In this document: positions 1-40,428 of the stretch, one piece after another
Numbering within the stretch: position 1 is the stretch's first letter
Layout: the number at the start of each line of letters is the position of its first letter
Source: Syntrophobacterales bacterium
GTDB lineage: Bacteria > Desulfobacterota > Syntrophobacteria > BM002
Assembly: GCA_050123975.1 (NCBI GenBank)
Contig: JASFGC010000002.1
Location: 1 to 40,428, forward strand
Direction of reading: 5' to 3'
Length of the DNA: 40,428 bases
Made by a program: the position numbers and the translations under genes
Notes under the pieces: model-generated
The model's database searches: none
What the model was told of the DNA's origin: nothing
The model's input: the letters and a program-made list of their open reading frames with translations, nothing else

Positions 1-2951
1 CTTATCTCAGTGAAGTGGCAGGAATCGAACTAAGCCCTCGCTCTACCATTATGGTGGATCCCGTAACCTATGCTACTGGCAGGGAAGGCGTATTTGCCGG
101 CGGTGATGCCCACACCGGTCCCTGGGTAGCCATCGGGGCAGTGGCGCACGGCAGAGAAGCTGCCATTTCAATTCACCGTTTTCTGCAAGGCGAAGATCTG
201 CGAGCCGGTCGGGACCCTGCAGAAGTCTCGCAAGAAAATTTTATGCCCATTCCTGAAGACATCGTGCTCCAATCGCGCCCTGAGATGGCCAAAGCTGCCA
301 TGGAAAAAAGGCGTACTAGTTTTACCGAAGTGGAGCTTGGACTCACAGAAGAACAAGCCAGGGCCGATGCCGAAAGATGCCTGGACTGTATGATCTGCTG
401 TGAGTGCTATCAATGTGTGGAGGCCTGCCTGGCCGAAGCCGTTGTTCACGACCAGCAGCCTGTGGAAAGAGAGATTGACGTGGGGGCAGTTATTCTGGCG
501 TTAGGCGCGAAGACCTATGATCCCTCTGCCGTAGACTTGTACCTCTATGGCCAACATCCCAATGTGGTAACCAGCCTCGAGTTCGAGCGTATTCTGAGTG
601 CTTCCGGGCCCTATCAAGGCCATATGGTGCGACCGTCGGATGAGAAGGAGCCGGAAAAGATCGCCTGGCTCCAGTGCGTTGGTTCCCGCAACACCAACAA
701 TTGTGACAACGGTTATTGTTCTGGCGTTTGCTGCATGTACGCCATCAAAGAGGCGGTTGTTGCCAAAGAGCATAGCGACAAACCCTTGGACACCGCCATA
801 TTCTTTATGGACATGCGCACCTACGGAAAAGATTTCGAGAAATACTACAATCGGGCCAAAGATGAATTTGGAGTACGTTTCATCCGCTCCCGCATCCATA
901 CACTGTATCCAGTTCCTGATACCGATCAGTTGAGTATTGAGTATACAACTGAAGACGGAAAGATGGCCATCGAAACCTTCGACCTGGTGGTCCTCTCCGT
1001 TGGCATGGAGGTACAGCCGGAGGCTGTTGAACTGGCGGAAAAGCTGGGAATTGAACTCAATCATTACAACTTTACTGCCACCCACGAGTCTACTCCGGTG
1101 AATACCTCGAGGCCAGGGGTTTACACCTGCGGCATCTTCCAGGGACCCAAAGACATACCCATTTCGGTAATGGAGGCCAGTGCCGCGGCATCTGCAGCAG
1201 CAGCGGACCTGGCCGAGTCCAGAGGAACCATGGTGGAAGTATATGAGCCCCCGGTCGAACGGGACCTCAGCGGCGAACCACCCCGTATTGGTGTTTTTGT
1301 CTGCAACTGTGGCATCAATATCGGCTCCGTAGTGAACGTTCCCGATGTTGTTGAGTATGCCGAGACCTTACCGAATGTGGTCTTCACCGATGCCAACCTC
1401 TTCACCTGTTCCCAGGACACCCAAGAAAAAATGAGGGAAGCCATCGAAGAGAACAAGTTGAATAGGGTAGTAGTGGCTGCCTGCTCACCCCGCACCCACG
1501 AGCCCCTTTTCCAAGAGACTCTCAAAGCTTGCGGTCTCAACAAATATCTCTTCGACATGGCCAATATCCGCGATCAAGATTCCTGGGTCCACCAGCAAGA
1601 CCATGGAAAGGCCACAAACAAAGCCAAAGATCTTTTGAGGATGGCCGTGTCCCGAGCCTCCCTGCTGAGACCATTGGTAGAGCGACCCCTGGAGATCAAA
1701 CAGCGCGGCCTGGTAATTGGCGGTGGGGTGGCCGGCATGAACGCGGCCCTGAGCCTGGCGCACCAAGGTTTTGAGGCCGTAATAGTTGAAAAGGAGCGCG
1801 AACTTGGCGGCCTAGCGCGCCAGATTCCCCAAACCATAGAGGGGTGGGATGTTCAGAAATATCTAAATGATCTCATTGTCGAGGTCCAGGAAAATGACAA
1901 AATCGAGGTTCTTACCCAAGCTCTGGTCGTCGGCTCCAGCGGATATAAAGGCAACTTCACCACTGAATTACTGGTGGGGCCAGGTATGTACGAACGCAAG
2001 ATCGACCACGGGGCCACCATTGTGGCCACCGGGGCCGTGGAATACCAACCCAAGGAATTTCTCTACGGCGAGGATTCGAGAGTTATGACCCAGCTGGGTC
2101 TGAGCCAGCTATTGCACGAAAATGGTGACCAGGTTGAAAAGTGGAAAAGGGTGGTAATGGTTCAGTGCATTGGTTCCCGCAATGAAGAAAATCCAAATTG
2201 CAGCCGCATCTGCTGCCAGAATGCTGTCAAGAACAGTCTGGCACTGAAAAAAAGGAATCCTGATCTGGATGTCTATGTCCTCTATCGTGACATGCGCACC
2301 TACGGTCTTCTGGAGGACTACTATGGTGAAGCCAGAAGTAAAGGTGTCATCTTCGCCCGCTTCAGACTTGATCAACCGCCTGAGGTCATCGACGAGGGAG
2401 AAGATCTGAGGGTCACCTTCCTGGACCACGTGCTGGAGCGACCCGTAACCTTAACTGCGGATGCCCTCATTCTCAGCACTGCCACCTTGGCTGCAGACAC
2501 GGAAGAATTGGCATCTCTGCTGAAGGTTCCACGGGACACCGATGGTTTCTTTATCGAGGCCCACGCCAAGCTGAGACCGGTGGATTTCTCTTCCGAGGGT
2601 ATTTACCTCTGTGGTACCGCTCATAGTCCAAAACTCATTAGCGAAAGTATTGCCCAAGCACTGGCTGCTGCGGCCAGAGCCGGCTCCTTCCTGGCCAGTA
2701 CAGATATAACCATCGGCGGCATAGTTGCCCAAGTAGAAGAAAGCCGTTGTGCCGCTTGCCTGGTCTGCGTCAAGGCTTGTCCTTATGGAGTACCCACGAT
2801 AAACCAGGAAAATGTCTCGGAAATAAACGAGGCCCTCTGCCAAGGCTGTGGGATTTGCGCCTCTGAGTGTCCAGCCAAGGTTATTCAGTTGGCACACTAC
2901 GAGGATGACCAAATCAGCGCCAAGGTAGATGCCTTGTTTATAGGAGGATAG
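1..2951 (+). CDS. hdrA: HdrA-family flavoprotein, 5'-truncated by the window edge (end of a GltD-like NAD(P)H module followed by a full HdrA-like unit)
   Basis: The frame is open from nt 3. YLSEVAGIELSPRSTIMVDPVTYATGREGVFAGGDAHTGPWVAIGAVAHGREAAIS aligns with aa ~505-560 of the 1484-aa paralog at 17663-22117. HdrA hallmarks are present: QCVGSR..YCSGVCC and QCIGSRNE..CSRICC, CNCGINIG, a GGGVAGM Rossmann motif, and C-terminal CxxCxxC..CP / CxxCxxCxxxCP. TAG stop at 2949-2951. Confidence 0.85.
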   Translation, partial: YLSEVAGIELSPRSTIMVDPVTYATGREGVFAGGDAHTGPWVAIGAVAHGREAAISIHRFLQGEDLRAGRDPAEVSQENFMPIPEDIVLQSRPEMAKAAMEKRRTSFTEVELGLTEEQARADAERCLDCMICCECYQCVEACLAEAVVHDQQPVEREIDVGAVILALGAKTYDPSAVDLYLYGQHPNVVTSLEFERILSASGPYQGHMVRPSDEKEPEKIAWLQCVGSRNTNNCDNGYCSGVCCMYAIKEAVVAKEHSDKPLDTAIFFMDMRTYGKDFEKYYNRAKDEFGVRFIRSRIHTLYPVPDTDQLSIEYTTEDGKMAIETFDLVVLSVGMEVQPEAVELAEKLGIELNHYNFTATHESTPVNTSRPGVYTCGIFQGPKDIPISVMEASAAASAAAADLAESRGTMVEVYEPPVERDLSGEPPRIGVFVCNCGINIGSVVNVPDVVEYAETLPNVVFTDANLFTCSQDTQEKMREAIEENKLNRVVVAACSPRTHEPLFQETLKACGLNKYLFDMANIRDQDSWVHQQDHGKATNKAKDLLRMAVSRASLLRPLVERPLEIKQRGLVIGGGVAGMNAALSLAHQGFEAVIVEKERELGGLARQIPQTIEGWDVQKYLNDLIVEVQENDKIEVLTQALVVGSSGYKGNFTTELLVGPGMYERKIDHGATIVATGAVEYQPKEFLYGEDSRVMTQLGLSQLLHENGDQVEKWKRVVMVQCIGSRNEENPNCSRICCQNAVKNSLALKKRNPDLDVYVLYRDMRTYGLLEDYYGEARSKGVIFARFRLDQPPEVIDEGEDLRVTFLDHVLERPVTLTADALILSTATLAADTEELASLLKVPRDTDGFFIEAHAKLRPVDFSSEGIYLCGTAHSPKLISESIAQALAAAARAGSFLASTDITIGGIVAQVEESRCAACLVCVKACPYGVPTINQENVSEINEALCQGCGICASECPAKVIQLAHYEDDQISAKVDALFIGG

Positions 2952-2953
2952 AA

Positions 2954-3409
2954 ATGAAAGAGTTTGAACCGAATGTTGTCGCATTCTGCTGTAATTACTG
3001 AGCTTACTCTGCAGCGGACCTGGCAGGTTCCATGCGGCTGGATTATCCACCGAACGTGAAGATCATCAAGGTTCCTTGCACCGGCAGGGTTGATGTCATC
3101 CATATTTTGAAAGCTCTGGAGGACGGGGCGGATGGCGTTATGGTTGCAGGGTGCTTGGAGGGAGACTGCCATTACCAAAGCGGCAACCTCCGGGCCAAAA
3201 AGCGGGTGGCCCATGTGCAACATATCCTTGACCAAATTGGATTTAGTGGTGAACGGGTCGCCATGTATAACCTCTCCGCCGGTATGGGGGTGAGGTTTGC
3301 CGAGATAGCCCGGGAGGTCACCGAAAAAGTTAGGGAATTGGGACCTAACCCCATCAGAAGCGCGCTAGAAGCTTCAAGAGAGTCCACTAAGGAGGCAGTA
3401 CATGGTTAA
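2954..3409 (+). CDS. mvhD: MvhD-type (methyl-viologen-reducing hydrogenase delta subunit-like) [2Fe-2S] protein with an in-frame TGA read as selenocysteine
   Basis: ATG at 2954 with RBS AGGAGGA at 2942-2948. The frame reads MKEFEPNVVAFCCNY-TGA(2999-3001)-AYSAADLAGS and continues into the listed ORF 3032-3409 (..PCTGRVD..AGCLEGDCHY..). Total length is 456 nt, or 152 codons. The TGA aligns with the second Cys of CNWC in the paralog at 17628. Confidence 0.8.
2999..3031 (+). promoter_or_regulatory. UGA(Sec) plus a candidate bacterial SECIS hairpin
   Basis: 14 nt after the UGA lies GGACC(3016-3020)-UGGCA loop(3021-3025)-GGUUCC(3026-3031, one bulged U). The loop starts 19 nt after the UGA and contains GG. 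Confidence 0.5.
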
Positions 3410-4070
3410 GGCAAAACCAAAACCGATTGGCGAGATCATCGACTACGTAAAGGATTTCGACAAGGTACTGGTGGCTGGCTGTGACGGCTGTGTCACCGTA
3501 TGTGAAGCTGGCGGCTTGAAAGAGGTACAGGTGCTGGCCTCTTCCCTGCGGCTCTATTTTACCAAAGAGGGCGAAGGCAAGGATATCGAAGAGACCAGCC
3601 TGACTCGTCAGTGCGACAAAGAATACCTTGAGCCGCTGCTGGACAAGATTGATAACTATGATGCCGTGGTTTCCCTAGCCTGCGGTGTCGGCGCCCAGTT
3701 CATGGCGGAGTTGTACAAGGGTAAACCCATCTTCCCCGGAGTGGACACCTGCTTCATTGGCTCCACCCAGGAGCGGGGCGTATGGGTGGAGCGCTGCCAA
3801 GCCTGCGGCCAATGCATCATTGCGAGCACAGGGGGTATCTGCCCCATTGCCAGGTGTTCCAAACGAATGCTCAACGGCCCTTGTGGCGGCTCCGAGAAGG
3901 GCTCCTGTGAGGTGAGCAAGGATACTCCTTGCGGCTGGCACCTTATTTATGAAAGGTTGAAGGATCTGGAGCAGTTGGACCACTTTGAGGCCCCCACTGA
4001 TCCCAAGGACTGGACCACCAGCCGCGACGGTGGACCCCGCAAAATACTCAAAGAGGATGTGCAGCCATGA
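3402..4070 (+). CDS. metV: MetV, Cys-rich small subunit of methylene-tetrahydrofolate reductase (MTHFR C-terminal-domain family)
   Basis: Motifs AGCDGCVTVC, CQACGQC, CPIARC, NGPCGG and C..WH. The start overlaps the mvhD stop by 8 nt (ATGGTTAA) and the stop overlaps the metF start (ATGA). It is a paralog of 12331-13005. Confidence 0.8.
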   Translation: MVKAKPKPIGEIIDYVKDFDKVLVAGCDGCVTVCEAGGLKEVQVLASSLRLYFTKEGEGKDIEETSLTRQCDKEYLEPLLDKIDNYDAVVSLACGVGAQFMAELYKGKPIFPGVDTCFIGSTQERGVWVERCQACGQCIIASTGGICPIARCSKRMLNGPCGGSEKGSCEVSKDTPCGWHLIYERLKDLEQLDHFEAPTDPKDWTTSRDGGPRKILKEDVQP

Positions 4071-5005
4071 ATAAGACTACACCGAGCAAACTGGAAAAAA
4101 TCTTGGCAGAGGGACACTTGGCCGTTACTTCGGAATGCGGCCCGCCGCGAAACACTGATCTCGAAATAGTAGCGGAAAAGGCTGAGATGATTAAGGATCA
4201 CGTCGATGCCATAAATGTCACCGACAATCAGACATCAGTGGTACGGTTATGCAGCCTGGCCTCTTGCATTCGAATAAAACAGATGGGGTTGGAGCCGGTA
4301 TTGCAAATGGTAACCCGGGACCGCAACCGCATCGCCATTCAGAGTGACATCCTTGGTGCCTCCTCCTTTGGCATTAACAACATACTTTGTCTAACAGGAG
4401 ATCATCAGCAGTTCGGCGATCATCCCAATGCTGCCAATGTCTTTGATCTTGATTCCACTCAGTTGATCCAGACGGTCAAGTTGATGCGGGATGAGGGTAA
4501 GCTGCTGGGAGGCTTCGAAATGAAGAAGCGCCCTGAAATGTTCATTGGTGCAGCAGCCAACCCCTTTGCCGACCCCTACGAGATCAGGGTATCTCGTCTC
4601 GCCAAAAAGGTGGCCGCCGGTTGTCAGTTCATCCAGACCCAATGTATCTACAACATGGAGAAGTTTAAGCTCTGGATGGAGCAGCTGTGCGACCGGGGGC
4701 TGCATGAGAAGGTGGCCATTCTTGCCGGACTCACTCCCATGAAAAACGTGGGCATGGCCAAGTACATGAAAAATCGAGTTCCCGGCATTGATGTCCCGGA
4801 CGATATCATCGAGCGCCTGGCCGCTGTCCCCAAAGAAAAACAGGCAGACGAGGGTATCAAGATCTGCATTGAGCAAATCGAAGAATTAAAAGAAGTAGAA
4901 GGTATTAAGGGGTTTCATATCATGGCCATTGAATGGGAAGAAAAGGTTCCGGAGATAGTTGAGGCGGCAGGTCTTTATCCGAGACCCAAAGTGGATGGAA
5001 GCTAG
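4067..5005 (+). CDS. metF: Methylene-tetrahydrofolate reductase, MetF
   Basis: INVTDNQ, QMVTRDRNR, LCLTGDHQ and FIQTQCIYN are typical of anaerobe-type MetF. It is translationally coupled to metV. Confidence 0.85.
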   Translation: MNKTTPSKLEKILAEGHLAVTSECGPPRNTDLEIVAEKAEMIKDHVDAINVTDNQTSVVRLCSLASCIRIKQMGLEPVLQMVTRDRNRIAIQSDILGASSFGINNILCLTGDHQQFGDHPNAANVFDLDSTQLIQTVKLMRDEGKLLGGFEMKKRPEMFIGAAANPFADPYEIRVSRLAKKVAAGCQFIQTQCIYNMEKFKLWMEQLCDRGLHEKVAILAGLTPMKNVGMAKYMKNRVPGIDVPDDIIERLAAVPKEKQADEGIKICIEQIEELKEVEGIKGFHIMAIEWEEKVPEIVEAAGLYPRPKVDGS

Positions 5006-5163
5006 AACTAATAACGCACCCCACGGTGCAAAAATTATGAATCATACCAATTAAATAGACTTAATTTGTAGGTTGAAAAATATGAATAATTAAGTAGGAT
5101 AAGCTTAATTTCCTTTCACCTACTCTTTTCGTTTCCCTGAGGTGAGGAGAAGGAGGTAATCAG

Positions 5164-5547
5164 ATGTCAAAAAAGTACGTTCTGATCGTTGACGACGATC
5201 CAGATTTGGTGGAAACTGTCGCTATGATGCTGGAGAGCAAGGGTTACGAGGTAGGAAAGGCCTACGATGGTGTAGAGGGCGAGGAATCCATCAAGGAGCG
5301 CCGCCCCGACCTGCTGGTTCTGGACGTGATGATGCCCCGAAAAGATGGTTATAAGCTTTGTGCGGAATTGAAGGCTGACAGCAAAACCCAGGACATCCCC
5401 ATTATTTTACTTACAGCAGTGGGTGAGGCCGTTCCCACAACCAGCTACACCCATGCCCAGGGATTGTCCACCGAGGCTGAAGAGTACATCCCCAAACCGG
5501 TTGATACCAAGACCCTGGTGGAGGCGGTAGAGAGTTTTTTCTCTTAG
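5164..5547 (+). CDS. Single-domain CheY-like response regulator (receiver only)
   Basis: VLIVDDDPD, LLVLDVMMP (phospho-acceptor Asp) and YIPKP. Strong RBS GGAGAAGGAGG upstream. No output domain. Confidence 0.8.
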   Translation: MSKKYVLIVDDDPDLVETVAMMLESKGYEVGKAYDGVEGEESIKERRPDLLVLDVMMPRKDGYKLCAELKADSKTQDIPIILLTAVGEAVPTTSYTHAQGLSTEAEEYIPKPVDTKTLVEAVESFFS

Positions 5548-5594
5548 AAAGTTTCCTAGAGGCAGGGGTCAAACCTGTCGCCGGGTAGTGGGCA

Positions 5595-6605
5595 ATGACG
5601 AAAATCAGGCTTAGAGGCCTCAAACTCCTGGAAGGGGGCGCTCAGGTGCTCTCTTCCGACCTTGGTGGTGGCCAAAATCCCCTGGGAGCAGGCATATGTA
5701 CCCCTCTGGCACTGAACAAAATTAATATCACCTTTCTCACTCATCTCTCCCCCCGTAAGAGCGCAAGCTCTGACACTGCCCTGTGTATGGAAGGTTCTGC
5801 CGGCCGCGCCGTAACCTCTCTGATTGGCACTTACGGTGGGAGCGACCTCGAAGTGCATCTCCATGAGGCTGTCAACACCTTCTCTATCTTCGTCCATGAT
5901 CAAAGACCCCGAGTAACCGGCTCACTCCTTGGAGCTTTGGCGAGAGAAAAGATAGAGTTGCTGGGTCTAGCGAGCTCACCTTCGGCAGTATCGTCCGTTG
6001 TGTCTTCTGCTCATACAGAAGAAACCATCGGTGCCTTCTTTGAGGCCTTTGAATTTCCGGCCTATGGCTCACCCTCCGATTGGTACGCTGCCTATGAAGG
6101 TAAAGAGCACCTCCTCCGCAAGATAATAGCCTCTTATCAAGAACAGGTCATCAAAATATATGATATCGCTCAGGAATCTGACCTCGATCTTTGGAGTTTA
6201 GTTCTGCCCAACTCTGAGTTGAGCAATCTAGGTACTACTTTATCATCCTTGGATCGTTTGGGAGTCAGAATGCCCTTCGTGGTGGCAGTGCAATCCTCTG
6301 AACCGGGCTTACGCTTCGGCTTTTGCTTTGCCAGGGCCAGGGCAAAGGAGATCAAGCACGCTTTCACACGCCACTTACGCAAAACAAATCTAGCACATGA
6401 TCCAGAAGTGGCAGCGTTGTTCATCCATGGTCCACATTTTGGCGACCGCTATGGCATCGCCAGCACATTTGTCGAAGGACTGCAGCGTGCCGGCGTGGCT
6501 ATTTTAGCCATGAGCTGCACCGTCTCTTCCATTTCTGCAATTATCGCTGAGATTGAATTGGATTCAGCTATGAGGACGCTGGACAAGATCTTTCAGAGGC
6601 ACTAG
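5595..6605 (+). CDS. Hypothetical protein with ACT-like repeats (resembles the aspartokinase regulatory domain)
   Basis: The C-terminal LFIHGPHFGDRYGIASTFVEGLQRAGVAILAMSCTVSSISAII resembles ACT domains. The RBS is weak and the start is uncertain. Confidence 0.4.
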   Translation: MTKIRLRGLKLLEGGAQVLSSDLGGGQNPLGAGICTPLALNKINITFLTHLSPRKSASSDTALCMEGSAGRAVTSLIGTYGGSDLEVHLHEAVNTFSIFVHDQRPRVTGSLLGALAREKIELLGLASSPSAVSSVVSSAHTEETIGAFFEAFEFPAYGSPSDWYAAYEGKEHLLRKIIASYQEQVIKIYDIAQESDLDLWSLVLPNSELSNLGTTLSSLDRLGVRMPFVVAVQSSEPGLRFGFCFARARAKEIKHAFTRHLRKTNLAHDPEVAALFIHGPHFGDRYGIASTFVEGLQRAGVAILAMSCTVSSISAIIAEIELDSAMRTLDKIFQRH

Positions 6606-6634
6606 CCCGGATAAATCATGAATTATCCGGGCTA
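6603..6634. terminator. Perfect 12-bp hairpin between convergent genes (possible bidirectional terminator)
   Basis: TAGCCCGGATAA (6603-6614), loop ATCATGAA, then TTATCCGGGCTA (6623-6634). No clear U-tract on either side. Confidence 0.4.
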
Positions 6635-6690
6635 GAATGTTCGGATCTAAGGCATGGACAAGATTGTGGGTCGCGCCTGATCAGGGGCTG

Positions 6691-7296
6691 CTACTTGGGT
6701 GAGGCTATGCTCCCCAGGTAGCGGCTGATGGCACCGTCATACTCATGGGTTAGCTGGAAAACCTTCTTGGCCAAGCGAAATCTGGTCTCAAGGCTGAGCT
6801 GACCTCCGCTGGCCTGCATCTCGTCAAGGATGGCGCCATAGTCTCCTGGATTCACCACTACAGCCACATCCTGATAGTTTTTTGCAGCTGCGCGGAGCAT
6901 GGTGGGTCCACCGATGTCAATGCTCTCTACGGCTTCTTCCAGGGTGCAATCCTCTCTAGCCACGGTCTTTTCAAAGGCATAAAGATTAACCACCACCATG
7001 TCGATGACCTTGAGATGGTGGGAGGCCATGGTTTTCATATGGTCTGGGTTGCTCCGTTGCGCTAGGATTCCTGCATGCACTTTGGGGTGGAGGGTCTTTA
7101 CCCGCCCATCAAGCATTTCTGGAAACCCGGTAAAGTCGGAAACGTCTTGCACCGTGACCCCACCTTCCCTGAGCATGCTGGCTGTGCCGCCGGTGGAGAG
7201 CACCTCTACTCCGAAGTCTTGGAGCTTCTGAGCGAACTCAACCAGCCCGGATTTATCAGTTACACTCAAAATTGCCCGTTGGATTTTGCGCTGCAT
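6691..7296 (-). CDS. Standalone IMP cyclohydrolase / MGS-like domain (PurH N-terminal domain only)
   Basis: [42 protein letters not shown] and [12 protein letters not shown] match the PurH N-terminal domain. The protein ends at the domain boundary. The ATG at 7296 has RBS AAAGGGGGGAG. The longer listed ORF (to 7389) runs into a repeat. Confidence 0.75.
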
Positions 7297-7311
7297 ACTC
7301 CCCCCTTTTTC

Positions 7312-7390
7312 ACTAGGCACTGCAAGGCGACGCGGTGAAACGGCGACACGGAGACGCGGCGAAAAAGCCAGAAGTTGAGAGGAACTCAAT
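7312..7390 (+). repeat. 79-nt interspersed intergenic element, copy 1 (four NNCGGNGA octamers plus AAAAAGCCAGAAGTT)
   Basis: ACTAGGCACTG...GGCGACGCGGTGAAACGGCGACACGGAGACGCGGCGAAAAAGCCAGAAGTTGAGAGGAACTCAAT. It is 69/79 identical (hand aligned) to 33707-33785. Both copies also share CTCTATGCTC further downstream (7439-7448 and 33914-33923). Confidence 0.85.
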
Positions 7391-7496
7391 TTCGAATACT
7401 TTTCTCCTCAATTCTGGATTCTGATTCCTGGCTCCTTACTCTATGCTCCATGCCCCTTAACAACGGACTACGGACGACTTACAACTGACATCCCTG

Positions 7497-8267
7497 TCAG
7501 GCCGCTTCCTCAAGTAAAAGTCTAGTGAAAATTTCGTTGGCCGCTTGGAGAGCCACTGATTGCGGCGGTAACTCCACGGTGGGCTTCCCTTCCAAATCGA
7601 ACTCGTAGATGAGATCGTCTTCAGGGATGGTGCTCACTGAGTTGGGATCGAATGTTTCCGTCTCCTTGGCGACCAATTTTGCCAGTTTGTTTCTATACTG
7701 GTTGACCACAAGGTATTTACGTCCCACTCTTATGTTGAGTTCGTCTACCAAATCATAAATCCGGCGGGCTGAAAGAATGCCTCGTCGACTGGTATCACTC
7801 ACCACCAGAAGCAAATCAATGTCTTTAGTAGTCAGTCGGCTAAAATGCTCCATCCCCGCCTCATTGTCAACAACCAGGTAGGGGTAGTTGCGCATCAACC
7901 GTTCGATGAAAGTGCTGAGCAGATTATTGGCGGCACAGTAACATCCCGGCCCTTCGGGACGACCCATGACTATGAGGTCGAATCCTTTGGCCTCTACCAG
8001 GGCCTGCTCAACCTTCATCTCCATCCACATATCCTTGGTCATCCCCACCGGGACGTCCTTCTTCATCATCTCCCTGGCATCCCCAAGTGTCTCTTCCACT
8101 TGGAGGCCAAGTACCTCGTTTAAATTTGAATTAGAATCAGCATCTACAGCCAATATGGGGCTCATGTCGTTCTCTTTAAGAAAGCGAACAAGCAGGCCGG
8201 CAAGGGTGGTCTTGCCGGTTCCGCCTTTCCCTGCCAGGGCAATAGTGTATCCTTGTTTTCTAACCAT
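7497..8267 (-). CDS. cooC: CooC/AcsF-type Ni-insertion ATPase (CO dehydrogenase maturation factor, MinD/ParA family)
   Basis: Deviant Walker A GKGGTGKTT, AVDADSNSNL, and the GPGCYCAANN CxC metal motif characteristic of CooC. Confidence 0.8.
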   Translation of the reverse strand: MVRKQGYTIALAGKGGTGKTTLAGLLVRFLKENDMSPILAVDADSNSNLNEVLGLQVEETLGDAREMMKKDVPVGMTKDMWMEMKVEQALVEAKGFDLIVMGRPEGPGCYCAANNLLSTFIERLMRNYPYLVVDNEAGMEHFSRLTTKDIDLLLVVSDTSRRGILSARRIYDLVDELNIRVGRKYLVVNQYRNKLAKLVAKETETFDPNSVSTIPEDDLIYEFDLEGKPTVELPPQSVALQAANEIFTRLLLEEAA

Positions 8268-8315
8268 TTGTAGTCCTGAGTTAATCGCCTCCCAAGGGGA
8301 GGGTCGATTAAAGTT

Positions 8316-8771
8316 TTACGCTCCTGGTCCTTTTTTCTTCGGATGGCATTCGCCACAGGTTACTGGGCCCGACTGCTTTTTATTTCTAGAGAGCTGTCGA
8401 TGGCAACCTGTGCACATCCGATGGTATGCCTGCTGCAAGGTTCGTTTAGTCGGGTCCAAGTCCGGCTTGAAGCGAAAGCCGGTCTCATTCTTATGACAGG
8501 AGGCACACTGAATGCCCTCTGCATCTTCTTCAAGTTCCGCCTCGTCCACAATGTTCTCACCACCCTTAAACAGGTGGTGACAATCGCTGCACTCGATTTC
8601 GGCATCAATATGTTGCATGTGAGGAAAGGCCACCGGTGGTCGGCTACGATCAGTGAATACCGACTGGTCATCCAATAAAATATCTTCTGGCTGAGCCTCG
8701 AGATTGACCGCCCACAAGAGGCTACCTATACCCAGAATCAGCAGGCAAACCAGAAAATGTCTCCGTATCAT
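8316..8771 (-). CDS. Periplasmic tetrahaem cytochrome c3-family protein (TmcA-like)
   Basis: Four CxxCH motifs (CSDCH, CASCH, CTGCH, CGECH). N-terminal signal-like MIRRHFLVCLLILGIGSLLWA. The ATG at 8771 is preceded by GGGGAGAGG. Confidence 0.8.
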   Translation of the reverse strand: MIRRHFLVCLLILGIGSLLWAVNLEAQPEDILLDDQSVFTDRSRPPVAFPHMQHIDAEIECSDCHHLFKGGENIVDEAELEEDAEGIQCASCHKNETGFRFKPDLDPTKRTLQQAYHRMCTGCHRQLSRNKKQSGPVTCGECHPKKKGPGA

Positions 8772-8849
8772 GGTACCTCTCCCCACAAGTATATTTTACC
8801 TCACTGGTTATACAGGGCTCGATCTTCACCACAGAACGAACGGCACATA

Positions 8850-9050
8850 AGAAATCCGAAATTCGAATATCGAAACTGGGGCCCCGCCCGCAGGGTGGGG
8901 ACTCCGAAGGAGAAATCCGAAACAAATTCAAATTTTCAAAATCCACATGACCAAAACTTCAAAAACTTATATTTATTCGGCTTTGTTTTGAACATAAGAG
9001 AATTTGAAATTCGGATTTGTTTCGTGCTTCGGATTTAGGATTTCGAATTT
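8850..9050. repeat. AT-rich word-repeat block in the 344-bp spacer between the FeS-protein gene and the cytochrome c3 gene
   Basis: AAATCCGAAA/ATTCGAAT/ATCGAAAC octamer words lie on the left, and their complements (GAAATTCGGATTTGTTTCG, TTCGGATTTAGGATTTCGAATTT) on the right. CGAAACAAA (8918-8926) is complementary to TTTGTTTCG (9016-9024). A GC hairpin CCCCGCCC-GCA-GGGTGGGG sits at 8882-8900. Confidence 0.7.
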
Positions 9051-9115
9051 GGTTGCAGCTACGCTGCTCCCTGCTCTCTGCGGCTACCTCCGCTTTATTG
9101 CTACTTATGCTTGGT

Positions 9116-10414
9116 TTACTCCTCGTCTTCGTCTTCGTCCTTAGCTTTGAGTTCTTCCGGAATAATAAGAGCCTCCTCAAACATTTCTTTGAAAGAAAGC
9201 ACTTTGATGCCGAGGTCATACTCCTGGTTCAAGTCCCTCAGTTGATCGTAACAGTTGTGGCATGGGGTTATGCAAATGCTCGCTTCAGTAGCCCGAATTT
9301 GCTCTGCTTTCACTTTACCGGACCGCAGCCTTCTCTCCCTGAAAGGTCCGGCCATAGGGATGGCGCCTCCTCCACCGCCGCAGCAGAAGTTATATTCACC
9401 ATGGGGCTCCATCTCGACAAAATCCTCACAGAGGTATTTGATAACCTCCCGGGCATCCTTACCACAGCCACCGTTACGGCTGACATTGCAGGGATCCTGG
9501 TAGGTGCAACGCTCGTTAGCGAACACACTCTTATCCAGCTCGATCCTCCCCTGGCGGAGATACTCGGCAAAGAGGGTTACGCTGTGCACCACCTCAAACT
9601 TGTGGTCTCGTCCCAACCAAACAGGCGCTTCAAACTGAAGCGCACGCAGGGCGTGCCCTCATTCAGTTATGACAACGCGCTTCACCTCCAGCGCTTCAGC
9701 TGCGTCGCGAACCAATTGAGAGATATAGCCGGCAGCCTTGAGGTCGCCGGCAAACATGGCAAGGTTGGTGTCATCCCAACCCTTGCTGGACATGGTCCAA
9801 TCCTCCCCCGCCAGGTAAAAGACCATGGCAGCTTGGGAGATGTCCATGGGGTAGAACTTGGGCTCCCTGGCATTGACCGTATAAAGAACATTGGCTCCCT
9901 TCTTATCAATGGGAATAGTGGCACCCGGCAGTTCCTCCTGAAGCTCCTCCTCCATCCATTCAAGGGTGTCGATCCAGTCCTCCTCGCTCACCTCCATCTG
10001 ATTGCCATGTTTGTAATAACTCTCGATGGTTTTCACCAAGTTCTCGGGTACCTTGCCCTGAGAGACGCACAGACCCCGTCCGGTGCTGGTAATGGTGGCG
10101 ATATCGATACCAAAAGGACAGAACATGGTGCAGCGTCTACACATGGTGCAATCGCCATAGACAGTCCAGTAGAGGTCCTCGAGGAACTCCTCGTCTATCT
10201 TATCTTTCTTTTTGAAGGCCTCCAGGACTTTCTTGCCCTTTACAGCCGGGATCAGCTTTGGATCCTTATCATTGGCAAGGTAAAAGTGACAGGTGTCGGC
10301 ACAGAGGCCGCAATGGGCACAAATCTCCAACCACATTTTGAGCCGGGCATTGCTCTTTTCCTTTACCGACTTCTTGAAAGCTTCTGGGTTAAAGGCTGTT
10401 TCTTTGTCTCCCAT
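9116..10414 (-). CDS. HdrD/DsrK/TmcB-like iron-sulfur oxidoreductase (2x[4Fe-4S] plus CCG domain) with an in-frame TGA read as selenocysteine
   Basis: The listed ORFs 9659-10414 and 9116-9616 are in the same frame (1299 nt, 433 codons). The junction reads ..VKRVVITE-TGA(9659-9661)-GHALRALQFEAPVWLGRDHKFEVV.. Motifs include CAHCGLCADTC, CTMCRRCTMFCP, CTYQDPC, NFCCGGGGG and PCHNC. RBS AGGAGAG precedes the ATG at 10414. Confidence 0.8.
9625..9661 (-). promoter_or_regulatory. UGA(Sec) plus a candidate SECIS hairpin
   Basis: On the minus strand, UGA is followed after 15 nt by GCGCUUC (9643-9637), loop AGUUU (9636-9632), then GAAGCGC (9631-9625). This is a perfect 7-bp stem, and the loop starts 22 nt after the UGA. 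Confidence 0.55.
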
Positions 10415-10459
10415 TCATCTCTCCTAAAAAGATCTTTCATGGGCAGAGGAACTCCTTCA

Positions 10460-11110
10460 TTACCAAGAGGGAGCACTCCGTCTGCCGAATTCCATACCCG
10501 TTACCGCCCTGGAGAAGAAAAACATGAGAAAATGGCTCAATTTGGTAAAGGGAATAACCACCAACATGAGCTCTCCAAAGAAAATATGGAGGAGCAGAAC
10601 TGTATGATAATCAAAGTATTGGTGGTAGGCGAGATAACCGGTTACAAAGGGAGCCAAGGTCACTCCTAAAAGGGCATAATCGGCCGTTGTGGTTACAACC
10701 CGCACGTAAGGAAGGAAAATACGGCGTAAGGCCAAGAAGATGCCGCAGCCGATGGTGATGAGGGTCATGTAATCGGCTAGCGTCTCCGGCAGGGACCACC
10801 AGCTAATCTCCCAGGACTCGTACCATAGCACCCCATGCGCTAGCAGAAAAAGGGGCGTCACCAGCAAGCAGAAGTGAAATAAGAACCCCACTGCTGTGGT
10901 GATGGGGTTCTTCTTAGCCGTCTCATTAAGCGGAACGATCCAATGAAATATGGAGAGCGAGAGCCACTTCCAACTGAAGAAACGGTAGACGGGTTTGTCC
11001 TTTTTCGTGCTCAAGTTGAAAAACAACACAACCCTGACCACCATCCCACCAGTAAACACCCCGAATGCCAACCACAACAAGGGACCCCGTAGCAACTCAT
11101 AAAGGCTCAT
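10460..11110 (-). CDS. Integral membrane cytochrome b-type subunit (TmcC/HmcE/DsrM, NarI-like family)
   Basis: 216 aa with about 5-6 hydrophobic helices and conserved His in the helices (FHWIVP, LFHFCLL, LAHGV, LLHIFFGE). It lies directly upstream of the HdrD-like gene. RBS GAGGAGA. Confidence 0.65.
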   Translation of the reverse strand: MSLYELLRGPLLWLAFGVFTGGMVVRVVLFFNLSTKKDKPVYRFFSWKWLSLSIFHWIVPLNETAKKNPITTAVGFLFHFCLLVTPLFLLAHGVLWYESWEISWWSLPETLADYMTLITIGCGIFLALRRIFLPYVRVVTTTADYALLGVTLAPFVTGYLAYHQYFDYHTVLLLHIFFGELMLVVIPFTKLSHFLMFFFSRAVTGMEFGRRSAPSW

Positions 11111-11335
11111 GGGATTCTCCTCTTGTCTGATAGGATTTTAGTTTATAACCCAATAAAGTAACCATGTAAAGGTGTTGTCAGGTGAGCTGGGTGCAAAATA
11201 GCCAGCTAACTTTGCGCTTTTATTCGCATAGTTGTGTTTCTGCTTTGGCTGTTTGTAAGTAATCTGCAGGAACCGTACTGGCTATGGATTGGTGTCTTAC
11301 TGTTGTGATTTTGCAATTATTCGGCAAGTCGAGCT

Positions 11336-11369
11336 GCCCTGAAGCAGCAAGATCGAACCGCTTCAGGGC
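11336..11369 (-). terminator. Perfect 10-bp hairpin 39 nt after the metF stop (possible terminator or processing site)
   Basis: GCCCTGAAGC (11336-11345), a 14-nt loop, then GCTTCAGGGC (11360-11369). No U-tract follows on the minus strand. Confidence 0.3.
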
Positions 11370-11407
11370 ACCACTGCAGCCATGGGTAAATAATCCGGTT
11401 GAAATCT

Positions 11408-12334
11408 TTAAGATACTTCGGGACGTGGCAGCAAGCCGGCTCCGGAGACAATTTCCTCTACCCGTTCTTCCCACTCAATGGCCATTACGTGGACGCCAGC
11501 AATACCTTTCATCTCCTTCATCTCTTGGATCTGCTCGATGGCAATCTTGATGCCCTCGTCACCTTGCTTCTTCTTGTCCACTCCTTTCAAGCGAGTGATG
11601 TAGTCTTCAGGCACATCCAGACCTGGCACGAACTTTTGCATATAGCGAGCCATGCCCACTGATTTCAATGGGGTAATTCCGGCCATTACGTAACATTTCT
11701 CGGTAAGTCCCTGGTCAAAGGCCTGCTGCATGTAGGTACGGAATTTCTCCATGTTGTAGATACACTGAGTCTGGATAAAGTCCACCCCCGCATCAATCTT
11801 TTTCTTGAAACGGGTCACCCGAAAGTCGAAAGGATCAGCAAAGGGGTTGACTGCCGCCCCTATGAAGTAGTGGGGAATCCCCTCGCACTCATGATCATTG
11901 ATGAGCTTGCCCTCGTCCCGCATTTTCTTTAGCACCGCAATGAGCTGAATTGAGTCAATGTCAAAGACGTTCTTGGCCTGAGGGTGATCACCGAACTTCT
12001 GGTGGTCACCGGAGAGACAAAGCACATTCTTAATGCCCAAAGCTGAGGCACCGAGCAGATCAGCCTGAATGGCGAGCCGATTGCGGTCCCTGCAGACCAT
12101 CTGCAAATTGGGCTCAATCCCCATATCCAGCAACAGGCGGCAGACCGCCATGCTGGCCATCCGCACCACTGCAGTCTGATTATCAGTGACATTGACTGAT
12201 TCAACCATCCCCTTGAGGTATTTGGCCTTTTCGTGAATATGCCCTGCATCCGCACCACGGGGCGGCCCCAATTCACCGGTGACCGCAAAGTGTCCTGCGG
12301 CAAACATCTTTTCTAAATTGCTTTCAGCTTTCAT
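11408..12334 (-). CDS. metF: Methylene-tetrahydrofolate reductase, MetF (second copy)
   Basis: VNVTDNQ, QMVCRDRNR, LCLSGDHQ and FIQTQCIYN. It is a diverged paralog of 4067-5005, with an ATGA overlap to metV. Confidence 0.85.
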   Translation of the reverse strand: MKAESNLEKMFAAGHFAVTGELGPPRGADAGHIHEKAKYLKGMVESVNVTDNQTAVVRMASMAVCRLLLDMGIEPNLQMVCRDRNRLAIQADLLGASALGIKNVLCLSGDHQKFGDHPQAKNVFDIDSIQLIAVLKKMRDEGKLINDHECEGIPHYFIGAAVNPFADPFDFRVTRFKKKIDAGVDFIQTQCIYNMEKFRTYMQQAFDQGLTEKCYVMAGITPLKSVGMARYMQKFVPGLDVPEDYITRLKGVDKKKQGDEGIKIAIEQIQEMKEMKGIAGVHVMAIEWEERVEEIVSGAGLLPRPEVS

Positions 12335-13005
12335 TGTTTCAAATCCTCCCTGACAATCTTGCGGGGGCCACCGTCGCGGCTGGTGGTCCAGTCCTTGAAC
12401 ATGACCACGTTACCCATTTTGTCCAACTGTCCCAAACGGCTCATCCGCTCGTAGATGAGATGCCAGACGCAGTCCGTTTCGGGGTTGATCTCACATTTTC
12501 CCCCGGAGGACCCACCGCAGGGACCATTCATCAAACTCTTGGCACAGCGGGCAATGGGACACAGCGTTCCGAAATTGTGAATGCCACAGGTACCACAGGC
12601 CTGGCAGAATTCGGCCCAGACCCCATGCTCCAGAGCACCACCAATAAACGAGGTGTTGAGCATGGGGTACACCAGTACCTCTTCATACCGTTTGGCGATA
12701 TACTGGGGCCCCACGCTACAGGCCATGGACAAAATCGCATCGTAGTCACTGTTGGCAATGGGTCCCTCCAATTGGTCAATGTATTCCGGATCACACTGAC
12801 GCTCCAGCGTGATCTCATCGATTTCAATTTCCCGGCCCTCCTTCTTGCGAGCTATCTTCAGTGCCGAGGCGAGAATACCTACCTCCTTCTCACCCCCAGC
12901 GTTACAGACGGTGACACACCCTTTGCAGCCGGCGAGCAGGACTTTGTTGAAATCGGCTATCATGTCCAAAATCTCTTCAATTGGCTTTCGTTCCGCCACA
13001 ACCAT
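12331..13005 (-). CDS. metV: MetV, MTHFR small Cys-rich subunit (second copy)
   Basis: AGCKGCVTVC, CQACGTC, CPIARC and NGPCGG. RBS AGGAGGGA. Confidence 0.8.
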   Translation of the reverse strand: MVVAERKPIEEILDMIADFNKVLLAGCKGCVTVCNAGGEKEVGILASALKIARKKEGREIEIDEITLERQCDPEYIDQLEGPIANSDYDAILSMACSVGPQYIAKRYEEVLVYPMLNTSFIGGALEHGVWAEFCQACGTCGIHNFGTLCPIARCAKSLMNGPCGGSSGGKCEINPETDCVWHLIYERMSRLGQLDKMGNVVMFKDWTTSRDGGPRKIVREDLKQ

Positions 13006-13131
13006 TGGCTGTCCCTCCTTGCCGGACCATCTTTGAAAACTGACGATCGGCAGTGTGGATTATCTTGTAAACGAAAAGTCTAACTGTCTTGCGAAAGCAG
13101 ATGCTCTGCTCACCCAAAGACCGATCGCCGC

Positions 13132-13569
13132 TCAAGCGGCTTTGACTCCAGATTTTTTTCCCGAACCCACCGGGCTCGGGCCCAGTTCCTGAATACGGGT
13201 GGTAAATTCCCGAGCAAATTCGGCAAACCGGGGACCCTGGGCGGCACTGAGGTTATACATCTCCACCCGCTCGGGTTCGATGCCCATTTCCTCCAAAAGT
13301 TTTTTTACGTACTCCACCCTTTTTCTGGCCTTCAGGTTGCCGGTGAGATAGTGGCAGTCCCCTTCCAGACACCCGACCACGTAGGCTCCATCAGCTCCGT
13401 CCTCTATGGCCTTGAGCAGGTGCAGAATATCCACCCTGCCGGTGCAAGGCACGTTAATGATCCTGATATTGGTGGGATAGTTCAGTCGCATGGAACCTGC
13501 CAGGTCCGCCGCCGAGTAGCCTCAGTACATGCAACAAAACGTTACGATCTGCGGTTCAAATTCTGCCAT
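13132..13569 (-). CDS. mvhD: MvhD-type protein with an in-frame TGA read as selenocysteine (second copy)
   Basis: On the minus strand, the ATG at 13569 reads MAEFEPQIVTFCCMY-TGA(13524-13522)-GYSAADLAGS, continuing into the listed ORF that starts at 13491. Total 438 nt, or 146 codons. RBS AAGGTGGAAG. The Sec position is the same as in copy 1. Confidence 0.8.
13492..13524 (-). promoter_or_regulatory. UGA(Sec) plus a candidate SECIS hairpin
   Basis: The same GGACC-UGGCA-GGUUCC hairpin as copy 1, at 13507-13492. The 23-nt run GCGGACCTGGCAGGTTCCATGCG is identical in both copies. Confidence 0.5.
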
Positions 13570-13598
13570 GATTTCTTCCACCTTGATCTGAGTAAAGG

Positions 13599-16500
13599 TT
13601 ATGATTTCCCTGCCGCCGCTTCTCCAATCTCTTTCAAAAGCAATGCGTCAGTCTTGGCAATCAGCTGTTTATCGGTGAAGTGCTGCAGGCTGATGGCCTT
13701 GCCCGGGCATTCGGCTACACAGGCGCCGCAACCCCGACAGCCGGCCGGATCAATAACAGCGTACCCATCTTCGCCGATATAGGGCACCTCGAAGGGACAG
13801 GTGCGCACACAGGTAAGGCAAACGGCACATTTGTCCGGCTCAACCACCGCCTTCACCGCACCCAAAGTGATCACGTCCTTGGCCAGAACCGTAGAAGCCC
13901 GGGCCGCCGCCGCTTGGGCCTGGGCAATTGCCTCATCAATGGACTTGGGATAGTGGGCCAGACCGCAGAGGAAGAGGCCGTCGCTGCCAAAATCCACCGG
14001 CCGCAGCTTCATGTGGGCTTCCAGGAAAAAACCTTCTGCATTCTGGTTGACCTTGAGGGCACTAACAACCTCTCTGGCCTCATTGGGTAAGACAGCCGAA
14101 GCCAACACCAGAGCATCCGCCGGAATCACCAAATCTCTACCCAGGATGGGATCATGGATCTGGACCTTCAAGCTCCCGCTCCCGTTGCTCACCTGCGGCT
14201 TCGTGTCCAGGGAATAGCGAATAAAAAGAACTCCTTTGCCGCGGGCCTCCTTGTAAAGATCCTCGCGAAAGCCGTAGGTACGGATATCCCGGTAGAGGAT
14301 GTAGACATCCATATCGGGGTTGAGCTCCTTGAGCTGGAGGGCGCTCTCCATGGAGTGGGTGCAACATATCTTGGAGCAGTAAGGTCTCTCTTCGTCCCGA
14401 GAGCCAACGCACTGGATAAAGACTGTACGGTTCACATCTTTGAAGCCATTGCCGTCCTCTTTCAAACGGGAATCCAACTCCAGGGCAGTGAGTACCCGGT
14501 CGTCTTCTCCATAGAGATATTCTGTGGGCTGGAGCTCTTTGCCACCCGTGGCCACAATGCTGACGCCGTGCTGCACGGTGGTTTTTTGTTCAGGCTCATC
14601 AACCTTCTCCAAAATGGTATCAAAATTACCCACAAAGCCGGTGTTTGCCGCCAGTTGGGTGTTGGTGTGCACAGTAATATGCTCATGGCTCCCTACCCGG
14701 GAAACCAGATCCTTGACGTAGGAGCCGATATCTTCACCCTTCCAGGTTTTCCGGAGCTTGAGGGCGTTGCCACCCAGCTCACCGGTCTTCTCCACCAGAT
14801 GCACTGGAAAGCCCTGGTCGGCCAGGGTCAAGGCCGCCACCATACCCGCCACTCCTCCGCCTACTACCAGGGCCGCCTTGTTGAGGCCGAGGACCGTCTG
14901 TTCCAGGGGATCTAGCAAGGCGGCTTTGGCCACGGCGCCACGCACCAGGTCTTTGGCCTTTTCCGTAGCCCCTTCCGGATCGTTCTGGTGTACCCAAGTG
15001 TCTTGATCACGGATGTTGGCCATTTCAAAAAGGTATTGGTTCAGTCCTGCCTCCCGGATGGTTTCCTGGAACATGGGTTCATGGGTCCTGGGTGAACAGG
15101 AGGCCACCACCACCCGGTTGATGTCTTTTTCCTGGATCACCTCGCGAATCTTCTCTTGGGTGTCCTGGGAACAAGTAAAGAGGTTGTCTTCCACGTGCAC
15201 CACATGAGGCAAATTTTTGGCATAGTCCCGCACCGCCGGCACATCAGCATAGCCGCCGATGTTGATACCGCAATTGCAGACAAACACGCCCACCCGCGGC
15301 TCCTCCCCGGCCACCAAGCGCTCATCGGGAAGTTCCTTGGTCTTGGTCAGGGCAAAGCGGCTTTCCACCAGAGGGGCGGCGGCAGCAGCAGCAGCGGCAC
15401 TGGCCTCCATCACCGAAATGGGGATATCCTTGGGGTCGCGGAAGGCGCCGCACACGAAGATACCTTCTCTGGAGGTCTTTACCGGTTCGAAGCTGCTGGT
15501 CTCAGCAAAATTGTGCTCATTGAGCTCGATCCCCAGACGTTCAGCCAGCTCCACCGTCCGCTTGGAGGGTTGAAAGCCGGAGGAGAGCACCACCATGTCA
15601 AATTCCTCTTCCAGGGACTTGCCCTCTTCATCGGTGTAGACAATCTTCAGGCTGCCCTCTTCCACCGGGTCAACGGTGTGGACCCTGGAGCGAATAAAGC
15701 GCACCCCGTGCTCTTCCTTGGCGCGCTCGTAGTATTTTTCAAAGTCCTTGCCATAAGTGCGCATATCCATAAAGAATATGGCGGTGTCCAGGGGCTCGTG
15801 GCTGTGCTCCTTGGCAATCACCGCCTCCTTGATGGCGTACATGCAACAGACCGCCGAGCAGTAACTGTTATCACAGTGATGAATGTCTCGGGATCCCACG
15901 CATTGCAGCCAGGCGATGCTTTTGGGCTCTTCCCGGTCCCAAGGCCGCATAAGGTGTCCCTGATAGGGACCGGAGGCACTGAGAATCCTTTCGAATTCGA
16001 GACTGGTGACCACGTTGGGGTGGCCGGCGTAGGCATAGGTGTCGAATGAGGCTGGATTAAAGACCTCATTGCCGGTGGCCAAAATAACAGCGCCCACATC
16101 CAGTGTCGACCTCCGCTCCTCTTCGTCGTAAACGATGGCCTTGGCTAGACAAAGCTTCTCGCACAGGCCGCAACCGATACAGGTCTCCCGGTCAATGGCA
16201 TAGGCGAGAGGAACGGCCTGGGGATACTTGATGTAGGTGGCAGTGCGCCGGTCGAGGCCCTCGTTAAATTCGTTTACTGCAGTCACCGGACAGTGCTGTT
16301 TACAAACGCCACAACCTGTGCACTTCTCCGGGTCGATAAAGCGAGGGCGATTTACCAAATGGGCCTGAAAGCTCCCCACCTCACCCTCTACAGAGTCCAA
16401 CTCGGTGTTGCTAATAATGTTGATGTTCAGGTGTCGTCCTGCATCCACTAGCTTGGGGGAGACAATACACATGGAGCAGTCATTGGTGGGGAAGGTTTTG

Positions 16501-16658
16501 TCCAGCTGGGGCATAAGTCCCCCGATACTGGGGGAAGCGTCCACCAGATGGACGTAAAACCCGGATTCGGCCAAATCAAGGGAGGCCTGAATGCCGGCAA
16601 TGCCCGCACCAACTACCATGACCGAACCAACTTTGGAATTTCCGCTCTTGGCTGCCAT
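13599..16658 (-). CDS. hdrA: Tandem HdrA-HdrA-like flavoprotein (1019 aa, no GltD module)
   Basis: There are two HdrA units, each with a Rossmann motif (VVGAGIAG and VVGGGVAGM) and QCVGSRD..YCS..CC. Also DKTFPTNDCSMC, CNCGINIGG, VVVASCSPRTHE and C-terminal CxxCxxC..CP / CxxCxxCxxxCP. RBS GAGAGGA. Confidence 0.85.
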   Translation of the reverse strand: MAAKSGNSKVGSVMVVGAGIAGIQASLDLAESGFYVHLVDASPSIGGLMPQLDKTFPTNDCSMCIVSPKLVDAGRHLNINIISNTELDSVEGEVGSFQAHLVNRPRFIDPEKCTGCGVCKQHCPVTAVNEFNEGLDRRTATYIKYPQAVPLAYAIDRETCIGCGLCEKLCLAKAIVYDEEERRSTLDVGAVILATGNEVFNPASFDTYAYAGHPNVVTSLEFERILSASGPYQGHLMRPWDREEPKSIAWLQCVGSRDIHHCDNSYCSAVCCMYAIKEAVIAKEHSHEPLDTAIFFMDMRTYGKDFEKYYERAKEEHGVRFIRSRVHTVDPVEEGSLKIVYTDEEGKSLEEEFDMVVLSSGFQPSKRTVELAERLGIELNEHNFAETSSFEPVKTSREGIFVCGAFRDPKDIPISVMEASAAAAAAAAPLVESRFALTKTKELPDERLVAGEEPRVGVFVCNCGINIGGYADVPAVRDYAKNLPHVVHVEDNLFTCSQDTQEKIREVIQEKDINRVVVASCSPRTHEPMFQETIREAGLNQYLFEMANIRDQDTWVHQNDPEGATEKAKDLVRGAVAKAALLDPLEQTVLGLNKAALVVGGGVAGMVAALTLADQGFPVHLVEKTGELGGNALKLRKTWKGEDIGSYVKDLVSRVGSHEHITVHTNTQLAANTGFVGNFDTILEKVDEPEQKTTVQHGVSIVATGGKELQPTEYLYGEDDRVLTALELDSRLKEDGNGFKDVNRTVFIQCVGSRDEERPYCSKICCTHSMESALQLKELNPDMDVYILYRDIRTYGFREDLYKEARGKGVLFIRYSLDTKPQVSNGSGSLKVQIHDPILGRDLVIPADALVLASAVLPNEAREVVSALKVNQNAEGFFLEAHMKLRPVDFGSDGLFLCGLAHYPKSIDEAIAQAQAAAARASTVLAKDVITLGAVKAVVEPDKCAVCLTCVRTCPFEVPYIGEDGYAVIDPAGCRGCGACVAECPGKAISLQHFTDKQLIAKTDALLLKEIGEAAAGKS

Positions 16659-16749
16659 CTCTTGTATCCTCTCGATACCTTAAGTTTTCTTTGAGCTGAA
16701 GATTGGCTTTTCAGTACTTCTCTATTCGACATCCCCGCTACAGAGGGCA

Positions 16750-16855
16750 AAACAAATTCTCAACTTCAGATGTGTGATATGAGGTTCGACATTTTCCTCG
16801 GATTTAGTATCCCACATCTCACATCTCACATCTCACATCCAGGTTAAATTTGTTT
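16750..16855. repeat. Intergenic repeat block bracketed by a 9-bp inverted repeat and containing a (CACATCT)x4 heptamer array
   Basis: AAACAAATT (16750-16758) is complementary to AATTTGTTT (16847-16855). The CACATCT array at 16813-16840 has last unit CACATCC. Upstream, AGATGTGTGATATGAGG (16768-16784) is partly complementary to the array. The word CGAAACAAATT is shared with the 8850-9050 block. Confidence 0.8.
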
Positions 16856-16869
16856 CGAAATTCTTTCTT

Positions 16870-17628
16870 TTATAGAAAGATCCCAGCAAACTTCGGGGTC
16901 CGTCCTTCGTAACCGTGCAGTTCCACCTGTCCCTGCCCCTCCAGAGCCGTGAGCAGATTGGAAACGTTCTGAATACCAATGTTCGTCCGGGAATCGATCT
17001 CCCTTACGGACAAAGGTCCATCCCGCAGGCTCAGGTAGATCAAGCTCTTCTCATACTCGCTCTTTATATTCTCATCCAGCAGCTTCAGATAAGCATCCGC
17101 TTTTAGCTTTTCGCCGTAGACGTTGCCTTTCTCCGTAAGCTGTCGCTGCATTCCCATGAGCCAACGCACAGTCTCGGTTTCCAGAGTCCTAAGCATGGCT
17201 TCCAGGTTGAACTTGTTGGCCTCGGCGTCAAAGGGGCCCATTGCTTTAATCTGATCAGTTGTTTCAGTAACCAGCTCGGCAAACAGCTGCCCTTCGGCAG
17301 CGGAAACCCAAGCTAACTGCAACCGCTCCCGACCGATGCCGGCAAGATCCAGCAGATTCTGAGTAGCAAAGATCTTCTTTTCCGCGTGGAGATTACCTTC
17401 CAGGTAATGACATTCTCCTGGGTGTCAGCCGAAAACCAACGAGGCATCGTAGCCGGACTGCAGCGCTTTGACGATGAAAACCGGATCAACCCGGCCGGAA
17501 CACATGGTGCGGATAACTCGAATGGTAGATGGGTACTGGAATCTGGACACTCCGGCCAAATCCGCTCCAGCATAGGCACACCAGTTGCACAAAAACGCCA
17601 ACATCTTGGGTTCGAAACCTTCGCTCAT
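16870..17628 (-). CDS. mvhD: MvhD domain with an in-frame TGA (Sec) fused to a ~115-aa C-terminal extension ending in a winged-helix-like segment
   Basis: On the minus strand the frame reads MSEGFEPKMLAFLCNWCAYAGADLAG..MCSGRVD..SLVFG-TGA(17427-17425)-HPGECHYLEGNLHAEKKIFATQNLLDLAGIGRERLQLAWVSAAEGQ.., joining the listed ORFs 17425-17628 and 16870-17322. Total 759 nt, or 253 codons. The TGA aligns with the Cys of GC(L/H)xGDCHY in the other copies. Confidence 0.8.
17388..17427 (-). promoter_or_regulatory. UGA(Sec) plus a candidate SECIS hairpin
   Basis: On the minus strand: UGA, 16 nt, AUUACC (17408-17403), loop UGGAA (17402-17398), GGUAAU (17397-17392). An outer GGAG (17418-17415) pairs with CUCC (17391-17388). 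The loop starts 22 nt after the UGA. Confidence 0.55.
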
Positions 17629-17662
17629 ATTCCATTCTCCTGCCGCCAGCTATATCATAAGG

Positions 17663-20600
17663 TTATTCCACCGCAGCAATCGCCGCCATCAGCTGGCCGT
17701 CTTTAAAATGGAGCATATCGATGGCCTTCTGCGGACAAGTGGAGGCACACACGCCACAGCCCTTGCACGAGGCCGGTATATTGACAGCTCGATACCCTTT
17801 GCCCTCCACCTCTTCCAGTTGAATTGCGCCAAAAACGCACACCGCCTCGCACAAGCCGCAACCGATACAGGCCTCCGCATCCACGGCAGAGACGATGGGC
17901 TCCACCATGACATATTTTTGGGAAAGTACGGTGACCGCCCGACCTGCTGCCGCTTGCGCCTGGGCTATGCTCTCTTCCAGTGGCTTGGGATAATGGGCCA
18001 GCCCGCAGACAAATACCCCGTCGGTGGGGAAATCAACCGGTCTGAGCTTCATGTGCGCTTCCAAGAAGAACTTGTCATCGGTTAAGGGCAATTTGAAAGA
18101 CTTGGCAATGCCCTCATGGTCTGTAGGATGGATTGCCGTGGCCAGGTTGATAAAATCGGGCTCAATGGTTATTGGCCAGCCCAGGATGTGATCCGTCACC
18201 GTTACCTTTAACCCCCCGTTTCCATCCACCTCCACCTTCGGCTTGTCGTCGAGGCTGTAGCGAATGAAGAGAACACCTTTGGCACGGGCTTGTTGGTAGA
18301 GGTCCTCCCTGGGGCCATAGGTGCGGAGATCCCGGTAGAGGACGAACACATCCATTTCCGGATTGATCTCTTTGAGCTGCAAAGCCGACTGTACCGAGTG
18401 GGTGCAGCAGATCTTGGAACAGTAAGGTCTTTCCGGCTCCCGAGAGCCAACACACTGAATGAAAACCGCTGCTTTGGCCGTTTTGACCATCTTCGGATCG
18501 GCCTCAATGGCCTCCCCCAGCTCGTGCCAACGAAACACCCGGTCACTCTTACCGTAGAGATATTCATCCGGCGCTATCGACTGGGCCCCGGTGGCGAGGA
18601 TGGCAACACCATGCTCGATCTGCCGCTCACCGGCACCATTAGCCACTGTGCTGACAAAGTTACCTACGAAGCCACTGACGTTCTTGAGCTCAGTTTCGGT
18701 GAGAACCTCGACATTGTCATGTCCTTCCACCTTGCTCACTAGGTCGGCCACAAAAGCGGACACATCTTCACCCTTCCAGGTACGTTTGATGTGCAGGGCA
18801 TTACCACCAAGCTGTTCCTTCTTTTCCACCAGGTAGCTCTTGAAGCCTTGCTCGGCCAGATTGAGGGCCGCGGACATGCCGGCCACCCCACCACCAATAA
18901 CGAGTGCTGCCGGGTTCAGATCCACCCGAATCTCCTGAATGGGCTCAAGCAAGGAGGCCCTGGCAACGGCCATCCGTACCAAGTCCTTGGCCTTTTCCGT
19001 GGCCTTTTCGGGCTCGCTTTGGTGCACCCAGGAGTCCTGGTCGCGGATGTTGGCCATCTCAAAGAGGAATCTGTTCAGGCCAGCTTCCCTGATTGTTTCT
19101 TGAAACAAAGGCTCGTGAGTTCTAGGGGTACAGGCGGCCACCACTACTCGGTTCAAGTTGTTTTCTAGGATGGCCTCCTTCATGATCTCCTGGGTATCCT
19201 GGGAGCAGGTGAACAGGTTCTCTGCCACATAGGCTACGTTGGGCAGGGTTTCCGCAAAGGCGCGCACCGCCGGAACATCTACGATGCCGCCAATATTCAC
19301 TCCGCAATTGCAGACAAACACACCGATGCGGGGATCCTTCAGGTCAATGGAAGTCTCTTCCATAAAGGTCTTTTCTTTGACCTGTGAGCCTCGCACATCC
19401 GCCAGAAGGGATTGGGACGCCGCTGCCGCCGCGCTGGCCTCCATCACCGAGTAGGGAATATCCTTGGGACCGCTGAAAGCGCCACAGACAAAAATCCCCG
19501 GTTTGGAGGTGGCCACTGGCGCAAAAGAGCTGGCAGTAACAAACTGGTCTTCGTCCAGTTCAATGCCGAGTTTCTCAGCCAGATCGACCGTTGCAGCCGA
19601 GGTCTCCATACCCACGGAAAGCACAACCATGTCGAAAGTCTCTTTTTCGATCTTACCGTCCTCGGTGGTGTAGGTGATCTCCAGGTCACCGCTGTCGCCC
19701 ACCGGGTCGACGCTGTGCACTCGCGAGCGGACAAAACGCACTCCGATCTCGTCCTCGGCTCGCATGTAGTACTTGTCAAATTCCTTGCCATAGGTTCGCA
19801 TATCCATAAAAAAGATGGCGGTATCCAAAGGTTGCTTGCTATGCTCTTTGGCAATTACCGCCTCCTTGATGGCGTACATGCAGCAGACGCCAGAACAGTA
19901 GCCGTGATCGCACTGATTGATGTCACGGGAGCCCACACATTGTAGCCAGGCGATTTTCTTGGGTTCTTTGGCATCCGAAGGCCGAATGAGATGACCTTCG
20001 TAAGGGCCGGATGCACTGAGGATACGTTCAAATTCCATACTGGTAACCACATTGGGATATCTGGCGTAATTGTAGGTGTGGTATTGACTGGGGTTGAAGG
20101 CTTGAAAGCCGGGCGCGGCTATGATTGAGCCGACATCGAGGGTGACTGTGGTTTCCAGCATACTGTGATCCACGGCTTCCGCCTTGCAGGCGGTCACGCA
20201 TTCAAGGCATTCGCAACAGGACATGCAGTTGAGACATTTCTCCGCCTCGGCTCTGGCCTGTTCTTCGGTGAGCCCAAGCTCCACTTCGGCAAAATTTGTC
20301 CGCCTCTCGTCACTGGCCAGTGTGGGCATTTCAGCCCGAGCGCTCATCTCCAGATCTTCGGGTATTGCCACGAAGTTCTCCTGAGGGAACTCCACGGGTT
20401 CCCGACCTGCCCTCAGGTCTGCACCCCGCAGGTAGCGTGAAATAGAAATGGCTGCTTCCCTCCCATGCGCTACCGCACCAATAGCCACCCAGGGCCCGGT
20501 GTGGGCATCGCCACCAGCAAACACTCCCTCCACAGTGGTGGCAAAGGTCACAGGATCGGCGTCAATGGTACCCCAGCGGCTGAGCGCCAGCCCTGAATCG

Positions 20601-22117
20601 TCAGTGAGGAAAGCGGAATCTGGAGTTTGTCCGATGGCCGGGAGCACCCAATCGGTGTCCACGATAAATTCACTGCCGGGGACTGGTACCGGGCGACGCC
20701 TCCCGGAAGAATCCGGCTCACCCAGCTCCATTTTGATACACTGAATCCCTACTACCTTGTTGTCTTTGGTGAGAATTTGTTGGGGTGCGGTGAGGTACTG
20801 AATCTCGATGCCCTCGGCCAGAGCATCTTCAATCTCGTGTTCGTAAGCAGGCATTTCAGTCCGGGTGCGGCGATAGAGAATACTGACCTTCTCCGCCCCC
20901 AAGCGCAGAGCAGAGCGGGCCGCATCAATGGCCACATTGCCGCCGCCTACGATAACCGTTCTTCCCTCAAGTTTGCTCAACTCACCCTGATTGACTCGGC
21001 GGAGAAAATCAACACTGGAAACAACTCCCTCTCCATCTTCGCCAGGAATGTTAATCTGCAGGTCTTTGTGGGCACCGATTGCAAGATAAATCGCCTTGTA
21101 GCCCTCTTTGAAAAGACCGTCAAAGGTCACATCCCGACCCAAAGCAGTATTGAGCTTAATCTCCACACCCAAGCGGGTTATGGCCCGAATCTCTTTGTCC
21201 AAAACCTCAGGGGGCAAGCGATAGTCGGGAATACCTAACCGCAACATGCCGCCGGCTACTGACTGAGACTCAAATACCGTGGACTCATAGCCCTCCAGGG
21301 CAAGAAAATGGGCGGCAGTGAGACCCGCCGGACCGGAGCCGATGATGGCTACCTTTTCCTCCCGCTTTTCAATCTCGGGCACAGGAATATCTTCAATATC
21401 CACCTGATCAGCCACAAACCGCTTCAAGGCGCAAATGGAAATGGGCTCATCCACCTCACCCCGCCTGCAGGCCGTCTCACAGGGATGGGGACAGATGCGG
21501 CCGATGGTGCCTGGAAAGGGCAGGGTCCGGAGGATGACCTCCATGGCTTCCCGGTATTTGCCCTCGGCAATAAGAGCCACGTAGGCATGGGCGTTGACAT
21601 GGTTGGGACAGGCATTGGTGCAAGGAGAACGATCGAGCTTGTCGATTATGTAGCCACCGGGAATCGCCTGGGCGTAAGGTTTGTAGGTGGCTTTTCGGGC
21701 GCCAAGGGCGAGATCAAACTCGCTGGGTAAAGTCACGGGGCAGACCTCGGCACAATCCCCGCAGCCGGTGCACTTGTCCAGATCGATGTAACGGGGATTC
21801 TGCCGAATCGTTACCTGAAAACTACCCTGTTCCCCAGCCACGCCTTCTACTTCGGCGCAGGTAAGCAGGTTTATGTTGGGATGGCGACCACACTCCACCA
21901 ACTTGGGGGACAAAATACACATGGAGCAATCATTGGTGGGAAAGGTCTTGTCCAACTGCGCCATAACTCCGCCAATGGCCGGTGAACTTTCAACCACATG
22001 AACGTAGTAACCGGAATCTGCCAAATCCAAGGCTGCCTGAACACCGGCAATTCCGCCACCCACCACCATAACCGAGCCAACCAGTTCGCTGCTCGACCGG
22101 GCCTTTTCAGCGCACAT
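17663..22117 (-). CDS. hdrA: Large HdrA-like fusion protein (HdrL-type): HdrA N-terminal domain, inserted GltD/NfnB-like NAD(P)H oxidoreductase module, then tandem HdrA units (1484 aa)
   Basis: The N-terminus VMVVGGGIAG..DKTFPTNDCSMC is HdrA-like. Aa ~160-570 (CPHPCETACRRG, VAIIGSGPAGLTAA, GGMLRLGIPDYRLP, VIVGGGNVAIDAAR, GVFAGGDA) resemble the glutamate synthase small subunit. The rest carries two HdrA QCVGSR..CC units. RBS AGGAGTG. Confidence 0.85.
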   Translation of the reverse strand: MCAEKARSSSELVGSVMVVGGGIAGVQAALDLADSGYYVHVVESSPAIGGVMAQLDKTFPTNDCSMCILSPKLVECGRHPNINLLTCAEVEGVAGEQGSFQVTIRQNPRYIDLDKCTGCGDCAEVCPVTLPSEFDLALGARKATYKPYAQAIPGGYIIDKLDRSPCTNACPNHVNAHAYVALIAEGKYREAMEVILRTLPFPGTIGRICPHPCETACRRGEVDEPISICALKRFVADQVDIEDIPVPEIEKREEKVAIIGSGPAGLTAAHFLALEGYESTVFESQSVAGGMLRLGIPDYRLPPEVLDKEIRAITRLGVEIKLNTALGRDVTFDGLFKEGYKAIYLAIGAHKDLQINIPGEDGEGVVSSVDFLRRVNQGELSKLEGRTVIVGGGNVAIDAARSALRLGAEKVSILYRRTRTEMPAYEHEIEDALAEGIEIQYLTAPQQILTKDNKVVGIQCIKMELGEPDSSGRRRPVPVPGSEFIVDTDWVLPAIGQTPDSAFLTDDSGLALSRWGTIDADPVTFATTVEGVFAGGDAHTGPWVAIGAVAHGREAAISISRYLRGADLRAGREPVEFPQENFVAIPEDLEMSARAEMPTLASDERRTNFAEVELGLTEEQARAEAEKCLNCMSCCECLECVTACKAEAVDHSMLETTVTLDVGSIIAAPGFQAFNPSQYHTYNYARYPNVVTSMEFERILSASGPYEGHLIRPSDAKEPKKIAWLQCVGSRDINQCDHGYCSGVCCMYAIKEAVIAKEHSKQPLDTAIFFMDMRTYGKEFDKYYMRAEDEIGVRFVRSRVHSVDPVGDSGDLEITYTTEDGKIEKETFDMVVLSVGMETSAATVDLAEKLGIELDEDQFVTASSFAPVATSKPGIFVCGAFSGPKDIPYSVMEASAAAAASQSLLADVRGSQVKEKTFMEETSIDLKDPRIGVFVCNCGVNIGGIVDVPAVRAFAETLPNVAYVAENLFTCSQDTQEIMKEAILENNLNRVVVAACTPRTHEPLFQETIREAGLNRFLFEMANIRDQDSWVHQSEPEKATEKAKDLVRMAVARASLLEPIQEIRVDLNPAALVIGGGVAGMSAALNLAEQGFKSYLVEKKEQLGGNALHIKRTWKGEDVSAFVADLVSKVEGHDNVEVLTETELKNVSGFVGNFVSTVANGAGERQIEHGVAILATGAQSIAPDEYLYGKSDRVFRWHELGEAIEADPKMVKTAKAAVFIQCVGSREPERPYCSKICCTHSVQSALQLKEINPEMDVFVLYRDLRTYGPREDLYQQARAKGVLFIRYSLDDKPKVEVDGNGGLKVTVTDHILGWPITIEPDFINLATAIHPTDHEGIAKSFKLPLTDDKFFLEAHMKLRPVDFPTDGVFVCGLAHYPKPLEESIAQAQAAAGRAVTVLSQKYVMVEPIVSAVDAEACIGCGLCEAVCVFGAIQLEEVEGKGYRAVNIPASCKGCGVCASTCPQKAIDMLHFKDGQLMAAIAAVE

Positions 22118-22422
22118 AGATCACACTCCTATGAGAGATGATTTCTCCTGAATGTTTCTGAGCTGGATTATCACGTATTTTTCCACAACAACTTGGAACA
22201 CTTTTGGAAAGATTCAGTATTATAGCCCAAAGAGTACGTGAGGAAAAGCACAAAATAGGTCACCTGGAAGCAAAAAAGATAAGTGTTAGCAACTTCACGC
22301 TGTTAAACCCATATACCTGGATATCTGCGACCGAGGCTTCCTCGGAACCCACCGTTATGCAGGCCAGACAAGCTACAGGTACAGCTTGAGGCGGGAATCT
22401 TATCTGCCGTGGATATTTGCGC

Positions 22423-22446
22423 GCCCTCCCCTGTGAGGGGGAGGGC
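22423..22446 (-). terminator. GC-rich hairpin 17 nt after the folD stop
   Basis: GCCCTCCCC (22423-22431), a 6-nt loop, then GGGGAGGGC (22438-22446). No U-tract, so termination is uncertain. Confidence 0.35.
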
Positions 22447-22462
22447 AATCGGTTTTGCAACT

Positions 22463-23350
22463 CTAGACAAGCTTATTGTGCACCTTGCAGGCGTGCACCG
22501 TGTTTTTCATCAGCATGGTGATGGTCATGGGGCCGACGCCGCCCGGGACAGGCGTAATGGCTGAAGCCACCTCAGCCGCTTCGTCAAAGGCCACATCACC
22601 TTTGAGGATGCGTTTGCCTTCCTCAGTCCGGCCCACCTCATTGACGCCCACATCAATAATCACCGCACCCGGCTTGATCATGTCGCCCTTGACATACTCG
22701 GGCACGCCAGCGGCAACAATGAGGATGTCGGCACGTTTGGTGTGGAATGCCACGTCCTTGGTGCGGGTGTGCACCACGGTTACGGTGGCATTGGCAGCGG
22801 GTCCCTTTTGCATCAGTATGGCGGCAATGGGCTTGCCCACGATGTTGGAACGACCAACCACCACTACCTCCGCGCCTTCGACCGGAGCTCCGGAGCGAGC
22901 CAGCAGCTCTTGGATCCCGAAAGGAGTGCAGGGGCTGTAGTAGGGGTTACCAATCAAGAGTTTTCCCACGTTCGTGGGGTGGAACCCGTCTACATCCTTG
23001 TCCGGATCGATGGAGAGCAGAACCTTCTGGTCGTCGATGTGTTTGGGCAGGGGAAGCTGCACCAAAATGCCGTGAATTTCAGGATCCTTGTTGTACTTGT
23101 CGATGAGAGCAAGCAACGAGTCCTCATCTAGGTCGGCGGGTTGATTATCTTGGATGGAGTGAAAACCGAGCTCATGGGCGGTTTTCTGCTTGGCACGGAC
23201 GTAACTCTCAGAAGCGGGATCTTCACCCACCAGGATGGTTACCAGACCCGGAGTAACGTTGTGTTTCTCCTTCAACATTTCTACTTCTTCTTTGAGTGCG
23301 GCGCGGATCTCTTTGGCGACCTCTGCGCCCTTTAGCAGTTTTGCAGCCAT
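22463..23350 (-). CDS. folD: Bifunctional methylene-THF dehydrogenase / methenyl-THF cyclohydrolase
   Basis: PGLVTILVGEDPASESYV, GILVQLPLP, VVGRSNIVGKP and TPVPGGVGPMT. Confidence 0.9.
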   Translation of the reverse strand: MAAKLLKGAEVAKEIRAALKEEVEMLKEKHNVTPGLVTILVGEDPASESYVRAKQKTAHELGFHSIQDNQPADLDEDSLLALIDKYNKDPEIHGILVQLPLPKHIDDQKVLLSIDPDKDVDGFHPTNVGKLLIGNPYYSPCTPFGIQELLARSGAPVEGAEVVVVGRSNIVGKPIAAILMQKGPAANATVTVVHTRTKDVAFHTKRADILIVAAGVPEYVKGDMIKPGAVIIDVGVNEVGRTEEGKRILKGDVAFDEAAEVASAITPVPGGVGPMTITMLMKNTVHACKVHNKLV

Positions 23351-23361
23351 AACTCCTCCTT

Positions 23362-23399
23362 AAAAACAGGCAAGGCAGGGCCATGGAGCCCTGCCTGCC
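23362..23399 (-). terminator. Intrinsic-terminator-like hairpin with a T-run after fhs, abutting the folD RBS
   Basis: On the minus strand: GGCAGGCAGGGC-UCCAUG-GCCCUGCCUUGCC (23399-23369, one bulge), then UGUUUUU, then AAGGAGGAGUU-AUG of folD. Confidence 0.55.
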
Positions 23400-23506
23400 A
23401 ACTTCCATACAGCCTTGAACTAAAGTTCCTCTCTCGTTCTCGGCCTGTGTTTGTCTACTTTCAGGACCGGTCTTCCCTGCGGGAGAACCTGCTCAAGCGC
23501 TTTCCC

Positions 23507-25270
23507 CTAGAACAGTCCCGTCACCTTGCCGGTTTCTACATCCACATCCACCCTGCGGTAGGCTGGATCCGAACTGGTTCCCGGCATCAGGCTGATGGCA
23601 CCGCAGCAGGGGCAGAGGAACTTGGCGCCAGAGAAGATGAGCACATCTTGAATGGGCAGCGTCCACCCTTTGGGTACACCCTTCACCGCCGGATCATGGG
23701 TGAGTGAGAGGTGAGTCTTCACCATCATGGTGGTGAAATCATCGTAATAGGAGTCACCTTCGAGCATTTTGGCCTTGGCTTCAGCCGCCGGGGTCCAGGC
23801 CACGCCATCGGCTCCATAGACGTTCTTGGCTATCAGTTCAACCCGATCACGCAGCTTGGTCTCAAGCGGGTAGAGGAACTTGAAGTCGGGCTCTTCTTCG
23901 CAGGCCTCGATGACCGCATCGGCAAATTCAAGAGCGCCGTCGCCACCGTCTGCCCAGTGGGTGGACTCTGCACAGCGAGCCCCGGCTTCCTCGGCTGCCT
24001 TGCGCACCATGGCCACCTCAGCGTCGGTATCGGTGTGGAAGCGGTTTATGCAGACCACCGGGTTAATTCCGGACATCCGGATGGTATTAATGTGGTGTAC
24101 CATATTGGCCACACCCTTTTCCAGATAGTCCAGGCCTTCTTTCTTATACTCATCAGGCAGCGGTAACCCCGCTACCACTTTGGGTCCGCCACCATGCATC
24201 TTCAGGGCCCGGATGGTGCTGGTGAGCACGGATACGTGGGGTATCAGCCCGCTGTAGCGACATTTGACGTTCCAAAACTTCTCAAAGCCGATGTCGGCTC
24301 CGAATCCGGATTCGGTCACATGGTAGTCAAAAATCTTCAGGCCGACCCGGTCGCCGATAATTGAAGACTGACCCACGGCGATGTTGGCAAACGGTCCGGC
24401 ATGCACCATACAGGGCTGATATTCAGCGGTACACATCAGGGTCGGGTTGATGGTGTTGCGCATCCAGGCGGTCATGGCGTTACCCACTTCCAGATCGCCA
24501 GTGGTAACCGCTTTGCCGGTCTTGTCAAAGGCCACGGTAATGTTGTTCAGTTTTTCACGCAAATCTTTGAGATCATAGACAATGGAAAGAATCGCCATGA
24601 GCTCTGAGCTCACCGCAATTCCGAACTTGGACTGCATGGTGAAGCCGTCGTAGCGACCGCCCAAACCAATGACGATATTTCGCAAGGACTGGGCGCAATA
24701 GTCCATGATCCAGCCCATCTCCACCCGGGTGGGATCAATGTCCAGTCTGGACATGCGGGTGAGGCGCGCAAGCTGCTCATCGGAGTAATTTCGCTCGTGC
24801 TGCATCCTGGCGGTAAGAGCCACCAGGGCCAGGTTGTGGGCGTTCATGATGTCGTTGATGTCGCCGGTGAGACCCATGGAGAACTCGGTCATGGGAATCA
24901 GCAAAGAGTTGCCACCGCCGGCCGCGGTCCCCTTGATGTTCATGGTAGGACCTCCGGAGGGTTGTCGCAGGCAACCGCCGACATTGACGCCGCGCTTGCC
25001 CAGACCTTCCATGAGGCCGCAGGATGTGGTGCTCTTTCCCTCTCCGAGAGGAGTGGGAGTGATGGCGGTCACCTCAATGTACTTGCCGTCCGGCTTGTCC
25101 TTAAGGCGCTCCACAATCTTCATGAAATCTAGCCTGCACAGTCTCCCTTGGGGAATAACCTCATCCTTTTCCAGATTGAGCTTTTCCCGCCATTCTTCGG
25201 GAGTTGGCATATTCTCCTCAGCCGCTTCCGAGATCTGCCAATCTGCCATCTTTACTGCATCATAAGCCAT
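23507..25270 (-). CDS. fhs: Formate-tetrahydrofolate ligase
   Basis: 587 aa with [25 protein letters not shown] and many other Fhs-typical blocks. RBS AAGGAGG. Confidence 0.9.
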
Positions 25271-25960
25271 TTCGAACCTCCTTGGTTGATATGAATGTAC
25301 TTACAGGTGCTGGGGTGGAATCACCAGATCGCTGCCGTCATCACCTCCTTTGAATTATATTTTTCTGTGAATCGTCTATCTTTAAAACCACGTACATTGC
25401 GTCCATCAAGGACTGAGATAGTAACTTTCTTTGGCTCCAGGCCCTGGTAGTGTCGCCTTTTCCACGACCTGGAACGTGTTGGTATTGGTAAGTTTAGAAG
25501 GCAGAAAAACAACTATCGCCTGTACATACTAATAGCTGCCTAACTATGTCTCGGTTCAACGCTTCGGCAAAGAACTCAAATAGTTAGGTTTCAAAACGTT
25601 AGGATGTCTTTGATAAGCGTAAAATGGTGCGAAAGGAGACCAAAGAACGCTTTCGGGGGACCGATGTCTGAGCCATCTTAAGAAAAAAACTTTTTTTCAC
25701 ATTGTTTATCAAAAGGTTTATTTCAGCTTCATCTTTTTGTCAAGACAAAAATGAAATCCGGTTCGGAAGATACCAACCTCTCCGAGAAAAAATCCATTGA
25801 ATTTTGAGCTGTTTTTCTCTATAGTAACAGGCAAATTCCTATAGAGAAATCAATGAGTTTATAGCGATAGAGGTCATCACACTAATCCCGTTAGTGTGGA
25901 TGTCTCACTCGGCAGCTCTCGCCTGAGCAGGCGAAGCCGATTCGGAAACGAGGTTTGCCC

Positions 25961-27292
25961 ATGGACTCCCTGTGGCCCGAGGCACGCAGGGTTTTGAAAC
26001 AGACTCTGACCGCTGAGCAGTTCCAGCAATGGATAGAGCCTCTTAAGGTTACTACCCTACAAAGCGGCCACCTTGTCTTACAGGCCCCCAGTCGATTCCA
26101 TTATTACTGGATTGAGGAACACTACCTTGCACTCATTCAATCATCCTGCCGCACGATAGATAGTGGTGTTCAGCTTCTCCTACGAAAGCCTGATGGTAAG
26201 GGTAAGTCCTCTAAAACCCATCGCCCATTCATAGGCAATGTACCGCTTACCACAACCTTCCAGACCTCACAGACTTTTGAGAACTACGTATTAGCTCCCT
26301 TTAACCGCTTTGCCTTTGCCGCCGCCAAAGATGTCTGTCAGGAGGCTCATGCCGCATTCAATCCTCTGTTTATTGAAGGGCCCCCGGGGCTAGGCAAGAC
26401 TCATCTTCTCCACGCTATCGGCAATGATTGGCAGGCCAATCATGACGACAGTATCGCCTATCTCAGTTGTCGAAACCTTCTTGTCTTCCGTCCCTCCATA
26501 CCGCCCTCTCCATACGAAGCACTTTGGCAGACCCTGGGCGGCCTCAAGGTTCTGTTGGTGGATGATGTCCATCAAGTACCTTCTGAGGGAAATTTCCAGC
26601 AACATCTCAGAGAAATATTTAATTGGTGCTACGATGTAGGGACAAAAATGGTGTTCACTGCCACCCGCCTTCCTCACCAGATCCCCGATCTCTCCCTCGG
26701 CCTTCGCTCTCGCCTGGGATGGGGTCTGATAGCACGCATTCAAGAGCCGGATATTGAGGGTTGCTACCAAGTAATAGAAACCTTCCTGGGCGCAAGCAAA
26801 GTGCCGGCATCTAAAGAGATCTGCCGGTATCTAGCAGAGCATGGGCCTCTTAATTTTCACGAGATCAAGGACTTTGTAGAAAAGTTGCAAGAGATTGTTG
26901 AAAAGGAGGGCAGTCTTCCTAGTCTGAAAGAGAGATCTCTTGCCATCCATGGAAACGCCACCCCTAGACCGGAAAGGCTTTCTATTCAAGCCATCCAAAA
27001 GGAAGTGTGTTCCGCCTATGGTGTATCTTTGGAGGCGCTCCCGGGAGCAACGAAATCCCGTCCCCTGGTAATTGCTCGTCAAGTCGGGATGCACCTGAGC
27101 AGAAAGCTCACTGGATCAACTTACGCTGCCATTGGAGGCGCCTTTGGTGGGCGAGATCATTCCACAGTTATATATGCCTGTCGCAAGGTACGTGCTGAGA
27201 TAAGAAGAAACAGAGTGTTTGCTGAGCGAATTGTTGAGATTGAAAAGAAACTATTAGAAGATTATAAGGAAGAAATAACAGGAAAATTATAA
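25961..27292 (+). CDS. dnaA: Chromosomal replication initiator DnaA
   Basis: NPLFIEGPPGLGKTHLL (Walker A), LLVDDVH, and the C-terminal DNA-binding signature ARQVGMHLSRKLTGSTYAAIGGAFGGRDHSTVIYACRKV. The ATG at 25961 has GAGG 7 nt upstream. The listed start at 25955 is TTG. Confidence 0.9.
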   Translation: MDSLWPEARRVLKQTLTAEQFQQWIEPLKVTTLQSGHLVLQAPSRFHYYWIEEHYLALIQSSCRTIDSGVQLLLRKPDGKGKSSKTHRPFIGNVPLTTTFQTSQTFENYVLAPFNRFAFAAAKDVCQEAHAAFNPLFIEGPPGLGKTHLLHAIGNDWQANHDDSIAYLSCRNLLVFRPSIPPSPYEALWQTLGGLKVLLVDDVHQVPSEGNFQQHLREIFNWCYDVGTKMVFTATRLPHQIPDLSLGLRSRLGWGLIARIQEPDIEGCYQVIETFLGASKVPASKEICRYLAEHGPLNFHEIKDFVEKLQEIVEKEGSLPSLKERSLAIHGNATPRPERLSIQAIQKEVCSAYGVSLEALPGATKSRPLVIARQVGMHLSRKLTGSTYAAIGGAFGGRDHSTVIYACRKVRAEIRRNRVFAERIVEIEKKLLEDYKEEITGKL

Positions 27293-27391
27293 GACTAGTT
27301 CTGTTATTTACAAATATACAGACCTTATATTTAAAATTATTTTTACCTATATTTTAATACTGATAATAAAAGCCTGTGATAAGGAGGAATA

Positions 27392-28507
27392 ATGGAACTC
27401 ACCATTCAACGAGATGATCTTCTGAGAGGTTTACAAAAATCACAGTCTGTTGCAGAAAAACGCAGCTCAATGCCGGTTCTTTCCAATGTGCTTTTGGAAG
27501 CAAAAGAACAAAAACTGCATCTGACCGCAACCAACCTGGAAGTCAGTTTTACCGGAAGCCATGAAGCCGATGTCACAAAAGAGGGAGCGGTTACCATCCA
27601 AGCACGAAAGTTCTATGAGATCGTCAAAGAACTTCCTTTTCCTGAACTCCGCATCACTGAAAAAGAAAACCAGTGGGTGAATATCTCCAGTGGAACGACA
27701 GAGTATAATCTGGTGGGACTTCCAGCGGATGAGTTCCCTCAAGTGATGAAATATGAGGATGTAGAGTGGGTTCAGATGGAAGCACCCTTACTGAAGGAAA
27801 TGATAGAAAAGACGATCTTTGCTGTTTCCACAGAGGAGACCCGATACAATCTCTCTGGAATCTATTTTGAAAAAGTGGACACCGAGGATCCTGTCTGCCT
27901 CAAATTGGTGGCAACCGACGGTCACCGACTTTCCTTTATTCAAAAACCACTTCCAGAGGTGACCAAATTCGCTTTTGACAAGGGTATTATTATTCCGAGA
28001 AAGGGAATGCTGGAATTGAGTCGGCTTCTCGAAGAAAGCGAGCAGGTGGAAGTGGCTTTTCAAGAAAATACTGCCATTTTCAGACAAGATGAATCCACCT
28101 TGATTATGAGACTCATCGATGGCGACTTCCCAGATTATGACACAGTGATACCGAAGAATTGTGAGAGGGTGCTAGAGGTTGATCGTTCGAGATTCATGGA
28201 GATGCTCCGACGTATGTCCATCATCTCAACTGATCGGTACCGCGGTATACGCTGTAAGATCCACCCAGACCATATGGAAATCATTTCCAACAATCCAGAG
28301 ATAGGCGACGCCAGGGAGGAAATTTCTGTAACCTACCAGGGTGAAGAGATGACTATCGCCTTTAATCCGCGCTATTTTATGGAGATTCTGGCAGTTATGA
28401 CGAGCAAGGTCATATCGGCAAAGATGATCGATGAATCAAGCGCATGCATAATCGCGGGTGAAGAAGATGAGGGTTTCTTTTCGGTGGTTATGCCGATGCG
28501 GTTGTGA
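27392..28507 (+). CDS. dnaN: DNA polymerase III beta sliding clamp
   Basis: 371 aa with PVLSNVLLEA..LTATNLE. Position is directly after dnaA. RBS AAGGAGGA. Confidence 0.9.
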   Translation: MELTIQRDDLLRGLQKSQSVAEKRSSMPVLSNVLLEAKEQKLHLTATNLEVSFTGSHEADVTKEGAVTIQARKFYEIVKELPFPELRITEKENQWVNISSGTTEYNLVGLPADEFPQVMKYEDVEWVQMEAPLLKEMIEKTIFAVSTEETRYNLSGIYFEKVDTEDPVCLKLVATDGHRLSFIQKPLPEVTKFAFDKGIIIPRKGMLELSRLLEESEQVEVAFQENTAIFRQDESTLIMRLIDGDFPDYDTVIPKNCERVLEVDRSRFMEMLRRMSIISTDRYRGIRCKIHPDHMEIISNNPEIGDAREEISVTYQGEEMTIAFNPRYFMEILAVMTSKVISAKMIDESSACIIAGEEDEGFFSVVMPMRL

Positions 28508-28641
28508 AGATAGGGTGGAATGTCACTCTGGCCACTATCACTCCAACAACCTCAGTGTGACAGAGCACTGCTGCCTCAAATGAATCCCGATTAGAGTAGA
28601 GAAAAGGCTTGAGATCCGGGCTAGGTTTATGGGTGGCAAAC

Positions 28642-28650
28642 TGGTATAAT
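28642..28650 (+). promoter_or_regulatory. Candidate extended -10 promoter element for gyrB
   Basis: TGGTATAAT (TGnTATAAT) lies 42 nt upstream of the gyrB ATG. No good -35 was found. Confidence 0.35.
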
Positions 28651-28682
28651 AAGATGTTTAAATAACTTCAAAAAAGTCGTGA

Positions 28683-31103
<2,421 letters not shown>

Positions 31104-31120
31104 CCCTAAATGAAAACGAG

Positions 31121-31184
31121 CAGGATGGCGGCGCCAAGGTCTGGGGCGAGGTTCAGGTTTTGGACGTTTCATCCTGTTTTTTTT
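31121..31184 (+). terminator. Possible gyrB terminator (7-bp stem, large loop, T8 run)
   Basis: CAGGATG (31121-31127) pairs with CATCCTG (31170-31176), followed by TTTTTTTT (31177-31184). Confidence 0.35.
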
Positions 31185-31251
31185 GACGCCTATGCTCTGG
31201 AGGATCGAGGAAAGCCACACCCATAGAACCAAATGATACCAGGACTTGATC

Positions 31252-33711
31252 ATGAGCCAACAAGAAAGCACCCAACGTATCACCATCGAAGATGAAATAA
31301 AGCATTCCTATCTAGATTATGCCATGAGCGTTATCATAGGTAGGGCCCTTCCTGATGTGCGCGATGGGCTCAAGCCGGTGCATCGACGCATACTCTACGC
31401 CATGCGGGAGTTAAATAACGACTGGAACAAGCCCTACAAGAAATCCGCCCGCATTGTCGGTGACGTAATTGGTAAGTATCATCCCCATGGCGATGCCGCA
31501 GTGTATGATGCTCTTGTACGCATGGCTCAGCATTTTTCGATGCGTCATACCTTGGTTGATGGTCAGGGAAATTTTGGTTCGGTGGATGGAGATCCACCAG
31601 CGGCCATGCGATATACTGAAGTCCGTCAGAACAAGCTAGCCCATGAGTTTCTCACCGATCTGGACAAAGAGACGGTTGATTTCACGCCAAACTACGATTC
31701 CTCCCTCGAGGAACCCGCAGTTCTGCCGACCTTGGTACCCAACCTCCTCATCAATGGGGCATCTGGAATTGCGGTCGGTATGGCCTGTAACATTCCACCC
31801 CATAATCTTACCGAGGTTGTCGATGCACTTATCGCCACTATCGATAATCCGCACATAGAGCTCGAAGAATTACTCGGAATCATTCCTGGACCAGATTTTC
31901 CAACAGCAGGTTTGATTTACGGCGCCCGAGGAATCCGTGAGGCCTATACCACAGGCAAAGGATTAATCAAGGTGCGCGCTCGAGTAGAAGTGGAAGAGGT
32001 GGATGGACAGCAGCAACGGCTTGTCATCAATGAACTGCCTTTCCAAGTCAACAAAGCTCGTCTACTGGAACGCATTGCTGAATTAATCAAAGCAAAAAAG
32101 ATTGAAGGGATCCGGGACATTCGTGATGAATCAGACCGGCAAGGAATGCGTGTGGTCATAGAGTTGAAGAGAGATGAGCATGCCGAGGTCATATTGAACA
32201 ACCTCTACAAGCAAACCAATATGGAGGCCACCTTCGGCATCAACATGCTGGCCATTGTCCACAATCGGCCTGAACTTCTTTCTCTCAAAGAAATACTGGG
32301 CCATTTCCTGGAGCATCGTCGCACTGTTGTTACGCGGCGTACAGTTTTTGAGTTGCGACGGGCAGAAGAACGGGCTCACATCCTAGAAGGATTAAAGATA
32401 GCCCTAGAAAATCTGGATGCCATCATCGAGCTCATTAAGAAGGCAGCGAACCCCAAAGAGGCCAAGGCTCAGCTGATGGTGGAATACGGACTTTCTGAAA
32501 AACAAGCTCAGGCCATCTTGGAGATGCGGTTGCAAAGACTCACCGGTCTGGAGCGCCAGCGAATACTCGAGGAACACCGCAATATTCTTGATGAGATTGC
32601 TCGTTTGAGGAAAATTCTGGCAGATGAAAGTCTGTTGATGGGCGTGGTGCGCCAAGAGCTCGTGGAACTCAAAGAAGAATATGGAGACGGCAGGCGTACG
32701 GAGATTGTCAGGGACGTTCAGGAGTTGGACCTGATAGATTACATCACGGAAGAAGACATGGTGGTCACGGTCTCCCACGCCGGCTACATTAAAAGGAGCC
32801 CGGTTCAACTCTACCGAAGCCAGCGGCGAGGTGGCAAAGGCAGATCAGGTACCAGGCCGCGTGAGGAGGATTTCGTTGAGCTTCTTTTTGTGGCTTCGAC
32901 CCATGACTACCTCCTCTTTTTCACCAATCTGGGACGTATCCATTGGTTGAAGGTGTATCAGTTGCCTGAAGCCGGACCTTTGGCGCGAGGAAAGGCAGTG
33001 GTTAACCTGCTGCAACTTCAGGAGGGGGAGCGAGTGGCCACCATACTGCCGGTGCGGGAATTTGAGACCGACAGGTACGTGGTAATGGCCACGAGAAAAG
33101 GTGTGGTAAAGAAGACCGAACTCATGGCCTATGGCAAACCACGAGCCGGCGGTATCATAGCACTGAAAATTGACGAGGATGACGAACTCATCAATGTTCG
33201 GCTCACAGATGGTCGACAACAGCTATTTTTCACTACCCGGGCGGGGAAAGCACTTCGCTGTCGTGAGGAGGAAATTCGGCCCATGGGTCGGGTGGCCCGG
33301 GGGGTCAAGGGTATGAATGTGGACGGCAGTTCCCTGGTGGGAATGGAGGTGGTGAGTGAAGAGGCTACTATTCTAACGGTGAGCGAAAATGGTTACGGCA
33401 AACGCACCCAGACCAAGGAATATCCCCTTCGTCACCGAGGAGGCAAAGGGGTGCTGAGCATGAGAACAACCGAGAGAAATGGCCCCGTGGTTGGTTTCCG
33501 GCAGGTATGGGATGGTGATGAAATCATGCTTATCACTGATCGTGGTCTTCTCATTCGAATGAAGGTTAATGAGATTTCCACAATTGGTCGGGTTACCCAG
33601 GGAGTTCGCCTCATTAACATCCCAGAAGATGAAAGAGTGGTGGATATGGCCATTGTGGCAGAGTCGGATGAGGAGTCGGTAGGGGATGAGCTGGCGGACA
33701 GTGAGGACTAG
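31252..33711 (+). CDS. gyrA: DNA gyrase subunit A
   Basis: [47 protein letters not shown], and C-terminal beta-pinwheel repeats. ATG at 31252; the listed start at 31246 is TTG. The TAG stop at 33709-33711 lies inside the repeat copy at 33707-33785. Confidence 0.92.
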
Positions 33712-33785
33712 GCACTGAGGGGCGACGCGGAGAAACGGCGAGACGGAGACGAGGCGAAAAAGCCAGAAGTTAAGAAAACCTCAAT
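33707..33785 (+). repeat. 79-nt interspersed intergenic element, copy 2
   Basis: ACTAGGCACTG...GGCGACGCGGAGAAACGGCGAGACGGAGACGAGGCGAAAAAGCCAGAAGTTAAGAAAACCTCAAT, 69/79 identical to 7312-7390. Confidence 0.85.
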
Positions 33786-33943
33786 CGTCATTTAGCATTT
33801 CGCAATCCGCATTTAACATTGAAACTCTCAGATGACATTGCCTGTAACATTTGAATACAATGCCAGATGTTAAATGATAAATGCGCAATGTGAAATGTCC
33901 CTCTGACTCGTTCCTCTATGCTCTGTGTCCTGTGCCTTTTTAA

Positions 33944-33971
33944 ATCCGCAATCCACAATCCGCAATCCGAA
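33944..33971 (+). repeat. Heptamer tandem array (ATCCRMA)x4
   Basis: ATCCGCA ATCCACA ATCCGCA ATCCGAA. Confidence 0.85.
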
Positions 33972-33984
33972 ATTACCTAAGTGT

Positions 33985-34005
33985 CTAGTTCTTAGTTCCT
34001 AGTTT
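33985..34005 (+). repeat. Heptamer tandem array (YTAGTTY)x3
   Basis: CTAGTTC TTAGTTC CTAGTTT, 11 nt upstream of the gpsA RBS. Confidence 0.8.
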
Positions 34006-34024
34006 TACGGTTCTCGGAGGATGA

Positions 34025-35071
34025 ATGAACGAACAGCATACGCCAAAGGGCTTCACAGAGGCCGTGGCTGTGGTGGGGGGCGGTAGCTGGGGAACCGCAC
34101 TCGCTAATCTGCTAGCCGAAAAGGGTATTGAGATCACCCTCTGGGTCTTTGAAGAGGACCTTTGCAAGGAAATGCAAAAGACCAGGGAAAATACGCTCTA
34201 TCTACCGGGTGTACAGCTGTCACCACTGCTCAAACCAGGCAACAGCCTGGAGACAGTGCTGGCCGGCAAGCGGATTGTGCTCATGGCCGTGCCCTCTCAC
34301 GTGCATCGGCGCGTTGCCATGCAGATGCTTGCATTTTTGCAGGGACCGGTTGTGATAGTGAGCGCCACCAAGGGTATTGAAAATGAGTCTCTAAAAACCA
34401 TGTCCGGAGTCTGGGATGAGATCATGCCGGTCGGCATGGACTGGGAGTACGCGGTGCTTTCAGGGCCCAGCTTTGCCCGCGAAGTAGTTCAGAAGGTACC
34501 CACGGCAGTCACCGTGGCCTCCACTTCCAAGGAAGTGGCGCAGGAAATTCAAAGGCTTTTTTCCACTGATTTTTTCAGGGCTTACACCAGTACAGATGTA
34601 ATTGGTGTGGAATTGGGCGGGGCGCTGAAGAATATCATAGCCTTGGCTGCTGGCATCACCGATGGCCTCGGCCTGGGCTACAACACCCGCGCGGCGCTGA
34701 TGACCAGGGGATTGGCCGAAATGAGCCGCCTGAGCACCAGTATGGGGGCCCACCCGTTGACTTTTCTGGGACTCGCTGGTGTGGGTGATTTGGTTCTCAC
34801 CTGTACCGGTGATCTCAGCCGCAACCGCACTGTGGGATATCAGCTTGGACAGGGGAAAAAGCTTGCCGAGATACTTGCCGAGATGAACATGGTGGCTGAG
34901 GGGGTTAAAACCACGCGCTCTGTTCATAATCTGGCTCAGCAACAGGGAATCGAGATGCCCATTTGTGAGCAAATATACCGTATCCTCTATGAGGACCAAC
35001 CAGCAGAAAAAGCGCTGACAGAGTTAATGCAGCGTGAACTGAAACATGAAGTGGACACTTTCTTTGGCTAG
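34025..35071 (+). CDS. gpsA: NAD(P)H-dependent glycerol-3-phosphate dehydrogenase
   Basis: VAVVGGGSWGTALA, GVELGGALKNIIALAAGI and GDLVLTCTGDLSRNR. RBS GGAGG. Confidence 0.9.
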   Translation: MNEQHTPKGFTEAVAVVGGGSWGTALANLLAEKGIEITLWVFEEDLCKEMQKTRENTLYLPGVQLSPLLKPGNSLETVLAGKRIVLMAVPSHVHRRVAMQMLAFLQGPVVIVSATKGIENESLKTMSGVWDEIMPVGMDWEYAVLSGPSFAREVVQKVPTAVTVASTSKEVAQEIQRLFSTDFFRAYTSTDVIGVELGGALKNIIALAAGITDGLGLGYNTRAALMTRGLAEMSRLSTSMGAHPLTFLGLAGVGDLVLTCTGDLSRNRTVGYQLGQGKKLAEILAEMNMVAEGVKTTRSVHNLAQQQGIEMPICEQIYRILYEDQPAEKALTELMQRELKHEVDTFFG

Positions 35072-35109
35072 AAAGCCAAAGTCATTTTGCATTTCTCATT
35101 GCACAACTC

Positions 35110-35694
35110 TCATTTGCCATCTGTCTCTCCGCGTCGCCGTCTCTCCGGGTCGCCGCGTCCTCTTCGTTGATTCCAGCCCTCATGCTTCACACTGACGCCC
35201 TCATGATATAAAAGGGCCTTCTTTAGACTAAGGCCGCTGCCGAATCCCCCTAATTTGCCCTGAGCAGCCACCACCCGGTGGCAAGGGACAAAGAGAACCA
35301 CCTTGTTGCTCCCACATGACTGACCAACTGCTCGGGCCGCCCGGGGCTTGCCAATCTCACCAGCGATCTCTCCGTAGGTGGCAACTTTGCCAGGGGGAAT
35401 CTGCCGCAGTGCCGACCACACCATGAGCTGGAAAGGGGTGCCCTGAAGATCCAAGGCATGGCTCAGACGCTTCGTTTCACCTGAGAAATACTGATCTAAA
35501 ACGTCAATGGCTGAAGCTAAAGGCTGTGCATTTTCTTGCACCACATGGTCGGGCTTTTGCCTCAACTGGGAGATGAGGCTTGAGATATCCTTGCCGTCCA
35601 GGAACTGGCATGAACAGATACCCTTTTCAGTGCCAGCCAGAAACAAGGGGCCCCAGGGGGAAGTAAGGTGGGTGTAGTAGACTGTCTTTGGCAT
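35110..35694 (-). CDS. ogt: Methylated-DNA-protein-cysteine methyltransferase (Ogt/Ada C-terminal family)
   Basis: Active site VPCHRVV and PPGKVATYGEIA. The preferred start is the ATG at 35694 (AAGGAAAACCC-ATG). The listed start at 35724 has no RBS. The last ~20 codons (..RRGRGDPERRRRGETDGK) are encoded by repeat sequence. Confidence 0.8.
   Translation of the reverse strand: MPKTVYYTHLTSPWGPLFLAGTEKGICSCQFLDGKDISSLISQLRQKPDHVVQENAQPLASAIDVLDQYFSGETKRLSHALDLQGTPFQLMVWSALRQIPPGKVATYGEIAGEIGKPRAARAVGQSCGSNKVVLFVPCHRVVAAQGKLGGFGSGLSLKKALLYHEGVSVKHEGWNQRRGRGDPERRRRGETDGK
35141..35158. repeat. Left arm of an 18-bp perfect inverted repeat flanking ogt
   Basis: TCTCCGGGTCGCCGCGTC is the exact reverse complement of 35736-35753. 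It is embedded in the octamer-word block ~35121-35165. Confidence 0.9.
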
Positions 35695-35735
35695 GGGTTT
35701 TCCTTTTTTAAACTGTGAGTTCATGGCTTGCGGCT

Positions 35736-35753
35736 GACGCGGCGACCCGGAGA
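35736..35753. repeat. Right arm of an 18-bp perfect inverted repeat flanking ogt
   Basis: GACGCGGCGACCCGGAGA. The element continues to ~35800 (..GGCGATATCGCTGAACTCCGCGTCTCCGCC) and is related to 39264-39344. Confidence 0.9.
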
Positions 35754-35818
35754 TGGGGTGACACGGCGATATCGCTGAACTCCGCGTCTCCGCCTCGTTG
35801 CAAAAATCGTCTCAAGGC

Positions 35819-36478
35819 TCAAGTGTCCAAAATAAAATCAGTAATATACGGATTCGTCTTTTTCTCACGCCCCATGGTTGAGGTGGGTTGATCACCGTAG
35901 TCATGCCCGGGCCATACCACGGTGTCATCAGGGAGGGGCAGGAGCTTTTCCTTGATAGAATTGAGCAGCGTTTCCATGGATCCCCCCGGCAGATCGGTGC
36001 GGCCGACGGCTCCCACAAAAAGAGTGTCACCGGTGATGAGATTGTTTTCCACCAGAACACATACTGCTCCCGGAGTATGTCCTGGCGTGTGGATGAACTC
36101 CAGGGTCAACTTGCCCAGGGGAAGCCTGTAACCGTCAGTGATTCGAATATCCACTGGTGGCGCAGCTGAAAGCCCGAAGGCGGCGGCCCATGCCTTCGCC
36201 TCCTCGGTAGTAAACAAATCGTCATCCAATTCATGCATCACTGTCTTAGCACCAGTGCGGTTCGCCAGGAGCTGATTGCCAAAGGTGTGATCAGCATGAC
36301 CATGGGTGTTGATAATGTAGGCGAGCTGGAGATCCTTTTCCTCGAGAACCGAGATAATTTTCTCTATGTCATCTCTGTCGCCCGCAGGATCAATAGCTGC
36401 GGCCTCTCTGGTCTGGTCACAAGCGATTACATAACAGAATACTGCCATCTCACCCACGGTGATTTGTTCAATGATCAT
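35819..36478 (-). CDS. MBL-fold metallo-hydrolase (glyoxalase II-like)
   Basis: THGHADH motif, HTPGHTPG and GD.LF.G..GR.DL. RBS GAGGAGGA. Confidence 0.8.
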   Translation of the reverse strand: MIIEQITVGEMAVFCYVIACDQTREAAAIDPAGDRDDIEKIISVLEEKDLQLAYIINTHGHADHTFGNQLLANRTGAKTVMHELDDDLFTTEEAKAWAAAFGLSAAPPVDIRITDGYRLPLGKLTLEFIHTPGHTPGAVCVLVENNLITGDTLFVGAVGRTDLPGGSMETLLNSIKEKLLPLPDDTVVWPGHDYGDQPTSTMGREKKTNPYITDFILDT

Positions 36479-36507
36479 TGTGAATCCTCCTCATATCCGG
36501 GCAAATA

Positions 36508-37968
36508 TCAGTCCAGCACAATTTTGAAAGGTATGTTGTCAACATGCTTGAAACAATCAAAAATCCACAGGAACTCTTCCCTGAAGCGTTCGTAATCAGA
36601 GGGGTTGGCATAGCGATTTGGTCCGCCACTGAGCAAAGGTACTATATCAGCTTGCCAGGCATAGCCCAGCTTCTTGAAGAGTTGTTTGAGAAATTGATTG
36701 AGTTTCTGGCTCGACCTCGAACTCCCCGAGTTCTCCAAGAACCACTGCCGAGGGGCAAATCGATCGTGATGAGTCAAAACGGATGCGATGGCCTCAGGGA
36801 GCTTACTGTCGGTCACCGCCATACCGGTTTGAGCATTCATGATGTCCAAGTGGGTTCCGGGCATGGATGAAGAGATGACGCAGGGTAGATCTGACCGAAA
36901 GTATTCGTACAAGCTTCGACAACCATTCTCATTGAGTGATAAGTGAACGCCCATTTTGCACCGAGCCAGTTGGCTCGGAATATCTTGCCTTAACACGTTT
37001 GCCATCACGGTTACCCGATCTTCCAGTCCCGCTTCCTTAACCAATAGCTTGAAATAGCTCACGTTTTTTTCGTTGCCTCTTCCGAGAAAGAGAGCTCTCT
37101 TGTCCATGAGCAGCTGATGTTGCAGTAGTTCTAACATCAGTTCATGCCTTTTGCGAGGCATGTCGTCGTAGGTCCCGTTAAATACGAGGTCGTATTCCTT
37201 CTGTTGCCCAAGAGGTACCGCATCATTTTCTGCGAGATAGTCTCCGTGGGCCAAGGGGGTGGGCGCCATCTGAGGTTGACTTTTCAGAAAAACAATGTCT
37301 TCGGCAGTGCCAACCCCAAACACAGATGCATCTTCCGCCGTACATAAATTTCGCAACCAGGTGTGACGAAAAACCACCCCCCACGGGGGTTCGATATAGA
37401 GTATATATCTACGGTTAAACTGCCGAAATAATTTGTGATTTGCCATGAGATAGGGGATCGCGAAAATCCGGAGAACCCCCTTTTCCTTTTCTTTTCCCGG
37501 AGCTTTCAGGACCTGGCAGAAGTGTCTTAGCTTGTACACTTTCTGCACCTTCTTCTGCAGTCTATCAGAGACTTTTTGTTTTTCTTCGGATAAGAAGGCT
37601 TTAATTTCTCCATCGTCTCGATACAGCTCTTCTACCTTAAACAAATTGGACCATTGTCTGGGAAAAGGTAACAAGGCGAGAAAAAATAAGGCCTGTCGCT
37701 GCAGAAAATTATTTTTCCCTCCATCTGCCAGTTCGCTCAGGATGTGATAACGTTTCTGCAAACCATCGTAAGGCCAGCTTAAGCCTCTCGTTTCTTCCAG
37801 AATGTGGCGACCCCAGTAGAGCAGATAGGAGAGGGCGGAAAGCACATCGCTTCTGAGTTTTCTGTGGAATAAAGGATCCGATGTGGCGAAGAGATCTCCT
37901 GAGTCAATGAGAGAAAAGAATGTCTCTATAGTCGCTATAGATTCGGGTGCGTTCTTTCCTTGAGTCAT
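36508..37968 (-). CDS. Hypothetical 486-aa protein. The C-terminal half resembles a GT-B (GT1/GT4-like) glycosyltransferase fold, and the N-terminal ~150 aa are unrecognised
   Basis: A long ORF with RBS GAGGGAA. The segment FLGRGNE..VKEAGLEDRVTVMANV...LSLNENGCRSLYEYFRSDLPCVISS resembles the nucleotide-sugar-binding half of GT-B enzymes. Confidence 0.4.
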   Translation of the reverse strand: MTQGKNAPESIATIETFFSLIDSGDLFATSDPLFHRKLRSDVLSALSYLLYWGRHILEETRGLSWPYDGLQKRYHILSELADGGKNNFLQRQALFFLALLPFPRQWSNLFKVEELYRDDGEIKAFLSEEKQKVSDRLQKKVQKVYKLRHFCQVLKAPGKEKEKGVLRIFAIPYLMANHKLFRQFNRRYILYIEPPWGVVFRHTWLRNLCTAEDASVFGVGTAEDIVFLKSQPQMAPTPLAHGDYLAENDAVPLGQQKEYDLVFNGTYDDMPRKRHELMLELLQHQLLMDKRALFLGRGNEKNVSYFKLLVKEAGLEDRVTVMANVLRQDIPSQLARCKMGVHLSLNENGCRSLYEYFRSDLPCVISSSMPGTHLDIMNAQTGMAVTDSKLPEAIASVLTHHDRFAPRQWFLENSGSSRSSQKLNQFLKQLFKKLGYAWQADIVPLLSGGPNRYANPSDYERFREEFLWIFDCFKHVDNIPFKIVLD

Positions 37969-38215
37969 TCCGTTCCCTCGTGGTCAATGTTCTCGCAGAA
38001 CTCAGGATATTGTTAGAGGATGGATGATGTCCGTGATCACCGTAAAGGCTTTATCTGCAAGCCAATGGTTGATGCAAACGTGGCAACCTTATACACAGAT
38101 TGCTGACCAAGTCAACTGGCCCGAGGACCGCCTAAATTGGCCCATAACTTCTCAAGCGCCTGTTCACTTAGCTCCGTATACTGTAAATGTCAGAGTCCAA
38201 TTTATATTTTAACTA

Positions 38216-38445
38216 ACCACAGAGACACTGAGAGCACAGAGGGAACTATATTTTTTGCCCGATCGGGAGACGGCGATCGGGCAGAAGATTTCAGCCCTAC
38301 GGGCACAAACTAGTAACCCGGTGGCCAGATCTCAAAGGTTGAAGCCAGGCTGAAGAGCTTTCGCCGAAGGCGGAGGCTCTTTTCCCTGGCCGCCGTCTCC
38401 CGGCCAGGGAAAAAACACCCCCTCCGTGACCTCTGTGTCTCTGTG
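38216..38445. repeat. ~230-bp palindromic (MITE-like) element with 12-bp perfect termini and twin internal hairpins
   Basis: The termini CCACAGAGACAC (38216-38227) and GTGTCTCTGTGG (38434-38445) are perfect complements, and the arms align for ~65 nt. The left hairpin is GCCCGATCG-GGAGACGG-CGATCGGGC (38256-38281). The right hairpin is CCCTGGCCG-CCGTCTCC-CGGCCAGGG (38383-38408). Confidence 0.8.
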
Positions 38446-38528
38446 GTAAATCTTCGATCGGGCTTCCTTGAGCAGCTATTCTAAGAAGTAAAGTGAATAG
38501 GCGTTTTTTCTTTTTTACATGAAAAATC

Positions 38529-38557
38529 TTGACAGCCACGTACGAGCTCCCTATGAT
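38529..38557 (+). promoter_or_regulatory. Sigma70-type promoter for tetR
   Basis: TTGACA (38529-38534), a 17-nt spacer, then TATGAT (38552-38557). Confidence 0.6.
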
Positions 38558-38571
38558 GACCACCTGGTCAT
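38556..38571 (+). promoter_or_regulatory. 16-bp perfect palindrome overlapping the -10 and TSS, a candidate TetR operator
   Basis: ATGACCA-CC-TGGTCAT. Confidence 0.5.
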
Positions 38572-38600
38572 TTTGTTGTTCGCACGTGGAGACACTGCCA

Positions 38601-39302
38601 ATGAGCATGGAGGAAAGCACGTACGTACGTCCAACCTTTACCAAGCTGCCATTCGATAAAAAGGAACGCATTCTGGATGTGGCCATAGACGAGTTCTCAC
38701 GTTGTGGCTACGAGAAGGCCAGCATCAACAGGATGGTTGGGCGCCTCGGCATCGCTAAGGGTTCCATATTTCAGTACTTCGGTAGCAAGAAGAATCTCTA
38801 TTTCCACATTTTTGAACACGCTGTAGCTCTGGTGAAAAGGAGCCTAAAAAAAGTAAAGGCAGGGACCGAGGGAGAAGACTTCTTCATCCGTCTTGCCAAG
38901 TCATTGCAGGCAGGAATCTACTTTATCCGGCAGTACCCGAGGATCTATCAGATTTATCTTAAAATGCTTTTCCAGGAGGATTTTCCTTTCAGAGCCGACC
39001 TCCTCAAGACCATCCGTTTGTTCTCCATAGACTACCTGCGGCCAATAATAGAAGAGGGAGTAACCAAGGGCCAACTCAGGGAAGATCTCGATCCTGAGTT
39101 GGCAGCCTTTTTTCTTGACGCAGTGCTGGATCGCTTCCTTCAAGCTTACTGCGTGGCGTATATGGATTCAGGATTGGGGCTCTACCAGGCGGACGAAAAA
39201 GTAATCGAGGAGAGGATAGAAGATTGCATTGACATGGTACGACTGGGGATGGCCACTCAGAGTGGACGCGGAGACACGGGGAACCGGAGAAGCGGAGGGT
39301 AG
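38601..39302 (+). CDS. TetR/AcrR-family transcriptional regulator
   Basis: The HTH block ILDVAIDEFSRCGYEKASINRMVGRLGIAKGSIFQYFGSKKNLY. The ATG at 38601 has GGAGA 8 nt upstream. The listed start at 38529 coincides with the -35 box. The last ~13 codons and the stop are encoded by a repeat copy. Confidence 0.8.
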   Translation: MSMEESTYVRPTFTKLPFDKKERILDVAIDEFSRCGYEKASINRMVGRLGIAKGSIFQYFGSKKNLYFHIFEHAVALVKRSLKKVKAGTEGEDFFIRLAKSLQAGIYFIRQYPRIYQIYLKMLFQEDFPFRADLLKTIRLFSIDYLRPIIEEGVTKGQLREDLDPELAAFFLDAVLDRFLQAYCVAYMDSGLGLYQADEKVIEERIEDCIDMVRLGMATQSGRGDTGNRRSGG

Positions 39303-39344
39303 CAATATCGCCGCGGCGCCGTATCGCCGTTTCACCGCGTCGTC
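39264..39344. repeat. GC-rich octamer-word repeat copy, internally palindromic (GACGCGG...CCGCGTC)
   Basis: The reverse complement contains GACGCGGTGAAACGGCGATACGG, which matches the first 22 nt of the 7326-7390 core with one mismatch. GGCGATATTGCTACCCTCCGCTTCTCCG parallels GGCGATATCGCTGAACTCCGCGTCTCCG at ~35770-35797. Confidence 0.75.
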
Positions 39345-39366
39345 AGGCTTACGAGAGGGATAACGT

Positions 39367-40428
39367 ATGCTCCCACCACGTACAGAACTCGAAGAGAATT
39401 TTTCTCCGTCCACTGCTGAACAGTGGGTGCAGAAAAGTGAGCTAGCTGACATATACGATAAAGTCATGGCCGACCGTCGTCTCTCCCGGGAAGATGGGTT
39501 GCGATTGTTTCAGTCCAGTGATCTTCTCGCCATTGGATTTCTGGCTAACCTGGTGCGAGAGCGACTCCATAGTCAGAAAACCTACTGGGTCTACAACCAG
39601 CACATTAATTACAGCAATGTTTGTGTCAACGGCTGCACATTTTGTGCTTTTAGTAGGCGTCAAGGTGAAGAGGGCGGCTTTGTCCTGACCATCGATCAGG
39701 TGCTGAATAAGGTCAGGGAGAGGTTGCACGAGCCCATTCGGGAGATTCATCTGGTGGGTGGCTGTCATCCCGATCTCCCCCTTTCCTACTACCTTGACCT
39801 CGTTCGTGAGATCAAGAAGGTGAGGTCTGAGACTGTTATAAAGGCATTTACAGCCGTGGAAGTGGCCCATCTGGCTCACAATGAACGGTTGAGCGTCTCT
39901 GAGGTTTTGCAGGCCTTTAAAGAGGCGGGAGTTCAGGCTCTGCCCGGTGGTGGTGCCGAGGTATTCAGCAATCGCGTTCGGCAGCTTCTTTGTCCGGAAA
40001 AGTTGAACAGCGATGGCTGGCTTCGGGTGGCCAAGAAAGCTCACCTCCTGGGGATGCGCTCCAATGCCACCCTTTTGTATGGGCATGTGGAAACCGCTGC
40101 CGAGCGAGTTGACCACATGCTGGCACTCAGAGAGGCGCAGGATGAAACCGGTGGTTTCATGACGTTCATCCCCCTCGCCTTTCAAACAGCTAACACAGGC
40201 TTATCTGACGTACAGCCCAGGACCGGTTTTACCGATCTCAAGACAATAGCAGTGTCTCGTTTGCTTTTGGACAATTTTGCTCACATCAAAGCGTACTGGA
40301 TTATGCTCGGGGTGAAGGTGGCCCAGATCGCCCTCCATTTCGGCGCAGATGATTTGGATGGTACGGTCATGGAGGAGCGTATCGGCCACATGGCCGGTGC
40401 CCAGAGTGCAGAGGCCCTCACACCAGAG
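39367..40428 (+). CDS. Radical SAM enzyme of the MqnE/MqnC/CofH family (menaquinone via futalosine), 3'-truncated by the window edge
   Basis: An open frame of 354 codons from ATG 39367 (RBS GAGAGGGA) to the window end. It is not in the ORF track, probably because there is no stop. Motifs: NYSNVCVNGCTFCAF (CxxxCxxC), EIHLVGGCHPD, GGGAEVF, NATLLYGHVE and TGGFMTFIPLAF. Confidence 0.75.
   Translation, partial: MLPPRTELEENFSPSTAEQWVQKSELADIYDKVMADRRLSREDGLRLFQSSDLLAIGFLANLVRERLHSQKTYWVYNQHINYSNVCVNGCTFCAFSRRQGEEGGFVLTIDQVLNKVRERLHEPIREIHLVGGCHPDLPLSYYLDLVREIKKVRSETVIKAFTAVEVAHLAHNERLSVSEVLQAFKEAGVQALPGGGAEVFSNRVRQLLCPEKLNSDGWLRVAKKAHLLGMRSNATLLYGHVETAAERVDHMLALREAQDETGGFMTFIPLAFQTANTGLSDVQPRTGFTDLKTIAVSRLLLDNFAHIKAYWIMLGVKVAQIALHFGADDLDGTVMEERIGHMAGAQSAEALTPE

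Follow-up and report, generated by a model that had tools for sequence, protein, structure and literature searches.

The window analysed here is a 40,428-nucleotide stretch of contig JASFGC010000002.1 (positions 1 to 40,428, forward strand; assembly GCA_050123975.1), and its locus is a Wood-Ljungdahl methyl-branch cluster of an uncultured Syntrophobacteria (order BM002) sulfate reducer. We judge the chances to be about even that in this cluster the soluble HdrB and HdrC of a Moorella-type MTHFR are replaced by a membrane module, which would couple MTHFR to the membrane. The replacement would be built from a dihaem cytochrome b, an HdrD-like subunit in which HdrC and HdrB are fused, and a tetrahaem cytochrome c3 in the periplasm; we infer from the sequence that MetF and this module may be coupled directly.

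The gene map was built from Pfam, NCBIfam, and PDB searches, which recovered all of the elements named in an earlier sequence-only reading of this DNA where that reading had placed them, including three HdrA-MvhD modules, two with MetVF, that lie on opposed strands and flank the membrane module. The plus-strand set comprises HdrA1 (3..2951), MvhD1 (2954..3409; PF02662, 1e-41), MetV1 (3402..4070; PF12225, 7e-37), and the MTHFR MetF1 (4067..5005; PF02219, 2e-38). HdrA1 is cut by the window start and is represented by the C-terminal 982 aa (Pfam) of a GltD-fused HdrA, which at full length is 1490 aa in an identical contig (L081). The minus-strand cluster has the order fhs-folD-hdrL-mvhD-hdrA-mvhD-metV-metF, with cooC later, and encodes the formate-THF ligase Fhs (23507..25270), FolD (22463..23350), HdrA3 (17663..22117; 1484 aa, with a GltD insertion), MvhD3 (16870..17628; with a C-terminal extension of ~120 aa), HdrA2 (13599..16658; 1019 aa), MvhD2 (13132..13569), MetV2 (12331..13005; PF12225, 2e-34), and a second MTHFR, MetF2 (11408..12334; PF02219, 7e-41). 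MetF1 and MetF2 share 62% identity, and MetF2 matches the MetF proteins of cultured Syntrophobacterales and Desulfarculales at 69-74% identity.

In HdrA3, residues 163-641 form a GltD/NfnB-like NAD(P)H-FAD module that splits a TrxR-like domain, and a complete HdrA unit follows (residues 927-1484); alignment to HdrA3 shows that HdrA2 has the same build without the GltD insertion. The GltD fusion of HdrA3 had been recognised in the earlier reading, to which we add that HdrA1 (56% identical to HdrA3 residues 503-1483) is GltD-fused as well, being of the HdrL/Moorella type. Both MetF (PF02219) and MetV (PF12225) are thus present together in two sets, and MvhD (PF02662) has a large GltD-inserted HdrA directly upstream, as in the Moorella complex.

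Module 1 is separated from the membrane module by four genes, which encode a response regulator, an ACT-domain protein, a truncated PurH, and CooC. The last of these is a CooC-type CODH/ACS nickel-insertion ATPase (7497..8267, minus strand; PDB 3kje CooC, E 1.5e-21) with a CYC motif, and the truncated PurH (6691..7389, minus strand) has the MGS domain and the start of AICARFT, which leaves the IMP-cyclohydrolase part only; its position after cooC is conserved in relatives. Near the right edge, the aminofutalosine synthase MqnE (39367..40428, plus strand) runs past the window end and scores 468.1 against a TIGR03700 equivalog cut-off of 434.55, which confirms the futalosine-pathway gene previously noted there and marks the organism as a probable menaquinone producer by that route. 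DnaA-box counts showed no enrichment.

The membrane module follows metF2 on the minus strand and, in agreement with the earlier reading, the searches returned a cytochrome b, a selenocysteine-containing HdrD-like protein, and a tetrahaem cytochrome c3. The cytochrome b (10460..11110) is a NarI-type dihaem membrane subunit with hydrophobic segments and four invariant histidines (H79, H92, H175, and H193); it passes the TmcC model (NF045723) by a borderline score (241.7, cut-off 240) and fails the HmcE model (203, cut-off 275). The HdrD-like Fe-S protein (9116..10414) joins an HdrC-like dicluster part to an HdrB-like part in profile searches, and it has the pattern of the DsrK/TmcB/HmcF superfamily, namely two [4Fe-4S] motifs, a single CXnCCGXnCXXC motif, and T/GECGH, as that motif is defined in PMC10861901. 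Its scores lie below the cut-offs for HmcF (465 vs 750), TmcB (NF045724; 415.9 vs 735), and DsrK (217 vs 400), and a PDB sequence search returned one distant chain only (9ojn) and no DsrK or TmcB structure. The periplasmic cytochrome c3 (8316..8786, probable ATG start at 8771; PF02085) has four CXXCH motifs and a signal peptide and falls short of the TmcA model (NF045722; 84.8, cut-off 114); CooC and the truncated PurH lie downstream.

TmcD is not present, the gene order is C-B-A (cytB-hdrD-c3) rather than A-B-C-D with CooC as the next gene, and HmcA-D genes are absent upstream of the module. Genuine HmcEF controls (L093 and L027) pass the HmcE and HmcF cut-offs and fall apart from the module clade in a tree. 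A plain Tmc operon was rejected because scores are sub-threshold (with HmcEF controls that pass), TmcD is missing, the genes run C-B-A, and the module forms a clade of its own. The module is not a classical Tmc, Hmc, or Dsr set, clustering with classical Tmc/Hmc having been named in the earlier reading as a refutation, and by sequence it is a separate subfamily within the Tmc/Hmc/DsrMK superfamily.

The window encodes four selenoproteins, the HdrD-like protein and all three MvhD proteins, each with an in-frame TGA. In MvhD1 the TGA (2999-3001) lies in the motif CCNYU, a position matched in the MvhD of Desulfoglaeba and Desulfacinum; in MvhD3 (TGA 17427-17425) the motif is GUHPGECHY, and in MvhD2 the TGA lies at 13524-13522. 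The Sec of the HdrD-like protein (TGA 9659-9661) falls in the catalytic T/GECGH motif, which reads TE(U)GH, and among close homologues Cys and Sec alternate at this position with the residue strictly conserved as C/U. Hairpins with small G-containing loops begin 14-20 nt past each UGA and their folding energies are no better than those of shuffled sequence, so the Sec calls rest on the Cys/Sec alternation and on the MvhD domain, which continues across the TGA in all three MvhD proteins. The Cys of T/GECGH is the proposed catalytic residue of DsrK/TmcB/HmcF for DsrC-trisulfide reduction (PMC10861901). Conservation of T/GE(C/U)GH suggests that the protein reduces a substrate and does more than conduct electrons, and the retained catalytic residue, here Sec, points to thiol/disulfide chemistry, for example DsrC reduction, which was not part of the earlier account.

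HdrB and HdrC are encoded neither in the window nor in the 6 kb past its left edge (L081), so that a Moorella-type complex with both subunits in the cluster is lacking from either stretch. In all six frames of the window and these 6 kb, the sole full CCG motif is that of the HdrD-like protein, the largest intergenic gap in the window is 684 nt, and neither the window nor L081 has coding space to spare; the absence of hdrB and hdrC from the window is therefore real, as had been claimed. An adjacent hdrBC just outside the window had been named beforehand as evidence against a membrane route, and none was found in the 6 kb to the left; a point against membrane-coupled MTHFR is that hdrBC may be encoded at another genomic locus, as happens in T. 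phaeum. The earlier statement that the only CCG-domain protein is membrane-associated stands as to its being the only one, but the HdrD-like protein itself has no membrane segment, and only the neighbouring cytochrome b suggests that it is held at the membrane.

The spacer between metF2 and cytB (11111..11407, minus strand) contains a hairpin (11369-11336) that lacks a T-run, a promoter-like element with TTTACA (11170-11165) and TATAAA (11147-11142) separated by 17 nt, and the ribosome-binding site GAGGAG. A sigma-70 scan of 6600-13200 returned no promoter, no terminator was found in the spacer, and no sigma-54 promoter was found in the spacers of the minus-strand cluster; the promoter-like element was noticed only once relatives were aligned, and this block upstream of cytB is conserved across 12 relatives. 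Given the conserved -35/-10-like element and the hairpin, the module may be a separate transcription unit.

Conservation of the arrangement was examined across relatives, with trees built by neighbour joining without support values. The synteny proposed for testing, metF followed by cytB and the HdrD-like gene, holds as metF, cytB-hdrD-c3 in 12/12 species-level genomes of the window clade that have upstream sequence. In the tree of HdrD-like proteins this clade is sister to a clade with a 228-aa cytochrome b, in which cytB-hdrD (without c3) is convergent with an orthologous metF-metV-mvhD-hdrL in five of seven loci with different outer flanks; metF is missing near the module in the other two. 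As the metF and cytB units of the sister clade are convergent, they are certainly separate transcripts there. A third arrangement is the isolated cluster fhs-folD-cytB-hdrD-c3 with unrelated flanks in two loci (L018 and L021). Roughly 60 of 80 genome loci with homologous cytB-hdrD modules have no metF nearby.

The cultured Desulfoglaeba alkanexedens and Desulfacinum hydrothermale have a contiguous mvhD(Sec)-metV-metF-cooC-purH' that is 69-74% identical to set 2, lack the membrane module, and have an hdrL-hdrB-hdrC operon 5 kb away, which ends in a gene for a GcvH-like protein. Since metF and cooC are contiguous in these relatives, it is precisely the metF|cooC junction that the module occupies in the window clade, in which hdrBC is missing. 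Chance adjacency was rejected because the linkage recurs in three arrangements. From these sequence comparisons, a metF-module linkage that exceeds simple inherited synteny is supported, and comparative genomics supports a functional link of the module to MetF.

The locus resembles several described systems in part. The MetFV-HdrABC-MvhD complex of Moorella thermoacetica (Mock et al. 2014, as summarised in PMC5861303 and PMC9430772) shares the order hdrA-mvhD-metV-metF and the same MetV and MetF Pfam families, and its HdrA (~1485 aa), like HdrA3 and HdrA1, has an extra TrxR-like domain split by a GltD NAD(P)H/FAD module (PMC9430772); the locus differs in lacking hdrB and hdrC, in its selenoprotein MvhDs, in a second HdrA-MvhD pair, and in the membrane module after metF. 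Desulfovibrio TmcABCD/HmcABCDEF and DsrMK(JOP) likewise have a NarI-type dihaem cytochrome b, a periplasmic c3-type cytochrome, and a cytoplasmic Fe-S subunit with two [4Fe-4S], one CCG, and T/GECGH, whereas the module here has Sec for the catalytic Cys and is embedded in a Wood-Ljungdahl cluster. Methanogen HdrDE also replaces soluble HdrBC with a fused HdrD on a membrane cytochrome b that uses a lipid-soluble carrier, but HdrD has two CCG motifs and a heterodisulfide substrate, in contrast to the one CCG with Sec, the c3 subunit, and the HdrA/MetFV context found here. The marine Chloroflexi cluster hdrA-hdrCB(fusion)-mvhD-metVF (PMC5736913) likewise has a fused HdrC-HdrB among metVF, hdrA, and mvhD, but belongs to another lineage and has no described cytochrome b or c partner. 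Desulfobacterium autotrophicum HRM2 (PMC2702500) shares a GltD-fused HdrA (HdrL, an HdrA-glutamate synthase fusion) followed by mvhD and Sec in MvhD and HdrD-type proteins; a link of hdrL/mvhD/hdrD to metF and a cytochrome b/HdrD module is not described there.

Also comparable are Sporomusa ovata (PMC9430772) and Thermacetogenium phaeum (PMC6895022), which have membrane- or quinone-linked MTHFR activity with a membrane anchor that is not known, and in which methyl-THF electrons have been suggested to bifurcate to quinone and NAD+. Both have an MTHFR of the MetFV-Hdr-MvhD type with proposed exchange with cytochrome b or quinones; the S. ovata enzyme is described as loosely attached, and in T. 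phaeum hdrBC lies beside a periplasmic FDH. The present locus differs in encoding a dedicated membrane module beside metF.

In the proposed mechanism, MetF and MetV would exchange electrons with methyl-/methylene-THF (E0' -200 mV), and the [2Fe-2S] cluster of MvhD would hand them on to the HdrA/HdrL flavin (redox potentials here and below from PMC5861303). From there, one branch could cross the pair of [4Fe-4S] clusters in the HdrD-like subunit, reach the b haems, and continue to menaquinone (about -70 mV), to the periplasmic cytochrome c3, or to both, and NAD(P)+/NAD(P)H would be handled at the GltD/NfnB-like insertion of HdrL. Overall, the reaction could be 2 CH3-THF + MK + NAD(P)+ <-> 2 CH2-THF + MKH2 + NAD(P)H; since -70 and -320 mV average to about -195 mV, it would be near equilibrium and would run oxidatively and reductively. 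Through its Sec and non-cubane-cluster site, the HdrD-like subunit may also offer a thiol/disulfide port, DsrC being one possible partner. More generally, and with tentative confidence that falls short of even, we propose that a dedicated membrane module of respiratory type, made of a dihaem cytochrome b and a Sec-HdrD-like protein with or without a tetrahaem c3, docks HdrL/HdrA-MvhD-MetVF and makes MTHFR a membrane-energy-coupled step of the (reverse) Wood-Ljungdahl pathway in sulfate reducers and syntrophs. Methyl-THF electrons would then either bifurcate to menaquinone and NAD(P)+ or be exported to periplasmic cytochromes at the expense of the membrane potential.

A competing explanation, which we regard as rather unlikely though to be taken seriously, is that cytochrome b, HdrD(Sec), and c3 form an independent Tmc/Hmc-like transmembrane complex of sulfate respiration that carries electrons to or from cytoplasmic DsrC, with menaquinol or periplasmic cytochromes at the other end. 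Its proximity to Wood-Ljungdahl genes would then reflect only an inherited gene order or the shared regulation of genes for energy metabolism, and MTHFR would use NAD(P)H and ferredoxin alone, or hdrBC from elsewhere. The TmcC score of the cytochrome b is in keeping with this, as are best matches to HmcF/TmcB and TmcA for the other subunits, the T/GE(C/U)GH and single CCG motif shared with DsrK/TmcB/HmcF (PMC10861901), the promoter-like element upstream of cytB, the location of most family members away from metF, and the view of BM002 MAGs as sulfate reducers. Against it, the HdrD-like protein and c3 score well under the TmcB/HmcF/DsrK/TmcA cut-offs, whereas genuine HmcEF controls pass theirs; the module has the order C-B-A without TmcD; compared with the cultured relatives, it is inserted exactly where metF meets cooC; its linkage to metF persists in the sister clade although the orientation has changed and c3 is lost; and a separate linkage to fhs-folD exists.

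Distinctly improbable in our judgement is a cytoplasmic short-circuit, in which HdrA/MvhD/MetFV would pass electrons to the Sec CCG site to reduce DsrC-trisulfide or another protein disulfide, such as that of a lipoyl or GcvH-like carrier, with cytochrome b and c3 as no more than an alternative inlet or outlet. The synteny evidence for membrane coupling applies to it equally, the catalytic Sec/Cys is strictly conserved in the family, and the GcvH-like end of the hdrL-hdrB-hdrC operon of cultured relatives hints at a protein-bound dithiol substrate; however, a DsrC or GcvH-like gene was not found in the window, the potential of DsrC-trisulfide is not known (PMC10861901), and the retained membrane anchor and periplasmic cytochrome would be left unexplained.

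How the -200 mV methyl-/methylene-THF couple is connected to energy conservation is a decades-old question of the Wood-Ljungdahl pathway, and the natural electron partner of MTHFR in cytochrome- and quinone-containing organisms is part of it. Coupling of MTHFR to the membrane or to quinones has already been proposed for S. ovata and T. phaeum (PMC9430772, PMC6895022), and a full-text literature search returned no description of metF adjoining a cytochrome b/HdrD module; the new point is a genetically encoded candidate membrane anchor adjoining metF, which may be the long-sought membrane link. The locus names concrete candidate membrane subunits where the biochemistry of S. ovata and T. phaeum had identified none, and close cultured relatives, which share the metF cluster with soluble hdrBC in place of the module, offer a natural comparison. 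If membrane coupling of MTHFR is true, the module would supply the missing anchor postulated for those two organisms, and the ATP and redox bookkeeping of sulfate reducers that abound in sediments would change, both for autotrophy and for the complete oxidation of acetate.

Annotation of the window with Pfam, NCBIfam and PDB-sequence searches showed that coding sequence fills nearly all of it, and bore out the gene content described in the sequence-only reading, in which HdrA-MvhD-MetVF modules bracket a membrane module. On the plus strand, set 1 comprises HdrA1 (3-2951, truncated by the window start), MvhD1 (2954-3409), MetV1 (3402-4070) and MetF1 (4067-5005), followed by a response regulator and an ACT-domain protein. 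The minus-strand cluster begins, in the direction of transcription, with Fhs (23507-25270) and continues with FolD (22463-23350), HdrA3 (17663-22117), MvhD3 (16870-17628), HdrA2 (13599-16658), MvhD2 (13132-13569), MetV2 (12331-13005), MetF2 (11408-12334), cytochrome b (10460-11110), an HdrD-like protein (9116-10414), a tetrahaem cytochrome c3 (8316-8786), CooC (7497-8267) and a truncated PurH (6691-7389). The remainder holds dnaA-dnaN-gyrB-gyrA, housekeeping genes and MqnE, which extends past the window end. The Wood-Ljungdahl cluster directly adjoins dnaA-dnaN-gyrB-gyrA (25271-33711), the probable replication origin region, where a search with the E. coli consensus gave no clear DnaA-box cluster. 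A 247-aa ORF antisense to MqnE (39442-40185, minus strand), without a family match, is probably spurious.

HdrA3 consists of a TrxR-like domain, an interrupting GltD/NfnB-like NAD(P)H-FAD module (residues 163-641) and a complete HdrA unit (927-1484), the same build as the 1487-aa HdrA of the Moorella MetFV-HdrABC-MvhD complex (PMC9430772). HdrA1 is likewise GltD-fused (HdrL type), its alignment covering HdrA3 residues 503-1483, and its full length is 1490 aa in L081, a contig identical to the window that extends 6 kb further left; HdrA2 aligns as HdrA3 minus the GltD insertion. All three MvhD genes have an in-frame TGA (2999-3001, 13524-13522 and 17427-17425), and the paralogues are selenoproteins. 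The selenocysteine (Sec) lies in an N-terminal CC-x-Y-U motif in MvhD1 and MvhD2 and in G-U-HPGECHY in MvhD3, which also has a C-terminal extension of ~120 aa without a family match. Most relatives have hdrL followed directly by mvhD-metV-metF, relative to which the mvhD3-hdrA2 pair seems, from gene order, to be an insertion; one further locus (L003) apparently shares the window's arrangement. In the mvhD3-hdrA2 spacer, the heptamer ATCTCAC is repeated 4.4 times in tandem (16809-16839).

The reported absence of hdrBC also held. A six-frame pattern search found one complete CCG motif in the window and L081, that of the HdrD-like protein, the largest intergenic gap is at most 684 nt, and no hdrBC was found in the 6 kb of L081 beyond the window start, so that hdrBC adjoining the window, one outcome that would have spoken against the sequence-only reading, was not seen there. 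This left flank encodes a histidine kinase, a sigma-54 activator, a response regulator and, directly upstream of hdrA1, a third methylene-THF reductase (MTHFR) paralogue of 291 aa (L081:3505-4380, ~2.2 kb left of the window start; 34% identity to MetF2). With these regulatory genes and a sigma-54-like site (GGGCACAAGGTTTGCT, L081 ~3018-3033) upstream of the response regulator, set 1, unlike set 2, may be under sigma-54 two-component control.

The cytochrome b has several hydrophobic segments and invariant H79, H92, H175 and H193, and barely reaches the NCBIfam TmcC cut-off (241.7 vs 240). Against the HmcF, TmcB and DsrK models, the HdrD-like protein reaches 465, 416 and 217 (cut-offs 750, 735 and 400), and the c3 reaches 85 for TmcA (cut-off 114), whereas genuine HmcE and HmcF of L093 (a full hmcABCDEF operon) and L027 exceed their cut-offs in the same test. 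Together with the absence of a TmcD gene and the gene order C-B-A, these scores place the module within the Tmc/Hmc/DsrMK superfamily but outside all three named complexes. The hdrD-c3 spacer (8787-9115) is 329 nt in the window and 29-61 nt in some relatives; it carries direct and inverted copies of a AAATCCGAA-type motif (TRF array at 9028-9050), and could represent a short repeat element inserted there.

The in-frame TGA of the HdrD-like gene (9659-9661) lies inside a T/GE(C/U)GH motif present in every homologue examined (n>100), with Cys and Sec alternating among close relatives (Cys in L001, Sec in L002). This position is that of the strictly conserved, probably catalytic Cys of DsrK, HmcF and TmcB, each of which has a single CCG motif (PMC10861901), as does the HdrD-like protein. 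Given the match to that Cys, the subunit can probably catalyse thiol/disulfide chemistry, a point beyond the earlier reading.

A cytochrome b profile scan over one genome per GTDB species gave 80 loci, onto which the window proteins were mapped. In the window clade (cytochrome b identity at least 81%), the order hdrL-mvhD-metV-metF-cytB-hdrD-c3-cooC-purH' was found in all 12 loci with upstream sequence; all belong to uncultured Syntrophobacteria/'Deltaproteobacteria' MAGs, including two BM002 MAGs that PMC10686091 treats as sulfate reducers. In a further clade, L018 and L021 (~55% identity) link the module to other Wood-Ljungdahl genes, as an isolated five-gene cluster, fhs-folD-cytB-hdrD-c3, with unrelated flanks. 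A sister clade, whose cytochrome b is 228 aa long (49-50% identity), has cytB-hdrD but no c3, convergent to metF-metV-mvhD-hdrL in 5/7 loci having enough downstream DNA, with outer flanks that vary between loci. Compared with set 1, its proteins are the closer match to set 2 (MetF 66-71%, MetV 68-72%, MvhD 73-76%), and its HdrD-like protein is 62-66% identical to that of the window. In a neighbour-joining tree of HdrD-like proteins (no support values) the two clades are sisters, apart from the HmcF controls and fhs-folD-linked loci. The module was not found to group with classical Tmc/Hmc apart from MetF, another outcome that would have spoken against the sequence-only reading.

Among cultured relatives, the closest MetF2 orthologues are 69-74% identical. 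Desulfoglaeba alkanexedens and Desulfacinum hydrothermale have contiguous mvhD(Sec)-metV-metF-cooC-purH' with no module, and a divergent hdrL-hdrB-like-hdrC-like-gcvH-like operon 5 kb upstream; Desulfarculus baarsii has fhs-hdrL-metV-metF, with neither hdrBC nor module close by. The window clade carries the module right between metF and cooC in this otherwise conserved array, from which hdrBC are missing. At the level of gene arrangement, hdrBC beside hdrL where the module is absent, and the module where hdrBC is absent, is a displacement pattern. Downstream of the metF cluster, both the window clade (6691-8267) and the cultured Desulfoglaeba and Desulfacinum (L106, L108) have cooC and a purH shortened to its IMP-cyclohydrolase part (200-232 aa). 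The hdrL-hdrB-like-hdrC-like operon of the latter two (L106:1-4673, L108:1-4399) ends with a 300-aa GcvH-domain protein resembling lipoate-binding partners of sulfur-oxidiser Hdr-like systems, which may give a hint of the dithiol on which these bacterial Hdr modules act.

Immediately behind the metF2 stop codon, the metF2-cytB spacer (297 nt) has a 10-bp hairpin that lacks a T-run (11369-11336); it also holds a promoter-like TTTACA-17 nt-TATAAA (11170-11142) and a strong ribosome-binding site, and consensus scans found no terminator or sigma-54 site in it. The promoter-like block (TTCACATG...) is the sole part of the spacer conserved across 12 relatives, so transcription of the module may start at a promoter of its own, whether or not read-through occurs as well. 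In the sister clade, the metF and cytB-hdrD units are certainly separate transcripts. Separate promoters or transcripts weaken the idea of one operon and leave that of one function unweakened.

We favor, with moderate confidence, the module as a functional partner of MTHFR, and hold any particular electron acceptor with less. HdrD is the fused counterpart of HdrC and HdrB (PMC2702500), and the HdrD-like protein has N-terminal HdrC and C-terminal CCG matches; because of this fusion it is proposed to occupy the HdrBC position beside HdrA. There it would connect the HdrA/HdrL flavin with the two b haems, then to menaquinone (the window encodes MqnE) and/or periplasmic c3. Electrons from methyl-THF would be divided between menaquinone and NAD(P)+, the latter at the GltD module, which would be near isoenergetic given potentials of -200 mV (methylene-/methyl-THF), about -70 mV (menaquinone) and -320 mV (NAD(P)) (PMC5861303); Kremp et al. 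discuss a similar scheme for S. ovata, with ubiquinone (PMC9430772). The c3 subunit, found in the window clade and not in the sister clade, could let the enzyme accept electrons from, or donate them to, a periplasmic cytochrome pool, for example in periplasmic H2 or formate metabolism or in membrane-potential-assisted export, as postulated for T. phaeum (PMC6895022). The Sec/non-cubane site might also serve as a DsrC-type port.

The module could instead be an independent Tmc-like DsrC-reducing complex merely co-located with the metF cluster, a possible but less likely reading. Roughly 60 of the 80 loci have no metF nearby, and metF is missing from two of the seven sister-clade loci; on the other side stand the recurrent metF linkage, the separate fhs-folD linkage and the displacement pattern. 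A next-sister locus, L104:9001-12544, has cytB-hdrD(Sec) followed by separate hdrC-like and hdrB-like genes, and shows that membrane modules of this kind pair with differing soluble Hdr-type proteins. A direct short-circuit from methyl-THF to DsrC or another protein disulfide would draw on the putative thiol/disulfide site and would not account for the retention of a membrane anchor and a periplasmic cytochrome; it is improbable.

For the favored partnership with MTHFR, several elements are already known: HdrL, Sec-containing MvhD and HdrD, and Tmc variants (PMC2702500); fused HdrCB in metVF clusters of marine Chloroflexi (PMC5736913); and, in S. ovata and T. phaeum, an MTHFR activity linked to membrane or quinone but with no known membrane subunit (PMC9430772, PMC6895022). 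No description of metF adjoining a cytochrome b/HdrD module was found in full-text searches that lacked many subscription papers. The locus names testable candidates for the long-sought membrane link of MTHFR, and its relatives offer a natural comparison of hdrBC with the module.

Follow-up and report, generated by a model that had tools for sequence, protein, structure and literature searches.

The window (the whole stretch of 40,428 nt that was analyzed) carries two related stretches of 79 nt, copy 1 at 7312-7390 and copy 2 at 33707-33785, the latter between gyrA and gpsA. Both had been reported in a first-pass annotation, and their ungapped alignment was reproduced at 87% identity (69/79 positions). 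Both copies indeed have the leader ACTAGGCACTG, four units of NNCGGNGA, and the tail AAAAAGCCAGAAGTT described there, and CTCTATGCTC occurs downstream of each, at 7439-7448 and 33914-33923. The further relatives that had been listed were genuine and lie at 35126-35159 and 39308-39342 on the minus strand and at 35736-35769 and 39254-39298 on the plus strand. In both copies, the order was ACTAGGCACTG, a 6-nt linker, GA with four NNCGGNGA units, and then AAAAGCCAGAAGTT. The 79-nt limits are not natural ones; the core is the 34-nt unit GA(NNCGGNGA)x4. This four-unit architecture had been missed, together with the G-then-C inverted doublets and the link to PF05635 cassettes described below.

In copy 1, an ACTAGGC-type heptamer leader of 1.5 units (7312-7322, plus strand) precedes the octamer quartet GA(NNCGGNGA)x4 (7329-7362, plus strand), a single G-type arm that agreed with the strict pattern at 34/34 positions. 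The quartet is antisense to both neighboring genes, which are on the minus strand, and its end is separated by 32 nt from an ATG at 7296, which was chosen by eye for the gene starting at 6691; the refined start given by the gene caller was 7320. It is followed by module B (7366-7456, plus strand), consisting of a hairpin, in which 7375-7384 pairs with 7402-7411, ATTCTGG heptamers at 7411-7438, and CTCTATG heptamers at 7439-7456. These heptamers represent C-type arms from cassettes of other families. The ~145-nt block 7311-7456, to which copy 1 belongs and of which module B is the right 90 nt, keeps its limits wherever it recurs in the genus. An ACGGACT-type heptamer array (7463-7489, plus strand) ends the spacer and has a homologue in the same spacer of G011, G012, and G006.

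Copy 2 belongs to a mosaic insert of 316 nt that separates gyrA from gpsA (33699-34014, plus strand), with CGGA at 33695-33698 and again at 34015-34018. Its ACTAGGC heptamer leader (33707-33717, plus strand) has a complementary partner array, CTAGT..., at 33977-34004, and the pair forms the outer arms of the insert. The quartet (33724-33757, plus strand) is a single G-type arm in sense, 12 nt past the gyrA stop, with one fixed C mutated (CGAGG) as its one fixed-letter change from the strict pattern. A nested inverted-repeat element (33789-33897, with arms at 33789-33819 and 33867-33897) splits module B of this copy, and the AATCCGC heptamer array at 33943-33973 (plus strand) shares its unit with the C-type arm of two PF05635 cassettes on contig C249. 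In the congeners L001, L002, and L004 (~88-90% nucleotide identity over gyrA), the gyrA stop and the gpsA start share a TAATG junction, the ancestral arrangement; alignments to these loci break off at 33698/34015 and overlap by 4 nt. The insert provides the last 4 codons of gyrA and the TAG stop (33709-33711). At the same junction, L003 has a different mosaic, its inner part inverted between inverted ACTAGG arrays. No complementary octamer arm was found in the spacer of either quartet (7329-7362 or 33724-33757), and no PF05635 ORF was found in the 40,428-nt window.

Further octamer arrays were seen in the window. The quartet at 35126-35159 (minus strand) is translated as the C-terminus of an ogt-like gene and was present at the same place in L002, in decayed form. 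The array 5' of the ogt-like gene (35736-35769, plus strand) was missing in L003, and the corresponding spacer of L005 holds another octamer array. The inverted doublet at 39254-39342 consists of a G-array (39254-39298), a 9-nt loop, and a C-array (39308-39342); an interrupted hairpin of -40.7 kcal/mol was predicted for it, and its G-array is the end of a TetR-family gene. The repeat encodes the C-terminal ~12-15 residues of the TetR-family gene (39254-39302) and of the ogt-like methyltransferase gene (35110-35159). Such insertions are relevant to annotation in that they rewrite gene ends, as at the gyrA stop and the TetR-family and ogt-like C-termini, and disrupt operon junctions.

Other repeats were also observed. 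A nested inverted repeat at 38216-38447, with CACAGAG-type outer arms (38216-38243 and 38420-38447) and inner arms containing CGATCG words (38251-38288 and 38378-38415), has the look of a further hairpin element from this broad class. A palindromic element of the AAATCCGAAAT.../...ATTTCGGATTT family lies at 8918-9024 and also at ~9700-9930 of G000:C78, with relatives in the C322-orthologous spacer of G008 and G013.

Transcription of the arms was assessed from metatranscriptome contigs, which are assembled sequences without strand or end information. At copy 1, contigs from three runs were continuous with both neighboring genes; one example of 2241 nt spans 6646-8400. At copy 2, an RNA contig extends from gyrA 250 nt into the insert, and at the C322 cassette described below, RNA contigs cover the gene at approximately the depth of its neighbors. 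These results indicate that the arms are co-transcribed with neighboring genes. The suggestion of a discrete small RNA was not borne out, as the contigs were continuous with the neighboring genes and the two copies are opposite relative to transcription (copy 1 antisense and copy 2 sense to the host genes). A known RNA family was rejected because no Rfam match was found within the window.

Census, distribution, and gene context of the octamer arrays

The genome under study (G000), from an uncultured Desulfobacterota of wetland sediment, is a 3.64-Mb metagenome-assembled genome (MAG) of 441 contigs, with 50% GC and 86.6% completeness. A strict scan for at least three units detected 97 arrays in the genome and 0 in shuffled sequence, which places the similarity far beyond chance. 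A relaxed scan (one mismatch per unit, at least three units) detected 180 arrays versus 5 in reversed sequence. The core is therefore not confined to two sites, and the proposal of a noncoding interspersed repeat family with intergenic bias was upheld, since 164/180 arrays (91%) lay in spacers, which make up 23% of the genome. Exactly four units were present in 128/180 arrays. When four-unit arrays were aligned, G-A was invariant at five places, one of them directly 5' of the array, and C-G-G at four, with the remaining three letters per unit nearly free. This pattern of five GA and four CGG among nearly free letters indicates that the real unit is the 34-mer GA(NNCGGNGA)4. Doublets accounted for approximately a third of the arrays, and the others, both copies included, were single arms in mosaics of 7-8-nt arrays. 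At least 60 nt of flank was common with another copy in 72/180 arrays, and identical 34-mers were found at unrelated sites and in other species.

The strict 34-mer was detected in all genomes of the genus (18/18), with 80 copies in the genome under study and 2-23 copies in each of the others (17/17). It was found in 0/23 genomes of other genera sampled among relatives of the same family and class, and in 8/401 genomes of a phylum sample. The closest relatives (~90% nucleotide identity) hold only 8-13 strict arrays against 80 here, indicating that the array was amplified in the present lineage. In IMG/VR, ~35 unrelated high-GC (63-69%) viral-labelled contigs (L155-L234) were observed with GAC[GA]CGGN x4 arrays; they have G-then-C doublets too, and heptamer arrays lie near some of them. 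The presence of arrays and doublets in these unrelated contigs indicates that the octamer family is wider than the genus. No PF05635 ORF was found near the IMG/VR arrays in 80 loci, and the same pipeline recovered 6/6 genes in G000. The link between octamer arrays and PF05635 genes is not universal in the data examined.

The position of the arrays relative to genes was determined with gene calls from a home-made hexamer model. All CDS-touching arrays of at least four units (9/9) were in sense and lay at or across the 3' end of the gene, that is, within the last 22 nt of the CDS or overlapping the stop. Where an array adjoined a gene, it lay on the 5' side of that gene in 133 cases vs 31, regardless of gene strand. 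A total of 47 sense arrays lay within 50 nt past a stop codon. Divergent spacers were depleted (7 arrays observed vs ~19 expected by count), and 42/115 arrays in co-directional spacers were antisense.

Mosaics, doublets, and turnover

Module B alone recurs far more often than the ~145-nt block, with 111 nhmmer hits and 0 in CDS, and where it adjoins an octamer array, the two are on the same strand by 17:1. Alignment of nine fuller copies revealed an ordered stack of arrays around the octamers, with GGCACAG/GGCATAG, GCAGGCA, and ACTAGGC heptamers to the left and ATTCTGG, CTCTATG, CTGACAC, and AATCCGC arrays to the right. A same-strand ACTAGGC-type heptamer array was located upstream of 45/180 octamer arrays, in 27 cases at exactly 12 nt. 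Terminal inverted repeats made of heptamer arrays were rejected as a general rule because only 8 inverted ACTAGG pairs were found. A 24-nt hairpin insert, CCCGCGACAAGCTCGGGACAGGCA, was also seen to recur within GCAGGCA arrays (G000:C78 ~5330, C4 ~1600, and C3 ~14000).

Paired arrays had a clear polarity: 30 pairs (60 arrays) were G-array-then-C-array, versus 2 that were C-then-G. The arms were 5-229 nt apart, mostly 5-46 nt, with a mode of 22 nt. Long interrupted hairpins were predicted for the 23 doublets with a loop of at most 50 nt (median z -4.3). Fixed positions of the arms paired at 470/506, and N positions were complementary at 102/276, compared with 111 expected from shuffled partners. 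Since the arms are not complementary at N positions beyond that level, a tight stem is not what is conserved, and a perfect-stem hairpin was rejected as the selected feature. No target duplication was found at the 23 doublets examined.

We then consider the stability of the arrays over time. The site-by-site comparison used L001-L004; G013, G005, and G016, at 70-79% identity, were left out. An intact array was present here at 7/14 orthologous sites occupied in a close relative. These differences in presence and absence between congeners, together with the one insertion with a 4-bp duplication, agree with the REP/MITE-like behavior suggested in the first-pass annotation. The spacer of copy 1 was 87-275 nt long in 11 congeners and different in each. 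On C78, G042 has the same mosaic as the genome under study except for a discrete heptamer-plus-octamer module of ~85 nt, which G042 lacks. We read these observations as mobility of the family on an evolutionary time scale. The same contig holds a MITE-like element of ~128 nt that contains two hairpins (G000:C78:4098-4235; L113 599-736). This element has clean empty sites at the same locus in G042 and G043 and many copies in both genomes; one copy is nested in a module-B copy on C4.

Letters within the arrays differed in their rate of change. In six orthologous array pairs formed with close relatives, N letters differed at 25/72 positions (35%) and fixed letters at 2/132 (1.5%; p = 4e-11), and the flanking spacer differed by ~10-20%. 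These values indicate that the fixed letters and the unit number are held, while the rest outpaces the turnover of neighboring DNA. In six dispersed copies of the subfamily to which the repeat pair belongs, 8/72 free and 2/132 fixed letters differed from the consensus (p = 0.004). The simplest idea for the excess turnover at N positions is an exchange of units via slippage or conversion. Simple adenine mutagenesis was ruled out as the source of the variable positions because the A of GA is fixed.

Bracketing of PF05635 genes by complementary arrays

Six PF05635 genes were identified in G000, and all of them (6/6) lie between a purine-rich tandem array and a complementary array. Genus-wide, 24/24 assessable PF05635 genes were bracketed by complementary arrays; among the 20 further genes of congeners, 18 had both arms and 2, truncated at a contig end or through masking, had one arm each. 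The gene at C322:442-756 lies between octamer arrays of the same family as the repeat pair, in a cassette spanning C322:248-892. Its protein matched Pfam PF05635 with E = 8e-31, and it also gave a weak match to bAvd and a match to PDB 2gsc. The two C249 genes have TTCGGAT/AATCCGC arms and the C4 gene has CAGGTGT arms, and the arm units in congeners include GGCACAG, GCAGGCA, GCATAGC (the CTATGC word of the first-pass annotation), GGACAGA, CAGGAG, and GGGATCA. Most module types of the mosaics match the arms of some cassette, namely the octamer, GGCACAG, GCAGGCA, GCATAGC/CTATGC, GGACAGA, CAGGAG/CTCCTG, AATCCGC, and CAGGTGT; ACTAGGC had no match among the cassette arms checked.

In a maximum-likelihood tree, PF05635 genes with the same arm unit were sisters. 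The genes of C322, G001:C150, and G013:C20:78k formed one clade (74-75% amino acid identity, support 100/99) in which 3/3 had octamer arms, and the arm unit GANNCGGN, with GA and CGG invariant, was the same in the C322, G001:C150, and G013:C20 arms. Relatives 75% identical to the C322 protein were found only in G001 and G013, at unrelated host sites. Conversely, one host junction in four species was occupied by four different cassettes, belonging to different clades and having different arms. These results show that the arms follow the protein clade, not the host site. At the C322 site, the octamer arms were kept without the gene in G001, G016, and G009, and in G001 and G016, they enclose a GCAGGCA doublet.

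The cassettes C322, C19, and C249b (both neighbors called) and C249a (upstream neighbor called) are oriented as the host genes, and for C19, C249a, and C249b, the distance from the upstream stop codon to the start of the arm is within ~20 nt. No transposase gene was found between the arms in the pairs examined, PF05635 being the only gene seen there. The cognate gene was not found in the array-rich G007 and G012, which are incomplete MAGs, and the gene-carrying octamer cassettes numbered three in total. Within the literature searched, no paper was found with these sequences or linking PF05635 to tandem arrays.

Further cassettes were observed in congeners. PF05635 cassettes of L241, L244, L246, L256, and L250-L253 occupy two junctions of one cluster, which by eye looks like lexA-imuB-dnaE2. 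Four different cassettes were seen at the first junction in four species, and the same GGACAGA-arm cassette was kept at the second junction in four species. In L238 (G011:C307), a PF05635 gene has GGGATCA/GGGAATC-type arms, a unit type described as a quadruplex-forming repeat in Xanthomonas (Rehm et al., PMC4692102).

Origin of the repeat pair and relation to known systems

Both 79-nt stretches are probably gene-less single G-arms of a hairpin cassette family, with arms of sister families adjoining them. The copies stand without a complementary octamer arm or PF05635 gene nearby, and their membership in the cassettes rests on sequence family. In a full cassette, a small PF05635 gene is preceded by a purine/G-rich tandem array and followed by the complementary C-rich array. 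The gene belongs to the family of the 23S-rRNA intervening-sequence (IVS) protein, an Avd-like four-helix bundle, and each protein clade has its own repeat unit, one clade carrying GANNCGGN. By analogy with the IVS, the paired arms may form a stem in the transcript that is cut by RNase III. A pentameric PF05635 protein may recognize the five letters that are invariant in every 8-nt unit; the congruence of arms with clades and the pattern of conserved letters point to such recognition, which would explain why the fixed letters and the unit number persist despite turnover at the other three letters. Doublets and single arms would then be non-autonomous or decayed derivatives, and nested mosaics would accumulate through repeated insertion into older arms or next to them.

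A wider generalization is possible, although we hold it only tentatively: PF05635/Avd-like pentamers might read their own 7-8-nt arms sequence-specifically, the gene and arms together might be a widespread, undescribed self-propagating cassette, and its gene-less arms might be the STRR-type heptamer and octamer arrays of many bacterial phyla. If true, the fast turnover of free positions, the constancy of four units, and the G-then-C polarity would reflect active re-templating or exchange of units, not passive decay.

Alternative origins of the arrays were weighed against the same observations. The octamers could be a lineage-specific G-rich simple sequence repeat of the type described by Rehm et al., arising by slippage in place, with four units kept through a G-quadruplex or other strand-specific structure affecting transcription or mRNA and with an incidental association with PF05635. 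The arrays do resemble such repeats in being dispersed tandem 7-9-nt units, gene-proximal and strand-polar, with a strong four-unit preference and the positional rules that apply to GGGNATC repeats in Xanthomonas and Nostoc (PMC4692102), and unit slippage would give fast turnover at N positions. However, the tracts are only GG, and ViennaRNA with its gquad model predicted no quadruplex, a bulged GGNG quadruplex being outside that model; this result speaks against a canonical G-quadruplex. Slippage in place is also at odds with the flanks of at least 60 nt shared by 72/180 arrays, with identical 34-mers at unrelated sites and in other species, with the arrival of one copy inside a 316-nt block, and with the finding that 3/3 genes of the cognate PF05635 clade have exactly this unit as arms. 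We regard this origin as unlikely. Classical MITEs or their solo ends, mobilized in trans by a DDE transposase with the arrays as subterminal transposase-binding sites, appear more doubtful again. The 4-bp duplication at the gyrA-gpsA insert, whose ends are inverted ACTAGG/CCTAGT arrays, and the inward polarity of doublets (30:2), which fits terminal inverted repeats, speak for them, but the 23 doublets had no duplication, boundaries are variable, elements are nested, and the arm pairs examined enclosed PF05635 in every case and never a transposase gene. A simple MITE with target site duplication is disfavored by the doublet ends, at which nothing was found.

A REP/REPIN family moved by a RAYT (Y1 transposase) is very improbable. 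The inverted doublets look like REPINs, and the genome has six Y1_Tnp homologues, several of ~320-370 amino acids, but the unit is a direct tandem array and not a palindrome, and the arms mismatch at N positions. Moreover, no Y1_Tnp gene is flanked by arrays, and Y1_Tnp is common in array-free genera and missing from the array-bearing G014; RAYT/REPIN was rejected because no such gene lies beside arrays and its distribution does not track them. We give least credence to a cis-regulatory RNA, or a small RNA titrating a GGA-binding protein such as CsrA, an idea to which the purine-rich array with GGAG-like words and the small hairpin with an AGGAA loop in module B of copy 1 lend some appeal. The CsrA/RsmA link had been raised speculatively in the first-pass annotation and found no support: no PF02599 gene was found in the 86.6%-complete MAG, and the letter after GG is variable, so GGA is not a conserved core. 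Copy 2 no longer has the AGGAA hairpin, and the antisense arrays in co-directional spacers, the continuity of RNA contigs with neighboring genes, and the lack of an Rfam hit in the window further argue against a regulatory RNA.

Short intergenic tandem arrays of 7-8-nt units (STRR and related) have been known since ~1990, with neither an origin nor a function assigned to them. The PF05635 family is large, and to our knowledge, no function has been assigned to its proteins outside diversity-generating retroelements (DGRs). In this genus, the intergenic tandem arrays and the PF05635 genes are tied together, which provides testable hypotheses on protein-arm binding, RNase III processing, and the copying mechanism. 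The repeat is real and abundant, a variant of IVS-type elements and of STRR/Rehm-type repeats, and its arm-gene link was not found described.

Complementary sequences border the IVSs of 23S rRNA, which code for the pentameric protein S23p and are removed by RNase III (PMC4990558). Avd, an accessory protein of DGRs, is a homologue of PF05635 (PMC10053308). Both the IVSs with an S23p ORF, as in Coxiella burnetii and Leptospira (PMC4990558), and the cassettes are sporadic, suggesting a selfish element. In contrast to IVSs, which are located in helix 9/25/45 of 23S rRNA (Ralph & McClelland; Warrier 2016), the cassettes are not in 23S helices; every copy examined was located either between protein-coding genes or at the end of one. 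The cassettes further differ in that they are bordered by tandemly repeated 7-8-nt units with a strict G-then-C polarity and that gene-less doublets and single arms here outnumber gene-carrying copies by ~100:1. Excision by RNase III belongs to the IVS and, by analogy, may extend to the cassettes.

Rehm et al. 2015 (PMC4692102) described the G-rich heptamers GGGAATC and GGGGAYT in Xanthomonas and Nostoc and reported no link to mobile elements or PF05635. Those repeats and the present arrays have units longer than 6 nt, are dispersed and intergenic, and prefer four units. Both lie near the 5' side of genes on either strand, are rare between divergent genes, are transcribed, and are in sense behind stop codons, and one cassette of a congener (L238) has GGGATCA-type arms. 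The present unit differs from the Rehm repeats in being an octamer whose G tracts do not exceed GG and in which three positions are free; no quadruplex was predicted for it.

Elhai and colleagues reportedly described in 2008 small dispersed repeats (SDR) nested within the STRR heptamers of cyanobacteria. As in STRR/SDR, the spacers here are filled with short tandem arrays belonging to several families, and the elements are nested and mosaic. Tiny hairpin inserts are nested in the arrays of both Nostoc and this genome, here the 24-nt CCCGCGACAAGCTCGGG... in GCAGGCA arrays. The present system differs in its host phylum (Desulfobacterota), in its units, and in the tie of its arrays to a specific gene family. 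The arrays also share with the REP/BIME and REPIN-RAYT systems of Proteobacteria an extragenic, gene-end location, mosaic clusters, inverted doublets, and co-transcription; in place of a palindromic REP unit and a RAYT association, they have tandem arms with free positions.

Follow-up and report, generated by a model that had tools for sequence, protein, structure and literature searches.

Positions 10414..9116 of the window, by which we mean the whole 40,428-nucleotide stretch of DNA analysed here, very probably encode a single minus-strand polypeptide with a SECIS-decoded selenocysteine (Sec) at residue 252. This protein would be the cytoplasmic Fe-S/CCG subunit of a transmembrane redox complex of the TmcC-TmcB-TmcA type. 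Comparison of homologous sequences indicates that the UGA at 9661..9659 is almost certainly decoded as Sec, at the position of a reactive cysteine. The first-pass annotation of this DNA had proposed a probable Sec at an ECGHA-type position of a CCG-domain oxidoreductase, and that proposal is supported by the homologs, by orthologs with the same TGA, by a hairpin downstream of the codon, and by the Sec machinery of the genome.

A single gene interrupted by one UGA

The ORF listing contained two entries in the same minus-strand frame, 9659-10414 and 9116-9616. When the TGA at 9661..9659 is read as U, the frame yields a single product of 432 residues (433 codons with the stop), and the junction reads RVVITE-U-GHALRAL. 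This TGA is the sole interruption of the 10414..9116 frame. The coding sequence runs from ATG 10414 to a TAA stop, and a ribosome-binding site, AGGAGA, lies a few bases 5' of the ATG. The gene and the elements within it are:

9116..10414, minus strand: TmcB/HmcF-like Fe-S/CCG protein, a single CDS with predicted Sec252 (frame, translation, Pfam, NCBIfam, and homologs)
9659..9661, minus strand: in-frame UGA, codon 252, in the context E-U-G-H (Cys column in homologs, TGA in orthologs)
9625..9643, minus strand: putative SECIS hairpin (folding, presence in all 18 TGA forms, covariation, and frozen synonymous sites)

The translated product carries ferredoxin-type [4Fe-4S] motifs of the form CxxCxxCxxxC at C32-C42 and C89-C99, together with the motifs CTYQDPC, CCGGGG, and PCHNC, and it contains one complete CCG domain. 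Pfam recognized Fer4_8 and CCG domains. The earlier claim that the two listed ORFs make up one 433-codon HdrD-like protein with these motifs was thereby confirmed at its coordinates. NCBIfam matches to HmcF (NF045711, 465 bits versus a cut-off of 750) and TmcB (NF045724, 416 bits versus 735) spanned nearly the full length of the protein, and the DsrK family model scored 217 bits versus a cut-off of 400. Both of the first two scores fall under the equivalog cut-offs, so the protein is TmcB/HmcF-like and not an equivalog of either.

We considered whether the region instead encodes two polypeptides, namely a 251-aa ferredoxin-like protein ending at the UGA and a 166-aa CCG protein initiated from TTG 9616, in an arrangement like the HdrC/HdrB split. 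Such splits do exist in the superfamily, separate HdrC and HdrB chains in the PDB were matched, and the mechanical ORF list gives two ORFs. However, the 42 nt between these ORFs encode GHALRALQFEAPVW, a segment whose protein sequence is conserved in every homolog and whose codons vary synonymously from ortholog to ortholog. No AGGAGG-like ribosome-binding site was seen 5' of TTG 9616. Moreover, each of the 50 aligned homologs is one chain of approximately 430 aa, and TGA always falls exactly on an invariant Cys column. Two separate polypeptides are extremely improbable given these observations, which favor one continuous protein containing Sec252.

The UGA falls on an invariant cysteine column

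Our search found 2209 homologs, and 50 full-length ones were aligned. Residues C252, G253, H254, and A255 were invariant in all 50, as was the longer motif T-E-C-G-H-A, and the DsrK encoded by the same genome also has Cys in this column. The expectation that the TGA would occupy a conserved Cys column therefore held, and the homologs were not pairs of polypeptides ending and starting at this point. Every full-length relative in the databases is a Cys form, including the closest ones (76-80% identity). Sec forms are missing from protein databases because gene callers split the Sec gene into two ORFs.

TGA was present at the same codon in 18 orthologs from three families (f1, f4, and f37). Eleven of these orthologs are 81-93% identical to the Sec protein, two are 56-57% identical, and the five from family f37 are 64-65% identical. 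Sec and Cys versions alternate at one syntenic locus within one genus, with codon 252 being either TGA accompanied by the hairpin or TGC/TGT without it. Searching the whole phylum returned many HmcF/TmcB-like matches flagged '1 TGA' at 40-46% identity. The E-C-G-H column was Cys in all 11 flagged matches that we checked, and the TGAs inside the alignment were at or near the end of the gene with one exception. In this sample, Sec at the column within the TmcB clade is therefore confined to f1, f4, and f37. The most satisfactory account of the tree is an ancestral Sec in the genus or family that later gave way to Cys at least once.

A pseudogene, or an error of sequencing or assembly, could in principle create the same pattern through a single TGY-to-TGA change in a Cys-type tmcB. 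Only one substitution separates TGC or TGT from TGA, the closest database proteins have Cys, and the source genome, a MAG that is 86.6% complete, is fragmented into 441 contigs. Yet the same TGA recurs in 18 orthologs belonging to other species-level genomes, purifying selection is evident across the remainder of the gene, and only TGA forms have the hairpin. Contigs from two independent DNA runs had 0 differences over the gene. The locus is transcribed, with one metatranscriptome contig spanning 9016-11500, likewise at 0 differences, and joining metF to tmcB. Together, the TGA orthologs, matching contigs, and covarying hairpin refute an error or pseudogene in practice, and we consider its probability to be vanishingly small.

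A covarying hairpin follows the UGA

In the hairpin, a 5' arm at 9643-9636 (GCGCUUCA) and a 3' arm at 9632-9625 (UGAAGCGC) enclose the loop GUU (9635-9633). This 8-bp stem begins 15 nt past the UGA, a distance within the usual window for bacterial SECIS elements. An alternative drawing has 7 bp, GCGCUUC-AGUUU-GAAGCGC, and a 5-nt loop beginning 22 nt past the UGA; this is the perfect 7-bp hairpin of the first-pass annotation, which we recovered at 9643..9625.

The hairpin was kept in 18 of 18 TGA forms and missing in 23 of 23 Cys forms checked. None of the 17 Cys forms in the first ortholog set had it, nor did the Cys form of family f37. Across 14 distinct sequences, 97.3% of helix cells were paired, versus 10-47% when the partners were slid, and two of the eight base pairs showed compensatory changes on both sides. 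The five TGA forms of family f37 also have a covarying hairpin. The hairpin sequences of the three families are related, which points to a single, old origin for the putative SECIS. The signal was equally visible at synonymous sites, as only 22 of 261 (8.4%) amino-acid-invariant degenerate codons did not vary among the 11 Sec orthologs. An unbroken run of six such frozen codons coincides exactly with the hairpin, and no such block occurs in the Cys forms.

In its fixed position, G-containing apical loop, covariation, and synonymous constraint, the hairpin behaves as a bacterial SECIS. The single-sequence fold energy was unexceptional (z = -1.65 versus shuffles), so the argument for a SECIS rests on comparative data. 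As far as we are aware, Rfam has no model of the bacterial SECIS, and an Rfam scan of the window returned nothing that reached gathering thresholds. The Cys column, TGA orthologs, covariation, and frozen codons constitute comparative evidence which shows that the candidate SECIS is not a chance structure.

Sec-decoding machinery of the host genome

The genome carries tRNA-Sec, SelA, SelB, and SelD, with the three proteins all scoring above their family cut-offs. TGA is the ordinary stop of 7 of the 24 long ORFs in the window, and genome-wide reassignment of TGA was rejected on this basis.

Readthrough of the UGA might also occur with a residue other than Sec. Under this explanation, Cys or Trp would be inserted by near-cognate or suppressor decoding, or Cys would be carried on tRNA(Sec) under selenium limitation. 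In other systems, a shortage of selenium is known to lead to insertion of Cys by the Sec pathway, and the residue assigned here was read from sequence rather than from its chemical identity. Nonetheless, the genome encodes the full SelA/SelB/SelD/tRNA-Sec set, a hairpin of the SelB type has been kept at the canonical distance, and, as with known selenoproteins, the UGA occupies a column of redox Cys. The use of TGA as a normal stop by neighboring ORFs also stands against readthrough of this kind. We judge it to be highly unlikely and consider Sec to be by far the most probable residue at position 252.

The Sec gene belongs to a tmcC-tmcB-tmcA module

The host is an uncultured wetland bacterium of the class Syntrophobacteria. 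In its genome, the Sec gene is flanked by the following genes:

12331-13005, minus strand: metV (Pfam, with MTHFR and DUF5981 for the metV/metF pair)
11408-12334, minus strand: metF, directly upstream of tmcC (Pfam, as for metV)
10460..11110, minus strand: tmcC, membrane cytochrome b-type anchor subunit, directly upstream of the Sec gene (NF045723, 241.7 bits versus a cut-off of 240)
8316..8786, minus strand: tmcA-like periplasmic tetraheme cytochrome c3, downstream of the Sec gene (Pfam Cytochrom_CIII, 1.6e-14)

The metV and metF genes are methylene-tetrahydrofolate reductase genes and form the block 11408..13005. The tmcA-like gene scored 84.8 bits for TmcA, under the cut-off of 114, and is kept downstream across the genus. 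The tmcC-tmcB pair is kept in every ortholog locus that reaches upstream. Sec and Cys orthologs have the order hdrA-metV-metF-tmcC-tmcB-tmcA-cooC in common, and the order hdrA-mvhD-metV-metF-tmcC-tmcB-tmcA-cooC held throughout the genus. In a second family, f37, metVF also adjoins tmcB.

The best family matches of the Sec protein, at nearly full length, were TmcB of TmcABCD and HmcF of Hmc, both from Desulfovibrio vulgaris. As with TmcB and HmcF, the Sec gene adjoins a TmcC gene above the equivalog cut-off and a type-c3 tetraheme cytochrome. Unlike in the D. vulgaris Tmc and Hmc systems, the gene order is C-B-A, no TmcD-like gene was identified, and the module is situated inside an hdrA-mvhD-metVF ... 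cooC Wood-Ljungdahl cluster. The protein further differs from D. vulgaris TmcB and HmcF by having Sec in place of Cys at the E-C-G-H site.

A speculative reading of this arrangement, which we regard as rather doubtful, is that Sec-TmcCBA is a dedicated membrane partner of the adjacent MetVF/HdrA/MvhD rather than a generic electron conduit from the periplasm to DsrC. It would link the quinone or periplasmic cytochrome pool with the Wood-Ljungdahl methyl branch by way of a protein-bound disulfide or persulfide on which Sec252 acts. The gene order in the genus, the position of metVF beside tmcB in f37, and the RNA contig joining metF to tmcB all fit such a partnership. If it were true, the alternation of Sec and Cys within the genus would represent natural tuning of this step to selenium supply.

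Structure and likely role of residue 252

An AF2 model of the Sec protein (pLDDT 88.4) placed residue 252 at the end of a beta-strand and the N-terminus of a helix, within a degenerate first CCG half-domain. The true CCG domain mirrors the strand at 246-249 and the helix at 253-267 with a strand at 380-383 and a helix at 386-398. Between about residues 175 and 255 there is no Cys-type residue other than U252, which is followed at +2 by the invariant H254. Foldseek matched the fold to EtfD (probability 1.00, TM-score 0.67), LutA, and HdrB. In a sequence search of the PDB, EtfD (9ojn) was the only match across the CCG region, and in the alignment residue 252 coincides with the leading Cys of CPHC, which is the CxxC motif in the first CCG domain of EtfD. 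HdrB/HdrD and Mycobacterium smegmatis EtfD (PDB 5odc_B, 9ojn) have the same fold as the Sec protein but possess a pair of complete CCG motifs, with two non-cubane clusters present in HdrB. Unlike in HdrB and EtfD, the first half-domain of the Sec protein has lost all cluster ligands save residue 252.

The DsrK encoded by this genome, whose score of 720 bits exceeds the family cut-off, reads E-C-G-H in the column aligned to E-U-G-H. A cryo-EM preprint on DsrMKJOP (10.64898/2026.08.25.746951) describes a conserved, non-ligating Cys329 next to the single non-cubane cluster and proposes it as a sulfur relay. According to the same preprint, Cys329 of A. fulgidus DsrK is strictly conserved, His331 lies at +2, and Asp replaces one ligand, the supernumerary Cys, in DsrK. 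From the C-x-H motif and the alignment to the genome's own DsrK, we infer that Sec252 is equivalent to A. fulgidus Cys329. Since it matches the non-ligating Cys of DsrK, Sec252 is a candidate nucleophilic or sulfur-relay residue. The original expectation of a Sec beside the non-cubane cluster domain, where thiol/disulfide chemistry would take place, fits the DsrK preprint.

The Sec protein and the DsrK of DsrMK(JOP) both have two cubane clusters and one complete CCG site, and in both the site of the distal cluster is reduced to one Cys-type residue with His at +2. The Sec protein is, however, only 25% identical to the genome's own DsrK. The partners are TmcC and TmcA in one case versus DsrM/J/O/P in the other, and Sec is found instead of Cys. 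The Sec protein also keeps C385-x-x-C388 where the genome's DsrK reads C-I-C-A-I-D. With a CxxC in TmcB versus an Asp in DsrK for one ligand, the chemistry of the two proteins need not be identical.

We propose the following mechanism. The hairpin at 9643..9625 would serve as a bacterial SECIS that recruits SelB-GTP-Sec-tRNA(Sec) to the ribosome. Once inserted, Sec252 would act as a nucleophile or sulfur relay, exchanging a substrate of the disulfide or persulfide type with the non-cubane cluster, for which C303/C309/C344/C345/C385/C388 are the predicted ligands. Electrons would travel via the two cubane clusters to the TmcC hemes and TmcA. At the exchange step, selenium would make residue 252 a better nucleophile and leaving group.

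Relationship to known selenoproteins

Selenoproteins described as 'Fe-S oxidoreductase (GlpC)-like' with the Sec motif UGH have been reported previously (Zhang et al. 2006, PMC1794560; 2026 review, PMC13188914). These GlpC-like proteins have the same two ferredoxin-type clusters and CCG domain, as well as the same U-G-H column, as the protein described here. Unlike that family, the Sec protein belongs to a tmcC-tmcB-tmcA membrane module, of which it is the cytoplasmic subunit. A paralogous clade in the genomes of relatives reads P-E-U-G-H-A-Y at the same column and has a different hairpin, GCGACCAGGCUUGGUCUGC. Between this clade of soluble U-G-H paralogs, which we took to represent the published members, and the TmcB/HmcF clade lies a branch with a length of 1.39 substitutions per site and support of 100/100. 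The Sec protein falls outside both the clade and the SECIS lineage of these soluble paralogs.

Searching the literature for selenocysteine with TmcB or HmcF revealed no paper naming either one a selenoprotein. No paper came up for selenocysteine paired with HmcF or for its combination with DsrK and CCG, and the papers that mention TmcB and selenocysteine together do not include TmcB among their selenoproteins. Although Sec in the UGH motif of the superfamily is already published, the protein described here is part of a distinct membrane-complex subfamily, which it adds to the published UGH family along with its own covarying SECIS. A Sec-containing TmcB-like protein does not overturn current understanding and is a fairly ordinary addition to a family known since 2006. 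[quoted passage not shown] The occurrence of Sec and Cys orthologs at one locus in one genus provides a ready comparison for the role of this residue and the effect of selenium.

A conserved cysteine column carries an in-frame TGA

Two minus-strand open reading frames (9659-10414 and 9116-9616) lie in a single frame, and the first-pass annotation had proposed that together they encode one HdrD-like protein with an in-frame TGA. The shared frame and the existence of full-length, single-chain homologs bear this out. Reading TGA as selenocysteine (Sec, U), 10414..9116 encodes 432 residues, and its sole internal stop is codon 252 (TGA, 9661..9659), where the sequence reads RVVITE-U-GHALRAL. As had been described, the translation holds two ferredoxin-type CxxCxxCxxxC motifs (C32-C42 and C89-C99) and one complete CCG-type cysteine set (CTYQDPC, CCGGGG, and PCHNC). 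Pfam assigned a 4Fe-4S dicluster domain and a CCG domain. The top full-length NCBIfam matches were HmcF (465 bits) and TmcB (416 bits), then DsrK (217 bits), each scoring below its equivalog cut-off.

A database search returned 2209 relatives, the best 120 of which were 406-470 residues long. In an alignment of 50 relatives with the query, T250, E251, C252, G253, H254, and A255 were invariant. Members of the family are therefore single polypeptides, and the position of the TGA in the window is, as anticipated, a strictly conserved Cys in them. Full-length relatives in the protein database were Cys forms only, as would follow from gene callers splitting Sec genes in two.

We then searched 60 related genomes in six frames. 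One in-frame TGA at the identical codon was present in 11 orthologs of the same genus or family (81-93% identity) and in 2 of another family (56-57% identity), while 17 orthologs had TGC or TGT at codon 252. A phylum-wide sample added a third family with five TGA forms (64-65% identity) and one Cys form. Within the genus, Sec and Cys forms share the syntenic slot hdrA-metV-metF-tmcC-tmcB-tmcA-cooC-purH' and are thus positional orthologs. Separately, an HmcF-like gene with 45% identity (L153, G248:C192, minus strand) has TGA at the second Cys of its first ferredoxin motif (TWLEICAH-*-AICAESCF), which means either a Sec that ligates an Fe-S cluster or a pseudogene.

A constrained hairpin accompanies the TGA

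The hairpin noted in the first-pass annotation (GCGCUUC-AGUUU-GAAGCGC, 3' of the UGA) was located as follows:

9643..9625, minus strand: hairpin, drawn either with a 7-bp stem and AGUUU loop or with an 8-bp stem and GUU loop

Its single-sequence folding energy was not unusual (z = -1.65). It was kept in every TGA form and absent from every Cys (TGC/TGT) form checked, the latter reading RSL(K/Q)FES, RSAKFEG, and similar at the site, which breaks both arms. To quantify constraint, we compared amino-acid-invariant degenerate codons across 11 close Sec orthologs. Of 261 such codons, just 22 (8.4%) were identical in all 11, including six consecutive codons at +6 to +11 after the UGA (GCG CUU CAG UUU GAA GCG) that correspond exactly to the hairpin. 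The flanking codons (GGN, CUG/UUG/CUU, CGU/CGC, and CCN) were free to vary synonymously, which shows that the stretch 3' of the TGA is translated in the focal frame. The same comparison in Cys orthologs revealed no frozen block over the hairpin codons.

Pairing in the 8-bp helix reached 97.3% over 14 distinct sequences drawn from the three families, versus 10-47% with slid 3' partners. Two pairs showed compensatory changes: G-C to C-G in family f37 and the closing pair from A-U to G-C in family f4. The loop GUU was kept and the stem starts 15 nt 3' of the UGA, in agreement with the usual bacterial SECIS geometry. Conservation, covariation, and frozen synonymous sites confined to TGA forms mark the hairpin as a probable SECIS element. 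Together with the Cys column, the TGA orthologs, and the Sec machinery described below, this constraint upholds the proposed Sec-containing CCG-domain oxidoreductase, and 10414..9116 is almost certainly a genuine selenoprotein gene.

The genome encodes the Sec machinery and the TGA is authentic

The assembly encodes the Sec machinery:

tRNA-Sec, anticodon TCA
SelA, 630 bits
SelB, 396 bits
SelD, C169:4244-5167, minus strand (L036), 375 bits, with an in-frame TGA inside that makes it a Sec-type selenophosphate synthetase

Genome-wide reassignment of TGA was ruled out, as TGA ends 7 of the 24 long open reading frames in the window. The focal stretch was found in more than 20 public wetland runs. 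One metatranscriptome contig spans 9016-11500 and contigs of two DNA runs span the focal gene, all with zero differences, which excludes assembly error as the source of the TGA. The locus is cotranscribed with tmcC and the metF 3' end.

Sec and Cys forms are interspersed

In a maximum-likelihood tree, Sec forms occupied three places within the TmcB-like clade: a 10-member group including the window, a single form whose sister group consists of nine Cys members of the same genus, and a pair in f4. The simplest reading for the genus or family is a Sec ancestor followed by one Sec-to-Cys switch in place. The hairpin core UUCA-GUU-UGAA is near-identical in the three families with TGA forms (f1, f4, and f37), which favors a single ancient origin of this SECIS, or its transfer, with repeated losses afterward. 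In two genomes (G006 and G011), the syntenic locus carries a Sec tmcB, and a second, Cys-encoding copy (L052 and L054; 78-79% identity) lies in another context without tmcC, tmcA, and metVF. These Cys copies may be a selenium-independent backup, reminiscent of the Sec/Cys pairs for which such a role has been discussed in Desulfobacterium autotrophicum. Only the Sec copy was found in the 86.6% complete assembly of the window's own genome.

Residue 252 probably occupies a DsrK-like position

In an AlphaFold model (mean pLDDT 88.4), residue 252 lies just past strand 246-249 and starts helix 253-267. Strand 380-383 and helix 386-398, bearing the CxxC of the true CCG domain, mirror this site. Structural matches included M. 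smegmatis EtfD, LutA, and HdrB. By sequence, C252 aligns with the first Cys of CPHC in the first CCG domain of EtfD, and residues ~175-255 contain no other Cys. Residue 252 is therefore all that remains of the ligands that bind the distal non-cubane cluster in HdrB.

A 2026 cryo-EM preprint on DsrMKJOP (10.64898/2026.08.25.746951) reports a single non-cubane cluster in DsrK, with all distal-cluster ligands replaced except the strictly conserved Cys329. Positioned between the cluster and DsrC Cys114, this residue is not a ligand and shows density for a persulfide; its authors propose a sulfur-relay role for it. Single-cluster relatives conserve the His at +2 (His331). The DsrK of the window's genome (720 bits, above cut-off) has E-C-G-H at the column of E-U-G-H. 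TmcB differs in keeping the CxxC, where the preprint gives Asp for DsrK. By analogy with Cys329, Sec252 would be the relay or nucleophile of a DsrK-like active site, which fits the thiol chemistry that the first-pass annotation expected beside the non-cubane cluster domain.

Relationship to known selenoproteins

"Fe-S oxidoreductase (GlpC)" is an established bacterial selenoprotein family (Zhang et al. 2006, PMC1794560), with UGH as its Sec motif (2026 review, PMC13188914). A paralogous clade in relatives (32-39% identity) has P-E-U-G-H-A-Y at the column of Sec252, but its hairpin differs and a long branch separates it from the TmcB-like clade. The focal gene belongs to the UGH kind as a TmcB/HmcF-like member whose SECIS lineage is its own. 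Literature searches combining selenocysteine with TmcB, HmcF, or DsrK turned up no description of a Sec-containing TmcB or HmcF. The D. autotrophicum genome paper lists hdrD4 and hdrF2 as Sec-containing without mentioning TmcB among them. Such a gene is unsurprising to a specialist; it is useful for annotation, and its Sec and Cys orthologs form a natural pair at a DsrK-type relay position. The same genome encodes a second U-G-H selenoprotein (L139, C67:392-1375, minus strand; LNTE-U-GHELFAV, ~430 aa, CCG domain), located ~6 kb from the true dsrK (C67:7230-8654). This second gene falls in the paralogous clade, which is treated here as GlpC/HdrD-like.

Gene neighborhood

The focal gene is flanked by:

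10460-11110, minus strand, upstream: tmcC (NCBIfam match passing the cut-off)
8316-8786, downstream: class III tetraheme cytochrome c (Pfam/NCBIfam)

The window holds two copies of an hdrA-like/mvhD(Sec)/metV/metF unit, at 3-5005 (plus strand) and 11408-23350 (minus strand). The latter also carries folD and an HdrL-like fusion of 1484 aa that includes a GltD-type NAD(P)H module, and is further extended by tmcCBA and a cooC/acsF-like ATPase. Together they are a Wood-Ljungdahl methyl-branch redox cluster. Three small MvhD/FrhD-like genes adjoining the HdrA/HdrL-like giants have an in-frame TGA, each with a comparable hairpin 3' of it:

2999-3001, plus strand
13524-13522, minus strand
17427-17425, minus strand

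Two of these sites are at CC(M/N)Y-U and one is at another Cys position (VFG-U-HPGECHY). Counting tmcB, selenoprotein genes in the window therefore number at least four.

In one RNA and two DNA runs, k-mer depth over the tmcB-tmcA spacer (8866-9087) was 3- to 18-fold higher than in the flanking sequence. Contigs are interrupted at this spacer, and several alternative joints are seen; it is a repeat with many copies in the genome or the community. In f37, metV-metF lies directly beside Sec tmcB in convergent orientation (L146 and L147); therefore, the MTHFR-Tmc association recurs in another family.

Follow-up and report, generated by a model that had tools for sequence, protein, structure and literature searches.

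BamF, the MvhD-like adaptor of the class II benzoyl-CoA reductase BamBCDEFGHI from Geobacter metallireducens, has been seen by cryo-EM, with its winged helix-turn-helix (wHTH) domain in contact with BamI, which belongs to the input module (bioRxiv 10.64898/2026.04.10.717634). The long MvhD tail has so far been described only for BamF. By comparison, the classical MvhD or VhuD proteins of methanogens (PDB 5ODC, 7BKB, 9SW2) are tailless [2Fe-2S] subunits of ca. 140 aa that link a hydrogenase or a formate dehydrogenase to HdrA. The archaeal (Methanococcales) VhuD has Sec at two sites situated 50 codons apart (PMC4989117). [quoted passage not shown] HdrL was defined in Desulfobacterium autotrophicum HRM2 as a fusion of HdrA and glutamate synthase; in this organism an mvhD gene follows each hdrA or hdrL, one locus contains hdrL and hdrA in tandem, and four MvhDs are selenoproteins (PMC2702500). 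That paper mentions neither an MvhD tail nor the identity of the replaced Cys, and its authors thought HdrL to be unique to that organism.

The window, which is the whole stretch of 40,428 nt from a Syntrophobacterales bacterium that we analysed, contains a Sec-MvhD gene with a tail of 118 aa. Its neighbours, identified with Pfam and NCBIfam, are fhs, folD, hdrL, hdrA, mvhD, metV and metF, arranged as a Wood-Ljungdahl cluster (fhs-folD-hdrL-mvhD-hdrA-mvhD-metVF). Gene order after the 1019-aa HdrA is a short Sec-MvhD (13132–13569), then MetV and MetF. The cluster differs from that of M. thermoacetica in its two HdrA dimers (one with a GltD insert), in its pair of MvhDs, of which one is long, and in an HdrD-like Sec protein that takes the place of separate HdrBC. 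The features of the locus are the following:

17663–22117, minus strand: upstream partner, an HdrL-type fused HdrA dimer of 1484 aa with an inserted GltD/NfnB-like NAD(P)H module (Pfam, NCBIfam)
17636–17641, minus strand: Shine-Dalgarno-like AGGAGA, 7 nt 5′ of the ATG at 17628 (read directly from the letters)
16870–17628, minus strand: complete gene of the Sec-containing long MvhD, designated P0001 (252 aa and a TAA stop when TGA is translated as U)
17236–17601, minus strand: MvhD/FlpD [2Fe-2S] domain, residues 10–131 (Pfam PF02662, E 3e-48)
17425–17427, minus strand: putative UGA Sec codon, residue 68, in G-U-H-x-G-E-C-H-Y (Cys column in homologues, TGA in relatives)
17392–17408, minus strand: candidate SECIS apical hairpin AUUACC-UGGAA-GGUAAU, its stem beginning 16 nt after the UGA (codons H74-Y75-L76-E77-G78-N79)
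16873–17226, minus strand: C-terminal extension, residues 135–252, helical linker and winged helix (AF2, conserved residues, phmmer)
16879–17043, minus strand: wHTH, residues ca. 196–250 (AF2 secondary structure, Foldseek)
13599–16658, minus strand: downstream partner, a second fused-dimer HdrA of 1019 aa (Pfam, NCBIfam)

P0001 is one 252-aa selenoprotein, a long MvhD in which a helical linker connects the FlpD domain to a winged helix at the C-terminus. The only in-frame TGA of the gene is codon 68 (17427–17425, minus strand), in the context VFG-U-HPGECHY, and the segment spanning it reads VFG-U-HPGECHYLEGNLHAEK. The first-pass annotation had proposed that reading through this codon joins two ORFs over 253 codons, which agrees with the 252 residues plus stop of the translation; it had also correctly placed the TGA at the Cys of the GCxxGDCHY motif (GCLEGDCHY in the other two MvhD copies of the window) and noted the CNWC motif, which is unbroken in P0001. 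Over 6000 homologues of ca. 252 aa align with the protein along its whole length. Its FlpD domain scored 163.3 bits with PF02662 (gathering cut-off, 22.3), covering profile positions 2–123 of 123, and a sequence search of the PDB with P0001 retrieved MvhD chains 7bkb_F, 9sw2_D and 5odc_D with E values from 1e-40 to 1e-43; a Foldseek comparison of the P0001 model with 5odc_D gave an E value of 1.8e-13. This domain is 45–49% identical to the methanogen VhuD/MvhD, with the same fold and five conserved Cys positions in common. Among the cluster-region cysteines (motifs CxxC, MC and GCHxGDCHY), C14, C17, C43 and C73 are retained, with U at position 68. In the alignments, the long-MvhD family has Leu where the CC-x-x-C motif would have its first Cys.

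In an alignment of 108 homologues, more than 90% have Cys in the column of residue 68. This column was covered by 81 species-level orthologue loci, of which 26 have TGA and 55 Cys; all the TGA-bearing loci are from Desulfobacterota-type (deltaproteobacterial) MAGs or from MAGs with broad labels only. The genome encodes a complete Sec machinery, with selA (630 bits), selB (396 bits), selD (375 bits, carrying its own TGA) and a tRNA-Sec with anticodon tca. The Cys-aligned column, the recurrence of TGA, the fixed hairpin codons described below and this complete machinery support UGA-68 as a genuine Sec codon, situated at the second cluster-region Cys.

The hairpin following the UGA was compared in 28 Sec sequences, i.e. 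24 species-level loci, the window and three metagenome relatives. Codons CAT TAC and GGT AAT were fixed in all of them, with the six base pairs formed in each, whereas only 3 of 56 Cys forms could form all six pairs; other synonymous sites do vary among the Sec forms. The stem is invariant and hence offers no compensatory covariation. The folding energy of the hairpin was no better than that of shuffled sequences (z = 0.56), and the support for a SECIS is therefore comparative and not thermodynamic. Additionally, an Rfam scan of positions 16600–17700 found no SECIS family, and returned only chance matches to a long intergenic hairpin. The SECIS candidate of the first-pass annotation stands in its inner stem-loop, but not in the outer GGAG/CUCC pairing (17418–17415 with 17391–17388), which is not conserved and is lineage-specific. 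The three other paralogues of the genome with Sec in a G-U-H context have the same hairpin, and the paralogues of the window with Sec in CxxU have the ACCUGGNAGGU core in common with it. Unlike the archaeal SECIS, situated in the 3′ UTR, the P0001 element is a hairpin within the coding region. The sequence TGA-N18-CATTACC-N5-GGTAAT is a fixed, simple diagnostic motif for mending split gene calls.

The AF2 model of P0001 had a mean pLDDT of 90.6 and a pTM of 0.88, with the extension above a pLDDT of 90. From residue 135 the linker is predicted to be all-helical, with a long helix at residues 177–203, and contains the conserved motifs RWLxGM and NVY. The alignment showed residues R155, W156, G159, N169, V170, Y171, E191 and Y192 of the tail to be invariant or nearly so. 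The predicted wHTH comprises H1, H2 (residues 208–215), H3 (219–231) and a β-hairpin wing (235–249), and Foldseek matched the tail to NolR, HlyU, MarR and CzrA, of ArsR/MarR wHTH type, with rmsd values of 1.3–2.0 Å over 57–64 residues. Structure prediction hence agrees with the winged-helix end that had been proposed from the letters. Pfam searches with the tail alone gave only sub-threshold matches to TrmB, MarR_2 and IclR HTH domains (the best, TrmB, 18.6 bits against a cut-off of 25.6), and a sequence search of the PDB with the tail yielded nothing significant (best E, 0.3). In the 108 sequences, the wHTH, H3 and the wing each have a net charge of ca. 0, and basic residues R209, R225, R/K231 and K246 of the wHTH are conserved.

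Contrary to what had been supposed, the winged-helix extension is not foreign to MvhD: the homologue survey found it conserved in a very large MvhD subfamily, with BamF as a precedent. The tail is common to the more than 6000 homologues, which come from Desulfobacterota, Chloroflexota, Bathyarchaeia, Asgard archaea and Thermoplasmata. When the extension alone served as phmmer query, it lay on the C-terminal side of FlpD in all fusions tested with Pfam, and near the C-terminus in all matches of ca. 250 aa. We also considered a stand-alone tail protein, which was rejected: matches of 110–170 aa start where post-TGA fragments would, and the fusions tested with Pfam are all led by FlpD. Among the 80 species-level loci collected, belonging to both Bacteria and Archaea, the long MvhD is immediately preceded by the end of an HdrA-type gene in 71 of 72 loci and immediately followed by the start of another in 64 of 67. 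The family is large, mostly mis-annotated and placed between two HdrA genes, and the triad HdrA-MvhD(long)-HdrA is very widespread in anaerobes of both domains, often beside MetFV. There are also natural fusions of the long MvhD, to a GltD/NfnB-like module in locus L082 and to HdrA in an HdrA-FlpD-extension protein (P0195).

Taken as a whole, P0001 is probably a Sec-containing long MvhD whose tail serves as a protein-docking adaptor between modules of an HdrL/HdrA/MetFV complex. SelB and tRNA-Sec would decode UGA-68 as selenocysteine, steered by the short AUUACC-UGGAA-GGUAAU hairpin within the conserved CHYLEGN coding sequence, and Sec would take the place of the leading Cys in G-C-H-x-G-D-C-H-Y. 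HdrL, the HdrA dimer encoded upstream, would be bound by the FlpD domain, whose [2Fe-2S] cluster would pass single electrons to or from HdrA. The 118-aa tail, integral and conserved, would act as a docking arm: a winged helix of almost neutral charge closes its helical linker and would hold another redox module, which might be the HdrA dimer encoded downstream or the GltD/NfnB-like NAD(P)H module. The outcome would be an HdrL-MvhD-HdrA-MvhD-MetVF assembly, in which Wood-Ljungdahl methylene-THF chemistry is coupled both to NAD(P)H and to a low-potential carrier. The adaptor role is suggested by the HdrA-type genes at both sides, the L082 fusion, a GltD/NfnB-like gene that follows a gene of the second long-MvhD subfamily in locus L090, the contact of the BamF wHTH with BamI and the wHTH charge of ca. 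0. The analysis shows the continuity of the gene, the Sec recoding with its hairpin, the fold, the family and the synteny, and we infer the docking partner and the physiological reaction; the choice of partner among at least two candidates is a guess. The presence of a GltD-like module nearby in only 16 of the 80 loci and the conserved basic residues of the wHTH are points against the adaptor reading.

Another explanation is that the TGA is a true stop. The locus would then encode an MvhD stub of 67 aa and, as an independent gene product, a wHTH protein of 150 aa with its start at TTG 17322, or it would be a decaying pseudogene. Gene callers do yield exactly such two pieces in relatives, and 150-aa fragments are present in databases; nevertheless, the FlpD domain (residues 10–131) would be severed at residues 68 and 103 by such a split. 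Both the TGA and the hairpin are kept in 26 species-level genomes, with protein identities of only 50–60%, the Cys orthologues are contiguous single ORFs, and the genome has the full machinery for Sec. Desulfobacca acetoxidans has one of the Cys orthologues, P0112. A downstream ORF with its own functional start, which the first-pass annotation had named as the outcome that would speak against it, is excluded by the location of TTG 17322 inside the FlpD domain and by these uninterrupted orthologues. We consider a true stop extremely improbable, and on comparative grounds it is already refuted. It is because of the in-frame UGA that gene callers split these genes into a 67-aa MvhD stub and a fragment of 150–170 aa; one such 150-aa post-TGA fragment is annotated by JGI as an ArsR-family DNA-binding regulator, an annotation that is an artefact of the split at the TGA.

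That label, the similarity of the fold to ArsR, MarR and HlyU DNA-binding domains, the weak Pfam HTH matches and the several conserved basic residues in H2, H3 and the wing would agree with a winged helix that truly binds DNA, the long MvhD moonlighting as a redox-sensing regulator of its own hdr/metF operon. We regard this as very unlikely, since the label comes from the TGA split and the wHTH, its recognition helix and its wing have a net charge of ca. 0. Moreover, the domain lies behind FlpD in every Pfam-tested fusion and the gene within HdrA operons in two domains of life, the pTM points to a domain fixed in place on the MvhD core, and the wHTH of BamF binds protein. A further reading is a tail that only clamps or stabilises MvhD on the upstream-encoded HdrA dimer, offsetting the altered architecture of the fused dimer and holding no second module: the high pTM suggests a rigid unit, the long MvhD follows a fused-dimer, type II-like HdrA (with an HdrA-type gene upstream in nearly all loci), and the fusion P0195 joins HdrA, FlpD and extension. 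However, the BamF wHTH reaches a different module, BamI, the fusion in L082 is a Rosetta stone joining the tail to a GltD/NfnB-like module, and short MvhDs also follow fused-dimer HdrAs, e.g. that at 13132–13569 after the 1019-aa HdrA. A mere clamp is unlikely, and the docking of a second module by the tail remains our preferred reading.

BamF resembles P0001 in exceeding classical MvhD by more than 100 aa, in its wHTH end, in being a selenoprotein and in following a fused-dimer HdrA (BamE), and the role proposed for P0001 may be likened to that of BamF, which as an adaptor joins an HdrA-type bifurcating module to a different redox module. The two tails were compared by the description in the BamF paper and through the 34%-identical Sec19 paralogue P0264 alone. 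They differ in that the paper describes two Rossmann-fold domains whereas the linker of P0001 is predicted to be all-helical, in the position of Sec (CxxU, Sec19, in BamF as in P0264; G-U-H, residue 68, in P0001) and in their context, bamBCDEFGHI for BamF and a Wood-Ljungdahl cluster without BamB/C or BamGHI genes for P0001. P0264 (C283) is the other long MvhD of the genome, with Sec at residue 19 (U19), and its identity to P0001 extends over the whole length, tail included. Locus L090, which contains a member of the P0264 subfamily, lacks a Bam cluster around this gene. The homologue search with P0001 retrieved no match named BamF or assigned to Geobacter, and that with P0264 none named BamF or Geobacter, with nearly all matches truncated N-terminally at the TGA.

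The two other MvhD copies of the window (2963–3409, plus strand, and 13132–13569, minus strand) have TGA in CxxU and Cys in GCLEGDCHY, and in the genome there are four paralogues with G-U-H and three with CxxU. Recoding of two different cysteines among paralogues of one locus, as previously proposed, was therefore observed, but it is not unusual, given these counts and the archaeal VhuD. The Sec spacing of VhuD fits columns 17 and 68 of P0001, and the Sec68 site is the same as the second Sec of archaeal VhuD; recoding of either Cys position is an old, family-wide feature, with both sites previously known from VhuD. In the open papers we found no explicit statement on which MvhD cysteines ligate the [2Fe-2S] cluster. 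Sec19 of BamF is described as a non-ligand (bioRxiv 10.64898/2026.04.10.717634), and this description, together with the strand-end positions of C14, C43 and residue 68 in the AF2 model, suggests that residue 68 (Sec) is a cluster ligand.

A bolder reading, which we put forward tentatively and hold to be rather doubtful, is that the long MvhD is the defining tether of an unrecognised, tandem-bifurcating supercomplex present in both prokaryotic domains, in which the wHTH arm would join two flavin-based bifurcating modules and, in the Desulfobacterota orthologues, the Sec68 selenolate would be a direct ligand of the [2Fe-2S] cluster and tune its potential. [quoted passage not shown] With the HdrA-MvhD(long)-HdrA triad recognised, the way in which Hdr-type bifurcating complexes of several modules are put together can be tested directly in syntrophs, sulfate reducers, Asgard archaea and Bathyarchaeia. 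Likewise, the paralogue pattern is a natural comparison of the effect of selenium at CxxU and at G-U-H; in this genome, the CC motif is present in all three CxxU MvhDs and missing from three of the four G-U-H MvhDs.

The gene for the long MvhD (P0001) has an ATG start, with AGGAGA 7 nt 5′ of it in the sequence, and contains a single in-frame TGA; translated with this codon as selenocysteine (Sec), its product has 252 residues. The three mvhD genes of the window are as follows.

17628–16870, minus strand: long mvhD, ATG start, TAA stop, one in-frame TGA at 17427–17425
2963–3409, plus strand: short mvhD paralogue, Sec in CC-x-x-U, Cys kept in GCLEGDCHY
13132–13569, minus strand: short mvhD paralogue, Sec in CC-x-x-U, Cys kept in GCLEGDCHY

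The first-pass annotation had described this arrangement correctly: in the long form the TGA lies inside VFG-U-HPGECHY (G-U-H, column 68) and CNWC is unbroken, whereas the two other MvhDs show the opposite (CxxU, column 17). Residues 10–131 span an entire MvhD/FlpD domain (163 bits to Pfam PF02662), and solved MvhD/VhuD chains (7bkb_F, 9sw2_D and 5odc_D) align to residues 1–134 with E values of 1e-40 to 1e-43.

The read-through product can be aligned over its full length with more than 6000 homologues of ca. 252 aa, in which column 68 is Cys. Databases also contain fragments of 150 aa (in one case 166 aa) that are 87–99 % identical to the C-terminal part of the protein and are preceded on their contigs by a FlpD stub of 67–75 aa; each represents this gene, cut in two at that TGA. 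We scanned one genome per species and found 80 loci with a full-length relative; with one more locus from this set added, 26 of the 81 have TGA at column 68, all from Desulfobacterota-type (deltaproteobacterial) MAGs or from MAGs with only broad labels. The only survey long MvhD with TGA at column 17 instead of 68 comes from a Cloacimonadota MAG (L083, 6001–6747). The genome itself (3.64 Mb in 441 contigs) encodes SelB (396 bits), SelA (630 bits), a tRNA-SeC with anticodon tca and SelD (contig C169, 4244–5167, minus strand); the latter contains one in-frame TGA and is therefore a Sec-containing selenophosphate synthetase. The comparative data exclude that the TGA is a stop codon separating two genes or marking a pseudogene, and provide a simple diagnostic for many split gene calls. 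One such post-TGA fragment, P0106 (JGI), is labeled as a DNA-binding transcriptional ArsR family regulator, a mis-annotation that arose because the Sec codon was missed.

Recoding was further examined in 28 Sec sequences, comprising the window, three metagenome relatives and those 24 of the 26 loci in which the codon position could be mapped; the proteins are just ca. 50–60 % identical. In all 28, H74-Y75-x-x-G78-N79 is coded as CAT TAC (CTG/CAG) (GAN) GGT AAT, and these codons form a 6-bp hairpin, AUUACC-N5-GGUAAU, beginning 16 nt after the UGA. Adjoining synonymous sites vary freely (H69, CAC in 18 and CAT in 10; C73, TGC in 17 and TGT in 11; four different codons for G71). The four hairpin codons are, in turn, variable in 56 Cys forms (CAT 38, CAC 18; TAT 28, TAC 28; GGT in 9 of 56; AAT 34, AAC 22), only three of which could form all six pairs. 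As judged from these codon patterns, fixed in Sec forms but variable in Cys forms, selection is on the RNA and not on the protein. The same hairpin occurs in the three other G-U-H paralogues of the genome (contigs C110, C46 and C74), and the two CxxU paralogues of the window have downstream hairpins near-identical to each other, GGACC-UGGCA-GGUUCC; ACCUGGNAGGU is the core common to both types, in keeping with a single SelB. The outer GGAG/CUCC pairing proposed previously is disrupted in a relative with 87 % identity and missing from most loci. The folding energy of the hairpin region on its own was not significant, and Rfam returned no SECIS match for it. Taken together, the analyses show that the long MvhD is the product of a single gene recoded via a coding-region SECIS, and that this product carries a helical arm in a fixed position plus a winged helix (wHTH).

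The protein was modeled with AlphaFold2 from a 108-sequence alignment (mean pLDDT 90.6, pTM 0.88, tail pLDDT above 90). The predicted tail starts as a helical linker and ends in a winged helix, with helices at 139–150, 152–159, 161–167, 177–203 (the long one), 208–215 and 219–231, closed by a beta-hairpin at 235–249. Foldseek searches of the PDB matched the N-terminal half to MvhD chains (5odc_D, E 1.8e-13) and the C-terminus to ArsR/MarR-type winged helices (NolR 4omz, HlyU, CzrA and MarR; rmsd 1.3–2.0 Å over 57–64 residues). Topology and fold matches thus support the wHTH call of the first-pass annotation, although Pfam HTH matches in this tail (TrmB, MarR_2, IclR) are all sub-threshold; some homologues do reach the HTH_IclR threshold. 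Conservation of the tail is strong, at R155-W156-L-x-G159-M, N169-V-Y171, E191-Y192, G204-P, S223, L226, E230, G233, G242, P245 and F247.

With only the tail as query, phmmer found 142 clusters among 1.84 billion cluster representatives. Matches of ca. 250 aa have the tail near the C-terminus, and short ones start where the post-TGA fragments start. All fusions examined with Pfam have a FlpD domain in front of the tail, including HdrA-FlpD-tail and ferredoxin-FlpD-tail proteins (P0195, P0230, P0245, P0190 and P0194). The 80 species-level loci belong to Syntrophobacterales (which include the closest ones, MAGs with 85–86 % identity), Desulfobacterales, Desulfobaccales, Chloroflexota and Clostridia, as well as Bathyarchaeia, Promethearchaeota and other Asgard archaea, Thermoplasmata, Methanomassiliicoccales and ANME-1. 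In 71 of the 72 loci whose flank is long enough, the gene that ends directly upstream of long mvhD is HdrA-type, and in 64 of 67 so is the gene that begins directly downstream; within 6 kb there are MetF (17 loci), MetV (16) and a GltD-like module (16). The order in the window is as follows.

Minus strand: fhs, folD, hdrL (1484 aa; fused HdrA dimer into which a GltD/NfnB-like module is inserted), long mvhD, hdrA (1019-aa fused dimer), short Sec-mvhD, metV, metF, membrane protein, HdrD-like Sec protein

In the open literature, we found a long MvhD mentioned only in a cryo-EM study of class II benzoyl-CoA reductase (BCRII), where BamF bridges BamE, the fused HdrA dimer, and the BamGHI input module, and its wHTH "interfaces with BamI" (bioRxiv 10.64898/2026.04.10.717634). 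The window protein is a Sec-containing member of this long-MvhD (BamF-like) subfamily of probable adaptors. HdrL, a tandem hdrL/hdrA and four Sec-MvhDs are known from Desulfobacterium autotrophicum (PMC2702500), and fused-dimer and GltD/NfnB-inserted HdrAs have been described in ANME and other archaea (PMC9012536, PMC12054007). In archaeal VhuD, 50 codons separate two Sec residues (PMC4989117), a spacing that among conserved Cys columns fits only 17 and 68, so both Sec sites have long been known; a recent review enters MvhD/VhuD as a CxxU selenoprotein with two Sec (PMC13188914). The feature singled out in the first-pass annotation is real, but ordinary for its family; what is added here is the breadth of that family, the HdrA-long MvhD-HdrA triad and the diagnostic for split gene calls. 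Sec68 is probably a [2Fe-2S] ligand, because in the model C14, C43 and position 68 lie at the ends of three parallel strands, and because in BamF Sec19 adjoins the cluster and the column-17 residue is treated as a non-ligand (bioRxiv 10.64898/2026.04.10.717634).

The arm probably serves as a docking device, as suggested by the BamF precedent, its strict position after FlpD and the further redox module invariably encoded directly downstream (usually an HdrA dimer, but on locus L090 a GltD/NfnB-like protein and in the BCRII cluster BamGHI). A natural 1031-aa fusion in a Thermoplasmatales MAG (L082, 6001–9096, plus strand), which combines a GltD/NfnB-like NAD(P)H module with a long MvhD part (FlpD, linker and the beginning of the wHTH), points the same way. 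Despite the resemblance to ArsR/MarR regulators, a moonlighting role in DNA binding is unlikely; net charge is ca. 0 across the family for the wHTH, its recognition helix and the wing, and this near-neutral surface also favors docking. It is also possible that the tail is only self-clamping and lacks a second partner. With docking, there would be two candidate partners in the window, the 1019-aa HdrA and the GltD insert of HdrL. [quoted passage not shown]

The genome has nine MvhD paralogues (outside the window on C110, C46, C74, C283, C6 and C33), with G-U-H in four and CxxU in three; all three CxxU forms have a CC motif, which is replaced by LC in three of the four with G-U-H. A second long MvhD, P0264 (263 aa; L086, on C283, 612–1400, minus strand), is 34 % identical to that of the window over its whole length, tail included, and matches HTH_IclR above threshold. 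Its Sec is exactly at residue 19 (CCTWU), as in BamF and unlike Sec68 of the window protein. HdrA-like ORFs, each with a TGA, precede its gene, and in its family, on L090, a GltD/NfnB-like gene follows, not bam genes.

The metagenome relative L003 (1–200), compared with window 17430–17470, diverges strongly 5′ of the TGA and is nearly identical 3′ of it; it could be recombinant, or else an assembly chimera of paralogues. The 211-bp spacer between long mvhD and hdrA (16659–16869) contains (GATGTGA)x4 on the minus strand, enclosed by a long imperfect hairpin (16752–16853) that matched an Rfam miRNA model by chance. At 9116–10414 (minus strand), two ORFs joined across one in-frame TGA encode a 432-aa HdrD-like protein (Fer4_8 plus CCG domain), probably another selenoprotein of the same cluster.
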